Assembly: GCA_964541815.1 (NCBI GenBank)
Contig: CAZIRI010000002.1
Coordinates: 21,074-68,496, forward strand
Reading direction: 5' to 3'
Origin: an uncultured Lachnospiraceae bacterium
GTDB lineage: Bacteria > Bacillota > Clostridia > Christensenellales > UBA1242
Length of the DNA: 47,423 bases
The notes beneath the pieces are model-generated. The model saw nothing but the letters and a program-made list of their open reading frames with translations, ran no database searches and was not told the DNA's origin. This document shows positions 1 to 47,423 of this stretch, piece after piece (position 1 is the first letter of the stretch; each line of letters starts with the position of its first letter). A program made the translations under genes and the position numbers.

Positions 1-7614: not shown

Positions 7615-10425
7615 TTAGAGCATCTTTTTCAAAAATTGCCCCGTATAACTCTCTTTCACTTTTGCAACTTGCTCTGGTGTGCCTGTTGCAACAATCGTGC
7701 CACCCTCATCACCTCCCTCGGGTCCAATGTCAATGATGTAATCAGCACACTTTATCACATCAAGATTGTGTTCAATCACAACAACTGAATTGTTGTTGTC
7801 AACCAATCTTTGCAAAATCGCAATCAATTTTTTGACATCATACATATGCAATCCCGTTGTAGGTTCATCAAGAATATAAATTGTTTTTCCCGTGCCTTTT
7901 CGGGCAAGTTCAGTCGCAAGTTTCACTCTTTGTGCCTCACCACCAGAAAGAGTCGTTGCTGGCTGTCCCAGTTTCATATATGACAATCCAACATCATAAA
8001 GTGCTTGCAATTTCGCTTTGATTTGTGGGATATTTTCAAAGAATGGCAACGCTTCTTCCACTGTCATATTCAAAACATCGCCGATATTTTTCCCTTTGTA
8101 TTTCACTTCCAAAGTTTCACGATTATATCGTTTCCCCTTGCACACTTCACATGAAACAGTTATATCGGGCAAGAAATACATTTCAATCTCACGAACACCT
8201 GCACCCTCACAAGTTTCACAGCGACCACCCTTCACATTGAAAGAGAATCTCCCTGAGTCAAAACCCTTTGCTTTCGCTTCTGGGGTTTGAGCAAAAAGTT
8301 CTCTTATATTTGTGAAAACTCCCGTGTAAGTGGCAGGATTGCTTCGTGGAGTTTTTCCAATTGGTGCCTGGTCAATACTTATCACCTTGTCCAAAATGCC
8401 TATGTTTTTTATCTCCTTAAATTTGCCAAGTTCCAACTTGCTGTTGTTCAATTCGTTTGACAAATAAGGGAAAAGGACACGATTTATAAGGCTTGATTTT
8501 CCGCTCCCAGACACACCTGTGACAAGCGTCAAAACCCCAGTTGGAATTTTCACAGTCACATTTTTCAAATTGTTTTCCTTTGCGCCAACAATTTCAATAT
8601 AATCTTTTGGCACTCTTCTTGTTTTTGGCATTTCAATTTTTTCATCGCCACGCAAGAATTTCGCCGTGATTGATTTGTCGCTTTTCATAACCTCATCAAC
8701 CGTTCCGCAAGCAACAATTTCTCCGCCATGCGCACCCGCAAATGGTCCAACATCAACCAAATAATCCGCTGAACGAATCGTGTCTTCGTCATGTTCAACA
8801 ACAATCAAGGTGTTCCCAAGATTTTTCAGTTTTTTGAGTGTGTTCAACAACTTTTCATTGTCTCTTTGATGCAATCCAATTGACGGCTCATCCAAAATGT
8901 AAAGCACTCCAACAAGTCCGCTTCCTATTTGCGTCGCAAGTCGAATTCTTTGTGACTCACCACCAGAAAGAGTTTCCGCTGAACGATTTAGTGTCAAATA
9001 TGACAAGCCGACATCTTGCAAAAAAGTCAACCTTGCCAAAACTTCTTTCAAAATTGGCTCTGCAATTTGACTTTCAAGTTTTGTAAGTTTCAGATTTGAG
9101 AAAATTGGAATCAAATTTTTGACGCTTTGTGAACAATAATCTTCAATGTCCTTTCCGTTGATTTTCACTGACAAAGCGGATTCGTTCAATCTTTTTCCAT
9201 GGCATTCACGACAAACCTGCTCTTTCATAAACTTTCCAATTTCAATTTTCACAAATTCACTTGTTGTTTCATTGTATCTTCTGCGAAGATTGTTGATTAT
9301 CCCCTCAAAATTTGTGTTTTTCGACCTTTTCCCCGCATCCGTTTCAATGTTGACACCAATCTTGTCATCACCCGTTCCATAGAGCAAAATTTTTAATTGC
9401 TCCTTTGGCAATTTTTTGACAGGGATGTCCAAATCAATGTTATACATCTTTGAAAGCGAAAGAAAATACGCTCTCGCCATTGCACCCTTGTCCATTTTCC
9501 AACCAGTCAACTCAAATGCACCCTCGTTTATAGACAAATGCGAATCTCTCAAAACAAGGTCTTCATCAATATCCGTTGTATAACCAATTCCCGTGCAATT
9601 TGGACATGCTCCATATGGTGCATTAAAGGAGAAAAGTCGTGGAGTGATTTCTTCAAGAGTCCAGCCACATTCAGGGCAAGCATAATTCGTTGAAAACAAC
9701 TCTCTTTTGTCATCAATGGCAATGCTCACAAGTCCGTCCGCAAGTTTCAATGCCGTTTCAACACTTTCAGAAAGACGCCCATCCTTTCCGTCCTTTAAGA
9801 CAATTCTGTCCACAACAACATTGATGTTGTGTTTTATGTTTTTGTCAAGTGTGATTGGGTCGTCAAGCATAAAAATCTCACCGTCAATCTCAACACGAAC
9901 ATATCCGCTTTTTTTGAGTGAATCTAACAATTTCTCGTGTCTACCTTTCTGCCCACGCACAACGGGAGCCATGACTGTCACCTTTGCCCCGTCCCCAAAC
10001 TCCTTGACGGCATCGACAATTTGGTCAATTGATTGCTGTTTCACAATCTTGTTGCAATGCGGGCAATATGGTGTCCCAATTCTCGCAAAAAGCAGTCTAA
10101 TATAATCATATATCTCTGTGACTGTTCCAACAGTTGACCGTGGATTGTGATTTGTTGTTTTTTGGTCTATTGAAATTGCTGGAGAAAGACCCTCAATTGA
10201 TTCAACATCTGGCTTTTGAGCGTTTCCCAAAAACATTCTCGCATAAGAACTCAAACTTTCAATATATCTTCTTTGCCCTTCCGCAAAAATCGTCCCAAAT
10301 GCAAGGGAGGACTTTCCCGAGCCACTCACACCCGTGAAAACAACAAATTTATCTCTTGGAATAGTCAAATTGACATTTTTTAGGTTGTTTTCTTTTGCAC
10401 CTCTAATCACAATTTTGTCTAACAT
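7615..10425 (-). CDS. uvrA: Excinuclease ABC subunit A
   Basis: IVIRGAKENNLKN, two Walker A motifs (GVSGSGKSS), two LSGGE signatures, Zn-finger CxxC pairs. Start moved to ATG 10425 (SD GGAG). Confidence 0.99.
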   Translation of the reverse strand: MLDKIVIRGAKENNLKNVNLTIPRDKFVVFTGVSGSGKSSLAFGTIFAEGQRRYIESLSSYARMFLGNAQKPDVESIEGLSPAISIDQKTTNHNPRSTVGTVTEIYDYIRLLFARIGTPYCPHCNKIVKQQSIDQIVDAVKEFGDGAKVTVMAPVVRGQKGRHEKLLDSLKKSGYVRVEIDGEIFMLDDPITLDKNIKHNINVVVDRIVLKDGKDGRLSESVETALKLADGLVSIAIDDKRELFSTNYACPECGWTLEEITPRLFSFNAPYGACPNCTGIGYTTDIDEDLVLRDSHLSINEGAFELTGWKMDKGAMARAYFLSLSKMYNIDLDIPVKKLPKEQLKILLYGTGDDKIGVNIETDAGKRSKNTNFEGIINNLRRRYNETTSEFVKIEIGKFMKEQVCRECHGKRLNESALSVKINGKDIEDYCSQSVKNLIPIFSNLKLTKLESQIAEPILKEVLARLTFLQDVGLSYLTLNRSAETLSGGESQRIRLATQIGSGLVGVLYILDEPSIGLHQRDNEKLLNTLKKLKNLGNTLIVVEHDEDTIRSADYLVDVGPFAGAHGGEIVACGTVDEVMKSDKSITAKFLRGDEKIEMPKTRRVPKDYIEIVGAKENNLKNVTVKIPTGVLTLVTGVSGSGKSSLINRVLFPYLSNELNNSKLELGKFKEIKNIGILDKVISIDQAPIGKTPRSNPATYTGVFTNIRELFAQTPEAKAKGFDSGRFSFNVKGGRCETCEGAGVREIEMYFLPDITVSCEVCKGKRYNRETLEVKYKGKNIGDVLNMTVEEALPFFENIPQIKAKLQALYDVGLSYMKLGQPATTLSGGEAQRVKLATELARKGTGKTIYILDEPTTGLHMYDVKKLIAILQRLVDNNNSVVVIEHNLDVIKCADYIIDIGPEGGDEGGTIVATGTPEQVAKVKESYTGQFLKKML

Positions 10426-10453
10426 TTTCACATCTCCATAAAATCTATATAGA

Positions 10454-10462
10454 ATTATATCA
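10454..10462 (-). promoter_or_regulatory. Extended -10 promoter of uvrA
   Basis: Minus strand TG-A-TATAAT, 28 nt upstream of the ATG. Confidence 0.7.
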
Positions 10463-10491
10463 CATTTTTCAAAAAAAGTTAACAATCTTAA

Positions 10492-10521
10492 AAGAAAAAA
10501 CGACTTTCGCCGTTTTTTCTT
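10492..10521 (-). terminator. Intrinsic terminator after the 911 aa lipoprotein gene
   Basis: Minus strand AAGAAAAAACGGC-GAAA-GTCGTTTTTTCTT; GNRA loop and U-tract. Confidence 0.85.
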
Positions 10522-10529
10522 GAATTTTG

Positions 10530-13265
10530 TTAAGCAATATCTATTTCAACTTTTGTCCAGCAATCTTCTTCATCTGGTGGAGTTTCAATTGTTCTTTCCG
10601 TGTTGTAAACTACATTGACAACACATGTTTTCATTGTTGATTCTGTGCTATTGGTTGTTGTCACTGAAACAATTTCCCAATTTGAACTCACAACAATCAC
10701 ATATCCACTTGCACATATTACAAATTGCTTTTCTTTGCTGTTGTATGCCCAACTCAAATTTTCGCTGTCGTTGAGTGCATCCAAATATTCCTCAAAATAA
10801 TATACTCTCATGTCACCAACATTTTTTTCTTCGCTTTCAAGATAGTATTTATTATTTTTAGATGATATTGTATTTATACCACTCTCTGTCTTTACGCACC
10901 ATTCTTTATCTGTGACATTATATTCAACATTTGCACTCGCAACTCTTATCTTGCCATTTTCGTCAACCCAAGAGATTTCTTCTGTGTTAGTCAATTTTTC
11001 TGTCACTTTGTTGCATACATAACCGCCAAAGTCTGTCAAATCAACTTTTGGCAATGTTGGAGCCACTTTCATTGCTGTTTCATCATATGAAACTTTTATT
11101 GTTGTGATCTCAATATCTCCATCTATGATAACACTTGTGACTACTTCCTTTATCTCCCAATTATCAGTTGAGATTTCAACTGTTGTATCTCCTGATTTAT
11201 CAATTATTGTCAAAAGTTTTTCGTCAATATCACAAATCCATGAATATTCACTTGACAAATTATCTGTAATTATTTTTTGCTTGAACAAATATTCTTTCAT
11301 ATTGTCTGGCGCGTTTTTGTCTATTTGCTTAACATAGCAGTAATCACCCTTCGCATCAATGGCATTCACAACACCATCGTTTAACACATACCACAGGTTT
11401 GCATCTGAAAAATAGATTGTCGTGCTATTTGCTATTACTTTATCCTCACCATCCGCCAAAGAGAAATTAGGTGCATTTTTTACTGCATTTTTTGCCTTTG
11501 TGATAAAGTCGTCATTTTTGAATGGAATTTCTGGGATTGCAAACTTTTCATTATCATATGTGTATACATAGTTAAGACTGTCTTTATTTCCCAACAATTT
11601 CTCATCACTAACATCTTTTGATATGATTTCCCATGTGTTCATATCAATCACAAGAGTTCCAATAACAGTTTCTTCATCAGTATATTTGTAGATTATATTA
11701 CTTGTCCCATCCTCCAACTCTACTGACCAATCATCTAAACTATAAATCGAAAGTTTACAAGAAACAATTCTCCAGTTTGTTGTGTCAATTACAACAGTTC
11801 CAGTATATAGACTTGTTCCATCATCTTTTCTCTCAACCACAAGTTCATGATTTTGTTCGCTATAAGATACATATGAATATTTATCAAAAGAATAAACAGC
11901 ATCATAATTTTTAAGCAAATCATTCACAGTTTCGTAATTATCATAATACAAACTGCCATCCACAAATTTATAAAAATCTGTTCCAACTGCCCATGCTTTA
12001 TATGCTTCAGTCCATTCCGCATATTGTGTTGACGCATCTTTTTGTATCAATGTGTTTGTGACTTTTCCTTTCGAATCAGTCTCAGTTGCTTTCAATGTGA
12101 GATTTGAATAATTTTCCATTCCAGCAGTCACTTTTTCTTGCAAAATTGTTTGCCAGCCATTTTGAGTGAAATCGATGCCTGTTGAGTTTCCTGAAAGATA
12201 CCAATTTGTATCTTCTGGAATTTCTGGAACACTGTAAGAATCATTATCATAAGATATTGTGACAGTTTTGCCTGTCTTTTTGTCGTTGTATCCCAAAATT
12301 TGCCAATTGTCTCTGTCAATATAAATTTCGACATCAACATCAGAACCATTCTTCAAAGTCATAACAAATGTGCCATTTTCAACACTTGCTTTATATTCTA
12401 CTTTATCTTTTGCATAGTTCTTCTTGATATTTTGAATAAATGTCTTCACTCCGTCACGATCTTTGACACCCTCAAATTTTGTAGGGATATCCCCATTTAT
12501 TTCATATCTAACTATTCCGTCTGCTTCGTTGACTGTCCATGATTGGAATCCAGTCATTTCTTTGTATACTTTGTCATTGTCAACATATTTCTTTATTGAA
12601 CCGTCAGAAATAACAACATTTTTCACTTTCGCATCATTGCACTTTTCAATCACATAGTCAAAATATGCTTTCTCACTCAAAACTTCAACAGTGACAGTAT
12701 ATTCAAAGTCTCTATATTTGATTTTGACATTTTGTTCTCCAACTGTCTTGTTGTCAAAATCTGTGCATTTGCATTCGCTCAAAACATCTTCTTTCCCAAC
12801 AATAAACTCAACCCCGTCAGACAATTCTTGTCCCACGCAAATTTTGTTTGTTGTCACAGGTTGTGATGTGATTGGTTCTCCCTCATTGACTTTCACAATG
12901 TAAGAACCTGTTTTTTCATCCCCAAGTTTGTTTTTGTATGTCACATAAATTTTGTAGCCACTCTTCTCGCCACTTGCTTGTGTGAACACTTTGTCTTCAT
13001 CAAGATTTGCTTCACTAAAATTGAATGTGTATCCTGAATCAACCAAAACCTTTGTTTCTTCATAGACAGCATAAACCTTCAACCCCGTTGCATCAAAAGT
13101 GTCGCCAACAGCGAATTCGGTTTTTGCCTCTTTTGAATCAATTTCAACGCCAACCAACTTGCTTTCTTCTTCCACATCAGATTTTGTTTCACAACCTGCT
13201 GAAAGTCCACAGATTGGCAAACACATAACAAGAGCCATGGCGAAAATAAAAAATTTCTTTCTCAT
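10530..13265 (-). CDS. 911 aa lipoprotein: two bacterial Ig-like domains followed by four divergent repeats of about 150-230 aa (LolA/LppX-like pattern)
   Basis: Lipobox LSAG-C; Ig-like KTEFAVGDTFDATGLKVYAVY and FDNKTVGEQNVKIKY; recurring [VI]xI[DS]xxNW[EQR]I and [SY]Y[DN]...Px[IL]P motifs; SD AAGGAG. Confidence 0.8.
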   Translation of the reverse strand: MRKKFFIFAMALVMCLPICGLSAGCETKSDVEEESKLVGVEIDSKEAKTEFAVGDTFDATGLKVYAVYEETKVLVDSGYTFNFSEANLDEDKVFTQASGEKSGYKIYVTYKNKLGDEKTGSYIVKVNEGEPITSQPVTTNKICVGQELSDGVEFIVGKEDVLSECKCTDFDNKTVGEQNVKIKYRDFEYTVTVEVLSEKAYFDYVIEKCNDAKVKNVVISDGSIKKYVDNDKVYKEMTGFQSWTVNEADGIVRYEINGDIPTKFEGVKDRDGVKTFIQNIKKNYAKDKVEYKASVENGTFVMTLKNGSDVDVEIYIDRDNWQILGYNDKKTGKTVTISYDNDSYSVPEIPEDTNWYLSGNSTGIDFTQNGWQTILQEKVTAGMENYSNLTLKATETDSKGKVTNTLIQKDASTQYAEWTEAYKAWAVGTDFYKFVDGSLYYDNYETVNDLLKNYDAVYSFDKYSYVSYSEQNHELVVERKDDGTSLYTGTVVIDTTNWRIVSCKLSIYSLDDWSVELEDGTSNIIYKYTDEETVIGTLVIDMNTWEIISKDVSDEKLLGNKDSLNYVYTYDNEKFAIPEIPFKNDDFITKAKNAVKNAPNFSLADGEDKVIANSTTIYFSDANLWYVLNDGVVNAIDAKGDYCYVKQIDKNAPDNMKEYLFKQKIITDNLSSEYSWICDIDEKLLTIIDKSGDTTVEISTDNWEIKEVVTSVIIDGDIEITTIKVSYDETAMKVAPTLPKVDLTDFGGYVCNKVTEKLTNTEEISWVDENGKIRVASANVEYNVTDKEWCVKTESGINTISSKNNKYYLESEEKNVGDMRVYYFEEYLDALNDSENLSWAYNSKEKQFVICASGYVIVVSSNWEIVSVTTTNSTESTMKTCVVNVVYNTERTIETPPDEEDCWTKVEIDIA

Positions 13266-13290
13266 ATCTCTTCTCCTTTTATTTACCCTA

Positions 13291-13319
13291 ATTATATCTC
13301 ATATTGCCCCTCTTGTCAA
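13291..13319 (-). promoter_or_regulatory. Perfect-consensus SigA promoter for the 911 aa lipoprotein
   Basis: TTGACA (13319-13314), 17 bp, TATAAT (13296-13291). Confidence 0.9.
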
Positions 13320-13463
13320 TACCAAATTTTCAAAAAATTGGTGCTTTTTCTTAAAAAAAATGCGAAATTTGCATATTTTTCTTGAAATAGTGTCAAAAAT
13401 GCAGATTATTGATATAATAACTATATTAAATGAAATGCCTTTATATTCATATCAAAAAAAAGA

Positions 13464-13492
13464 AAAACTTGACACATTATATATCAAGTTTT
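13464..13492 (-). terminator. Intrinsic terminator overlapping the uvrB stop codon
   Basis: AAAACTTGA...TCAAGTTTT 9 bp stem followed by TCTTTTTTTT on the minus strand. Confidence 0.7.
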
Positions 13493-15453
13493 CCACTCTT
13501 TTTGTCCAACTTTTTCTTTAACACAGCAATCTTATTTCGAAGTTCAATTGCCCTCTCAAAATCAAGTTGATTTGATGCGATTTTCATCATTGATTTCAAT
13601 CTCTCTATTTCTGCGGGGATATTTTTCTTTGAAAGTTCCTCTTCTTCAACTTTTTTGCTTATATCAAGGGTGTTTTTCACCTCTTTGATAATAGTCTTTG
13701 GAATTATTCCATGTTCCTTGTTAAATTTCTCCTGAATCGCTCTTCTTCTCGATGTTTCATCGATTGCTTTTTGCATGGATTTTGTGATATTGTCGGCAAA
13801 CATTATCACTCTTCCATTTTCATTTCTCGCAACACGCCCTATTGTTTGAATAAGAGCCCCTTCACTTCGCAAAAAGCCTTCTTTGTCTGCGTCAAGGATG
13901 CAACAAAGTTCAACTTCTGGCATATCCAGTCCCTCACGAAGCAAATTTATTCCAACAAGGATATCAAACTCGCCTTGCCTAAGCCCGTTGATAATCTCAA
14001 CTCTTTCCATTGTGTCAATTTCGGAATGAAGATATTTGACTTTGAATTCCCTATCCGACAAATATGTCGTCAAACTCTCCGCCATTTTCTTTGTGAGTGT
14101 CGTCACAAGCACCCTCGCCCCACGGTCAATCGTCTTTTTGCATTCTTGCATCAAAACTTCAATTTGATTTTTGATTGGCAAAACTTCAATAATTGGGTCA
14201 AGCAGTCCTGTTGGTCTTATCACCTGTTCAACAACTTGTCCAGCCCGTTCAAGCTCATAACTGCCTGGTGTTGCGGAAACATATATTGTTTGTTTTAATT
14301 TTTTTTCAAATTCTTCAAATTTAAGCGGTCTGTTGTCCCTTGCCGCTTCAAGTCGAAAACCGAAATCAATAAGTGGAGTTTTTCTTGCTCGGTCACCATT
14401 ATACATTGCTCGCACTTGTGGCAAAGTCATGTGACTTTCGTCAATAATTGTCAAAAAGTCGTTTGGAAAATAATCAATCAATGTGTAAGGTGCTTCGCCT
14501 GCTTTTCGTCCGTCAAAGTAGCGGGAATAATTTTCAATCCCACTGCAATATCCAACTTCTTTCATCATTTCAATGTCATAAGCAACTCTCTGCCCAATTC
14601 TTTCCGCTTCAAGAGGTTTGTTTTGCTCTTCAAATTGCTTTATCGCCTTTTCTCTGTCCGCCGAAATATTTTCAATTGCCCCGTTCAAAGTGTTTCGCCC
14701 AACCGCATATTGTGTTGCGGGATATATCGATGCATATTGCAACTCGTTTATCATATTCCCCGTCAACGGGTCAAATTCGAAGATTTTTTCAATTTCATCT
14801 CCGAAAAATCGAACTCGAAGAGCCATTTCAGACTGGCTTGCAGGAAAAATATCAATTGTGTCACCCTTGACACGAAAGGTTGTTCTTTTGAAATCAATAT
14901 CATTTCTTGTGTATTGAATCGCAATCAAGTGATTTATAAGGTCATCTCTGTCAACTTCCTCGCCCTCACGCAAGGAAATGTGCAAATTTCTGTATTCTTC
15001 GGGGCTTCCCAAGCCATAAATACACGAAACGGACGCAACAACAATGGTGTCACGGCGTTCAAGAAGGGAAGATGTCGCTGACGAACGCAATTTGTCGATA
15101 TCCTCATTGACACTCATATCTTTTTCAATGTATGTGTCAGTCGAAACGATATATGCCTCGGGCTGATAGTAGTCATAATAAGAAACAAAATATTCAACTC
15201 TATTTTCGGGAAAAAATTCTCGAAATTCATTGCACAGTTGTGCTGCCAAGGTTTTGTTGTGAGCAATCACAAGTGTTGGCTTCTGCACCTTTTGAATTAT
15301 ATTTGCCATTGTGAAAGTTTTTCCCGAACCTGTCACCCCAAGCAAAACTTGGTCTTTGAGTCCGTCATTTATCCCTTCAACAAGTTTTTCAATTGCTTGT
15401 GGCTGGTCGCCCGCAGGCTTGTATTTTGAATGTAAAACAAATTTTTCTTCCAT
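13477..15453 (-). CDS. uvrB: Excinuclease ABC subunit B
   Basis: [44 protein letters not shown]-terminal UVR domain [13 protein letters not shown]. Confidence 0.99.
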
Positions 15454-15461
15454 AATAGTTT

Positions 15462-15470
15462 ATTATAGCA
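15462..15470 (-). promoter_or_regulatory. Extended -10 promoter giving a probably leaderless uvrB mRNA
   Basis: Minus strand TG-C-TATAAT, then 8 nt, then ATG; no SD. Confidence 0.65.
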
Positions 15471-15500
15471 CAAAAAAACGAATTTGAAAGCATATTCACA

Positions 15501-15860
15501 TCAATTTTTGAAAATTGCTTTCAAAAGAACACCAAAAACAAACGACACAGTCGCCAAAAAGCAACTGCGAAGCACAAGCATTCCAAAAACTTTGCGATTT
15601 TTCTTTGAATCTTCCAAAAAAGTTTGCCCTTTCTTTTTGAGATTCACACAATAAAAATATCCGTTTTTGCTTTGCGAAACAACAAATTCAATGTAATTCT
15701 CCTTTGACAGAACAAGCATAACTTCATCTATTTCATTGACCGACAAAACAAATTTTTTTGATAAACTTTGAGATATTTCTTGCGGTGCAATCAAATATGT
15801 TTTGTTTTTTTGACATTTCTTGCACAAAAAAATCAACACCAACTTTTCTTTTTTCGTCAT
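15501..15860 (-). CDS. Hypothetical winged-helix-like protein with C-terminal transmembrane helix
   Basis: MTKKEKLVLIFLCKKC...QEISQSL...VNEIDEVMLVLSKENYIEF...YCVNLKKKGQTFLE wHTH-like pattern, then hydrophobic VFGMLVLRSCFLATVSFVFGVLLKAIF; GGAG upstream. Confidence 0.7.
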   Translation of the reverse strand: MTKKEKLVLIFLCKKCQKNKTYLIAPQEISQSLSKKFVLSVNEIDEVMLVLSKENYIEFVVSQSKNGYFYCVNLKKKGQTFLEDSKKNRKVFGMLVLRSCFLATVSFVFGVLLKAIFKN

Positions 15861-15938
15861 ATAAACTAGTTTCTCCAAACACAAAAGAAAGATACAAATT
15901 GTCTTTATAGAAACGGCAATTTTGGCAAAAATATCAAT

Positions 15939-16313
15939 ATGATTGACTCAAAAAGCAAACTTATTCTCAATATTTTGTCAAAAAGTTGCAAGAATGGAAA
16001 TTATCAAGTGGTTGAACTTTGCGACATTCTCTCTGCACTGCCCAGACGACTGAAATTGAGTGGCGATGCCGTGCGACATGTTTTGACTTTTCTTGAAAGA
16101 CAAGATTTGATTTCCATTAAATATGAAGATGAGACAAAATTTTGTTTGGCACTACTGCCCTATGCATATGAAATTCTTGAAAATGACCAACAGCATTTTC
16201 TCACGAAGGAAAACAGAGTGAATTTCTCAACTGTCCTTTTGTCGTCAATATGTGCATTTATATCAACACTTTTCGCAATTTTGATTTGTTTCTTTTTGAT
16301 AAAATTTATATAA
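15939..16313 (+). CDS. Hypothetical winged-helix-like protein with C-terminal transmembrane helix, resembling its divergent neighbour
   Basis: SKSKLILNILSKSC...CDILSAL...GDAVRHVLTFLERQDLISI...FCLALLPYAYEILE, then hydrophobic VLLSSICAFISTLFAILICFFLIKFI. Confidence 0.7.
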   Translation: MIDSKSKLILNILSKSCKNGNYQVVELCDILSALPRRLKLSGDAVRHVLTFLERQDLISIKYEDETKFCLALLPYAYEILENDQQHFLTKENRVNFSTVLLSSICAFISTLFAILICFFLIKFI

Positions 16314-16315
16314 AC

Positions 16316-16344
16316 AAAAAAGACTTTATGTAAATAAAGCCTTT
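16316..16344 (-). terminator. Intrinsic terminator after radC
   Basis: Minus strand AAAGGCTTTAT-TTAC-ATAAAGTCTTT-TTT (one G-U pair). Confidence 0.7.
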
Positions 16345-16375
16345 CTTGAAGTGAAATTAAGATGAATGTGAAAAA

Positions 16376-17137
16376 TTATTTCATTGAAAAGATAGATTGA
16401 AGTTGTTCGATGTCACAATATGTTCTGACAAGTCTTTTTTCTCTTTGACTGAAAACTCCGTCTTCGCCAACAATATAAGAATCTATAAAATTGACTCCGC
16501 AAGTTTCGCAAAGATTTTTCACGATATCAAAAGCCGACCAATCGCTCTGTGATGGTGTTGCCTTGCCATAGGGATGACAATGTGCAATCACAAAGCCCAC
16601 AGGTTTTGATGTTGTAAGAAAGTTTGTAAGTTCCATAACTGAAATCCCAACTTGTCCAGAATTGTTCATTGTAAGTCTTCTTTTATGGGTGATAATATTT
16701 GCCGCACTTATCGCAAAAAGCAACATATTTTCAACCGTGCGAAAGCGGAGACAATCTTCCACAAGGTCGATGATATCTGCAACACGCTTCACGACCATTT
16801 TCTTTCCCATTTTGGAACTTGTGTAATAATAGAACAATTCTCCAAACATCTTGATTTTCTTTGCGGAACGCTCATTGATACCCTTCACAGACATCAGGTC
16901 ACAAATTTCCGCATCAATGATTTGTGTGAAGCACTCATATCTTTCAAGAAGTCGGTGAGCAAGCGGATTGACATCTCCACGAGGGAAAATGTAAGTCAAA
17001 AAATATTCAACAACTTGAATGTCGCTGACGTTGTCCACGCCAGCATTGACAATCAAATCAACAAGTCTTTCTCTATGCCCCTCATGTATGTTTTTCTCTT
17101 TTTTCACCGTTTTTTCTTTTTCATCTTTTGTTTTCAC
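16376..17137 (-). CDS. radC: RadC (UPF0758) protein with JAB/MPN domain
   Basis: N-terminal EGHRERL, HhH-like LMSVKGI, JAB motif AHCHPYGKATPSQSDW; GTG start with SD AAGGAG, 12 bp after the giant gene stop. Confidence 0.9.
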   Translation of the reverse strand: MKTKDEKEKTVKKEKNIHEGHRERLVDLIVNAGVDNVSDIQVVEYFLTYIFPRGDVNPLAHRLLERYECFTQIIDAEICDLMSVKGINERSAKKIKMFGELFYYYTSSKMGKKMVVKRVADIIDLVEDCLRFRTVENMLLFAISAANIITHKRRLTMNNSGQVGISVMELTNFLTTSKPVGFVIAHCHPYGKATPSQSDWSAFDIVKNLCETCGVNFIDSYIVGEDGVFSQREKRLVRTYCDIEQLQSIFSMK

Positions 17138-17149
17138 TTTTATCTCCTT

Positions 17150-20100
17150 TTATGAAGCCTGAATTGCATATCCAGCCTCGCCTGCGCCATTGAGAGTTTC
17201 TCCACTTGTCCAAGCAACCGTGCCATAGTGTTTTGCTGTATATTTTGCATAGAGTGCATTCTTGCTGGCGCTCATTGTGCTTGCAGAATAAACGTAGAAC
17301 GTTGAAACTTTCACAGAATTTCCAGTGCCGTTGTTTCCAGAAACCAACCCACAATTTGCCAGACTGCTTGGTGTACCCGTGATATTATTGTTTATTTCTG
17401 TTGTGTAGCCACATTCATTATCATCCACATGATAGCGACTATATACATCATGCCTTGCACTCCACCAAACTTTGTCCAATGTTGTATTCCATTGAGTGAA
17501 GTTTGCGATTGTTGCCCCATTTGCAATGGCAGCACAATATTTCGTGAATTTTTTATTATTGTTTGCTTCATTCTTTGTTTCGCTGTAAGCACTGCTACCG
17601 CCGTCACTACCTCTGCTAGCAGTTTGTTCTGCATCACTATTGCTTCCTGCTGTTCCGCCATTTGCAGAAGAATAGAATTTATCATTATCACTGTCAACAA
17701 TTCCAACGGAACCTGCTCCACCGTTTCCGCCATATTGATTTGTGAATGATGATATATAACTGCCACTTGTCACTGCTTTCCCAGCATGTCCGCCAGCACC
17801 GCCACCTTTGGCGACACCACTAAATGTGCCATTTGCACCGTCACCGCCGTATCCAGGGATAGAATCATATCCCTCATGCGAAATCAAAGTGTCACCATCG
17901 ACATTTCCGCCAGCATAGCCATCATCACCATTTCCACCATCTTCTCCATTATTAGTGCCCTGCGTTCCATTTTTACCCTTGATTGAACTTCCTGCAATCA
18001 AGATGTCGGCAGTTGTCGGTGTCGTGTTTGCTTTGAGCGTTGTCGTGATTCCGCCAGTTGTTGACAATCCAACCATGGTCACATAACTTGAAATACTGCT
18101 TGTTGTTTCACTTTCTCCAATTTCTCCAATCGTGTAAATTGTTCCATGTCCACCATGGATATTTCTCATTGTTCCATAGAATGAAATATTTGTCAGTGTG
18201 CTTGTATCGTTTGTTGTGGTGAGCATTGAATAATTTGTGAAAGTCGCTGTGTCAGAGTCATTCACTTGTGCAACAACAATTGTGTCCTTTATAAACGAGC
18301 CAGAGCCAGTTGTTCCCTTGCCCAAGACTGAACCTGAATTTGTTGAAGTGATGAAATTCATTGCAAATCCCTGACCAACAATTGAACTTGGAATGCTGTC
18401 AATTTTTGTGTCCCTCATCGCAATGTCATGTCCCAAAATCAAAATGCCAACTGAATTAGCGCTTTCGCTATCTCCTGCTGTTCCTGAATAAGATTGTGTT
18501 GTGCTTGTGTAGACTTTGTATGAGAACTCATTTCCCTTGCTTGATGTCGCTGTCATTTCCACTTTATCAGTTGTTTCATATGATGTTGTTGTTCCGCCAA
18601 TTGACACTTCAACTTTTGTGACATTCGACACTTTTTTTCCAATTGACTTTTCTATTGACTTTTCTAGTGTAGCATAATCATTTGTGTTTCCGCAAGTGAT
18701 TTTTCCATTGAAGACTTTTTGAATTGTTAATTTTTCACTCGTCCATAGACTCGTCTTCAATTGTGAATAATTTGAATTGACTTGATCCACAATGCAACTT
18801 TTATCCAATATTGCAAAAGCATTCACACCGACCGCAATTGCCTTATAATTTGACGCATCCAATAAATATGAATTTGTCGCTTTTGCAGCATATCCATCAA
18901 TATTTCCATTTTCATCTTTAGCTCCCACAAATTCTGTCCCACTGGCAATTAAATTGTAGAAATTTTCAGTCACATTGTAAGCCTCTCCGCTTCCAGTCAC
19001 TTCCAATTGATAGTAAGTATATGTCTCCGTGCCTTCATTTGCTGTTTTCTCCACAGCATAGACTTTCTTGTTGTAATTTGTGCCTATGTCGCCATTCAAC
19101 TTCAAATTGTTTCCATCAACTGTTGCAGATAGTGTGGTTGTTATCGTGCCATCTTTGTTAACCGTCACAACAGAACCATCAGTTATTATATTATTTCCCC
19201 CTGTTGCCCCATAGAATCCAGAGTTGTCGTAGGTATAACTTGTTGTTATTGAACCATCTTTTTCTGTCACTTGAATTGTCACGCTTCCCCTATCATTTGT
19301 GAACAAACCACTTGACCCTGAGAGGTTGTCTTTATCTATTGCTTTTCCGCTTTCATCAACATATTGCATTGTTGTTGTGGTCACGGAAATATTTCCGCCC
19401 GCATATGTCGATGTCGTGTCATTTGGTGAGATTGTTGTGATACAAGTCTTATCCGCTGAAATGCTTCCGCCTCTGATATATACTTGTTTGTTTCCACCAC
19501 TTTTATCACTAACTTCAATCAAATAACCATTGTCTGAATTTCCATTGATGATGTAATACTTGTAAGCATACTTAAATTCATATTCCCCAGAGCCAAGGCC
19601 ACTGTCAGTCATCACTTCATTTGATGATATTCTTGTCAACTTATCTACACTCTTCCATGTGCTACCAGAATTATACATCAATTCAGGCTCTACACAGATA
19701 ATTTTATTGTATGTGGTGGTTCTTTCTTCTGTATAATTATCTCCCGTCACTGACACTTCATTTGGATAATAGAATTTATCAAGTCCTGACAAAGCCCCGC
19801 TCAATGTTGAAGTAGAAGCGTCATATGTGAAGAAGTTGACAACAAAGTTCCCATTTACAATCGTCCCCGTCAATGAATTTGCTGTTCCAACCACTTTCCA
19901 AGTCGTCTTATTATCCAAACTTGTGATTGTCAAACTATTGTTTTGAATTGCATTATACACACTTTCAGACACCTTGTATGTTGTGTCAGTTTCGCTTCCA
20001 GCAGTCACTGCCAATTGATAGTAAGTATATTCACTCTCCTTGCCTTCATTTGCTGTTTTCTCCACAGCATAGACTGTTTGGTCATATGCCCCGTCTTCAA

Positions 20101-23100
20101 CATATTGTCCACCTTCAGTCGTCACATTCCAAGTGCCATTTTCTATTTCCGCAAGGAGTTTGAATGCTCCCGCTTTCAGTGTCAATCTGTCCACCGTGAT
20201 GTCAGAACCATTTGTGAAGACATATTTTGATGTCCCTTTACTTACTTTCTCGATAAGTTCGCTTATCGTGATTGAATCTTCACTCAATGAAACCTTTTTT
20301 TCAGCATAGTTCTGTGCCGTCAATGTGAATGAATCACCAATTGTCTTGAATATGAAATTTTCTGTTGATGACAACGAGATTACCTCTCCACTTGATATTC
20401 CATTTCCAACATACACATCTTTTTGCTCGTTTTTTGTGCTTGATGTGCTTATATTGATTGTCCATGAGTCATTATTTTTCAAGTTTTCTATTATGTTAGA
20501 ATATTCGATTTTCACGCACTTATCATGACTATCACATGTGCAAATTTTATTGTTGGTGCTATTATATATTGTCGTCCCGCCCAACACAACCGATGTGATT
20601 GTGTCGTTTTTGGTCAAGGTCACAGATTCTTCGCTCAAATCAAGGTGAAGATATCCGTTGTTTTCATCATATGTCAAATTGTTTTTATATGCAGTGCCAC
20701 TTCCCGAAATCACATCATTCATTGTGCAAGTGAATGTTGGAGTTGTTGTTTGCTTTTCTGTGTAATAGAATGTCGCACTCACAATTGATGTTGTTTTATC
20801 ACCATTTGCTGTTGCGGTTATCTCATTTATCATCACAACATTGAACAAATCTCCACTTGAAACGCCAAAACTCAACTTGTCTCTTGAAACTTCTCCGTCA
20901 AACTTAAATTCTGCTGTGTATGTGTATGGATAAAGCGAAATCAACACACCGTCACGATTTTTTGCAATGCTTGCGGTTGTCCCGTTGATTGTGAAGTGTT
21001 CAAAGCCATCATCATCATTTATTTCGTTGTTTATTGCGTCATCGATTTCTTGCAATTTGTCATTCAAGTCGTTTTCTTTATATCCGCTCGCTGTGACAAA
21101 TTTTGTGCCGTTTCCTGCACTCATTTTGTTGAGATAACTCAAAATTGAATCATATCCATTATATTCATTTTCTTTCGCATCATTTCCAAGCCATGCCTTG
21201 TAGTTGATTGAGCCGAGAATTGAAGAACTTGGATACGTCAAGTCTTGCTTAAGTCCGTCACTTATATATGCTGTTCCAGTTGTCCCTCCAATACTATGGA
21301 ATTTTGTTGATTCGGAATATTTCCCCTTATCATTAAGCGTATATTTCCCATACAAGTTTGTGCTTCCTTCGTTTATTCCTAATACAGCCGTCAAATCTTT
21401 ATAAAGTGGATTTGTGGTCGTCAAACTTCGAGTCATTGTGTCTGTCGCATACAATCGAAGTGGGAAGCCATATGAATCGTATGCCGAAATTGTGCAACCT
21501 ATTTTACCTTTTATACTCTCCTTATCCCCCGATGTAAATGTCTCAGCATGAACACTTGACACAAATTTCGCTTCATAGTCACCACCATTTTGTTGTGCCA
21601 ACTCCGCTTTTCGAGCAAATGTCAAAGTGCTTGTCACAGAAATTTCACCGACATTCCCTTGATTTAGAATATTGTTGTCAGAAGAGGTGTTTGATGAGTC
21701 TATCACATCGGCACTTTCACTATATCCAATTCCATAGGCGTTGACAAGTCTGTTTGAGCCTGAATTGTATGTCATTGTGATAGTGTATTCCAAATCATCC
21801 GGCTCTGTTGTCGCAATCTCTATTTTTGCTGTGCCACTTGTCGCTACTGTGATTTTATAACTTCCGCTCTTTGCACCCAAAGCCTGAACCGCTCCGCCAT
21901 TCGTGCAAGAAGAGACAGTCCCGCTCTGTGCATATCCAACAATTCCGCCCGCATAGTTGTATCCAGTGGATGAAGTCATTCCAGAGCCGACAAGCCCTGC
22001 ATTGTCACAAGATTTGATTGAGCCACCAATCATATATCCGACAATTCCGCCTGAGATTGAATTTTTTGTCTTGCCAGCCCCAGAATAATTTGCAAGAATT
22101 GAGTTTGAATTGTATGAGTTTGAAATTGCCCCATCATCCATTTGTCCGACAATTCCGCCCGCAATTGCATTGATTGAAGCGGTGACAACATTATTATCTT
22201 TTGTGACAAAAGTCATTGGAGCATCACTATTAAGTTTTGTCACCTTGATTGAAAGTCCTGTCCTTGTGCTAGAACTATCCGTCAAAATCACTCTTCCATT
22301 GTTTGTGAGATGGTCAATCACCCCTATTTTTCCTCCGTCCCTGCCGTTCACCTCGCCAAACAAACCGCCGACAATTCCGCCCTGTGTCGCCGTCACATTG
22401 ACAACCGCCTCAATATATGATGCGTTTCCTTGCAATGTCTTCGCAATTCCGCCCGCAAGTGTTTTTGTTGTTGTCAAAGAACCTGTCACTGTGAGATTTG
22501 TCAAATCTCCCTCGATTGTCTCTGCCAAAATTCCACTTGCTCCACTGACATTCAAACCAGAGATTCGAAGATTTGAAATATTTCCTGTCAATACATTGAA
22601 AAGTGCAGAAGATTTAATTTCCGTGAATGAAATTGTGTGATTTTGCCCGTCCAAATTGAGCGAAACAGTTTGATTCCAAGTCAAATTGTCGCCTTTGATA
22701 TCATATCTCAATGTGGTTGAAATTTGAGGGTTTGAGACATTCTTTGCATAAGAAATGATTTGATTGAGTTTGCTTGCTGACAAAATTTCATAATATGCAT
22801 CCGATATTTCTTTATATGTCCCGTCTTCATTCACCAAATCGCTGTAAGCAAATTTTTCAAAAGTCTCTGTCGTTTCTCCTTTTTCGTCTGTCGTTTTAAC
22901 AAATCTGTATGTCGTCACATTTTTCAGATATCCAAATCCATGTGAAGCATATCCATAATTTGTGTGTTTTGAATAATACCAATTATTTTCCGTGGCATAA
23001 GAAGTGGTATCCTTTTTAATGCCAAAGCCCTTTATGCTAACAATTTTTTCATTGTCATATCCAACTGCAAAGTCGTTTCCATCATATTTTTTCACTATGC

Positions 23101-26100
23101 TTATTGCAGTAGTGTCTTGTGAAGCGTCAATCACACTTCCCAAAATGTTTACGCTGTTTCCAACAACAAATTTCTTTTCGCTTGAACAATTTCCGCTCCC
23201 CAAAGCGTTGATATCTTCAATTTGTGTGATTGAATAACAATCTTCAATGTCATTTTTTGTGTTTCCAATTGATTTTCCTGAATACACAAAAGTTGCGACA
23301 GGGGCATCAACATATCTCAAAATTTTTCCAGATGAATATGTCGCTTTGATTGTTGTTTGACCATTCCAAACATTTGCAATGCCAGAAACAACTGATTGAT
23401 ATGAATTTTTATTATTATCTACTTTATCTGGACCCGCTCTGAAAATGATATCCGCATCGACATAACACTCATTCACAAAGCCGTCTTCCATATCACCAAT
23501 CATGCCCGCAAGTCGAACATATTGTCCAGCCTCTTTGCCACCAACGGACAATTTGCCTTCCACACCAACGCCATAGATAAATGTATGTCCAGAAGTTTTC
23601 CCGACAATTCCGCCAAAATTAACAATACTTCCATCATATTTAACATCAACAGCAATGTCCAAATCAAAGACAACACCTGAAATTCCAGAGAAATGCGCCT
23701 CTATCTTATTCTCATCCGCTGTGCCAAGTTCGTTCACAAATCCGCCAATAAAGTGTTTGTTTGTATAGAAGTCTTTATCTGTGTCATTTCCCTTGACTTT
23801 CACAGTTTGCCCATTGCCAACAAACATAACATCTTTCAGATTGTTGTCAATGTTGTTTGTCCATTCAGTCTCATTCAAATTTATCCATGTGATGCCATGT
23901 GAATTGCCAACCGTCTTCGCATTAACAGCCGTTTTATAACTTGAATAACCTTGATATGGGTTGATTTTTGCCCCAGAAACACCACTTATTGAAGAAAATT
24001 TTGCAAGAATATTTTCTGTTTTCTTTGTGCTATATCCATCAAAACCGCCTGAAACATATCCCACATCAAAATTTTCGTTCTCATATTGATATGCCATACA
24101 AACACTCGAATTGTAGTAGTTTTCACTGCAACTCACCTTGTCCGCATTTTGTCCAACAATCGCACCAATATGGTCATTCGTCGTTGCGGTCACATCATTT
24201 GAAGATTGAGTAGTTGACACCCTATCATTAAAGTTTGTCAAAAGTGAATAGCAACCATTGATATTGATTGTTTGACTAGCGTTGTTTTCGTTGCCTGATG
24301 ATATATTGACATTTCCAACAATTCCACCAAAGATATATTGAGATAATCTGTCAGCAGAGTTTTGCCCATACATAATCATGACATCACCATAGGCATAACA
24401 TTTTGAAATCGTGAAGCCATTTGAGGAACCAACTTGTCCAATCACACCGCCAACGGTCAACTGCCCACCATTCAAGGCTTCACCAAAGACTTTCAATGCA
24501 CCGCCATAATAAATGTTTGAAAGTCCAGTATCAGAAGATAAGTTTACCCCATTTCCAACGGCACCACCAAAGACAATTTCTGAAGAATCAACAATAGTGA
24601 TTCCGTTGTATTCACAAAGCGCACTGCCATTGCATGTGAAACCAACACCTTGAGCATTTCCAACAACACCGCCAATGTGTGCTGTTGTTGTCGTTGTTGT
24701 CGTTGTTGTTGCTTTTGCATAGATATTCAAGTTGTTGACAACATTTGCACTGATTCCAATCCTTGTGTCTTGTGCCGTTCCAATCATTCCACCAGCATAA
24801 GCATTTGCAGTTGTTTTTTCATTTGCAGTTGTTTTTGCGAAAACACCCCCGTCAATTTGCAAATTTCCAGAGAATGAGATTGTCCCGCCGACACTTTCGC
24901 CAACAACACCGCCGACATAAAGGTTTGTGCTCTCAAATGAATATTTATCCAAGTCATAATTTTCTTGATTTTTGTCAAATTCTTCCAAGGTTTCTGTGAC
25001 AACACTGTTTGTGGTATTCCCGACAATCAAATCAATTAGAATTCCATTCACAGAGACCGTTGCTGAATTTGTTTTTCCAACAATTCCACCAATATCCGCA
25101 TTTGTGACAGAATTGCCCTCACTCAAAATCTTTCCAACGATTTTTGCACCCGTATATTGAGATTTGAGTTCCATTGTCGCATTTCCAAGTTCCCCAAAAA
25201 TCAAGCCCGCATAAGCATTTGCACAGCCACCAACAACAATCGTCATGCCTTTTGCGTCAGCCGTTTCATCCGCCTTTGCAGAATATGATGCAGATGAGAT
25301 GACCGCTTTTCCAGCCACTCCACCAATACAAGCATTTCCACCAATACAATCATTTTTATTACTGCTTGCCTTGATTGTGACATTTTCAATTTGTGGAATT
25401 TCCAAGCCAATTGGAACATTGTATTCTTCTTGAGAAATCAAGCCTGCATACAGTCCCGCATACAATTTTGAATCGTCAGTTTTTAGCTTTGCCGAAATTA
25501 CGACGTTCAACTTCAATTTTGCTTCAGAATTGTTGTAAACCCCAAAATTGATATCTGAAATAACAACATTTGTGTATGAATTTGTTTCATGAATCTGTCC
25601 CGCAATCAAGCCCGCATAAGCCATTTGTTCATTGCCAGTTCCAACATTCATTGTCACTGTTGTTGCGCCTGAATCATTTGAACTTACTTTCCACAAGAAA
25701 TTGACTGTTTCAAAGGATGTTGACAATGCATCAGGAACAAACAGCCCTGCACTTGAAGCACCACCGCTTGTCACTCCATTCATAGTCACATCGCCACCAT
25801 AGACAACATCAACCTTTCTTATGATTGAAGTTATAGCCCTGTCAGCAATCACACTGCGTGAGATATTGACATTCATATAAATTGGCACACCTTGAATTGT
25901 TGCTCCTTCAAGCGAATTGAACAAAGATGACCCATTCAAAATAATCCCAACTGGAGAACTTGAACTTTGACCACCCGTTCCTTCTTTATTGATTTGGAAT
26001 GAATAAGCATTCTTTTGAATCCCCATATATTCATTATAGCCCAACAATTTTCCTTTGAAAGTCAATTCAGAGAATTTGACCCCATTGTAGTTATAGGTGC

Positions 26101-29100
26101 TCAAATCAATGTCTTTAACTGTGTTGCAATTGTCGTCATCGCTTGTCAATCCACGCACAACAATTGTCACTTTCTTGCCTTCTTGTATGCATTTGAACAC
26201 ATCATCCGTTGATTCCGTATAAGCATCCCAATAGATGACATCATTTCGTGGTGTCAAATTTATCTCTGGGAACAAACTTCCTGTGTCGTGAACCCAATAT
26301 TTTTCTTCCCAACCATTCATCAAGAAATATTTATACATTCTTGAAAATGCATAAGACATTGTCGACATTGAAGAGTCGCCGATAAATTGTGCTTCCAAAA
26401 CGCAGTCGCTTTGAGTCGTTCTATAATTGTAATTCCCACTGCCAAAGCCACATATATTGATGTTTACATCAGTTTTGTTGATTGTGTATTTTGTGTATCC
26501 ACCAACTGTTTTTGAACCGCTTTCATCGCCATTAAATTCACCGCCTACTTTCAAATCAATAACAATGTCATTGAGAGTGTTAAGCAAATAAATCGATGAA
26601 GACAGCGAACGATTTTCGTTGCTATATCTTATTGAACTATCTTTTTTATCCACTGCATACAGTGTCCCGATAAGAAGTGCATGTGTCGAACTTACACCAT
26701 TTGTCACATTGGTCAAATTACCCTCGCTGTCTTTGAGATTTGTGAGATAATTCAATGCCATTGCATCTTTGATACACAATTTTGTTGCATTTGAGCCAAC
26801 ACCTTTCTCATCAGCAATAATTTCCATTGCACCAACAATTCCAGAAGCAACCCTATCTGACACTCCATCATTTGACAAAATTTCGACATCTCCCGATGAG
26901 TAAACCCCATAAAGAGTGACACCGACATAACATTCATCAGTCGTGATTGAAAGTTTGTAGTCATTTGAAGTGTATCCAACAACTCCGACAATTCCGCCGA
27001 CTGCGACAGTGTTTGAACCATGAGAAATGACATTTAATTTGTTGTAGCCAATGTTGATGTATCCGCCACCCATATATCCGACAAGACCGCCAATAAACAA
27101 TGGATTGTTTATGTTTTCAGCATATCCCGTATCATTTGTGGTGTATGAGAAAATAGACTGTTGACCTTTTTCAACACTCGTAGAGCCATTGTAGAAAGCA
27201 TGTTCATTTGATTCAATTACTTCTTGCAAACTCTCTTCATAACTTGCAGAAACCGCAAACAAACCGCCATAATTTTCGCCGACCAAACCGCCAGCATAGA
27301 GATTTTTTGAAATGATATGAGATTGATTTGAAAGAGCCATATCAGCATCCAAAGTCAATGTTGCATCATAAACCAAAGTGTTTTTGCCGACATATCCAAA
27401 GATTCCACCAGCAACTTCCGCATAAACTTCAATTGAGTCCGAAACCCTCACTGACAAAATCGAACAATCACTCATTTCAATGTTTGAACTGAATTTTATA
27501 TAATTTTCACTGCCCGAACTGTATACATCAACATATCCAGCAACAGCACCCGCATATGAAATTGTGCCAGCAACATCTTTCAAACTTGCTCCACTGTCAA
27601 GAGATGAAGAGAGTGTCCTCATTTTATTGCTGTCCACCGCTGTTTTTGTTTTGCTTGAATAATAAACCGAGAAGACTTGCATATTTTCAATATGTATGTC
27701 ACTCATCACGCTTTCACCCATGAAAATCCCGACAACTCCGCCGACAATGTTGTTTCCTTGAACAAAAACATTCCCAGTTTCAGAATTTTCTGTTGGAGCC
27801 AATGAAACTGAAATAATTCTTGAATCAGTCGCCGTTCCAGCCAAAACACCAACAATCATAGCCTGTGAGTTATGCACTGAATCAACCGTCAAATCAACAC
27901 CCATAATCACAGCATCGCTAAGTCTTGCAAAAAGGCCAAAGTCTTCATCCGAAGAACTCCCCGCAAGACTTATATTTTGAATTGCAAAACCATTTCCGTC
28001 AAAAATTCCAGAGAAAGTTTTTGACATTGTTGTCAATTTCAAAGTTGAAGAACTTTCCGCATTTTGTTGTATCTCTGACAAATCGATATCATGAACAAGC
28101 CTGTAATTTCCAAACACTTCTGTGTCTGAATAATAACTCTTGTATGAAGAAATTTCAGTTGTTCCTGCATTTCCCATTGCTTTTGCAAAATCTTCTGCCG
28201 AACGAATTATGATTGGATTTGAATCACTTCCATAAGTCAAATCAACATAACTCAATGTCTTTGCATCACGGATATTTCTGTTGTAGAACACTTTGTATGT
28301 CTCATCATCACCCGCAACAACACATCGATTTGAAATCGCAATTTCATTTGCACTCACAAGAGCAATTCCGTTTGTTGTCATCTTCCAAATTCCGTTGTAG
28401 TCGCCGTCATCCGAAGCAAAACTAAATCCATAGAACGAATCCATATCATCAACATCATGCAAAGCCGTTGCACCAGAAGCCATTTTTGATTGAATTGTGT
28501 CATCAACTCTTGATTCATGATAGAAATAAGAATTTGAGATTGTCCCATTATTCAAAGAGTTTTCGCTTCCGTCAATTCCAGAGAATTGCATTTCCCCAAT
28601 ATCACTTGAATCAATTTCACAAGCAGAATAGCACAATGTGACCGTTCCTGTGTCATCATTTTGATAAACAAATCCAGCCACCATAAATGCTTTGTTTTCC
28701 GTCTTTTCAATTGCAATATTTGCATAAGAATTTTTCACAAGATTTGCATTTTCATAAACAAATCCCGCAACAATTCCCGCAGATTTTATGTTTGTCACAT
28801 TGTTGTGGACAATCACTTCCTCACTTGTTTGTGTGCCTTTGACACCCTCAACATAACTTGTTTGAATGTCGCCATTATTTGTCAAAACAAATCCCGCAGT
28901 TTGAGAAGCGTTGTATTCCATTTTGTTTGTGATTTGAACATCTTTCACAAAAGATGCGCTCACACTTCCGTCATTTTGATAAACAAAGCCCGCAATATTT
29001 CCTTGCCCTGAAATTGTGAAAGTCCCTAGATCAATCGAATTTACATAATCTGTGCCAGCGATGTTGTCAATATATTTCAAACTGTCACCGCCAACACGAC

Positions 29101-32100
29101 AATTTGTGATTGAAGAACTGTTTGTCATAACAAAGCCCGCAATGCTATACTCTTTATCCATTTGAGTTGTCAGTATAACGCTGTCTGATTTTCCTTTTGT
29201 GTATGTGACAACAAGCCCATTCTCTGTGCCGTCAGAAAATTGACTGCTGTTGTTTTGCAATCCGTCATAGAAGGACACAACTTGACAGTTGTATATAATC
29301 CCCTCATTTGAAAGAGCAAAGCCCGCAATATTTGCCGTGCTGTATTGACTCACATCAATTGCTATTTGTCCACCATTATATATATTGACAGTCACATTTT
29401 TCAGTGTCGTGTTTTCAGCAACACTGTCAAAAAGAGCCAAATTCAAAATTTCTCCACTTTGTGAAGCAAAACTATCCAAATAAATCACATAACCATTTCC
29501 GTCAAACGAATTGATGTTGTCCGTGCTTATTGGCGTGTAATTTTGAAGAACAATATCATTCACAAGCATATAGTCACCAGCAGTTTCCCCGCTTGCCATC
29601 GCAACAAAGTCTTCTGCCGTTGCAATTTGTGTTGGAGTGTCTTCATCAGTCCAAACTTCAACCACAATCACAAAGTAATATTCATAAACAAACTTAACCC
29701 CTTGCGAAACAACAACTGTTTCAAGTTTCATCAATTGTGTTCCCGCTCTTTTACCTGTCACTTGAAGTTCTGTGTAAGGTGTTGAATCCAAACTGTTTTC
29801 AGACTGTTTCAATGTGAAATAGTTGTTTGAAACAATCTCACCATTTCTGTCAACAGCAACCGCACTTGACTCACTTGTCGCATACCAAAGTCTGTCAACC
29901 AAAGTCAATTCTTTTGCACTTCCCGTCATCGAATCAACATCATAATTGATATAATATCCAACTTTGTCGTCTTTATAGTAGCCATTCAAAGCAAAACTTT
30001 GTCGATTTTTGTTGAGTTCGTCCACCGCTTCCTTTTGACTTGTGTTTGTGTAGACATAATTATATTCTTCTGGAACAAGTGGATAATCAAAAGACAATGA
30101 AGATGTCTCGCCAATATAAACATAATATCTGTCATAATTCTTGCCATTGTAGGTCGCTGTTCCGCTTTTTGTGGTCAACGAAATATTGTCAGCATCAACA
30201 GAAAAATCAACAAGACAAACTGTTGCCTGTGTTGTTTTTATTTCTTCAATGCCCGCAACAACATTCTTCACCGATGCACACACATAGAAAATTCCGCTTG
30301 AAACGCTTTCGTCAATACTTTCACCCACAAGAGTTGCATCAACAAGAGCAGTCAAAGTCGCTGTGTATATCTTTTGTGTTCCAACAATTTCATAAGTTGG
30401 AGTTGTCAAGAAAATGTTTGATTTGTTGTTGACAAGATACATATTATCCAAAGATTGGTCAGCGTCAACAGTGATTGTCACTGTCGCAGAGTCACCCTTT
30501 GCAAGAATGCAAGTTGTGTCACCATTAACAAGAACGGTCGCTTCTCCTTTGAAATCAACTGCAAAGTTATAACTTCCGCTCCAAGCCAATTCTTTTCCGT
30601 TGTAGCAAGAAAGTGTCAATTTGACAGAACTTTTTGAAGCAAAAGTGCTTGAAACATACATTCTGAAATAGAACACCCCGTCACCTTGCTTATCTGTGTC
30701 AGTAAGGTCAACTCGAATGCCCGAGCCATCACTCAATGCAGAAGAATTTTTTTGGTCATAATAGAATCCAAATCTTGAATCGTTTACCAATCTTGTGAAA
30801 TTCACAATGCCAACGGATTCTCCCGTTGCTTCATAAGTCAATGTGAAATGCGTCAAATTTGCATAAACAGGGTCAAGCACAACCGAAACAATTCCTTCAC
30901 TTGCAGGACTGAATGTGCTTACAACCTTATTTTCAGTGTTGTAATACAAAACTGAATCTCTCAAATATCTGTTTGTTATTCCATAAGTCAAAATCGTTGT
31001 GTCTTCAATGTTTTGAACTTGCACACTCAAATCAACGGTTTTCAACATTGAAGTGTTTTGTGATTGACTCTTTGCATTGACAATCAAAGTCAAATCGTCA
31101 TAGTCATGAGTTATTTTATGCTTTGAATTTTCAGCAACTTTCACCAAAACATTAAAGCGATATACTCCACTGCTCACAGAAGTTTTTGTCCATGAAACAT
31201 CAAGCGTCAAATCATTGTCCACAACAAAACTCTTGCTTGTTTCCGAGCCTGTTGGAGCCAATTCAACATCGCCATATTTCAAACCAACAACAAGATTGTC
31301 ATCTTCACTGTCAGTCGTCATCACAGCAACAAAACTTGCATATTGAGAAGCCTTGACAACCAAACTGTTTGCATTTTCAAGCACCAAAGACTTTGCTCCG
31401 TCATAAGAAACAACATTGAATATCCTTGTTATTGCTTGTCCGATTGATTTTTCAACAAATTGAATGAAAGTTGTTTCAACTTTCGTTCCCGTGCCAGTTT
31501 GAACTGTGGTAGTTTCACCCATTATTTTATCATCGTTTAAGTCAACATAAACATATGACTTCACTTTTGAAGAAGATTTCTCCCCGTGTGCTTTGTTTGC
31601 TTGAAGAAGCAGTCTTGACCCTTCTTCACTTGCTGTCACATATTCATTTTCTTCGTCATAAGTGTTGTCAGAGAGTTCACACGAAACATTGTAATTTTCT
31701 TTTGAAAGAATGTATGAAGATGAGCCGTCACCCAAAGAAATACTGTTTGTTGTTCCATAATGAACAGTCTTGATATTATTCACTCCTGTTTGAACATACA
31801 AAGACACGCCGTCATCAAACTCAACACCGTCAACCCTTGTCGATAGTTCTGGTAAAGAGTAGACAACAACAAATTTGAATGTTTTTGTCTTTGAAAAATC
31901 GGTCTTTGAATGAACAACAATATCAAACTCTGAAACATTTCTTGATAATAGTTTGATTGAATCCGCCGTCAATGAAACATTTGAACTGCCAGTTGTCAAA
32001 ACAACACTTTTTGCTTCTTTGTCAGTCAAATTCAACATATTTTTGATTGAAATTGTGTTGAATCTTTCAAGTTGTGTCTTTTCAGTTGCATCCGCAAGTG

Positions 32101-35100
32101 AAGTTGTTGTTTTGTAGAGCAAAAGCACTCCACCCAAACTCTCATTTTCTGAATTTTCAACAGACAAAACTTGTGAGTATTTTTCCCCCAAAGAGACATC
32201 ATAAATCGTCAAATCTTCAACATCAACTCTTTTCATTTGTTGTGTGTTTTTCAGGTGCAAAAGTCCAAAGTTGACATTTTTGTCAAATGAAGATGAGTTT
32301 TCAGCGTCAATTTCCCAAACACTCGCATCAACCTTGACACCACCATCAACATTGATTTTTGTGTCACCTGTGATTGTTGTCACTTTTTCTGATGTTGCAT
32401 TTTTCCCTATATATGCATTCATTGTCACAGTTTCCACATCATTATTCACAGTTTTTTCTGTCACATAACAATTATACAAGTTAACAACATAACTCTTGCC
32501 CTCTTCATTTATTCCAGTTATTACAACTTGTGAAACATTCCCCAAATAAGCAAAGCATTCTTTGAATGTAATTCCCCCGACACTTGAATAACCAACAAAT
32601 GCGCAAACATTGCCACATGAAATGATTTTTTCACTATCAGGGTCATTCTCGCTTGCAAATGAATATATATAAGAATTGTTTATTGCTCCAACACCAGAAA
32701 TATCATATCCAATAATTCCACCAAAATATGACGTCTTTTCATCACCCACTTTCACGGTGATTTTGTTGTTTGAAGCATTCGAAAATTTGTAAAATTCAAA
32801 TCCACAATTTGCGATTTTGCTATTATGCAAACTCTCTTCAGTTCCTTCAATGTTTGTTGCTCCCACAATTCCGCCAACATAAGCATTTGAAGAAGATGTC
32901 ACATCAATTGAAACGCCATAAGCATAACAATTCAAAATTTCTCCCGCATTGTTGCCTGCAAAAGCACCGACATATATGTCTGTGTCAGCACTTTCACAAG
33001 AGAGTTTACTGCTCTTATAGTCGCTTGAATTTCCATTTTCATAATAGACATCAATCACACAATTTTCAATTACACCCGTTTCACAAACATTGTTTGCAAC
33101 AAAGCCCGAAAATTGAGAATTTGTTGAAGAAACCTCTCCAACAAAAGTGATATTGTCAATCGTTCCTTTCAAATTGTTGACAAATGCTTGACTTCCGTTT
33201 GTAAATTTCAATGTTCGAGTTTCGTCAGCAAAAATTTCTCCCGAAAATTCATTATAAGATTTCCAACCATCCAAAGTGATGTCGTTCACGATTTTGTAGG
33301 TGTAGGTTGTCACAATAGATTCAAGTTCGTCTTGATTTGTCACTTGAATTGCAGTTTCTCTGCTCTTTCCGTCCGCAATAGTGACAATAATTCTTTTTAT
33401 CACACTTGAATTCAAAACTTTTTCTTGTGCATCGTTGCGGAAGTAATTCAAATAATCACCTTCCCCGTTCACAATTTTGCTGTAATCATTTGCAAATGTT
33501 TGCCAATCCAAATAATCGGCAACCTCAACCGTTTGACCATTGCTGTCAACGGCTTTCTTATAAACCAAAATCTTTTCCGTTCCACCATTGATTTTCAGCA
33601 TATCCTTTGGCAAAACAAACAAATATCCATATCCGCCGTCATCGTTCGCAGTTCCGCTTATGCTCAAAGTCAAAATTTTTCCACCATTTCTTGAATCGAT
33701 ATTCAAAATGCTTGAAGCACCAGAAAGTGTGATAAATTTTGACACCAAATCAGTTGAATAAGCATTTGATGGAGAAACGCTCATTGAAACAACAAATTGC
33801 TTGTCTTTTGCATTGAGCGACTTCAAATTCAAATAAATCTTGTCGTCACTTGTTTGATTGTTCCAAGAGACTTTTTCAACTCTGTCCATGTTCTTTATTT
33901 CAAAACTTATTTGGGCGACTTTTTCAAACTTAACTTGTCTGTTGACACCCATATTTTGAGTCGTTGAATATTTCACCATCAACACATCACAAACAGGTGA
34001 CATTTGCCCATTTGTTGATTTTGCAGTCACACCAAATGTGATGTATCCACCAACAATATCAATCCCTGCGATTGTGTAATATGAATTTTCAAGATTTTCA
34101 TTAAGTTCTTCAAGATTTGACTCAAAAGAGATATCTTCCTTTGTCAAATATGTTGGAACAGAACGGTCAGTTCTTGTCGTTATTTTGACTGAAACAAAGG
34201 CCTTATCAGCATCCGCAGAACTCAAAGTTTCGCTTGTATACAAAACCTCTGATTTCACATTTGATGAGAATTGTTCAACATCATAGAAACTTTCAAGCAC
34301 AAAGAATCTTATCAAACTTTTACTCTCATGATTTTCATCGTATCCATTGAATGTGACCGCAATCAAATCTCTAAACTCTGCATTTGAAACAACAATTTTT
34401 TCGTCATTCATCACAAAACGAGTTTGTTCACTGTCAAGCAAATAGTTATACAAAGTGGAAATATCGGCAAGAGAAACAAGTGATTTATTTTCCCCCTCTC
34501 CGATATAACATTTCGCAATTTCGTCATCAGAATATTTCAAGCAACTGCGAATGAATGTGTCAGAATTCATTCCAGAGAAAACAGCATAATCAAAGATTGC
34601 TGACAATTGAACTTTCAATGCATCATCATTTGTTGCGACACCACTGTTTGAAGTTTTCAAAGCGCTTGTCACACTGTCCCTGTCGCCAAGTTCCGTCAAA
34701 TAAGAGATTGTATATTGATTTTCTTTGTCCAAGGTTGCTTTTTGAGTGTCAAAAGAGACAAGTGCAGTTGTCCCCGCTTCAATCATGATTTTTGCAATTG
34801 AATTTGCCGAATTGGAACCGTCAATTTCAATCTCGCCGTCACCCTTGACAAAGCCTTGCTCGCAATAAGAAGACAAGACATTGCTTGCGGAACCGTCCGC
34901 ATTCTTCACAGAAGCAGTCTGCAAAGGAATGAACGATTCAATATTAAACGAATTTGACGACTTGCCAACAACATGATAGAATCCAAAAGTTGACACACCC
35001 TCAAAGTTTATCGCATCAAGACTCACCGTCAAGCCAACAACAATAAATTTCCCCTCATCATTATCCTGACTTTTTAACAAGGATATTGGAGAATATTCAA

Positions 35101-36787
35101 AATTGCTGTTGCCACTGCTCACGAGAGAAAGTCCAGCAATTGCAGTGATTCCGTCAATTTTCAACTTAAAATCTTTTGTTCTTGTCGAATTTTTACTTGA
35201 AGAAATGTAAGTTGTGGCATCTTCAAGTTCAACCGCATTGCCCTCATCATCAATAATGGAAACATTTAGACTTTCTTCATCAATATCAACTTCATACAAA
35301 TTGAAATAAATTTTTGTTCTTGCAGAATTTGGACTGCTGACTGAAACAAATTCAAATTCAATGCCACTCAATGATGCGGAAGCACTCCCAACTGAAACAT
35401 ACACTTTTGAGCCAACAGTGATTTCTTCGCTTTTTCCATTTTCATCAAATGTCAAAAATTTGTTGTTGCACCAAAATTTCACAGTTTCATCGCCAACATC
35501 CTTGTTGTTTCTTTGAATGTAGCAAGAATAACTGTCAAGCGAAACATCAGTAGGTGTGATTGAATATCCAATGCAATACCCATGACCATTTTGATATGCC
35601 GAATTTGAGAAAATATCAATCGTTTGATTGTTTATGTTTTCATTTTTTTCATTGAGCAAATCAACCCTTTCAGCAACATAACAAGTCTCAATCAAAATCA
35701 AAGATTTGTCCTGTGTTGTTATGTCATAGTTATAGCCCTTGTAATGCACATCGAGATAAAATTCAAAATCGCCAAAAAGCCTGTTCGCTCTTTCGTTGTT
35801 GTATGCGTCAACAGCGAAAGTGTAGACCTTTTCACTTGAAGAATCTGTTGTGGCAGATTCGACCGTGTATGTGAAATATTTTTGATTTGTCACACTGATA
35901 GAAACTTTTTCCTTTCCACTTCTCATTTGAATGATTGGGAGAAATTCAACTTCACAATTTGAGTCAACCGTCAAAGCCCCCGTCAGTTTTGAACGGCCAG
36001 TGTCATTTCTCTTCAAAGACACTGACACAGACTCACCCTCAACACCAGCACCAATCAAAGTTTTGTCACCGTTTTCAGTTCCAATCACAAAACTTTTGAT
36101 TGTGGAATTGTTGAGAACGGCAAGTTCAACGCTCTTTGTTATTTGAGAGTTTTCAGTGTAGGTTGCAACAACAGTCACACTGCCCAGTGCATATTCATCA
36201 GAAACGGACAACACTCCATTTTCGATTTTTGCACCACTAACTTCACTCTCCAAAGACCATTCAACATCAACAATGTTTGCTGTCACAGGTTCGAAAGTGA
36301 AGAAATCTTCAAAAGCGAGATTTTTGTCAACACCTTTCACAACAAAATTGTTTGAATCTCCATTTGGAAGATTTTTGTTCAAATCACTGAAACTTTCAAC
36401 ACCCGTGTAGACTTTCACAGAGATAAGTTCAAATTGAGAAGAGTCTTCAAGAGAAGAAACTTTCACGATTGCGTCACCACTGCTCTTGTCTTCGGCTGTC
36501 CTTATGTTGAACGCATATTTGTTGTTCGCCTTTCTTTTTGTCGTGTATGTATTTTCCAAAGTCACACACTGCCCAGACACGCATTCAACAACAATTCCAA
36601 GATCCGAATTTTTGACATTGACCTCGACTTCACTCACCTGATAATCCTTGTCAGACACCTCATAGTTTGAAGTAAGTTCCACACTTTGCGTCGAAACAGA
36701 AAGCGACACTTTCTTGTCACAAGCCGTGAGAGTCACTCCGCCGAGCATCATCAAAATTCCCACAAAAATATATGCAATTTTTTTCAT
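17150..36787 (-). CDS. Giant 6545 aa surface lipoprotein (Ig-like stalk segments, about six GLUG/beta-helix modules, Gly-rich linker, C-terminal tip)
   Basis: Uninterrupted 19,638 bp ORF; SD GGGAGG; lipobox LTA-C; more than 20 [YIV]xGG[IV]VG (GLUG-like) motifs; module headers such as PTQIATAEDF...YMLVNDIVL...FDGNGYVI and NPIIIRSAEDF...YRLVHDIDL...FSGIFDGNGFAI; no C-terminal TM helix, LPxTG or SLH motif seen. Confidence 0.92.
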   Translation of the reverse strand: MKKIAYIFVGILMMLGGVTLTACDKKVSLSVSTQSVELTSNYEVSDKDYQVSEVEVNVKNSDLGIVVECVSGQCVTLENTYTTKRKANNKYAFNIRTAEDKSSGDAIVKVSSLEDSSQFELISVKVYTGVESFSDLNKNLPNGDSNNFVVKGVDKNLAFEDFFTFEPVTANIVDVEWSLESEVSGAKIENGVLSVSDEYALGSVTVVATYTENSQITKSVELAVLNNSTIKSFVIGTENGDKTLIGAGVEGESVSVSLKRNDTGRSKLTGALTVDSNCEVEFLPIIQMRSGKEKVSISVTNQKYFTYTVESATTDSSSEKVYTFAVDAYNNERANRLFGDFEFYLDVHYKGYNYDITTQDKSLILIETCYVAERVDLLNEKNENINNQTIDIFSNSAYQNGHGYCIGYSITPTDVSLDSYSCYIQRNNKDVGDETVKFWCNNKFLTFDENGKSEEITVGSKVYVSVGSASASLSGIEFEFVSVSSPNSARTKIYFNLYEVDIDEESLNVSIIDDEGNAVELEDATTYISSSKNSTRTKDFKLKIDGITAIAGLSLVSSGNSNFEYSPISLLKSQDNDEGKFIVVGLTVSLDAINFEGVSTFGFYHVVGKSSNSFNIESFIPLQTASVKNADGSASNVLSSYCEQGFVKGDGEIEIDGSNSANSIAKIMIEAGTTALVSFDTQKATLDKENQYTISYLTELGDRDSVTSALKTSNSGVATNDDALKVQLSAIFDYAVFSGMNSDTFIRSCLKYSDDEIAKCYIGEGENKSLVSLADISTLYNYLLDSEQTRFVMNDEKIVVSNAEFRDLIAVTFNGYDENHESKSLIRFFVLESFYDVEQFSSNVKSEVLYTSETLSSADADKAFVSVKITTRTDRSVPTYLTKEDISFESNLEELNENLENSYYTIAGIDIVGGYITFGVTAKSTNGQMSPVCDVLMVKYSTTQNMGVNRQVKFEKVAQISFEIKNMDRVEKVSWNNQTSDDKIYLNLKSLNAKDKQFVVSMSVSPSNAYSTDLVSKFITLSGASSILNIDSRNGGKILTLSISGTANDDGGYGYLFVLPKDMLKINGGTEKILVYKKAVDSNGQTVEVADYLDWQTFANDYSKIVNGEGDYLNYFRNDAQEKVLNSSVIKRIIVTIADGKSRETAIQVTNQDELESIVTTYTYKIVNDITLDGWKSYNEFSGEIFADETRTLKFTNGSQAFVNNLKGTIDNITFVGEVSSTNSQFSGFVANNVCETGVIENCVIDVYYENGNSSDYKSSKLSCESADTDIYVGAFAGNNAGEILNCYAYGVSIDVTSSSNAYVGGIVGATNIEGTEESLHNSKIANCGFEFYKFSNASNNKITVKVGDEKTSYFGGIIGYDISGVGAINNSYIYSFASENDPDSEKIISCGNVCAFVGYSSVGGITFKECFAYLGNVSQVVITGINEEGKSYVVNLYNCYVTEKTVNNDVETVTMNAYIGKNATSEKVTTITGDTKINVDGGVKVDASVWEIDAENSSSFDKNVNFGLLHLKNTQQMKRVDVEDLTIYDVSLGEKYSQVLSVENSENESLGGVLLLYKTTTSLADATEKTQLERFNTISIKNMLNLTDKEAKSVVLTTGSSNVSLTADSIKLLSRNVSEFDIVVHSKTDFSKTKTFKFVVVYSLPELSTRVDGVEFDDGVSLYVQTGVNNIKTVHYGTTNSISLGDGSSSYILSKENYNVSCELSDNTYDEENEYVTASEEGSRLLLQANKAHGEKSSSKVKSYVYVDLNDDKIMGETTTVQTGTGTKVETTFIQFVEKSIGQAITRIFNVVSYDGAKSLVLENANSLVVKASQYASFVAVMTTDSEDDNLVVGLKYGDVELAPTGSETSKSFVVDNDLTLDVSWTKTSVSSGVYRFNVLVKVAENSKHKITHDYDDLTLIVNAKSQSQNTSMLKTVDLSVQVQNIEDTTILTYGITNRYLRDSVLYYNTENKVVSTFSPASEGIVSVVLDPVYANLTHFTLTYEATGESVGIVNFTRLVNDSRFGFYYDQKNSSALSDGSGIRVDLTDTDKQGDGVFYFRMYVSSTFASKSSVKLTLSCYNGKELAWSGSYNFAVDFKGEATVLVNGDTTCILAKGDSATVTITVDADQSLDNMYLVNNKSNIFLTTPTYEIVGTQKIYTATLTALVDATLVGESIDESVSSGIFYVCASVKNVVAGIEEIKTTQATVCLVDFSVDADNISLTTKSGTATYNGKNYDRYYVYIGETSSLSFDYPLVPEEYNYVYTNTSQKEAVDELNKNRQSFALNGYYKDDKVGYYINYDVDSMTGSAKELTLVDRLWYATSESSAVAVDRNGEIVSNNYFTLKQSENSLDSTPYTELQVTGKRAGTQLMKLETVVVSQGVKFVYEYYFVIVVEVWTDEDTPTQIATAEDFVAMASGETAGDYMLVNDIVLQNYTPISTDNINSFDGNGYVIYLDSFASQSGEILNLALFDSVAENTTLKNVTVNIYNGGQIAIDVSQYSTANIAGFALSNEGIIYNCQVVSFYDGLQNNSSQFSDGTENGLVVTYTKGKSDSVILTTQMDKEYSIAGFVMTNSSSITNCRVGGDSLKYIDNIAGTDYVNSIDLGTFTISGQGNIAGFVYQNDGSVSASFVKDVQITNKMEYNASQTAGFVLTNNGDIQTSYVEGVKGTQTSEEVIVHNNVTNIKSAGIVAGFVYENANLVKNSYANIAIEKTENKAFMVAGFVYQNDDTGTVTLCYSACEIDSSDIGEMQFSGIDGSENSLNNGTISNSYFYHESRVDDTIQSKMASGATALHDVDDMDSFYGFSFASDDGDYNGIWKMTTNGIALVSANEIAISNRCVVAGDDETYKVFYNRNIRDAKTLSYVDLTYGSDSNPIIIRSAEDFAKAMGNAGTTEISSYKSYYSDTEVFGNYRLVHDIDLSEIQQNAESSSTLKLTTMSKTFSGIFDGNGFAIQNISLAGSSSDEDFGLFARLSDAVIMGVDLTVDSVHNSQAMIVGVLAGTATDSRIISVSLAPTENSETGNVFVQGNNIVGGVVGIFMGESVMSDIHIENMQVFSVYYSSKTKTAVDSNKMRTLSSSLDSGASLKDVAGTISYAGAVAGYVDVYSSGSENYIKFSSNIEMSDCSILSVRVSDSIEVYAEVAGGIFGYVGKNTLVYDATLTLDADMALSNQSHIISKNLYAGGLVGENYGGLFAVSASYEESLQEVIESNEHAFYNGSTSVEKGQQSIFSYTTNDTGYAENINNPLFIGGLVGYMGGGYINIGYNKLNVISHGSNTVAVGGIVGVVGYTSNDYKLSITTDECYVGVTLYGVYSSGDVEILSNDGVSDRVASGIVGAMEIIADEKGVGSNATKLCIKDAMALNYLTNLKDSEGNLTNVTNGVSSTHALLIGTLYAVDKKDSSIRYSNENRSLSSSIYLLNTLNDIVIDLKVGGEFNGDESGSKTVGGYTKYTINKTDVNINICGFGSGNYNYRTTQSDCVLEAQFIGDSSMSTMSYAFSRMYKYFLMNGWEEKYWVHDTGSLFPEINLTPRNDVIYWDAYTESTDDVFKCIQEGKKVTIVVRGLTSDDDNCNTVKDIDLSTYNYNGVKFSELTFKGKLLGYNEYMGIQKNAYSFQINKEGTGGQSSSSPVGIILNGSSLFNSLEGATIQGVPIYMNVNISRSVIADRAITSIIRKVDVVYGGDVTMNGVTSGGASSAGLFVPDALSTSFETVNFLWKVSSNDSGATTVTMNVGTGNEQMAYAGLIAGQIHETNSYTNVVISDINFGVYNNSEAKLKLNVVISAKLKTDDSKLYAGLYAGLISQEEYNVPIGLEIPQIENVTIKASSNKNDCIGGNACIGGVAGKAVISSASYSAKADETADAKGMTIVVGGCANAYAGLIFGELGNATMELKSQYTGAKIVGKILSEGNSVTNADIGGIVGKTNSATVSVNGILIDLIVGNTTNSVVTETLEEFDKNQENYDLDKYSFESTNLYVGGVVGESVGGTISFSGNLQIDGGVFAKTTANEKTTANAYAGGMIGTAQDTRIGISANVVNNLNIYAKATTTTTTTTTAHIGGVVGNAQGVGFTCNGSALCEYNGITIVDSSEIVFGGAVGNGVNLSSDTGLSNIYYGGALKVFGEALNGGQLTVGGVIGQVGSSNGFTISKCYAYGDVMIMYGQNSADRLSQYIFGGIVGNVNISSGNENNASQTININGCYSLLTNFNDRVSTTQSSNDVTATTNDHIGAIVGQNADKVSCSENYYNSSVCMAYQYENENFDVGYVSGGFDGYSTKKTENILAKFSSISGVSGAKINPYQGYSSYKTAVNAKTVGNSHGITWINLNETEWTNNIDNNLKDVMFVGNGQTVKVKGNDTDKDFYTNKHFIGGFVNELGTADENKIEAHFSGISGVVFDLDIAVDVKYDGSIVNFGGIVGKTSGHTFIYGVGVEGKLSVGGKEAGQYVRLAGMIGDMEDGFVNECYVDADIIFRAGPDKVDNNKNSYQSVVSGIANVWNGQTTIKATYSSGKILRYVDAPVATFVYSGKSIGNTKNDIEDCYSITQIEDINALGSGNCSSEKKFVVGNSVNILGSVIDASQDTTAISIVKKYDGNDFAVGYDNEKIVSIKGFGIKKDTTSYATENNWYYSKHTNYGYASHGFGYLKNVTTYRFVKTTDEKGETTETFEKFAYSDLVNEDGTYKEISDAYYEILSASKLNQIISYAKNVSNPQISTTLRYDIKGDNLTWNQTVSLNLDGQNHTISFTEIKSSALFNVLTGNISNLRISGLNVSGASGILAETIEGDLTNLTVTGSLTTTKTLAGGIAKTLQGNASYIEAVVNVTATQGGIVGGLFGEVNGRDGGKIGVIDHLTNNGRVILTDSSSTRTGLSIKVTKLNSDAPMTFVTKDNNVVTASINAIAGGIVGQMDDGAISNSYNSNSILANYSGAGKTKNSISGGIVGYMIGGSIKSCDNAGLVGSGMTSSTGYNYAGGIVGYAQSGTVSSCTNGGAVQALGAKSGSYKITVATSGTAKIEIATTEPDDLEYTITMTYNSGSNRLVNAYGIGYSESADVIDSSNTSSDNNILNQGNVGEISVTSTLTFARKAELAQQNGGDYEAKFVSSVHAETFTSGDKESIKGKIGCTISAYDSYGFPLRLYATDTMTRSLTTTNPLYKDLTAVLGINEGSTNLYGKYTLNDKGKYSESTKFHSIGGTTGTAYISDGLKQDLTYPSSSILGSINYKAWLGNDAKENEYNGYDSILSYLNKMSAGNGTKFVTASGYKENDLNDKLQEIDDAINNEINDDDGFEHFTINGTTASIAKNRDGVLISLYPYTYTAEFKFDGEVSRDKLSFGVSSGDLFNVVMINEITATANGDKTTSIVSATFYYTEKQTTTPTFTCTMNDVISGSGTAYKNNLTYDENNGYLHLDLSEESVTLTKNDTITSVVLGGTTIYNSTNNKICTCDSHDKCVKIEYSNIIENLKNNDSWTINISTSSTKNEQKDVYVGNGISSGEVISLSSTENFIFKTIGDSFTLTAQNYAEKKVSLSEDSITISELIEKVSKGTSKYVFTNGSDITVDRLTLKAGAFKLLAEIENGTWNVTTEGGQYVEDGAYDQTVYAVEKTANEGKESEYTYYQLAVTAGSETDTTYKVSESVYNAIQNNSLTITSLDNKTTWKVVGTANSLTGTIVNGNFVVNFFTYDASTSTLSGALSGLDKFYYPNEVSVTGDNYTEERTTTYNKIICVEPELMYNSGSTWKSVDKLTRISSNEVMTDSGLGSGEYEFKYAYKYYIINGNSDNGYLIEVSDKSGGNKQVYIRGGSISADKTCITTISPNDTTSTYAGGNISVTTTTMQYVDESGKAIDKDNLSGSSGLFTNDRGSVTIQVTEKDGSITTSYTYDNSGFYGATGGNNIITDGSVVTVNKDGTITTTLSATVDGNNLKLNGDIGTNYNKKVYAVEKTANEGTETYTYYQLEVTGSGEAYNVTENFYNLIASGTEFVGAKDENGNIDGYAAKATNSYLLDASNYKAIAVGVNAFAILDKSCIVDQVNSNYSQLKTSLWTSEKLTIQKVFNGKITCGNTNDYATLEKSIEKSIGKKVSNVTKVEVSIGGTTTSYETTDKVEMTATSSKGNEFSYKVYTSTTQSYSGTAGDSESANSVGILILGHDIAMRDTKIDSIPSSIVGQGFAMNFITSTNSGSVLGKGTTGSGSFIKDTIVVAQVNDSDTATFTNYSMLTTTNDTSTLTNISFYGTMRNIHGGHGTIYTIGEIGESETTSSISSYVTMVGLSTTGGITTTLKANTTPTTADILIAGSSIKGKNGTQGTNNGEDGGNGDDGYAGGNVDGDTLISHEGYDSIPGYGGDGANGTFSGVAKGGGAGGHAGKAVTSGSYISSFTNQYGGNGGAGSVGIVDSDNDKFYSSANGGTAGSNSDAEQTASRGSDGGSSAYSETKNEANNNKKFTKYCAAIANGATIANFTQWNTTLDKVWWSARHDVYSRYHVDDNECGYTTEINNNITGTPSSLANCGLVSGNNGTGNSVKVSTFYVYSASTMSASKNALYAKYTAKHYGTVAWTSGETLNGAGEAGYAIQAS
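18994..20075 (-). repeat. Dispersed in-gene duplication (copies at 18994-19064 and 20002-20075)
   Basis: 35 bp identical (tgccttcatttgctgttttctccacagcatagact at 19030 and 20041) plus an adjacent 28/29 bp match (18994 vs 20002); encodes VYAVEKTANEG..YTYYQL.VT twice. Confidence 0.9.
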
Positions 36788-36836
36788 CGTTTGTCCCTCC
36801 CAAAAGAAGACATAATCTCTTTTTGCTTATATAAAT

Positions 36837-36866
36837 ATTATATATAAAATACACAAATAAAGTCAA
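36837..36866 (-). promoter_or_regulatory. SigA-type promoter of the giant lipoprotein gene
   Basis: TTGACT (36866-36861), 18 bp, TATAAT (36842-36837); a second TTGACA lies just upstream. Confidence 0.7.
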
Positions 36867-36890
36867 ATATTGTCAAAGAAAATCGAGAAA

Positions 36891-37076
36891 TAATTAAAAA
36901 TAATTAAAAAATAATTTTTTAATATTTTTTCACCTTTATTTTTCGCTTATAAAAAAAATTGATAAAAAATAATAAAAAAATACAAAAATATTATTTTTTT
37001 GCATTTTTTTTCACATTTTTTGCATTTTTTATTGATTTTTTGGTGTTTTTCTAAAATTATTTTTTTTGATATTTTT
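36891..37076. repeat. Helically phased A- and T-tracts (about 10 bp period) upstream of the giant gene promoter
   Basis: taattaaaaa x2, then aaaaaaaatt gataaaaaat aataaaaaaa tacaaaaata, then ttattttttt gcattttttt tcacattttt tgcatttttt attgattttt tggtgttttt. Confidence 0.75.
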
Positions 37077-37305
37077 TCATTGTCGACAAACCGCCTCGAA
37101 TATGCTTTTGAGAAAAATTCAAATCAAGCAATTTTTTCACATCAAAAAACAAATCTTTGTCCAATTCCTCCAACCTGTTTGACAAATCATTATGCACAGA
37201 GCTCTTGCTCAAATGAAAATATTTTGCAACACCTCGAACAGTGGATTTTTCTTCAATAAAAAATTTTGCCTCACTCAAAACCCTTTCTTTGATATACGAT
37301 TTCAT
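37057..37305 (-). CDS. spoIIID: Sporulation transcriptional regulator SpoIIID
   Basis: MKSYIKERV...KSTVRGVAKYFHLSKSSVHNDLSNRL...KHIRGGLSTMKKY; SD GGGAGG before ATG 37305. Confidence 0.95.
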   Translation of the reverse strand: MKSYIKERVLSEAKFFIEEKSTVRGVAKYFHLSKSSVHNDLSNRLEELDKDLFFDVKKLLDLNFSQKHIRGGLSTMKKYQKK

Positions 37306-37323
37306 AAATTCCTCCCACACAAA

Positions 37324-37352
37324 AAAATATGTGAGAATTTGTCGATTTATGA
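37324..37352 (-). promoter_or_regulatory. SigE-like promoter of spoIIID
   Basis: Minus strand TCATAAA, 14 bp, CATATTTT; resembles the Bacillus SigE consensus (TCATATT-N14-CATACAAT-like), and spoIIID is a known SigE target. Confidence 0.65.
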
Positions 37353-37363
37353 GAATTTTTGTC

Positions 37364-37391
37364 AAAAAAAATAAACGACATCTGCCGTTTA
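37364..37391 (-). terminator. Intrinsic terminator of acpP
   Basis: Minus strand TAAACGGC-AGAT-GTCGTTTA-TTTTTTT overlapping the stop codon. Confidence 0.8.
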
Positions 37392-37619
37392 CTTTTTGCT
37401 TTCTTCAATCAAGTTTACTATATCGCCAATTGTTTTGATTTGTCCAATTTTCTCATCCGGAATTGATATGCCATATTCATCTTCCAATGTCATAAGCATT
37501 TCGATAACATCAAGAGAATCTGCACCCAAATCTTCGACAACATTTGATTCCATCTTCACTTTTTCTTTTGATATTCCAAGTTGTTCAGAAACCAAAAGAG
37601 CCACTTTTTCGAAAACCAT
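37389..37619 (-). CDS. acpP: Acyl carrier protein
   Basis: DLGADSLDVIEMLMTLEDEYGISIPDE with the phosphopantetheine Ser; SD GGAGG before ATG 37619. Confidence 0.95.
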   Translation of the reverse strand: MVFEKVALLVSEQLGISKEKVKMESNVVEDLGADSLDVIEMLMTLEDEYGISIPDEKIGQIKTIGDIVNLIEESKK

Positions 37620-37638
37620 ATTGACCTCCATGTTCTAT

Positions 37639-37667
37639 ATAATATCATATTTCAACACGAAAATCAA
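37639..37667 (-). promoter_or_regulatory. SigA-type promoter of acpP
   Basis: TTGATT, 17 bp, TATTAT, with extended -10 TG. Confidence 0.7.
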
Positions 37668-37689
37668 CTTTTTTATCAAAAAATCTCAA

Positions 37690-38256
37690 TTATTTACTTT
37701 GTAAATCAAGATAATTGTTTGGGTCAACCTCCACTCCATTTTGCAACAAAACAAAATGCAAATGATTTCCAGATGAAAGTTCATTTCCAGCAGTTGTGGA
37801 AGCCGTGCCAATCAAATCTCCAACCACAACGGACGAGCCAACAACAAGGTTTTGAATTTCTGCAAGAGAAGAATATTCACTCACAAACCCGTCCTTGTGT
37901 GAAATTTTGACAATATACCCGTCAAGAGAATTGTTGCCAATGCTTGTCACAACTCCATCAGCAACCGCCAAAACATTGTTATTGTCAGAAGCAAAATCAA
38001 CTGCCAAATGTATTTCCCAACGCCCTAAACTTTCATTAAATTGCAAATGGTCATCAGCATAATCTTTGACCACAACTGCATTTTCCATTGGCAATCCAAA
38101 ATGCAAACTCTCCGTTGAAACAACTTGCTCTTCAAGTTCAACTTCCTTTGGAGCAACATTCAAAGCGATTGCAAGAGCAATCAAACCGCATGCAACACAC
38201 CCACCACCAACAATTCCACACTTTTTCAAATACGCAAAAACTTTATTTTTTTTCAT
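37690..38256 (-). CDS. spoIIQ: M23/LytM peptidase with N-terminal TM anchor, SpoIIQ-like
   Basis: N-terminal TM helix; HLAVD (HxxxD) and GNHLHF (HxH) motifs; lies upstream of spoIIID as in the conserved spoIID-spoIIQ-spoIIID cluster; SD GGAGG before ATG 38256. Confidence 0.7.
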   Translation of the reverse strand: MKKNKVFAYLKKCGIVGGGCVACGLIALAIALNVAPKEVELEEQVVSTESLHFGLPMENAVVVKDYADDHLQFNESLGRWEIHLAVDFASDNNNVLAVADGVVTSIGNNSLDGYIVKISHKDGFVSEYSSLAEIQNLVVGSSVVVGDLIGTASTTAGNELSSGNHLHFVLLQNGVEVDPNNYLDLQSK

Positions 38257-38275
38257 TTTCACCCCTCCAAACACA

Positions 38276-38304
38276 ATGATTAACACATTTTTTTGCATTT
38301 ATAC
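38276..38304 (-). promoter_or_regulatory. Possible SigF/SigG-type promoter of the spoIIQ-like gene
   Basis: Minus strand GTATA, 15 bp, GTTAATCAT; the -35 and spacing match forespore sigma consensus, the -10 only partly. Confidence 0.45.
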
Positions 38305-38310
38305 AAAAAT

Positions 38311-38784
38311 TTAATAACTTGTCAAAATCATGGGGAAAGCCACAACAATATCATTTTCTCTCTCAACAATTTGGCAGTTCACTTTCTTATTTTCAACAGC
38401 AACACTCTTTTTCCAGCAAGAAACAAAGAGATATGTCACATTTTTCTCATCAATTTTTTCAGAAAAAACAATTTCACCACCAAGTTTTTCTTCAATTTCA
38501 GACAAAGTTGCCCCAACAATATAAAATTGAATGGAATCAACATCATCAAAATTCAAATCTCTATTTTTTATTTCATCAAAAGTCCCATAATGAAAAATTT
38601 TGTCCCCACAAACAACGGAAGATATCGAATCGTCGTCATATTCCCACTCCTTGTCATCAACAACACACACCCGAACAACATCAAAATTTCCAAAAATGGA
38701 ATAAATTGTTTTTTCCAAATTCGAAAAGCAAAAACACGAACACAGACAACTCAAAATCAACAGTCCAACAATTATTTTCTTCAT
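38311..38784 (-). CDS. YwmB-like protein (signal/TM at the N-terminus)
   Basis: C-terminal KVNCQIVERENDIVVAFPMILTSY resembles the YwmB-family end (N.QIA.R....I.G.P.I...Y); position upstream of spoIIQ/spoIIID matches the ywmB-murA-spoIID region. Confidence 0.6.
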   Translation of the reverse strand: MKKIIVGLLILSCLCSCFCFSNLEKTIYSIFGNFDVVRVCVVDDKEWEYDDDSISSVVCGDKIFHYGTFDEIKNRDLNFDDVDSIQFYIVGATLSEIEEKLGGEIVFSEKIDEKNVTYLFVSCWKKSVAVENKKVNCQIVERENDIVVAFPMILTSY

Positions 38785-38859
38785 ACAATATATAATTGAC
38801 ACAAAAATGAGAAATAAAACAAAAAAACATATTGAAATCAATACGCTTTTTTCAAAAAT

Positions 38860-39177
38860 TTAATTTATACCCGCATTCACAATCAAAAAGACAATATATC
38901 CAATCGCAGCAACTGACAAAACAAGCAAAAACCACAACAAAGGTTTTGTGTTTACAGGCTTTTTTTCTTTCTTTTTTTCAATTTTTTGCTCTTTTTTCTC
39001 AACATTTTTTGCAATTTCTGGCATTTTTTCAGTTTTCACACCATTAGGAATATTTGGTTTTGCAAAATCAGTGCTGTTTGGCACTTGTTGAGGTCTTTCA
39101 ACAACAGGTTCAGTTTTTGCCTCCAAATGTGGTGGAATGGGTGGTTTTCGTGGTGGAACAAAATTATTATCAGGCAT
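38860..39177 (-). CDS. Small Pro/Lys-rich protein with C-terminal TM helix (105 aa)
   Basis: SD AAGGAG before ATG 39177; MPDNNFVPPRKPPIPPH..., KKEQKIEKKKEKK, then LLWFLLVLSVAAIGYIVFLIV. Confidence 0.7.
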   Translation of the reverse strand: MPDNNFVPPRKPPIPPHLEAKTEPVVERPQQVPNSTDFAKPNIPNGVKTEKMPEIAKNVEKKEQKIEKKKEKKPVNTKPLLWFLLVLSVAAIGYIVFLIVNAGIN

Positions 39178-39254
39178 ATACAACTCCTTATATTTATATA
39201 TTTTAACTAAAAAAAGAAAAAAAGTCCAACAAATTAAAACATTTGTCAAACTTT

Positions 39255-40634
39255 TTACATTTTCCCCTTTCGTCTTCTTTTATCTCGCTCCATTCTGAAG
39301 TTTTCGATTTGTTTTCTTCTAAACTCTTGACTTTCAGATTGCAATTCACGACATTTTCTTGTCCAACAATATTTTTTGTTGCCAATGACCGTGTCATATG
39401 AAACAACAATCAACCCCTGAATTAGATAGAAGTAGTAAGAGCAAAACCTCCAAGCAAGCAACGCCCAAAAAGTATTCCCAGCCAAATATCCACTGAAAAG
39501 AACGGTGAACGACAACTCATTCATTCCCGTCCCACCAGGCAATGGGATGAAACTTGCCGCCAGTTCAATCAACGCTGTGCAAACAAAGCATTCAAAAAAA
39601 CTCACTCCTTCCGCTCCAAATGCCATGCAAATGAAATATGGAATTGAAAAAAGCAAACACACTCTTGCGATGTTGAGAACAAATTGTAAAAACAAGTCAT
39701 ATCTTGCTTTCGAGTATTCTTTGATAACTTTTTGATAGTCTTCAACAAGCGTTATAACTTTTGTGTAATTTTTGTCATAATCTTTCAATAGTCTTATTTT
39801 ACAAAGAAATCTGATACACCACGAAACAACTTTACTCCCCGCCTTTTTTGATATTGACAGGAAAAGAACCATTGACACCATAAATAGTGTGATAATAAAG
39901 CCCGCAACACTCAAAATTGAAACAACTGAACTCATGTGATTTGTGAATGAAATCACAAGACAAATACCTGTCACAAAAAGCCATGAAATATTTTGGAAAA
40001 GAAGTTTTGACAAAGGTGTTGCAAGTGCCGTTGCCCCAGGGACATCACGACTTGTCAAATATCCAATCATAAATGGTTGTCCGCCCGCAGCAAAGGGTGT
40101 CACCGAATCATAATAACGCAAGGTCGCAAACGATTTATATGCCAAAATCCACCTTGAACGCAAGGTTTTTCTGTATAGCATTCTGTGAATTGATGTCGTG
40201 TCAACAAAAACAATCAAAAGCAGGAAAAATAATGCCAAAAGCAAGTATCCAAAATTCAATTTAAGCAAAGAAAGTGGGGTAAAATTGTCTGATGACAAAA
40301 TATTCCAAGTCAAAATCCCTGCGACAATGACAATGTTGAAAATAAAGAATACAACAGTTGTTATTTTCTTCTTTTTTGTGTTTTTCTTTGATTCAGCAAC
40401 TTCTTTTTGAGCCTGAACAATTTTTTCTTCAACAATTTTTGTCTCTTCTTCGCTCAATTGTTTGCTGTTTAATTCCGCAAGTTTTTTTTCTCGCCTTGCC
40501 TCAATTTTGCTTTTTATGCGTGAAAAAAGATTTTGTTTTGCAGGTTTTTCAAGCCCATAAACAAAATTTCTCTCCATTTCATTATTTTGAGAATTTTTCT
40601 CTTCTACTTCAATTTTTTCAGAATCTTTTTTCAC
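39255..40634 (-). CDS. Lysylphosphatidylglycerol-synthase TM-region / MprF-flippase-like (UPF0104/YbhN) membrane protein with charged N-terminal extension
   Basis: YYDSVTPFAAGGQPF and FIPLPGGTGMNELSF motifs, ALLAWRFCSYY, multiple TM helices. The ORF-track TTG start (40673) is actually the promoter -35; GTG 40634 is the likely start. Confidence 0.85.
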   Translation of the reverse strand: MKKDSEKIEVEEKNSQNNEMERNFVYGLEKPAKQNLFSRIKSKIEARREKKLAELNSKQLSEEETKIVEEKIVQAQKEVAESKKNTKKKKITTVVFFIFNIVIVAGILTWNILSSDNFTPLSLLKLNFGYLLLALFFLLLIVFVDTTSIHRMLYRKTLRSRWILAYKSFATLRYYDSVTPFAAGGQPFMIGYLTSRDVPGATALATPLSKLLFQNISWLFVTGICLVISFTNHMSSVVSILSVAGFIITLFMVSMVLFLSISKKAGSKVVSWCIRFLCKIRLLKDYDKNYTKVITLVEDYQKVIKEYSKARYDLFLQFVLNIARVCLLFSIPYFICMAFGAEGVSFFECFVCTALIELAASFIPLPGGTGMNELSFTVLFSGYLAGNTFWALLAWRFCSYYFYLIQGLIVVSYDTVIGNKKYCWTRKCRELQSESQEFRRKQIENFRMERDKRRRKGKM

Positions 40635-40644
40635 AACTATCACA

Positions 40645-40692
40645 ATTTTAGCAAAAAAACAGCCCCTTGTCAATTTAATAGGGGCGGTTTTT
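40645..40692 (-). promoter_or_regulatory. SigA promoter (TTGACA-17-TAAAAT) whose -35 lies in the loop of the upstream gene's terminator hairpin
   Basis: TTGACA 40673-40668, TAAAAT 40650-40645 with extended TG; hairpin GCCCCT(12 nt loop)AGGGGC followed by TGTTTTTTT. Confidence 0.8.
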
Positions 40693-40693
40693 G

Positions 40694-42490
40694 TTATTCT
40701 TCATACAAACTTTTCAAATTTGCTTCAAAATATTTGATTGATTTGCAATCATGCTTCAATTTGTTCATATTCATTGATGTGAAATCTGAAAAATTGTCGC
40801 TTTCACATTCACTATACAAAACATCAAGCAATGTTTTTTGTGAGAAAATATTTGTTCTTGTTGAAGCAAAAACATTGATTGCTTCATTCGTCTTCACTGA
40901 AACACTTCCGTTGACAACTGGGAACAAATTGTCAATTTTCCCAGCATAGAAGAAAATGTAATATGCATCATCTGTTTGAACAACTTCTGATATATCCCCA
41001 ACTTTCACATCTCCGCCATTATACAATGAAACGATTGCAGATTTGATTGCATCATCATCAAAATCATCACTTGTGACAGCATTATTGTCTTTGTCAACAC
41101 CAAAAACTGCATTGTAGTCAGCATTTTTGTATGTGTCATCATCATTATATAAATAGAAATATTTTTTGAACGCATCCGCTTTTTGCAATGCAACCGCATT
41201 GTTTATTTCGTCAGCATTTTCATCAGTCGAATATTTCCCAGCACTTGTCACCGCTTTTGAAATTTGCGTATAAAGTTCATTTATTGAGATTTTTTCATTG
41301 GTGTCTTCGCCCTTTTCATTTCTGATTGTGACGATTTTGTTGCCCATATTGTTTATTTCAGCAACTTTTTCATTGTATGTTTGAGCATCAATTTTTCCAT
41401 TTGCTTTTTGTGTGTCCAAATCTGACAAAGTTGTTTTTCTCTCAATCTTTATTGGTGCGATATAGAAATAGTTTGTTGCATCAGTTCCTGTCAAAATATA
41501 ATCAACATCACCAACACTGCTTAACATATTTGATGCATAAGTTGTCGTGTCTATCGCTGTTGCATATGAATTGTAGTCAACAGCAACTTTGTTTTTGTAT
41601 GTTTCCACAATCTTGTTTGCCGTGACAGATGAAGCAACGCTATCTTCCTTTGCATATTGATTGTATATTGTTTCATAGACAGTTGAATAGTAGTTTGTTT
41701 TCATAATTTGATAAATTCTATCGAACTCGAAAAGCATGCAATCTTTGTTTGTGTTGAAAGTGATGTATGAATAATTTTCTTTCACAATTTTCAGATATTT
41801 GTCCAAAGCCTTTTGCCAAGCCTTTTTGCTTGAATCTCCACCACTTGTGATTGCGTTTTGAACGCAATCATACATTTTCTCTTTGAACTTCTCAACTTCA
41901 AAATTGTATGCTTCCCCGTCAAGTTTCCCGAGTGCATCGACATATTCAGTTGTGCTTTTTGTTGTTGTCACACGAGAACTCTTTTCAAATGAGATGTTTC
42001 CATTTTTATCCACAACAATTTTGAAACTGCTTGTATATTCACTTGTGTAGCCATCATAAACTGATGAGGAAGAGTCGTCAGAGTCTTCATCTTCATCATC
42101 ACTGTTGTTGTCAAGATATGATTTCAAGTTTGAAATAAATCCGTCATAAGTTGAAGACCACAAATATGAAGTTTCATTGTCATTCAAAACATATCCAGAG
42201 TCCACAACGGCCTTTGAAGTCAACTTGCTTTCAACGACAGTGTCCAAAGTCTCCATAATTGCTTCTTTTAGTGTCATGCCATAGTTGTCAACATAGTTGT
42301 ATCCATAACTTGAATATGCAGTGATAAGTTCTCTCTTTGAGATGTCTTCTTTTATCCCGTCGCCATAGGTGATTGTTGCGACAGTCGCAGTGTAATATGT
42401 TTTGTCGTCAGTCGTGACAAGGTTGCAACCTGCAAACATTGACACACTTAAAACAAATGCAAGCAATAATGATAAGATTTTTTTCTTCAC
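40694..42490 (-). CDS. Enlarged PrsA/SurA-like foldase lipoprotein with degenerate parvulin domain
   Basis: GTG 42490 with SD GGAG; lipobox FAG-C; SurA-N-like EDISKRELITAY; parvulin-like C-terminal KVGDISEVVQTDDAYYIFF; sits after mfd, where prsA lies in many Clostridia. Confidence 0.65.
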   Translation of the reverse strand: MKKKILSLLLAFVLSVSMFAGCNLVTTDDKTYYTATVATITYGDGIKEDISKRELITAYSSYGYNYVDNYGMTLKEAIMETLDTVVESKLTSKAVVDSGYVLNDNETSYLWSSTYDGFISNLKSYLDNNSDDEDEDSDDSSSSVYDGYTSEYTSSFKIVVDKNGNISFEKSSRVTTTKSTTEYVDALGKLDGEAYNFEVEKFKEKMYDCVQNAITSGGDSSKKAWQKALDKYLKIVKENYSYITFNTNKDCMLFEFDRIYQIMKTNYYSTVYETIYNQYAKEDSVASSVTANKIVETYKNKVAVDYNSYATAIDTTTYASNMLSSVGDVDYILTGTDATNYFYIAPIKIERKTTLSDLDTQKANGKIDAQTYNEKVAEINNMGNKIVTIRNEKGEDTNEKISINELYTQISKAVTSAGKYSTDENADEINNAVALQKADAFKKYFYLYNDDDTYKNADYNAVFGVDKDNNAVTSDDFDDDAIKSAIVSLYNGGDVKVGDISEVVQTDDAYYIFFYAGKIDNLFPVVNGSVSVKTNEAINVFASTRTNIFSQKTLLDVLYSECESDNFSDFTSMNMNKLKHDCKSIKYFEANLKSLYEE

Positions 42491-42543
42491 AATTTTCTCC
42501 ATAAATTTTATTTGCTCAAACCTATTGAGCGTCTAACCATTTT

Positions 42544-42572
42544 ATTATAAATCATTTTTTCATAAATTTCAA
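42544..42572 (-). promoter_or_regulatory. SigA promoter of the PrsA-like gene
   Basis: TTGAAA, 17 bp, TATAAT; a small leader hairpin GCTCAA/TTGAGC lies at 42514-42530. Confidence 0.75.
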
Positions 42573-42590
42573 GCAAAAGTTTGCATTTTC

Positions 42591-45500
42591 TCAATCTTTT
42601 TTGAAACCCAGTGCATTTGAGAAAATTTCAATCAATAAATCGAGTTTTTCAACAACTTTCCCTTGAACATTCACTTTTAGAATAGGCAAATCTTCAAATT
42701 TTAAGCACGCATCATAAAATTTGACAACATCCGACAATCTTTTATCAATAATTTCTTCCGTTTTATAGAAAAAAACTGAACATTCGTTTGAATTTACACG
42801 AATTTTGCACACCCCAAATTCACTTGCCATGTTTTTTAGGTATGCAATTTTACACAAATTTTCGACTTCAACAGGCAAATCACCATTCATTTCAACAAGT
42901 TCTTCACTCACCTGTCTCAATTCAGTTGCATTTGAAATTTTGCTAATTTTGTCATAAAAAACAATTCTTTCTTCTTGCGACACAATATATTCTTCACTGA
43001 TATACGCATCGAGTGTGATTTCAACCTTAATTTCTTTTGAAGATGCAACTTTTTGCCCAGAAATTTCTCTTGTCACCTCTTCCAAAAGTTTGACATACAT
43101 ATCATATCCAACTTTTTGCATATGCCCGTGTTGCTCTTTGCCTAAAACATTTCCCGCCCCACGAATTTCTAGGTCACGCATTGCAATTTTGAAACCGCTT
43201 CCAAGTTCTCTAAATTCCTTGATTGCGTCAAGTCGCTTGTATGCATCTTCCGTCAAAACCTTTCCGCCGTCATAGGTCAAATATGCATAAGCAAGTTTGT
43301 CCGCACGCCCAATTCTTCCACGAATTTGATAGAGTTGCGAAAGCCCCAGCCTGTCACAATCCACAACAAAAAGCGTGTTTAACGCTGGCAAATCAATCCC
43401 GTTTTCAATCAAAGTTGTTGAAATGAAAACATTGTATTTATCATCATACAAATCGCTTATCGTCTTTGAAAGTTCACTTTCAAGCATCTGCCCATGTGCA
43501 ACTCCTATTTTTGCCCTTGGCAAAAGACTTGCAACATGTGACCTAAACTGATAAATCTCTTCCACTTTGTTAAAAAGTATCAATGCCTTGCCATTTCTTG
43601 ACAACTCCCGTGAAACAACATCAACAAGAAGTTGGTCACTGTATGGAGTCACATATGTTTGAATTGGAAGCCTGTCCTTTGGAGGAGTTGCAATCACACT
43701 TATATCACGAATGCCCGAAAGTGACATGTGCAAAGTTCGTGGAATTGGTGTTGCAGACAAAGTCAAAACATCAATATCTGTCTTCATTTTCTTTATTTTT
43801 TCCTTGTCTTTAACTCCAAATCTCTGCTCTTCATCAAGCACCAAAAGCCCCAAATCCTTAAACTTCAAATTTTTATTCAAAATCTTGTGAGTGCCAATCA
43901 AAACATCAATTTTCCCGTCCGCAACTTTTTTGTATATTTCCTTTGTTTGCTTGTCGTTTTTGAAACGATTTAACACTTCAACTCGAATTCCAAACCCAGC
44001 CATTCTTTGCATGGTAGAGCGGAAATGTTGCTCACTCAAAATTGTTGTTGGACACAAAAATGCCACTTGTTTTCCGTTATAAACAGCCTTAAAAATCGCC
44101 CTCAAAGCAACTTCGGTTTTTCCAAATCCAACATCGCCACAAATGAGTCTATCCATGATTTTGGATGATTCCATATCACCGTCGACATCTTGCACTGCTT
44201 GCAGTTGGTCGGGAGTTAATTCAAACTGAAACGAATCGGAAAATTGCTTTTCAAGTTCTTCATCACGAGAAAAAACAAAGCCTTTTGCATTTTCTCTTTC
44301 CTTGTATATTTTCGCAAGAGCAATTGCAACTTCTTTCAAATCCTCTTTGACTTTTGCTTTGAGTTTGTTCCACTCACTCGTGCCAAGCGAATTGACTTTT
44401 GGGACATCTCCGCCAACATAGGCAGTCAAGAGATTTGTTTGTTCGGACGGCAAATACAACAATGCACCATTTTTGTATTCAATAACAAAATAATCTTTTT
44501 CAAACAAAGACAATTTCATTCTGACGATGTCTTTACAATGTCCAATTCCATAAAAAGAATGAACAACATAATCCCCAATTTTTGGCAAATACGAAAAATT
44601 TTGCTTTCCAGAACGGAAATCTGTGTGCTGGGACTTATACATATCGTCAGTGCCAATTCCAACAACAAATTTATCCAAAAAACTGAAAGAATATGGAAAA
44701 TAATCTCTACATAAAAATACTTTTGTGTCAGAAACAATTTCATTTGCAAAAACTCTGTAATCAATTTTGTTTGTCAGCAAAAATTCTTGCAAAATATCAA
44801 AATATTTTCCTCCAAACAAAAAAATTCTTTGCCCCGCTTTTGCGTATAATTCTATGTCTTTTTTCAGTGACAAAAAGTCGGTTATATAACTTTTTTGTCC
44901 CAAAGTTTTGTTTTCAAAAGTGGATTTTGTCGTGTTTGAAAAAACAACACATTTATTCAAATTCAAAGAGTCAAAATCAAAAAACAAATCATCTTTGCTC
45001 CATGATAATTCCTCTCTCCCCTTTTTCAAAAGTTGGCATTCATTTGAAATTTTTGTCGGTTCATCGACAATTATCTCATCACACAAATCACAAATTGAAT
45101 TATCTCCAAATTTCAAAAAAAGTGGAAAAATGTTCAAATTTTCAACAAAATTTTGCGTTTTCATGGTCGAAAAATCAAAATTTATCATTTTTTCTATTGA
45201 GTCATCAAAAAATTCCAACCTAACAGGGAGTTCTTGGTCGCCCGCAAAAATGTCAACAACATCGCCACGAACAGCAAACTGCCCAACACTTGTCACATAG
45301 TCAACTCTTTCATATCCAAAATCAATAAGTCGTTTTTTTAGCGTTTCAATAGGAAATTCTTTCCCTTTTTCAAGTTTCAATCTCTCATCCAAAAAATCCA
45401 TATCAAATTTTGTTGAAAGTGAAGACGGCAAGAAAATAAGTGCGTCAAGTTTGTAGTTTATAAAAGAAGAAATTGCTCTTGCAAAAGGCATCAAATTTGG

Positions 45501-45725
45501 GTCATTTTCCTCTTCATTTTCCCTTCCACAAGAAACAATTTCAACTTTTTTATCACACTCAACAAGCCCTTTTTTCAACTTGCTTGCTGTGACAAAATCA
45601 GCACAAATATACACAAATCGATTTTTGCAAGCACAATAAAGAACTTTTTCGCCAATAAAAAATCCGCCCAACTGTTTTTTGTTTGGCATCACATCTTTTT
45701 GAAGAATATCTAACAAATTTTTCAT
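42591..45725 (-). CDS. mfd: Transcription-repair coupling factor Mfd
   Basis: RID IGDYVVHSFYGIG, CGDVGFGKTEVA, DEEQRFGV, LSATPIPRTL, QIRGRIGR, RDLEIRGAGNVLG, C-terminal TRCF domain. Confidence 0.98.
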   Translation of the reverse strand: MKNLLDILQKDVMPNKKQLGGFFIGEKVLYCACKNRFVYICADFVTASKLKKGLVECDKKVEIVSCGRENEEENDPNLMPFARAISSFINYKLDALIFLPSSLSTKFDMDFLDERLKLEKGKEFPIETLKKRLIDFGYERVDYVTSVGQFAVRGDVVDIFAGDQELPVRLEFFDDSIEKMINFDFSTMKTQNFVENLNIFPLFLKFGDNSICDLCDEIIVDEPTKISNECQLLKKGREELSWSKDDLFFDFDSLNLNKCVVFSNTTKSTFENKTLGQKSYITDFLSLKKDIELYAKAGQRIFLFGGKYFDILQEFLLTNKIDYRVFANEIVSDTKVFLCRDYFPYSFSFLDKFVVGIGTDDMYKSQHTDFRSGKQNFSYLPKIGDYVVHSFYGIGHCKDIVRMKLSLFEKDYFVIEYKNGALLYLPSEQTNLLTAYVGGDVPKVNSLGTSEWNKLKAKVKEDLKEVAIALAKIYKERENAKGFVFSRDEELEKQFSDSFQFELTPDQLQAVQDVDGDMESSKIMDRLICGDVGFGKTEVALRAIFKAVYNGKQVAFLCPTTILSEQHFRSTMQRMAGFGIRVEVLNRFKNDKQTKEIYKKVADGKIDVLIGTHKILNKNLKFKDLGLLVLDEEQRFGVKDKEKIKKMKTDIDVLTLSATPIPRTLHMSLSGIRDISVIATPPKDRLPIQTYVTPYSDQLLVDVVSRELSRNGKALILFNKVEEIYQFRSHVASLLPRAKIGVAHGQMLESELSKTISDLYDDKYNVFISTTLIENGIDLPALNTLFVVDCDRLGLSQLYQIRGRIGRADKLAYAYLTYDGGKVLTEDAYKRLDAIKEFRELGSGFKIAMRDLEIRGAGNVLGKEQHGHMQKVGYDMYVKLLEEVTREISGQKVASSKEIKVEITLDAYISEEYIVSQEERIVFYDKISKISNATELRQVSEELVEMNGDLPVEVENLCKIAYLKNMASEFGVCKIRVNSNECSVFFYKTEEIIDKRLSDVVKFYDACLKFEDLPILKVNVQGKVVEKLDLLIEIFSNALGFKKD

Positions 45726-45735
45726 AAAATTCTCG

Positions 45736-46248
45736 CTAATTTGGATTTTTCACTTTTTGGCAAACCATTTCAACCGCTTTTTCAATCACAGGAAAAAAAA
45801 AGTTTCTGTCGAAACGAGATAAAACATAATCCGCCAAATCTTTTGAGATATCTCTCCCAATGCCGATTTTCACTCTTTCAAAATCTTGCCCAATATATGA
45901 CACAATACTTCGAAGCCCGTTATGCGTTCCGCCCGAACCACGCAAACGATATCTAACATATCCCTGTGGCAAATCGATATCATCGACAACAACCAAAATT
46001 CTTGCATCCCTAAACTTTTTTCTTATCATAGAGACACATTCACCACTCAAATTCACATAGGTTTGTGGTTTGACAAGCAAAACTTTTTCGCCGTCAATAA
46101 ACCCCTCACCCACAAGGGCCTTATATTTTTCTCTGTCAATGCTCACGCCAATTTTTTTTGCCAAAGCGTCAACAGTTTCAAAACCCATATTGTGATAAGT
46201 TCCGCAATACTTTTGCCCAGGGTTTCCAATTCCAACAATAACAACCAT
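45736..46248 (-). CDS. pth: Peptidyl-tRNA hydrolase
   Basis: VGIGNPG..Y..T.HNMGF, KPQTYVNLSG, DDIDL, GGTHNGLRSI. Confidence 0.97.
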   Translation of the reverse strand: MVVIVGIGNPGQKYCGTYHNMGFETVDALAKKIGVSIDREKYKALVGEGFIDGEKVLLVKPQTYVNLSGECVSMIRKKFRDARILVVVDDIDLPQGYVRYRLRGSGGTHNGLRSIVSYIGQDFERVKIGIGRDISKDLADYVLSRFDRNFFFPVIEKAVEMVCQKVKNPN

Positions 46249-46257
46249 TTCAGCACC

Positions 46258-47097
46258 CTAAATTTTTTGATTTACAATTTTTGCGAAAGGTCCAACAACC
46301 CTCCCGCTCTCAATTTTGCTTTTTTCAAGATAACTTTGACAAACAAAACATTCGTCACAAACTATCGTGTCCAAAATGTAATTCCCACTTTCAAGAATAA
46401 CATTTTTTCCAATATAACTCTCGCCTTTCAAAATGTTGTTTGGATAAACAACTGTCCCCGCTTCAATCTCAACATCCGCATCAACAAAAATTGTGTTCTC
46501 TCCAAAGAAAACAACCCCATTTTGTTTGTGATAATCCAAAATTCTTCCATTCAAAATTTTGAAAGCGATTGAAATTGCTTGTGCGTTGTCAACAACAAAA
46601 AATTCTTCTTTCCCAAGATTGTCAACATTGGTTTCAAGCAAAATTCGGGCAGTTTTCAAATAATCTGCACGAAAAACAAATCCACGAGTCAATTTCATAA
46701 CATTCAGTCCGCTGTTTGCAAATCTGTTCATAATGTCAACAAAAGTTGTTTTTTGAAGAAGCGGTGTGTCGCCATATAAAAATGCAACATATTCAAATTT
46801 TTCATACACATCATTTTCAACAACCTTTCTCAAAGTCGCCAAAATATTGTCTTCGTCAACATCAATCAAAACTTGCTCGCAACATGAAGACGCAAGACGC
46901 ACCCAGTCGATGATTTTTTTTCCACACAAATCAAATTCAGAAGACACTTTTCCGTGCGTGTGAGAAATTGCCACCAAAGTTTTGCCAGCATCCCAAATTT
47001 TGCTTTTTTCATTTTCAGTTTTGAGTTCAACATTGTTCAAAAAGTCGAAATTTATTCGATTTTCTTCAATTTTCACATTTTCAATTTCAGTTATCAT
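46258..47097 (-). CDS. Degenerate GlmU-like protein (279 aa): partial nucleotidyltransferase fold plus the start of the left-handed beta-helix
   Basis: LYGDTPLL; VDN...ILNGRILDYHKQNGV...TIFVDADVEI..GTVVYP...GPFA matches the GlmU linker/LbH start; no LAAGxGTRM motif; ends at GPFA; occupies the glmU position upstream of pth-mfd. Confidence 0.75.
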   Translation of the reverse strand: MITEIENVKIEENRINFDFLNNVELKTENEKSKIWDAGKTLVAISHTHGKVSSEFDLCGKKIIDWVRLASSCCEQVLIDVDEDNILATLRKVVENDVYEKFEYVAFLYGDTPLLQKTTFVDIMNRFANSGLNVMKLTRGFVFRADYLKTARILLETNVDNLGKEEFFVVDNAQAISIAFKILNGRILDYHKQNGVVFFGENTIFVDADVEIEAGTVVYPNNILKGESYIGKNVILESGNYILDTIVCDECFVCQSYLEKSKIESGRVVGPFAKIVNQKI

Positions 47098-47103
47098 ATT
47101 TAT

Positions 47104-47132
47104 ATTATAAATTTGTCAAATAATTTTGTCAA
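47104..47132 (-). promoter_or_regulatory. Perfect-consensus SigA promoter, leaderless start of the glmU-like/pth/mfd operon
   Basis: TTGACA (47132-47127), 17 bp, TATAAT (47109-47104), 6 nt, ATG 47097. Confidence 0.88.
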
Positions 47133-47266
47133 CAAACTGACAAAACAAAACAGCCCTCACTCACACAAAAACAATGCATTTTAACAAAATTTTCTTCATT
47201 TTGAATAAGAAATTGGAAGAATAAACACAATTTCACTTAAAATCATTTTTATAAAAATTTTTTTTG

Positions 47267-47423: not shown

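Follow-up and report, generated by a model that had tools for sequence, protein, structure and literature searches.

The window, by which we mean the whole 47,423-nucleotide stretch of DNA that was analyzed, matches the family UBA1242 (Christensenellales) in its closest relatives and in shared gene order, and its sequence very probably records an ancestral collapse of Firmicute gene neighborhoods by loss and rearrangement, with peptidoglycan synthesis retained and the wall genes relocated. In relatives, the genes for wall synthesis form an intact cluster at another place in the genome, which points to compaction and relocation rather than to loss of the wall. The classical Firmicute gene orders are glmU-prs-pth-mfd and (atp)-ywmB-murA...spoIID-spoIIQ-spoIIID-mreB/mbl, with spoIIID-mbl known in B. 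subtilis and spoIIQ-spoIIID-mreB in Clostridia. According to the proposed scenario, the window would belong to the chromosome of a new genus-level member of UBA1242, whose members are gut Clostridia not yet cultured and have genomes of roughly 0.7-1 Mb; in the ancestor of this family, both neighborhoods would have collapsed via gene loss and rearrangement. The anchor genes (the GlmU remnant, pth, mfd, ywmB-like, spoIIQ-like and spoIIID) would have remained, joined as one co-directional block, with a giant surface-lipoprotein gene after spoIIID in place of the mreB/mbl of other Clostridia. The genes murA, ddl and mraY and those for the Mur ligases and the SEDS polymerase would have been consolidated elsewhere in one cluster that adjoins cortex-lytic and early-sporulation genes and ftsA-ftsZ-spoIIGA-sigE-sigG.

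Gene content and junctions of the block

On the minus strand, the block reads GlmU-like, pth, mfd, lipoprotein, LPG-synthase-TM, small membrane protein, YwmB-like, M23/SpoIIQ-like, ACP, SpoIIID, 6545-aa lipoprotein, RadC and terminator. The GlmU-like gene is separated from the peptidyl-tRNA hydrolase gene pth (45736..46248, minus strand, as are all genes of the block; Pfam PF01195, E 7.9e-53) by a gap of 9 bp that holds no prs, and this junction is shared by 14 relatives. The transcription-repair coupling factor Mfd (42591..45725; Pfam UvrB_inter, CarD_TRCF_RID, DEAD, Helicase_C and TRCF) is followed by a clade-specific 602-aa lipoprotein (40694..42502; N-terminus with ...FAGC), which has no family match in Pfam or NCBIfam and is kept in relatives at 32-44% identity. 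Next come a membrane protein with an LPG_synthase_TM (MprF-like) domain (39255..40673; Pfam PF03706, E 7.4e-26) and an open reading frame for a small proline/lysine-rich membrane protein (38860..39249), with no family match and with weak homologues at the equivalent position in two relatives, L097 and L098.

The next gene (38311..38841) encodes a putative YwmB-like (DUF1779) protein: PF08680 matches the window copy weakly (13.6 bits against a cut-off of 25.6, E 0.08) and matches all 16 aligned orthologues, with a best E of 1.4e-9. There is neither an atp operon upstream of this gene nor murA downstream; its reading frame ends 12 bp before the next gene (37690..38298), which confirms the direct succession of ywmB-like and spoIIQ-like genes noticed in the preliminary description. 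The latter encodes an M23/LytM peptidase (Pfam PF01551, E 2e-18) that has a membrane segment at its N-terminus; in NCBIfam, the protein matches SpoIIQ best (NF053738, E 7.6e-16, 58 bits, below the 250-bit cut-off). In an alignment of 22 sequences, the HxxxD motif is invariant in the family and the window copy has HLH; the metal and catalytic motifs are intact. The protein combines the features by which SpoIIQ is recognized, namely a membrane anchor, an M23/LytM domain and a gene just upstream of spoIIID. Between this gene and spoIIID lies an acyl carrier protein gene (37389..37631; Pfam PP-binding, E 4.8e-13) that was absent from the preliminary description; its position is identical in all relatives, and its insertion is a hallmark of the clade. 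SpoIIID itself (37057..37365; Pfam PF12116, E 1.1e-26, 93 bits), aligned across the family, likely starts at the ATG at 37305.

As previously noticed, spoIIID is followed, after 269 bp, by the gene for a giant orphan lipoprotein of 6545 aa (17150..36787), with a lipobox and an N-terminus, MKKIAYIFVGILMMLGGVTLTAC, that reads as a lipoprotein signal. The protein has no match in Pfam, NCBIfam or PDB, and orthologues with 33-42% identity are encoded after spoIIID in relatives. About 20 metagenome loci of other Clostridia have the order M23-SpoIIID-MreB, three of them with MurA approximately 2 kb upstream; since MreB follows M23-SpoIIID there, the giant gene occupies the mbl/mreB slot, as had been suggested. 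The giant lipoprotein may sit on the surface of a partner-dependent cell or serve in its attachment. The giant lipoprotein genes adjoin spoIIID and a VirB4-like ATPase. The block closes with a RadC-like JAB-domain protein (16376..17137; Pfam PF04002, E 1.7e-14), and the reported terminator after radC was found as a terminator-like hairpin (16315..16348, 15-pair stem and T-run) between the convergent radC (minus) and a 124-aa reading frame (plus). The reading of this junction as a trace of lost mreBCD is weak: radC lies directly upstream of uvrB-uvrA in several Oscillospirales, so that the junction is no specific scar of such a loss.

As in the classical Firmicute locus, the ywmB-like, M23/SpoIIQ-like and spoIIID genes retain their order and orientation, whereas the window locus lacks murA, spoIID and mreB/mbl, has acpP before spoIIID and carries a 19.6-kb lipoprotein gene replacing mreB. 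Taken over the whole window, none of murA, spoIID, mbl/mreB, mreCD, prs or functional glmU is present, and tblastn with E. coli MurA, MreB/C/D, GlmU, GlmS, Prs, the Mur ligases, MraY, FtsW and FtsI gave no match in it. The junctions of the block are tight, and no pseudogene remnants were seen at them.

A conserved truncated protein derived from GlmU

The first gene of the block (46258..47097) encodes a 279-aa GlmU-derived truncated protein, in which the N-terminal domain, nucleotidyltransferase-like, has shrunk and a linker helix leads to a short left-handed beta-helix. Its Pfam matches (Hexapep and NTP_transf_3) are sub-threshold only; the family profile matches residues 221-331 of S. pneumoniae GlmU with E 1.8e-17, and the local alignment to E. 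coli GlmU spans residues 271-332 only. In the AF2 model (pLDDT 85, pTM 0.78) the two-domain GlmU fold, consisting of a Rossmann-like domain, a long helix and a left-handed beta-helix, is present, and each of the top 36 matches of a Foldseek search against PDB is a GlmU (TMq up to 0.71). The protein thus resembles the bifunctional GlmU of S. pneumoniae (4aaw/1hm0) and E. coli (1hv9) in its fold (TMq about 0.7) and in a recognizably homologous linker helix and first beta-helix turns, but differs from it in being approximately 180 residues shorter, in lacking both the signature motif of the N-terminus and the segment that binds uracil, and in stopping before the acetyltransferase site.

The N-terminal nucleotide-binding signature of GlmU is L-x2-G-x-G-T-x-M-x4-P-K (LAAGxGTRM-type). 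This uridyltransferase signature is missing here: the family consensus at this place is ...TLVVIVKAKGxISPNFDICGKK... and contains no GxGT(R/K)M, and nothing in the protein aligned with E. coli GlmU residues 14-25. The acetyl-CoA and GlcN-1-P site, which in GlmU is carried by the C-terminal beta-helix turns (E. coli residues about 333-440), is absent as a whole, with the chain ending at about E. coli residue 337. The family comprises 195 clusters; the 120 members listed are mostly 270-310 aa long, and none of these 120 has the full GlmU length. The earlier designation "degenerate glmU" is right as to the weak matches and the missing catalytic parts and wrong in suggesting decay, the gene encoding a conserved truncated protein family. 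The GlmU remnant may be non-catalytic or changed in function.

Conservation of the block in the family UBA1242

In 21 GTDB species representatives (L084-L104), including MAGs of Ca. Caccovivens, all genes from the GlmU-like one through to the giant one stand in this order, with identities of 64-76% for Mfd and 44-58% for the GlmU-like protein. Synteny is shared with 21 + 37 GTDB loci, Ca. Caccovivens faecavium and Caccovivens sp. among them, and the same order is found in JGI metagenome contigs. Ca. Caccovivens corresponds to the GTDB genus UBA11517 of UBA1242 (PMC8035907), a family under which Onthoplasma is also listed (PMC12306168). Published UBA1242 genomes are smaller than 1 Mb and contain sporulation genes (Begmatov et al., mSphere 2025, PMC12306168), in agreement with the earlier suggestion of a reduced lineage that keeps sporulation regulators; they lack nucleotide, amino-acid and lipid biosynthesis and ATP synthase, and their glycolysis is incomplete, with no G6P isomerase (PMC12306168). 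A loss of prs would fit this published lack of nucleotide synthesis.

The window species resembles UBA1242 (Ca. Caccovivens, Onthoplasma) in gene order, in protein identity (45-76%) and in the retention of sporulation genes (SpoIIID and SpoIIQ-like in the window and SpoVB-like in its flank; SpoIIR, SipL, SleB, YpeB, SpoVG, SpoIIGA, sigE and sigG in relatives). Its local absence of prs, and of an atp operon beside ywmB, agrees with the lack of nucleotide synthesis and of ATP synthase published for the family. Unlike the described members, it stands outside the GTDB representatives, and its nearest GlmU-like relative is 64% identical; by these comparisons it is probably a new genus of UBA1242. 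PMC12306168 describes neither this gene order nor the mur cluster, and neither the GlmU remnant nor the giant lipoproteins.

Wall-synthesis genes outside the window

With the MurC of a deeper relative as a probe, MurC was found in 15 MAGs of relatives that also bear the window-like block (e.g., CAJJUK01, CALVZQ01, URXM01, CAMMFF01, DVLK01 and JAFTMH01), an association by co-binning and not on a single contig. By Pfam annotation, the cluster in relatives reads MurC-hydrolase-MurF-Ddl-MurE-MraY-MurD-FtsW/SpoVE-MurA, followed by SerS-FtsA-FtsZ-SpoIIGA-sigE-sigG, and upstream of murC lie SipL, SpoIIR, a SleB-like protein (Hydrolase_2 and PG_binding_1, E 1.9e-38) and YpeB (E 6.9e-43). The MurA from L185, at 43% identity to its E. 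coli counterpart, has its catalytic residues intact, with K22, N23, R91, C115, R120, D305, D369, R371 and R397 all kept. The window species itself has, 5-9 kb beyond the right-hand end of the window, genes for proteins of VanW-like and DedA type, for a LysM protein of 54 aa and for a SpoVB-like MOP flippase (TIGR02900, E 5.8e-62). This species probably carries the same mur cluster as its relatives.

The UBA1242 loci examined comprise, for many species, the block region (approximately 80 kb) and the mur region (approximately 30 kb), which is the smaller part of any one genome; in them, no match was found to MurG, a class B PBP, a GlmU of full length, GlmS, Prs or MreB/C/D. In view of these missing matches, some rewiring of the wall pathway may have taken place in UBA1242. 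Loss of mreB/mbl, mreCD, prs and functional glmU is plausible, and prs and the MreBCD elongation system may be truly lost.

Alternative explanations

The preliminary description had envisaged several independent losses leading to a reduced wall. Mycoplasmatales and related Bacilli have lost both peptidoglycan and sporulation (Field et al. 2024, as cited in PMC12306168) and share with UBA1242 a Bacillota genome reduction in which wall-related genes disappeared from conserved positions. That UBA1242 likewise gave up its peptidoglycan wall, or most of it, and kept sporulation regulators, with giant lipoproteins substituting as envelope structure, would agree with the set of genes missing from the window, with a GlmU devoid of catalytic parts, with the presence of two or more giant lipoprotein genes in a span of 60 kb and with the strong reduction of the family. 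It is nevertheless highly improbable, because relatives with the same block possess intact murA, murC/D/E/F, ddl, mraY and ftsW/spoVE as well as SleB/YpeB cortex hydrolases, the window species has SpoVB-like, LysM and VanW-like genes, and the motifs of the M23 peptidase are intact. Unlike the wall-less Mycoplasmatales, the family has kept the Mur pathway and a SEDS polymerase, and with them cortex hydrolases and the sigma factors of sporulation. A wall-less lineage would be expected to lack MurA, the Mur ligases, MraY, Ddl and the SEDS polymerase; each of these occurs in the MAGs of the 15 relatives. At the level of the family, the reduced wall is thus refuted by intact murA, found elsewhere in these MAGs, and by the Mur pathway, and the supposed independent losses give way to one family-wide, ancient arrangement. 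An origin of the unusual junctions in misassembly or chimeric contigs can be practically dismissed: the window does come from a metagenome assembly, and giant repetitive genes can break assemblies, but the same junctions are present in 13 or more contigs assembled independently from this species (99.4-99.8% identity to the window; the largest seen reaching 254 kb) and recur in more than 20 other species.

A partial rewiring, in which the cells make a wall but have truly lost Prs, the machinery of MreB/MreCD/RodA elongation and the canonical GlmS/GlmM/GlmU route to UDP-GlcNAc, is a serious possibility that we place just short of even. It accords with the missing matches to MreB/C/D, GlmU, GlmS and Prs, with the short GlmU remnant throughout its listed family members and with the published metabolic gaps; moreover, MreB, RodA and MrdA are named only for the two other lineages studied in PMC12306168, which implies their absence from UBA1242, although that work gives no explicit statement to this effect. 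Against it, the loci cover the smaller part of any one genome, a glmU of full length could exist separately outside them, and intact MurA implies an existing supply of UDP-GlcNAc. Were this rewiring real, the cells would be coccoid, with a wall built only at the septum or forespore and with dependence on a partner for amino-sugar nucleotides, and the role of the GlmU remnant would be non-canonical. Its furthest extension seems rather unlikely: peptidoglycan and spore cortex would be made without the canonical GlmS/GlmM/GlmU route or an MreB elongasome, UDP-GlcNAc or precursors would come from a partner cell, the shortened GlmU remnant at the old glmU position would have acquired a new role, non-catalytic or of altered specificity, and the giant lipoproteins would serve in partner attachment.

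Gene order in the window and its conservation across UBA1242

All long ORFs between positions 16376 and 47097 of the window lie on the minus strand. According to Pfam and NCBIfam matches, they encode, in transcriptional order, a 279-aa GlmU-like protein (46258-47097; only sub-threshold Hexapep and NTP_transf_3 matches), peptidyl-tRNA hydrolase (pth, 45736-46248), Mfd (42591-45725), a 602-aa lipoprotein for which no family was matched (40694-42502), an LPG_synthase_TM membrane protein (39255-40673), a small Pro/Lys-rich membrane protein (38860-39249, called as an ORF), a DUF1779/YwmB-like protein (38311-38841), an M23 peptidase with SpoIIQ as its best NCBIfam match (37690-38298), an acyl carrier protein (ACP, 37389-37631), SpoIIID (37057-37365), a giant 6545-aa product with a lipoprotein signal (17150-36787) and RadC (16376-17137). 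Between radC and a convergent plus-strand ORF is a hairpin of 15 pairs with a T-run (16348-16315). The spacing is tight, with 9 bp between the GlmU-like gene and pth and 12 bp between the YwmB-like and M23 genes. Searches with E. coli MurA, MreB/C/D, GlmU, GlmS, Prs, Mur ligases, MraY, FtsW, FtsI and FtsZ yielded no match in the window, so the missing genes and the junctions had been correctly sighted in the preliminary description. That account omitted the ACP gene, which separates the M23 gene from spoIIID; this minus-strand gene is kept at the same place throughout UBA1242 and in a wider clade (46-82% identity), even though UBA1242 reportedly lacks lipid biosynthesis.

The closest UvrB proteins among GTDB species representatives are only 66-68% identical to that of the window and include one from a Ca. 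Onthoplasma MAG. A scan with the M23 protein retrieved 21 loci, among them MAGs of Ca. Caccovivens (GTDB genus UBA11517, family UBA1242, order Christensenellales), and the complete order of GlmU-like, pth, mfd, lipoprotein, LPG-synthase, YwmB-like, M23, ACP, SpoIIID and giant genes was found in every sufficiently long locus. Identities to these relatives are 64-76% for Mfd, 44-58% for the GlmU-like protein and 33-42% over ~3000 residues for the giant protein. The window species has also been assembled independently, in contigs of up to 254 kb and with 99.4-99.8% identity to the window, which rules out an assembly artefact as the cause of the gene order. The observed order is thus real, and it is valid for all of UBA1242. 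Because the nearest GlmU-like protein outside the window species, among the matches listed, is 64% identical, this species probably represents a new genus within the family. The LPG-synthase/M23/ACP/SpoIIID/giant arrangement is also carried by PPCM01000005.1, a metagenome contig of 898,928 bp (GC 31%) that may represent the near-complete genome of another, related lineage with reduced gene content.

A recent description presents UBA1242 as uncultured gut bacteria, most with genomes below 1 Mb, that lack amino-acid, nucleotide and lipid pathways and F0F1 ATP synthase, have incomplete glycolysis and, unexpectedly, carry sporulation genes (Begmatov et al., mSphere 2025, PMC12306168). The window comes from a new member of this lineage and adds some undescribed details; the suggestion that it belongs to a reduced lineage keeping sporulation genes is borne out by this membership. 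A loss of prs would fit the lack of nucleotide synthesis as described there, and the paper implies, rather than states, that the MreB system is lost, since MreB, RodA and MrdA are mentioned only for its other two lineages.

The mur pathway is probably relocated and consolidated at the family level

The absence of wall genes from their usual neighborhoods had been interpreted as a possible sign of a reduced wall. A probe with MurC from L157, a locus of a deeper relative, identified MurC on other contigs of 15 MAGs that also bear a gene block like that of the window (CALVZQ01, CAMMFF01, URXM01, CALWQM01, JAFTMH01, DVLK01 (Ca. Caccovivens faecavium), CALVZE01, CALVYQ01, CATKZB01, CAKNGB01, CANQFL01, CAJJUK01, CAYNTF01, CAZQMZ01 and CANPYI01). 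As revealed by tblastn with E. coli proteins and by Pfam matches, this murC belongs to a compact cluster encoding MurC, an alpha/beta-hydrolase, MurF, Ddl, MurE, MraY, MurD, FtsW/SpoVE and MurA, which continues beyond MurA with SerS, FtsA, FtsZ, SpoIIGA, sigE and sigG. The MurA of the family locus L185 shares 43% identity with its E. coli counterpart and keeps K22, N23, R91, C115, R120, D305, D369, R371 and R397; there are more than 120 protein clusters of this MurA type, one of which is named by NCBI as Ca. Caccovivens MurA. Directly upstream of murC are genes for SpoVG, YpeB (E 6.9e-43), a SleB-like cortex hydrolase with a peptidoglycan-binding domain (E 1.9e-38), SpoIIR and SipL. The whole supercluster of sporulation, wall and division genes (L185:3309-21272; also L200-L203 and L297) runs SipL, SpoIIR, SleB, YpeB, SpoVG, murC-murA, a possible FtsQ-like gene, SerS, FtsA, FtsZ, SpoIIGA, sigE and sigG. 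In the M23 protein, the HxxxD motif is kept family-wide, and HLH is present in the window copy.

Judged by this gene content, UBA1242 makes peptidoglycan precursors and has predicted spore-cortex-degrading enzymes. Intact murA elsewhere, set beforehand as evidence against a reduced wall, is present in MAGs of relatives together with the Mur pathway, so the attractive reading of a wall-less spore-former is wrong: at the family level, the genomes point to murA and the Mur pathway having been relocated and consolidated rather than lost. Four MurA clusters considered as candidates for the window species (P0035, P0033, P0080 and P0115) all came from other samples, and in a comparison for physical linkage between the mur cluster and the window-like block, no longest-contig values coincided between the MurA and the GlmU-like matches. 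No match to murG or a class B PBP was found in the 20 kb of the supercluster examined with probes lacking murB, and none to MreB/C/D, MurG, class B PBP, full-length GlmU, GlmS or Prs in the examined UBA1242 loci, which cover a minority of each genome; the wall-gene probe set did not contain MurB, GlmM or SpoIID. With murA found elsewhere, local gaps in synteny cannot stand for pathway loss when a genome is streamlined.

The right flank of the window, followed in the same-species contig L120, encodes, in this order, PolyA_pol, three proteins of VanW-like, DedA-type and LysM (54 aa) kinds, a MOP flippase, a protein with Listeria-Bacteroides repeats, and DUF421 and DUF4363 proteins. The genes from VanW-like to flippase are consecutive at L120:1251-5299, 5-9 kb right of the window, and the flippase matches SpoVB over the whole length (TIGR02900, E 5.8e-62, under the equivalog cut-off). 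A PolyA_pol scan retrieved 37 relatives, in which the 10 kb to the right of this gene contain only housekeeping-looking ORFs, with no match to the peptidoglycan probes except MurC in L157, just downstream of the PolyA_pol region; three of these ORFs are putatively cysS, recD2-like and priA-like, as read from their N-terminal sequences. In the deeper relative (L157/L158), murC comes just after the VanW-like gene, so here, too, core UBA1242 no longer has a mur gene in its former place.

A conserved family derived from GlmU

The gene at the GlmU position had been described as degenerate. In an alignment and comparison with E. coli GlmU, the family lacks the N-terminal nucleotide-binding signature, has an N-domain ~100 residues shorter than that of GlmU and stops around E. 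coli residue 337, short of the acetyltransferase site. A decaying pseudogene was considered, but the ORF is intact in the window, 57 columns are invariant in an alignment of 13 orthologues from 13 species, and the protein database holds 195 clusters (120 listed, mostly of 270-310 aa), so decay is rejected. The family profile matches residues 221-331 of S. pneumoniae GlmU (linker helix and first beta-helix turns, E 1.8e-17) and the GlmU N-domain only faintly; an AlphaFold2 model (pLDDT 85) has GlmU structures as all of its first 36 Foldseek matches (TMq ~0.7). The protein is thus a conserved GlmU derivative that very probably has neither of the canonical activities. Intact MurA without a recognisable GlmU raises the question of the source of UDP-GlcNAc. 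Named clusters, among the matches listed, are mostly 'hypothetical protein' in the source.

Giant lipoprotein genes and the mreB/mbl position

A lipobox and a composition rich in Ser, Thr, Gly and Asn mark the 6545-aa giant product. Another giant lipoprotein gene (3496-3510 aa) begins at ~880 on the minus strand, 28 bp after a gene for a VirB4/TraG-like ATPase (908-3613), and continues past the left end of the window in locus L114 (12734-22706); it has no Pfam match. Two such genes thus lie within ~60 kb of a genome that is likely below 1 Mb. Searches of Pfam, NCBIfam and PDB sequences yielded no match to the giant proteins, and BLAST detected no repeats within them; an impression of GLUG-like beta-helix modules is tentative. 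It is reasonable to infer that they serve surface attachment in a cell that depends on a partner; the earlier proposal was a possible structural part in the envelope.

An alignment-based SpoIIID scan of JGI metagenome contigs yielded 80 loci, unlike a search with the single window sequence, which yielded none. The order M23-SpoIIID-MreB occurs in ~20 of the 80, all from other Clostridia, with MurA ~2 kb upstream in 3 of these (e.g. L247, L252). The giant gene thus occupies the slot that holds mreB/mbl elsewhere, as had been proposed, and this part of the earlier interpretation stands. Across the wider clade, spoIIID and the giant gene are either adjacent, in that order, or separated by one opposite-strand gene. 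In some lineages (L258, L232), spoIIID is instead followed by a putative HflX-like ORF and ORFs resembling the window genes left of hflX, assignments made from N-terminal sequences.

The view of radC as marking a lost mreBCD is a weaker case. The radC-then-terminator junction is there. In several Oscillospirales (L012, L030, L038, L057), radC is directly upstream of uvrB-uvrA and preceded by unrelated genes, and in L055 an MreB-like match adjoins radC. The radC-then-uvrB region, as the window has it, is therefore not necessarily left over from a loss of mreBCD.

Beyond the 2025 description of UBA1242, in the part available, these data add the family-wide collapsed gene order, the consolidated mur-fts-sporulation cluster, a conserved pseudoenzyme-like GlmU-derived family annotated only as "hypothetical protein" and orphan giant lipoprotein genes of ~1-2% of the genome each, one in the mreB slot. 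These additions are incremental rather than surprising, and offer leads for cultivating or imaging these abundant gut bacteria.

Other genes in the window

A 911-aa lipoprotein gene with a weak Big_3 domain (10530-13265, minus strand) is inserted between uvrB and uvrA, which are adjacent in most of the other Clostridia compared (e.g. L002, L005-L007). Upstream of uvrB, two small ORFs unassigned to any family (15939-16313, plus; 15501-15884, minus) are kept in a Ca. Onthoplasma MAG (L003:156-890); relative to its Onthoplasma homologue, the 124-aa ORF is inverted in the window, so that it converges with radC and the two share the terminator. On contigs of the same species, a DUF1858 gene of 71 aa is called at ~4614-4829 (plus strand), and the overlapping 86-aa minus-strand ORF (4508-4768) is therefore probably not a gene.

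Follow-up and report, generated by a model that had tools for sequence, protein, structure and literature searches.

The window analysed here, a 47,423-nucleotide stretch from an uncultured Lachnospiraceae bacterium (contig CAZIRI010000002.1), contains a 19.6 kb gene whose product is best explained as a surface fibre, lipid-anchored at the N-terminus and ending in a variable binding tip, most likely serving in attachment, a reading to which we give slightly better than even chances. The fibre would be a very long cell-surface structure which the bacterium makes for itself. Following export via Sec, lipidation on Cys23 would tether the protein, through its N-terminus alone, to the outer leaflet of the cytoplasmic membrane. 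The conserved first ~5,000 residues, which include predicted folds, would act mechanically as a shaft composed, in order, of an N-terminal region, one GLUG-type right-handed beta-helix, ~5–6 Ig-like domains and five beta-helices; typical domain dimensions suggest a length of ~100–200 nm. Such a shaft would keep the last ~1,500 residues, the presumed binding part, far from the cell. The coordinates of the features are collected in Table 1.

Table 1. Features of the giant gene and its immediate surroundings (window positions; aa, residues of the giant protein)
Feature	Position	Strand	Description	Basis
Giant gene	17150..36787	(-)	single intact ORF; ATG start, 6,545 codons/aa, one terminal stop	
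Sigma-70-like promoter	36837..36866	(-)	TTGACT-18-TATAAT (11/12)	consensus scan and sequence
Ribosome-binding site	36795..36801	(-)	GGGAGGG, 7 nt 5' of the ATG	direct sequence reading
Lipoprotein signal peptide	36719..36787	(-)	aa 1–23; lipobox LTAC aa 20–23, predicted lipidated Cys23	translation
N-terminal region	33383..36718	(-)	aa 24–1135; colinear across the family, mean identity 26–28%	BLAST
Beta-helix module M1	32258..33382	(-)	aa 1136–1510; canonical cap/header	AF2, hhalign
Stalk 2	29633..32257	(-)	aa 1511–2385; small alpha/beta domain, then ~5–6 Ig-like beta-sandwich domains	AF2, Foldseek
Beta-helix module M2	28253..29632	(-)	aa 2386–2845; six AGF[VA]..N.G.I coils	AF2, Foldseek, hhalign
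Beta-helix module M3	26258..28252	(-)	aa 2846–3510; GG[IV]VG coils, canonical header	hhalign
Beta-helix module M4	23918..26257	(-)	aa 3511–4290; weak header, T9 run	hhalign, coil region only
(ACA/ACG)9	24683–24711		in M4; encodes the T9 run	
Beta-helix module M5	22868..23917	(-)	aa 4291–4640; weak header	hhalign, coil homology only
Beta-helix module M6	21758..22867	(-)	aa 4641–5010; canonical header	hhalign, sub-threshold Glug
Distal C-terminal region	17153..21757	(-)	aa 5011–6545, ~1,500 aa; length conserved, sequence not	
Glycine-rich segment	17588..18001	(-)	aa ~6263–6400, inside the C-terminal region; 32% Gly	100-aa window
radC-like gene	16376..17137	(-)	12 nt 3' of the giant gene	Pfam RadC

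At ~37% G+C, an ORF of this length cannot have arisen by chance. An earlier sequence-only reading had described it as a single giant ORF with its own promoter and a strong Shine-Dalgarno sequence, and all three were found, the promoter being a match to the consensus only; such sites are as numerous in the region as expected from shuffled sequence. That reading had also asked whether the assembly is sound. In the 90% cluster, 8 versions span the full length (6,535–6,545 aa), each lying on its own ENA/NCBI contig (up to 254 kb) and one matching the giant protein at 100% identity; because eight independent assemblies carry the full-length gene, a chimera is ruled out. The gene contains no near-identical internal DNA repeats, all of its modules having diverged, and no tandem repeats able to drive phase variation, the in-frame (ACA/ACG)9 being the sole run. 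On self-BLAST, recent internal repeats were absent except for a 47-aa motif (aa 5568–5614 and 5905–5947).

The N-terminus reads MKKIAYIFVGILMMLGGVTLTAC followed by DKK, that is, MKK, a hydrophobic core and then the lipobox. The latter conforms to [LVI][ASTVI][GAS]C and is kept in 128/149 family representatives; lipidation is predicted from the sequence. In a Kyte-Doolittle plot the signal peptide is the only window above 1.6 in the whole protein; hydrophobic stretches which might provide a second anchor are absent past it. Since the neighbouring ORFs o911, o602 and o221 also bear lipoboxes, the bacterium probably uses the lipoprotein pathway. The proposal of a lipoprotein anchored at its N-terminus only thus agrees with these data, as does the absence, by scanning, of HExxH (anywhere in the 6,545 aa), sortase motifs (LPxTG, NPxTG), SLH domains and a C-terminal transmembrane helix.

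Pfam, NCBIfam and PHROG searches of the halves and of 760-aa pieces returned one sub-threshold Glug match and nothing else. Specifically, no Pfam match to Peptidase_M26 or G5 was obtained, PDB IgA1 protease chains showed no sequence-level match, and in PDB sequence searches neither the A2 and A4 profiles nor the C-terminal pieces rose above chance. Several known classes could be discarded on these grounds. A Zmp/IgA1 (M26/ZmpA-C) metalloprotease was rejected as the catalytic part is missing, and a sortase-anchored adhesin of the MSCRAMM/SRRP type because it lacks both an LPxTG or NPxTG signal and a hydrophobic window beyond the signal peptide. There was no Pfam or NCBIfam match to an autotransporter beta-barrel or TPS domain and the genomic context is that of Clostridia, which eliminates type V secretion; a single lone GGxGxD in place of a repeat array eliminates an RTX adhesin.

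For the N-terminal region, Pfam and PDB searches were without a match, and profile comparison with the Ig-like domains of stalk 2 gave probabilities of ≤36%, which are not significant. Stalk 2 was modelled with AF2 at pLDDT 75–92, and a Foldseek search of its model against the PDB returned 295 matches at E≤1e-3, headed by tandem Ig-like arrays: NUP210, titin I65–I70 (8e-11) and the Ig-like domains of PrgB (1e-9). Residues ~1515–2235 are accordingly modelled as a tandem Ig-like beta-sandwich stalk; no Pfam Big_x match was found.

The headers of the six beta-helix modules stand at aa 1146, 2390, 2856, 3546, 4296 and 4679; they are clear in M1, M2, M3 and M6 and weak in M4 and M5. The motif [GA]G[IVLMF][IVALF][GA] occurs 25 times, always within the six modules (aa 1305–4947), with nine GG-h-h-G motifs in M4, and [AS]GF[VAG] occurs exactly six times in M2 (aa 2488, 2550, 2599, 2631, 2674 and 2704). 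M2 was predicted with AF2 at pLDDT 70–93 (aa ~2381–2760). Its top Foldseek matches, all at prob 1.0, are the N-terminal beta-helix of the Streptococcus pneumoniae M26 IgA1 protease (6xja, 6xjb) and BACOVA_03286 of Bacteroides ovatus (3n6z), followed by the beta-solenoid adhesins SRRP, Ag43 and PfbA. The first ~170 residues of M1 (pLDDT 78–93) display a short-strand solenoid pattern. A right-handed parallel beta-helix is thus predicted for M2 and the start of M1; the AF2 model of M3, built from an alignment of only 4 sequences, is of low confidence, and the assignment of M3–M6 follows from profile homology. The family profiles of M1, M2, M3 and M6 match one another by hhalign at 94–98.6%, headers included (M1 to M2 98.1% and to M6 98.2%; M3 to M6 98.6% and to M1 96.1%). 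Over the coil region only, M4 matches M3 at 96.4% and M6 at 93.3%, and M5 matches M6 at 92.2%, M3 at 88.7% and M2 at 85.6%. The M2 profile also aligns with P0168, a bona fide GLUG reference protein (Glug 138 bits, 6 motifs), at 98.3% (E 2.5e-14, 245 columns including the header). Together these comparisons support the view that the six modules are beta-helices which share ancestry both among themselves and with a canonical GLUG protein.

Membership of Pfam Glug (PF07581) is another matter: the sole match, in M6 (aa ~4942–4967, in a 760-aa piece), scored 17.6 bits (E 0.0052) against a gathering cut-off of 20.5, and scans of the 3,500-aa halves gave none. Among 13 scanned family sequences Pfam Glug was found in three, in the stretch covering M1 and the next stalk, and M2 of 19 relatives returned one chance-level Trypsin_2 match and otherwise nothing from the family libraries.

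The architecture put forward in the sequence-only reading is therefore upheld in part. About six beta-helix modules akin to the helices of GLUG proteins and IgA1 protease were recovered by hhalign and Foldseek, with headers present near 33350, 29620, 28220, 26150, 23900 and 22750 and six repeats in the second module, and structure prediction, which it had named as a check, returned both beta-helix (M2 and the start of M1) and Ig-like (stalk 2) modules. Its GLUG label stands at the level of the M2 profile and falls short of the Pfam threshold. Of its alternating Ig-like stalks and beta-helices, the Ig-like domains were predicted in stalk 2, whereas M2–M6 lie back to back across ~2,600 aa. The last ~1,500 aa, recognised neither as Ig-like nor as beta-helix, constitute on sequence comparison a separate, fast-diverging region which had gone unremarked.

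The most conserved portion of the protein is not the tip but the middle of the shaft, M2–M3; M2 leads, with a mean identity of 42.5% and 21.5% of its columns at least 80% conserved. A key activity other than passive support could therefore reside there. One form this might take is a surface-tethered enzyme, in which one or more beta-helix modules, M2–M3 foremost, would attack mucin, glycans or the cell wall of a partner as a polysaccharide lyase, glycosidase or depolymerase, in the manner of phage tailspikes and pectate-lyase-fold enzymes. Foldseek does list PL6 chondroitinase B, fucoidan lyase, GH28 and tailspikes, at E of only 0.04–0.6, yet the closest matches by fold and by profile are the GLUG-type helices described above, and in the solved IgA1 protease the beta-helix serves as a gate to the active site without being catalytic itself (PMC7695701). 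Motif and family-library scans disclosed no catalytic motif, CAZy-type family or peptidase, and the invariant residues of the family are chiefly Gly, Asn and aromatics, which fits structural conservation. We regard an enzyme as improbable.

The family is colinear as far as aa ~5,100 by BLAST; past that point coverage by relatives drops from ~85 to 1–5 subjects. The length of the C-terminal region is mostly 1,400–1,700 aa across 88 relatives. A jackhmmer search with the C-terminal thirds found nothing among 149 relatives, and PDB searches with the region gave no match. A glycine window (≥25%) is present in 52/80 relatives, with a median distance to the C-terminus of 275 aa. Within the species, substitutions cluster at aa 4750–6000. 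For strains picked by an identical adjacent RadC, pN/pS is 0.21 at aa 3217–4749 and ~1.07 at aa 4750–5999, from small counts; the corresponding segregating sites number 16 synonymous and 15 nonsynonymous upstream against 14 and 39 distally (Fisher p=0.033). A ratio near 1 fits relaxed constraint and diversifying selection equally well. Fast change, both between and within species, combined with a kept length and glycine segment makes the distal part the likely contact surface for a ligand carried by a host, by a component of mucus or by a partner cell, or else a surface under pressure to vary.

Two other explanations address the same region. In the first, many copies would form a surface coat or spacer, a brush or S-layer-like barrier lacking a specific ligand, which would hold the surroundings at a set distance from the cell or shield the cell from phages, immune factors or enzymes. 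The protein is strongly acidic (net charge about −300), rich in Ser, Thr, Asn and Gly and built of long rigid modules, and drift of the distal sequence at constant length would be expected if only bulk counted or variation were favoured. Family-library scans, however, detected no SLH, cell-wall-binding or self-assembly domains, and the conserved glycine-rich segment, which keeps a fixed spacing to the C-terminus, speaks for a defined domain at the distal end and not for filler; we consider a coat unlikely. The second is a contact-dependent effector resembling polymorphic toxins, with a variable C-terminus delivered into neighbouring cells, as the sequence-only reading had suggested. A conserved N-terminal shaft joined to a variable C-terminus is indeed the general CdiA-/Rhs-type layout, but here the variable part is ~1,500 aa long and keeps its length, unlike a short toxin cassette that can be swapped, and no discrete types of it were seen among the relatives. 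The downstream gene is a conserved radC and not an immunity gene, and neither toxin, pre-toxin and secretion-system domains (Pfam, NCBIfam) nor a toxin/immunity pair was detected. Membership of the CdiA/Rhs-like toxins was rejected for these reasons, and we give the effector reading very little credence.

The attachment fibre we favour can be compared with several known systems. The IgA1 protease helix and BACOVA_03286 are of the same fold class, and GLUG domains share with the giant protein the cap/header I..a.eL....Y.L..DI.L....F.G.fDGNG..I and, from the profile alignment to P0168, the coil GG-h-V-G..N.G.I. Unlike the IgA1 protease, the giant protein has no M26 peptidase, G5 or HExxH and carries a lipobox instead of an LPXTG-type signal; unlike other GLUG systems it has six helices per chain and not one, an AGFV variant of the coil in M2, and a Glug score below the cut-off. 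The binding region of the Lactobacillus reuteri SRRP (5nxk) and S. pneumoniae PfbA (4mr0), among the fold matches, are likewise right-handed beta-helices of Gram-positive surfaces, but these possess a single helix and a C-terminal sortase anchor, whereas the giant protein has no LPxTG, is ~ten times as long and is devoid of serine-rich repeats. A tandem Ig-like extender, with the presumed binding part at the far end, is also found in Enterococcus PrgB (8beg). Staphylococcus aureus Ebh and RTX adhesins such as MpIBP are giant stalk-and-tip adhesins as well. Compared with these three the orientation is reversed, the giant protein being lipid-anchored at its N-terminus with a free C-terminus, and it shows a single GGxGxD instead of an RTX array and no near-identical DNA repeats.

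An exhaustive HMMER search gave 9,711 matches at E≤1e-3 and 833 at E≤1e-30, correcting the impression that the family is rare. Word-indexed searches under-report it, with 4 matches for aa 2351–3500, none for aa 5001–6545 and 1 for the M2 profile. Colinear relatives, whose regions were aligned under BLAST guidance, form at least 150 clusters at 50% identity; the best 150 HMMER matches are mostly 5,500–7,600 aa long and matched at the same position. Relatives occur in 119 GTDB species, every one a gut MAG of uncultured Clostridia/Christensenellales, and the family is probably a vertically inherited core gene of these bacteria, including UBA1242 lineages below 1 Mb. Three shorter relatives matched nothing in the family libraries, and the literature on giant proteins in Christensenellales, the GLUG motif and giant genes provided no description of the family, which is thus large yet unnamed and lacks a significant Pfam model. 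A formal definition would allow many gut MAGs to be annotated better.

Two relatives belong to UBA1242 MAGs of 0.79 and 0.92 Mb, and the UBA1242 MAGs KA0021_177 and KY236-132 (PMC12306168) correspond to our loci L033 and L060. Genomes of this group measure ~0.7–1.6 Mb and are missing most biosynthetic capacity and the standard transporters; it has been proposed that the organisms live off partners (PMC12306168). A conserved, syntenic gene of ~20 kb occupies roughly 2–2.6% of such a genome, in accordance with the large investment noted earlier, and the predicted fibre with its variable tip is a concrete candidate for contact between UBA1242 and a partner. Giant surface proteins are also a feature of episymbionts with reduced genomes, namely the SPEARE proteins of Nanohaloarchaeota and the large proteins of Patescibacteria. 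There too a big share of a very small genome is given to one surface protein, in lineages proposed to be partner-dependent; these belong to other phyla and have another domain make-up, the likeness drawn here being one of genome share. It is possible, and we advance this tentatively, that the family is the attachment organelle of obligately partner-dependent, genome-reduced Clostridia (UBA1242 and relatives), a lipid-anchored fibre of ~100–200 nm whose fast-evolving tip of ~1,500 residues sets the partner or host surface of each species. If true, this would give the Bacillota a counterpart to the giant surface proteins known from CPR/DPANN episymbionts. Defining the family would further offer a handle on the cells and their partners, for instance through antibodies, fluorescent C-terminal domains or cryo-ET landmarks.

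The gene order M23–SpoIIID–giant gene–RadC is conserved. In the window a SpoIIID homologue lies directly upstream and an M23 (SpoIIQ-like) gene adjoins; SpoIIID lies within ~3 kb upstream of the giant gene, in either orientation, in 29/80 related loci. This arrangement could point to a spore appendage, exosporium or forespore-surface protein under the control of the adjacent SpoIIID, and sporulation genes are unexpectedly retained in UBA1242 genomes (PMC12306168). The promoter-like site is nonetheless of the vegetative sigma-70 type, and several loci have SpoIIID on the strand opposite to the giant gene. The M23–SpoIIID pair is an ancestral arrangement in Clostridia, so its adjacency to the giant gene may be historical, and we hold a sporulation role to be quite improbable. 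RadC is found 3' of the giant gene in the relatives as well. No terminator-like site separates the two in the window, the first occurring after radC (16348–16315), and the radC-like gene is probably co-transcribed with the giant gene.

The giant gene is the single 19.6-kb ORF that the sequence-only reading had described: translation of window 17150..36787 (minus strand) gave an ATG start, 6,545 codons and one terminal stop, and its G+C content is 35-40% throughout, with similar flanks. An assembly artefact (chimera) was ruled out by eight full-length versions (6,535-6,545 aa) in the 90%-identity cluster of the protein, which come from separate ENA/NCBI assemblies on contigs reaching 254 kb, and by ten contigs with the same gene order around the gene. 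One of the eight is 100% identical to the giant protein. A relative of ~27% identity on a 19.8-kb Logan contig (L001, SRR10963010) is broken into three reading frames (979 + 1,377 + >3,804 aa), either as a pseudogene or through an assembly frameshift.

The spacer 5' of the gene is A/T-rich (269 nt). Within it the strong SD claimed earlier is present (GGGAGGG), whereas the promoter claimed with it is a consensus match and not a demonstration, because the number of sites in the promoter scan was not above that in shuffles. Upstream of this site lie four phased TGCAAAAAAA-like A-tracts with ~10-11 bp spacing, which may represent curved DNA or an UP-like element. The N-terminus, MKKIAYIFVGILMMLGGVTLTAC followed by DKK with the lipobox LTAC, is a textbook predicted lipoprotein signal, and Cys23 would be lipidated. 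This signal accounts for all strongly hydrophobic stretches in the protein. The motif scan found no HExxH or LPxTG anywhere in it, nor did the family libraries and motif scan reveal M26 peptidase, G5, sortase, SLH, TPS, autotransporter or toxin domains, which agrees with the earlier inspection by eye for HExxH, a sortase motif, SLH and a C-terminal TM helix.

In BLAST against 149 relatives the protein aligned colinearly in a single stretch, which begins at residue 1 and reaches ~5,100-5,400; identity with the nearest clusters is 33-38%. The protein was split into regions, and profiles from family alignments of 69-133 sequences each were compared. Six homologous modules (M1-M6) were confirmed from these sequence profiles: M1, M2, M3 and M6 matched pairwise with 94-98.6% probability, headers included (exception: the M2-M3 pair, 87%), and M4 and M5 matched M3 or M6 over the coil region alone (88-96%). 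The stalk regions matched neither the modules nor one another. Of the proposed alternation of Ig-like stalks with about six beta-helix modules, the modules stand but the alternation does not, because M2 to M6 are contiguous. Header-like motifs were found where they had been placed (aa 1146, 2390, 2856, 3546, 4296 and 4679), the six AGF-type repeats of the second module were counted exactly ([AS]GF[VAG]), and the GG[IV]VG-type repeats were recovered as [GA]G[IVLMF][IVALF][GA], all 25 copies lying within the six modules. The only simple repeat in the ORF, (ACA/ACG)9, is in frame and encodes nine threonines within M4. The only internal repeat detected by BLAST is a 47-residue motif (..VYAVEKTANEG..YTYYQL.VT..) in the variable C-terminal region, its two copies being 60% identical and ~340 residues apart.

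Features of the giant gene, its protein and the neighbouring ORFs (nucleotide positions in the window)
Feature	Window	Residues (aa)	Strand	Remark
Promoter-like TTGACT-18-TATAAT	36866-36837		(-)	11/12 consensus match
GGGAGGG			(-)	7 nt before giant-gene ATG; from sequence
Phased A-tracts	36989-37041
M1		1136-1510		header in profile match
M2		2386-2845		header in profile match
M3		2846-3510		header in profile match
M4		3511-4290		coil-region match only
M5		4291-4640		coil-region match only
M6		4641-5010		header in profile match
(ACA/ACG)9	24683-24711	4027-4035	(-)
47-residue motif	19947-20087	5568-5614	(-)
47-residue motif	18948-19076	5905-5947	(-)
spoIIID	37057-37365		(-)	with M23 gene, directly upstream of giant gene
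M23 (SpoIIQ-like) peptidase gene	37690-38298		(-)	with spoIIID, directly upstream of giant gene
602-aa predicted lipoprotein	40694-42502		(-)	...SMFAGC
911-aa predicted lipoprotein	10530-13265		(-)	lipobox LSAGC
221-aa predicted lipoprotein	6000-6665		(-)	...SCGGC
901-aa ATPase protein	908-3613		(-)

The modules M1-M6 are diverged GLUG-type beta-helices. Within the giant protein Pfam Glug stays below its cut-off (17.6 vs 20.5 bits, M6 only), but at family level the sequence link is firm: Glug was found in 3 of 13 family sequences over a stretch spanning M1 and the following stalk, and the M2 profile retrieved P0168 (742 aa), in which Glug scores 138 bits with six canonical motifs. Aligned to P0168, the M2 profile reaches 98.3% probability over 245 columns, header included. 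In this alignment AGFV..N.G.I lies over GGLVG.N.G.I, in keeping with the AGF coil variant read earlier in M2.

A first AlphaFold2 run (aa 2351-3500, an alignment of four sequences only) gave a low mean pLDDT of 48.9, M2 reaching 70-93 with a short-strand pattern as in a solenoid. Foldseek against the PDB placed this model first with the Streptococcus pneumoniae IgA1 protease (6xja/6xjb/7uvl; E 7.7e-4, prob 1.0) and a Bacteroides ovatus "putative IgA1 protease" (3n6z; target TM-score 0.41), next with the beta-solenoid adhesins SRRP, Ag43 and PfbA, and then with generic pectate-lyase-fold enzymes and tailspikes (E 0.04-0.9). The part of IgA1 protease matched is its N-terminal beta-helix, which gates the active site and is non-catalytic (PMC7695701); the suggested relation to ZmpB/IgA1 proteases extends to the fold but not to the M26 peptidase or its HExxH. 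A second run (aa 1136-2335, 13 sequences) gave a mean pLDDT of 74.8 (78-93 at the start of M1), with aa ~1515-2235 all-beta at 75-92. Among its 295 Foldseek matches at E<=1e-3, arrays of tandem Ig-like domains come first (NUP210, titin I65-I70, PrgB Ig-like domains, DSCAM, cadherins, E. coli alpha-2-macroglobulin); the second stalk is therefore modelled as a small alpha/beta domain followed by a chain of ~5-6 Ig-like domains. The Ig-like claim thus holds for this stalk; the other stalk regions have no profile match to it, and the comparison with aa 24-1135 was not significant.

The most conserved region is M2 (mean identity to relatives 42.5%; conservation of 80% or more in 21.5% of columns), followed by M3 (37.5%), the stalks having 24-30%. 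The invariant residues, mostly Gly, Asn, Phe and Tyr together with the header Asp, Gly and Asn, look structural, and a tethered enzyme centred on M2-M3 is quite unlikely. Past aa ~5,100, similarity among the relatives is no longer detectable by BLAST or jackhmmer. The distal part nevertheless measures mostly 1,400-1,700 aa in 88 relatives, and in 52 of 80 a glycine-rich window (>=25% Gly) precedes the C-terminus by a median of 275 residues; therefore size and layout are kept while sequence turns over. Among seven conspecific strains (97.8-100% identity) amino-acid differences are concentrated at aa 4750-6000. Codon analysis of six ENA contigs against the window gave a pN/pS of 0.21 for aa 3217-4749 (16 synonymous, 15 nonsynonymous segregating sites) and 1.07 for aa 4750-5999 (14 and 39; Fisher's exact p=0.033), these being small counts from related strains on contigs picked for an identical neighbouring RadC. 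The last segment (aa 6000-6545; window 17150-18787, minus strand), unalignable between species, has 0 synonymous and 2 nonsynonymous sites among six strains, which may reflect that choice of contigs or a recent sweep. A contact-dependent effector is extremely improbable, since the variable part is too large and of conserved length, and an immunity gene is absent.

The word-indexed protein search matched four partial MAG proteins, and nothing when given the C-terminal 1,545 aa, which gave the wrong impression of a nearly unique protein. A four-sequence profile of aa 2351-3500, run exhaustively with HMMER over 1.84 billion cluster representatives, matched 9,711 of them at E<=1e-3, of which 833 reach E<=1e-30. 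Almost all of the 150 best measure 5,500-7,600 aa and are matched at the same position (~aa 2,200-3,300). Scanning one genome per GTDB species located relatives in 119 species, all uncultured gut MAGs. Their labels are Clostridia, Christensenella, Christensenellaceae, Eubacteriales or Candidatus Onthoplasma, and they were sampled from the guts of mice, rabbits, ruminants, humans and other animals; the closest show ~50% identity in the query region. Two carriers, KA0021_177 (JBKSMT, L033; 0.92 Mb) and KY236-132 (JBKSNA, L060; 0.79 Mb), belong to family UBA1242 (Christensenellales). The paper describing them (PMC12306168) reports that most biosynthetic pathways are missing, as are ATP synthase and the standard transporters, and that sporulation genes are unexpectedly retained; it proposes dependence on partners. 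A 20-kb gene is ~2-2.6% of such genomes, for these lineages the large investment that had been supposed for a streamlined genome. Some genomes carry two copies (L055 and L068, WRCD01000002.1; L006 and L079, CAOJZM01), in one Bacillota MAG as a tandem pair on a single contig.

The giant gene is flanked on the same strand by ordinary Clostridia housekeeping genes, in the order pth, mfd, an MprF-like gene, M23 peptidase, spoIIID, giant gene, radC, uvrB, uvrA and hflX. The order M23-SpoIIID-giant gene-RadC is repeated in closer relatives, and the locus is stable, vertically inherited and chromosomal, not a mobile element. A SpoIIID homologue lies at most ~3 kb upstream, in either orientation, in 29 of 80 related loci; a sporulation-linked structure, to which the SpoIIID neighbour would point, is very unlikely. 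The stop codon is 12 nt from the radC start with no terminator found between them; a strong terminator-like hairpin lies beyond radC, and co-transcription of the pair is probable.

We favour, at somewhat better than even confidence, a very long surface fibre. Sequence, models and comparison show a lipobox at the N-terminus, modules of beta-helix and Ig-like type, a conserved shaft and a variable distal third, with neither second anchor nor catalytic signature, in core-gene synteny within gut lineages with small genomes. Typical domain sizes suggest a length of the order of 100-200 nm, and the distal part may bind a ligand or partner or provide surface variation. That the protein is instead a non-specific surface coat or spacer is unlikely. 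The building blocks of the proposed fibre, GLUG-type helices and Ig-like domains, are already known. Family members are named hypothetical in database records, and the literature searches turned up no description of their assembly into such a family, whose lipid-anchored proteins of ~6,500 aa combine six GLUG-type helices with one confirmed Ig-like stalk and end in ~1,500 variable residues, and which is conserved across an uncultured reduced-genome clade. The protein is a testable candidate for how reduced-genome gut Clostridia contact their surroundings.

Lipoproteins appear, from predicted signals, to be a major surface-protein class in the source organism. A 911-aa example with one weak Big_3 domain sits between uvrA and uvrB, keeps a length of 910-916 aa across all strains compared and shows no relation to the giant protein by BLAST; those of 602 and 221 aa have no Pfam match. 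A further protein, of 901 aa, has a membrane segment at its N-terminus and a P-loop ATPase domain of the TraG/VirB4/HerA type. It could be part of an apparatus for conjugation-like or cell-to-cell transfer, and such an apparatus would be interesting in a lineage that may depend on partners.
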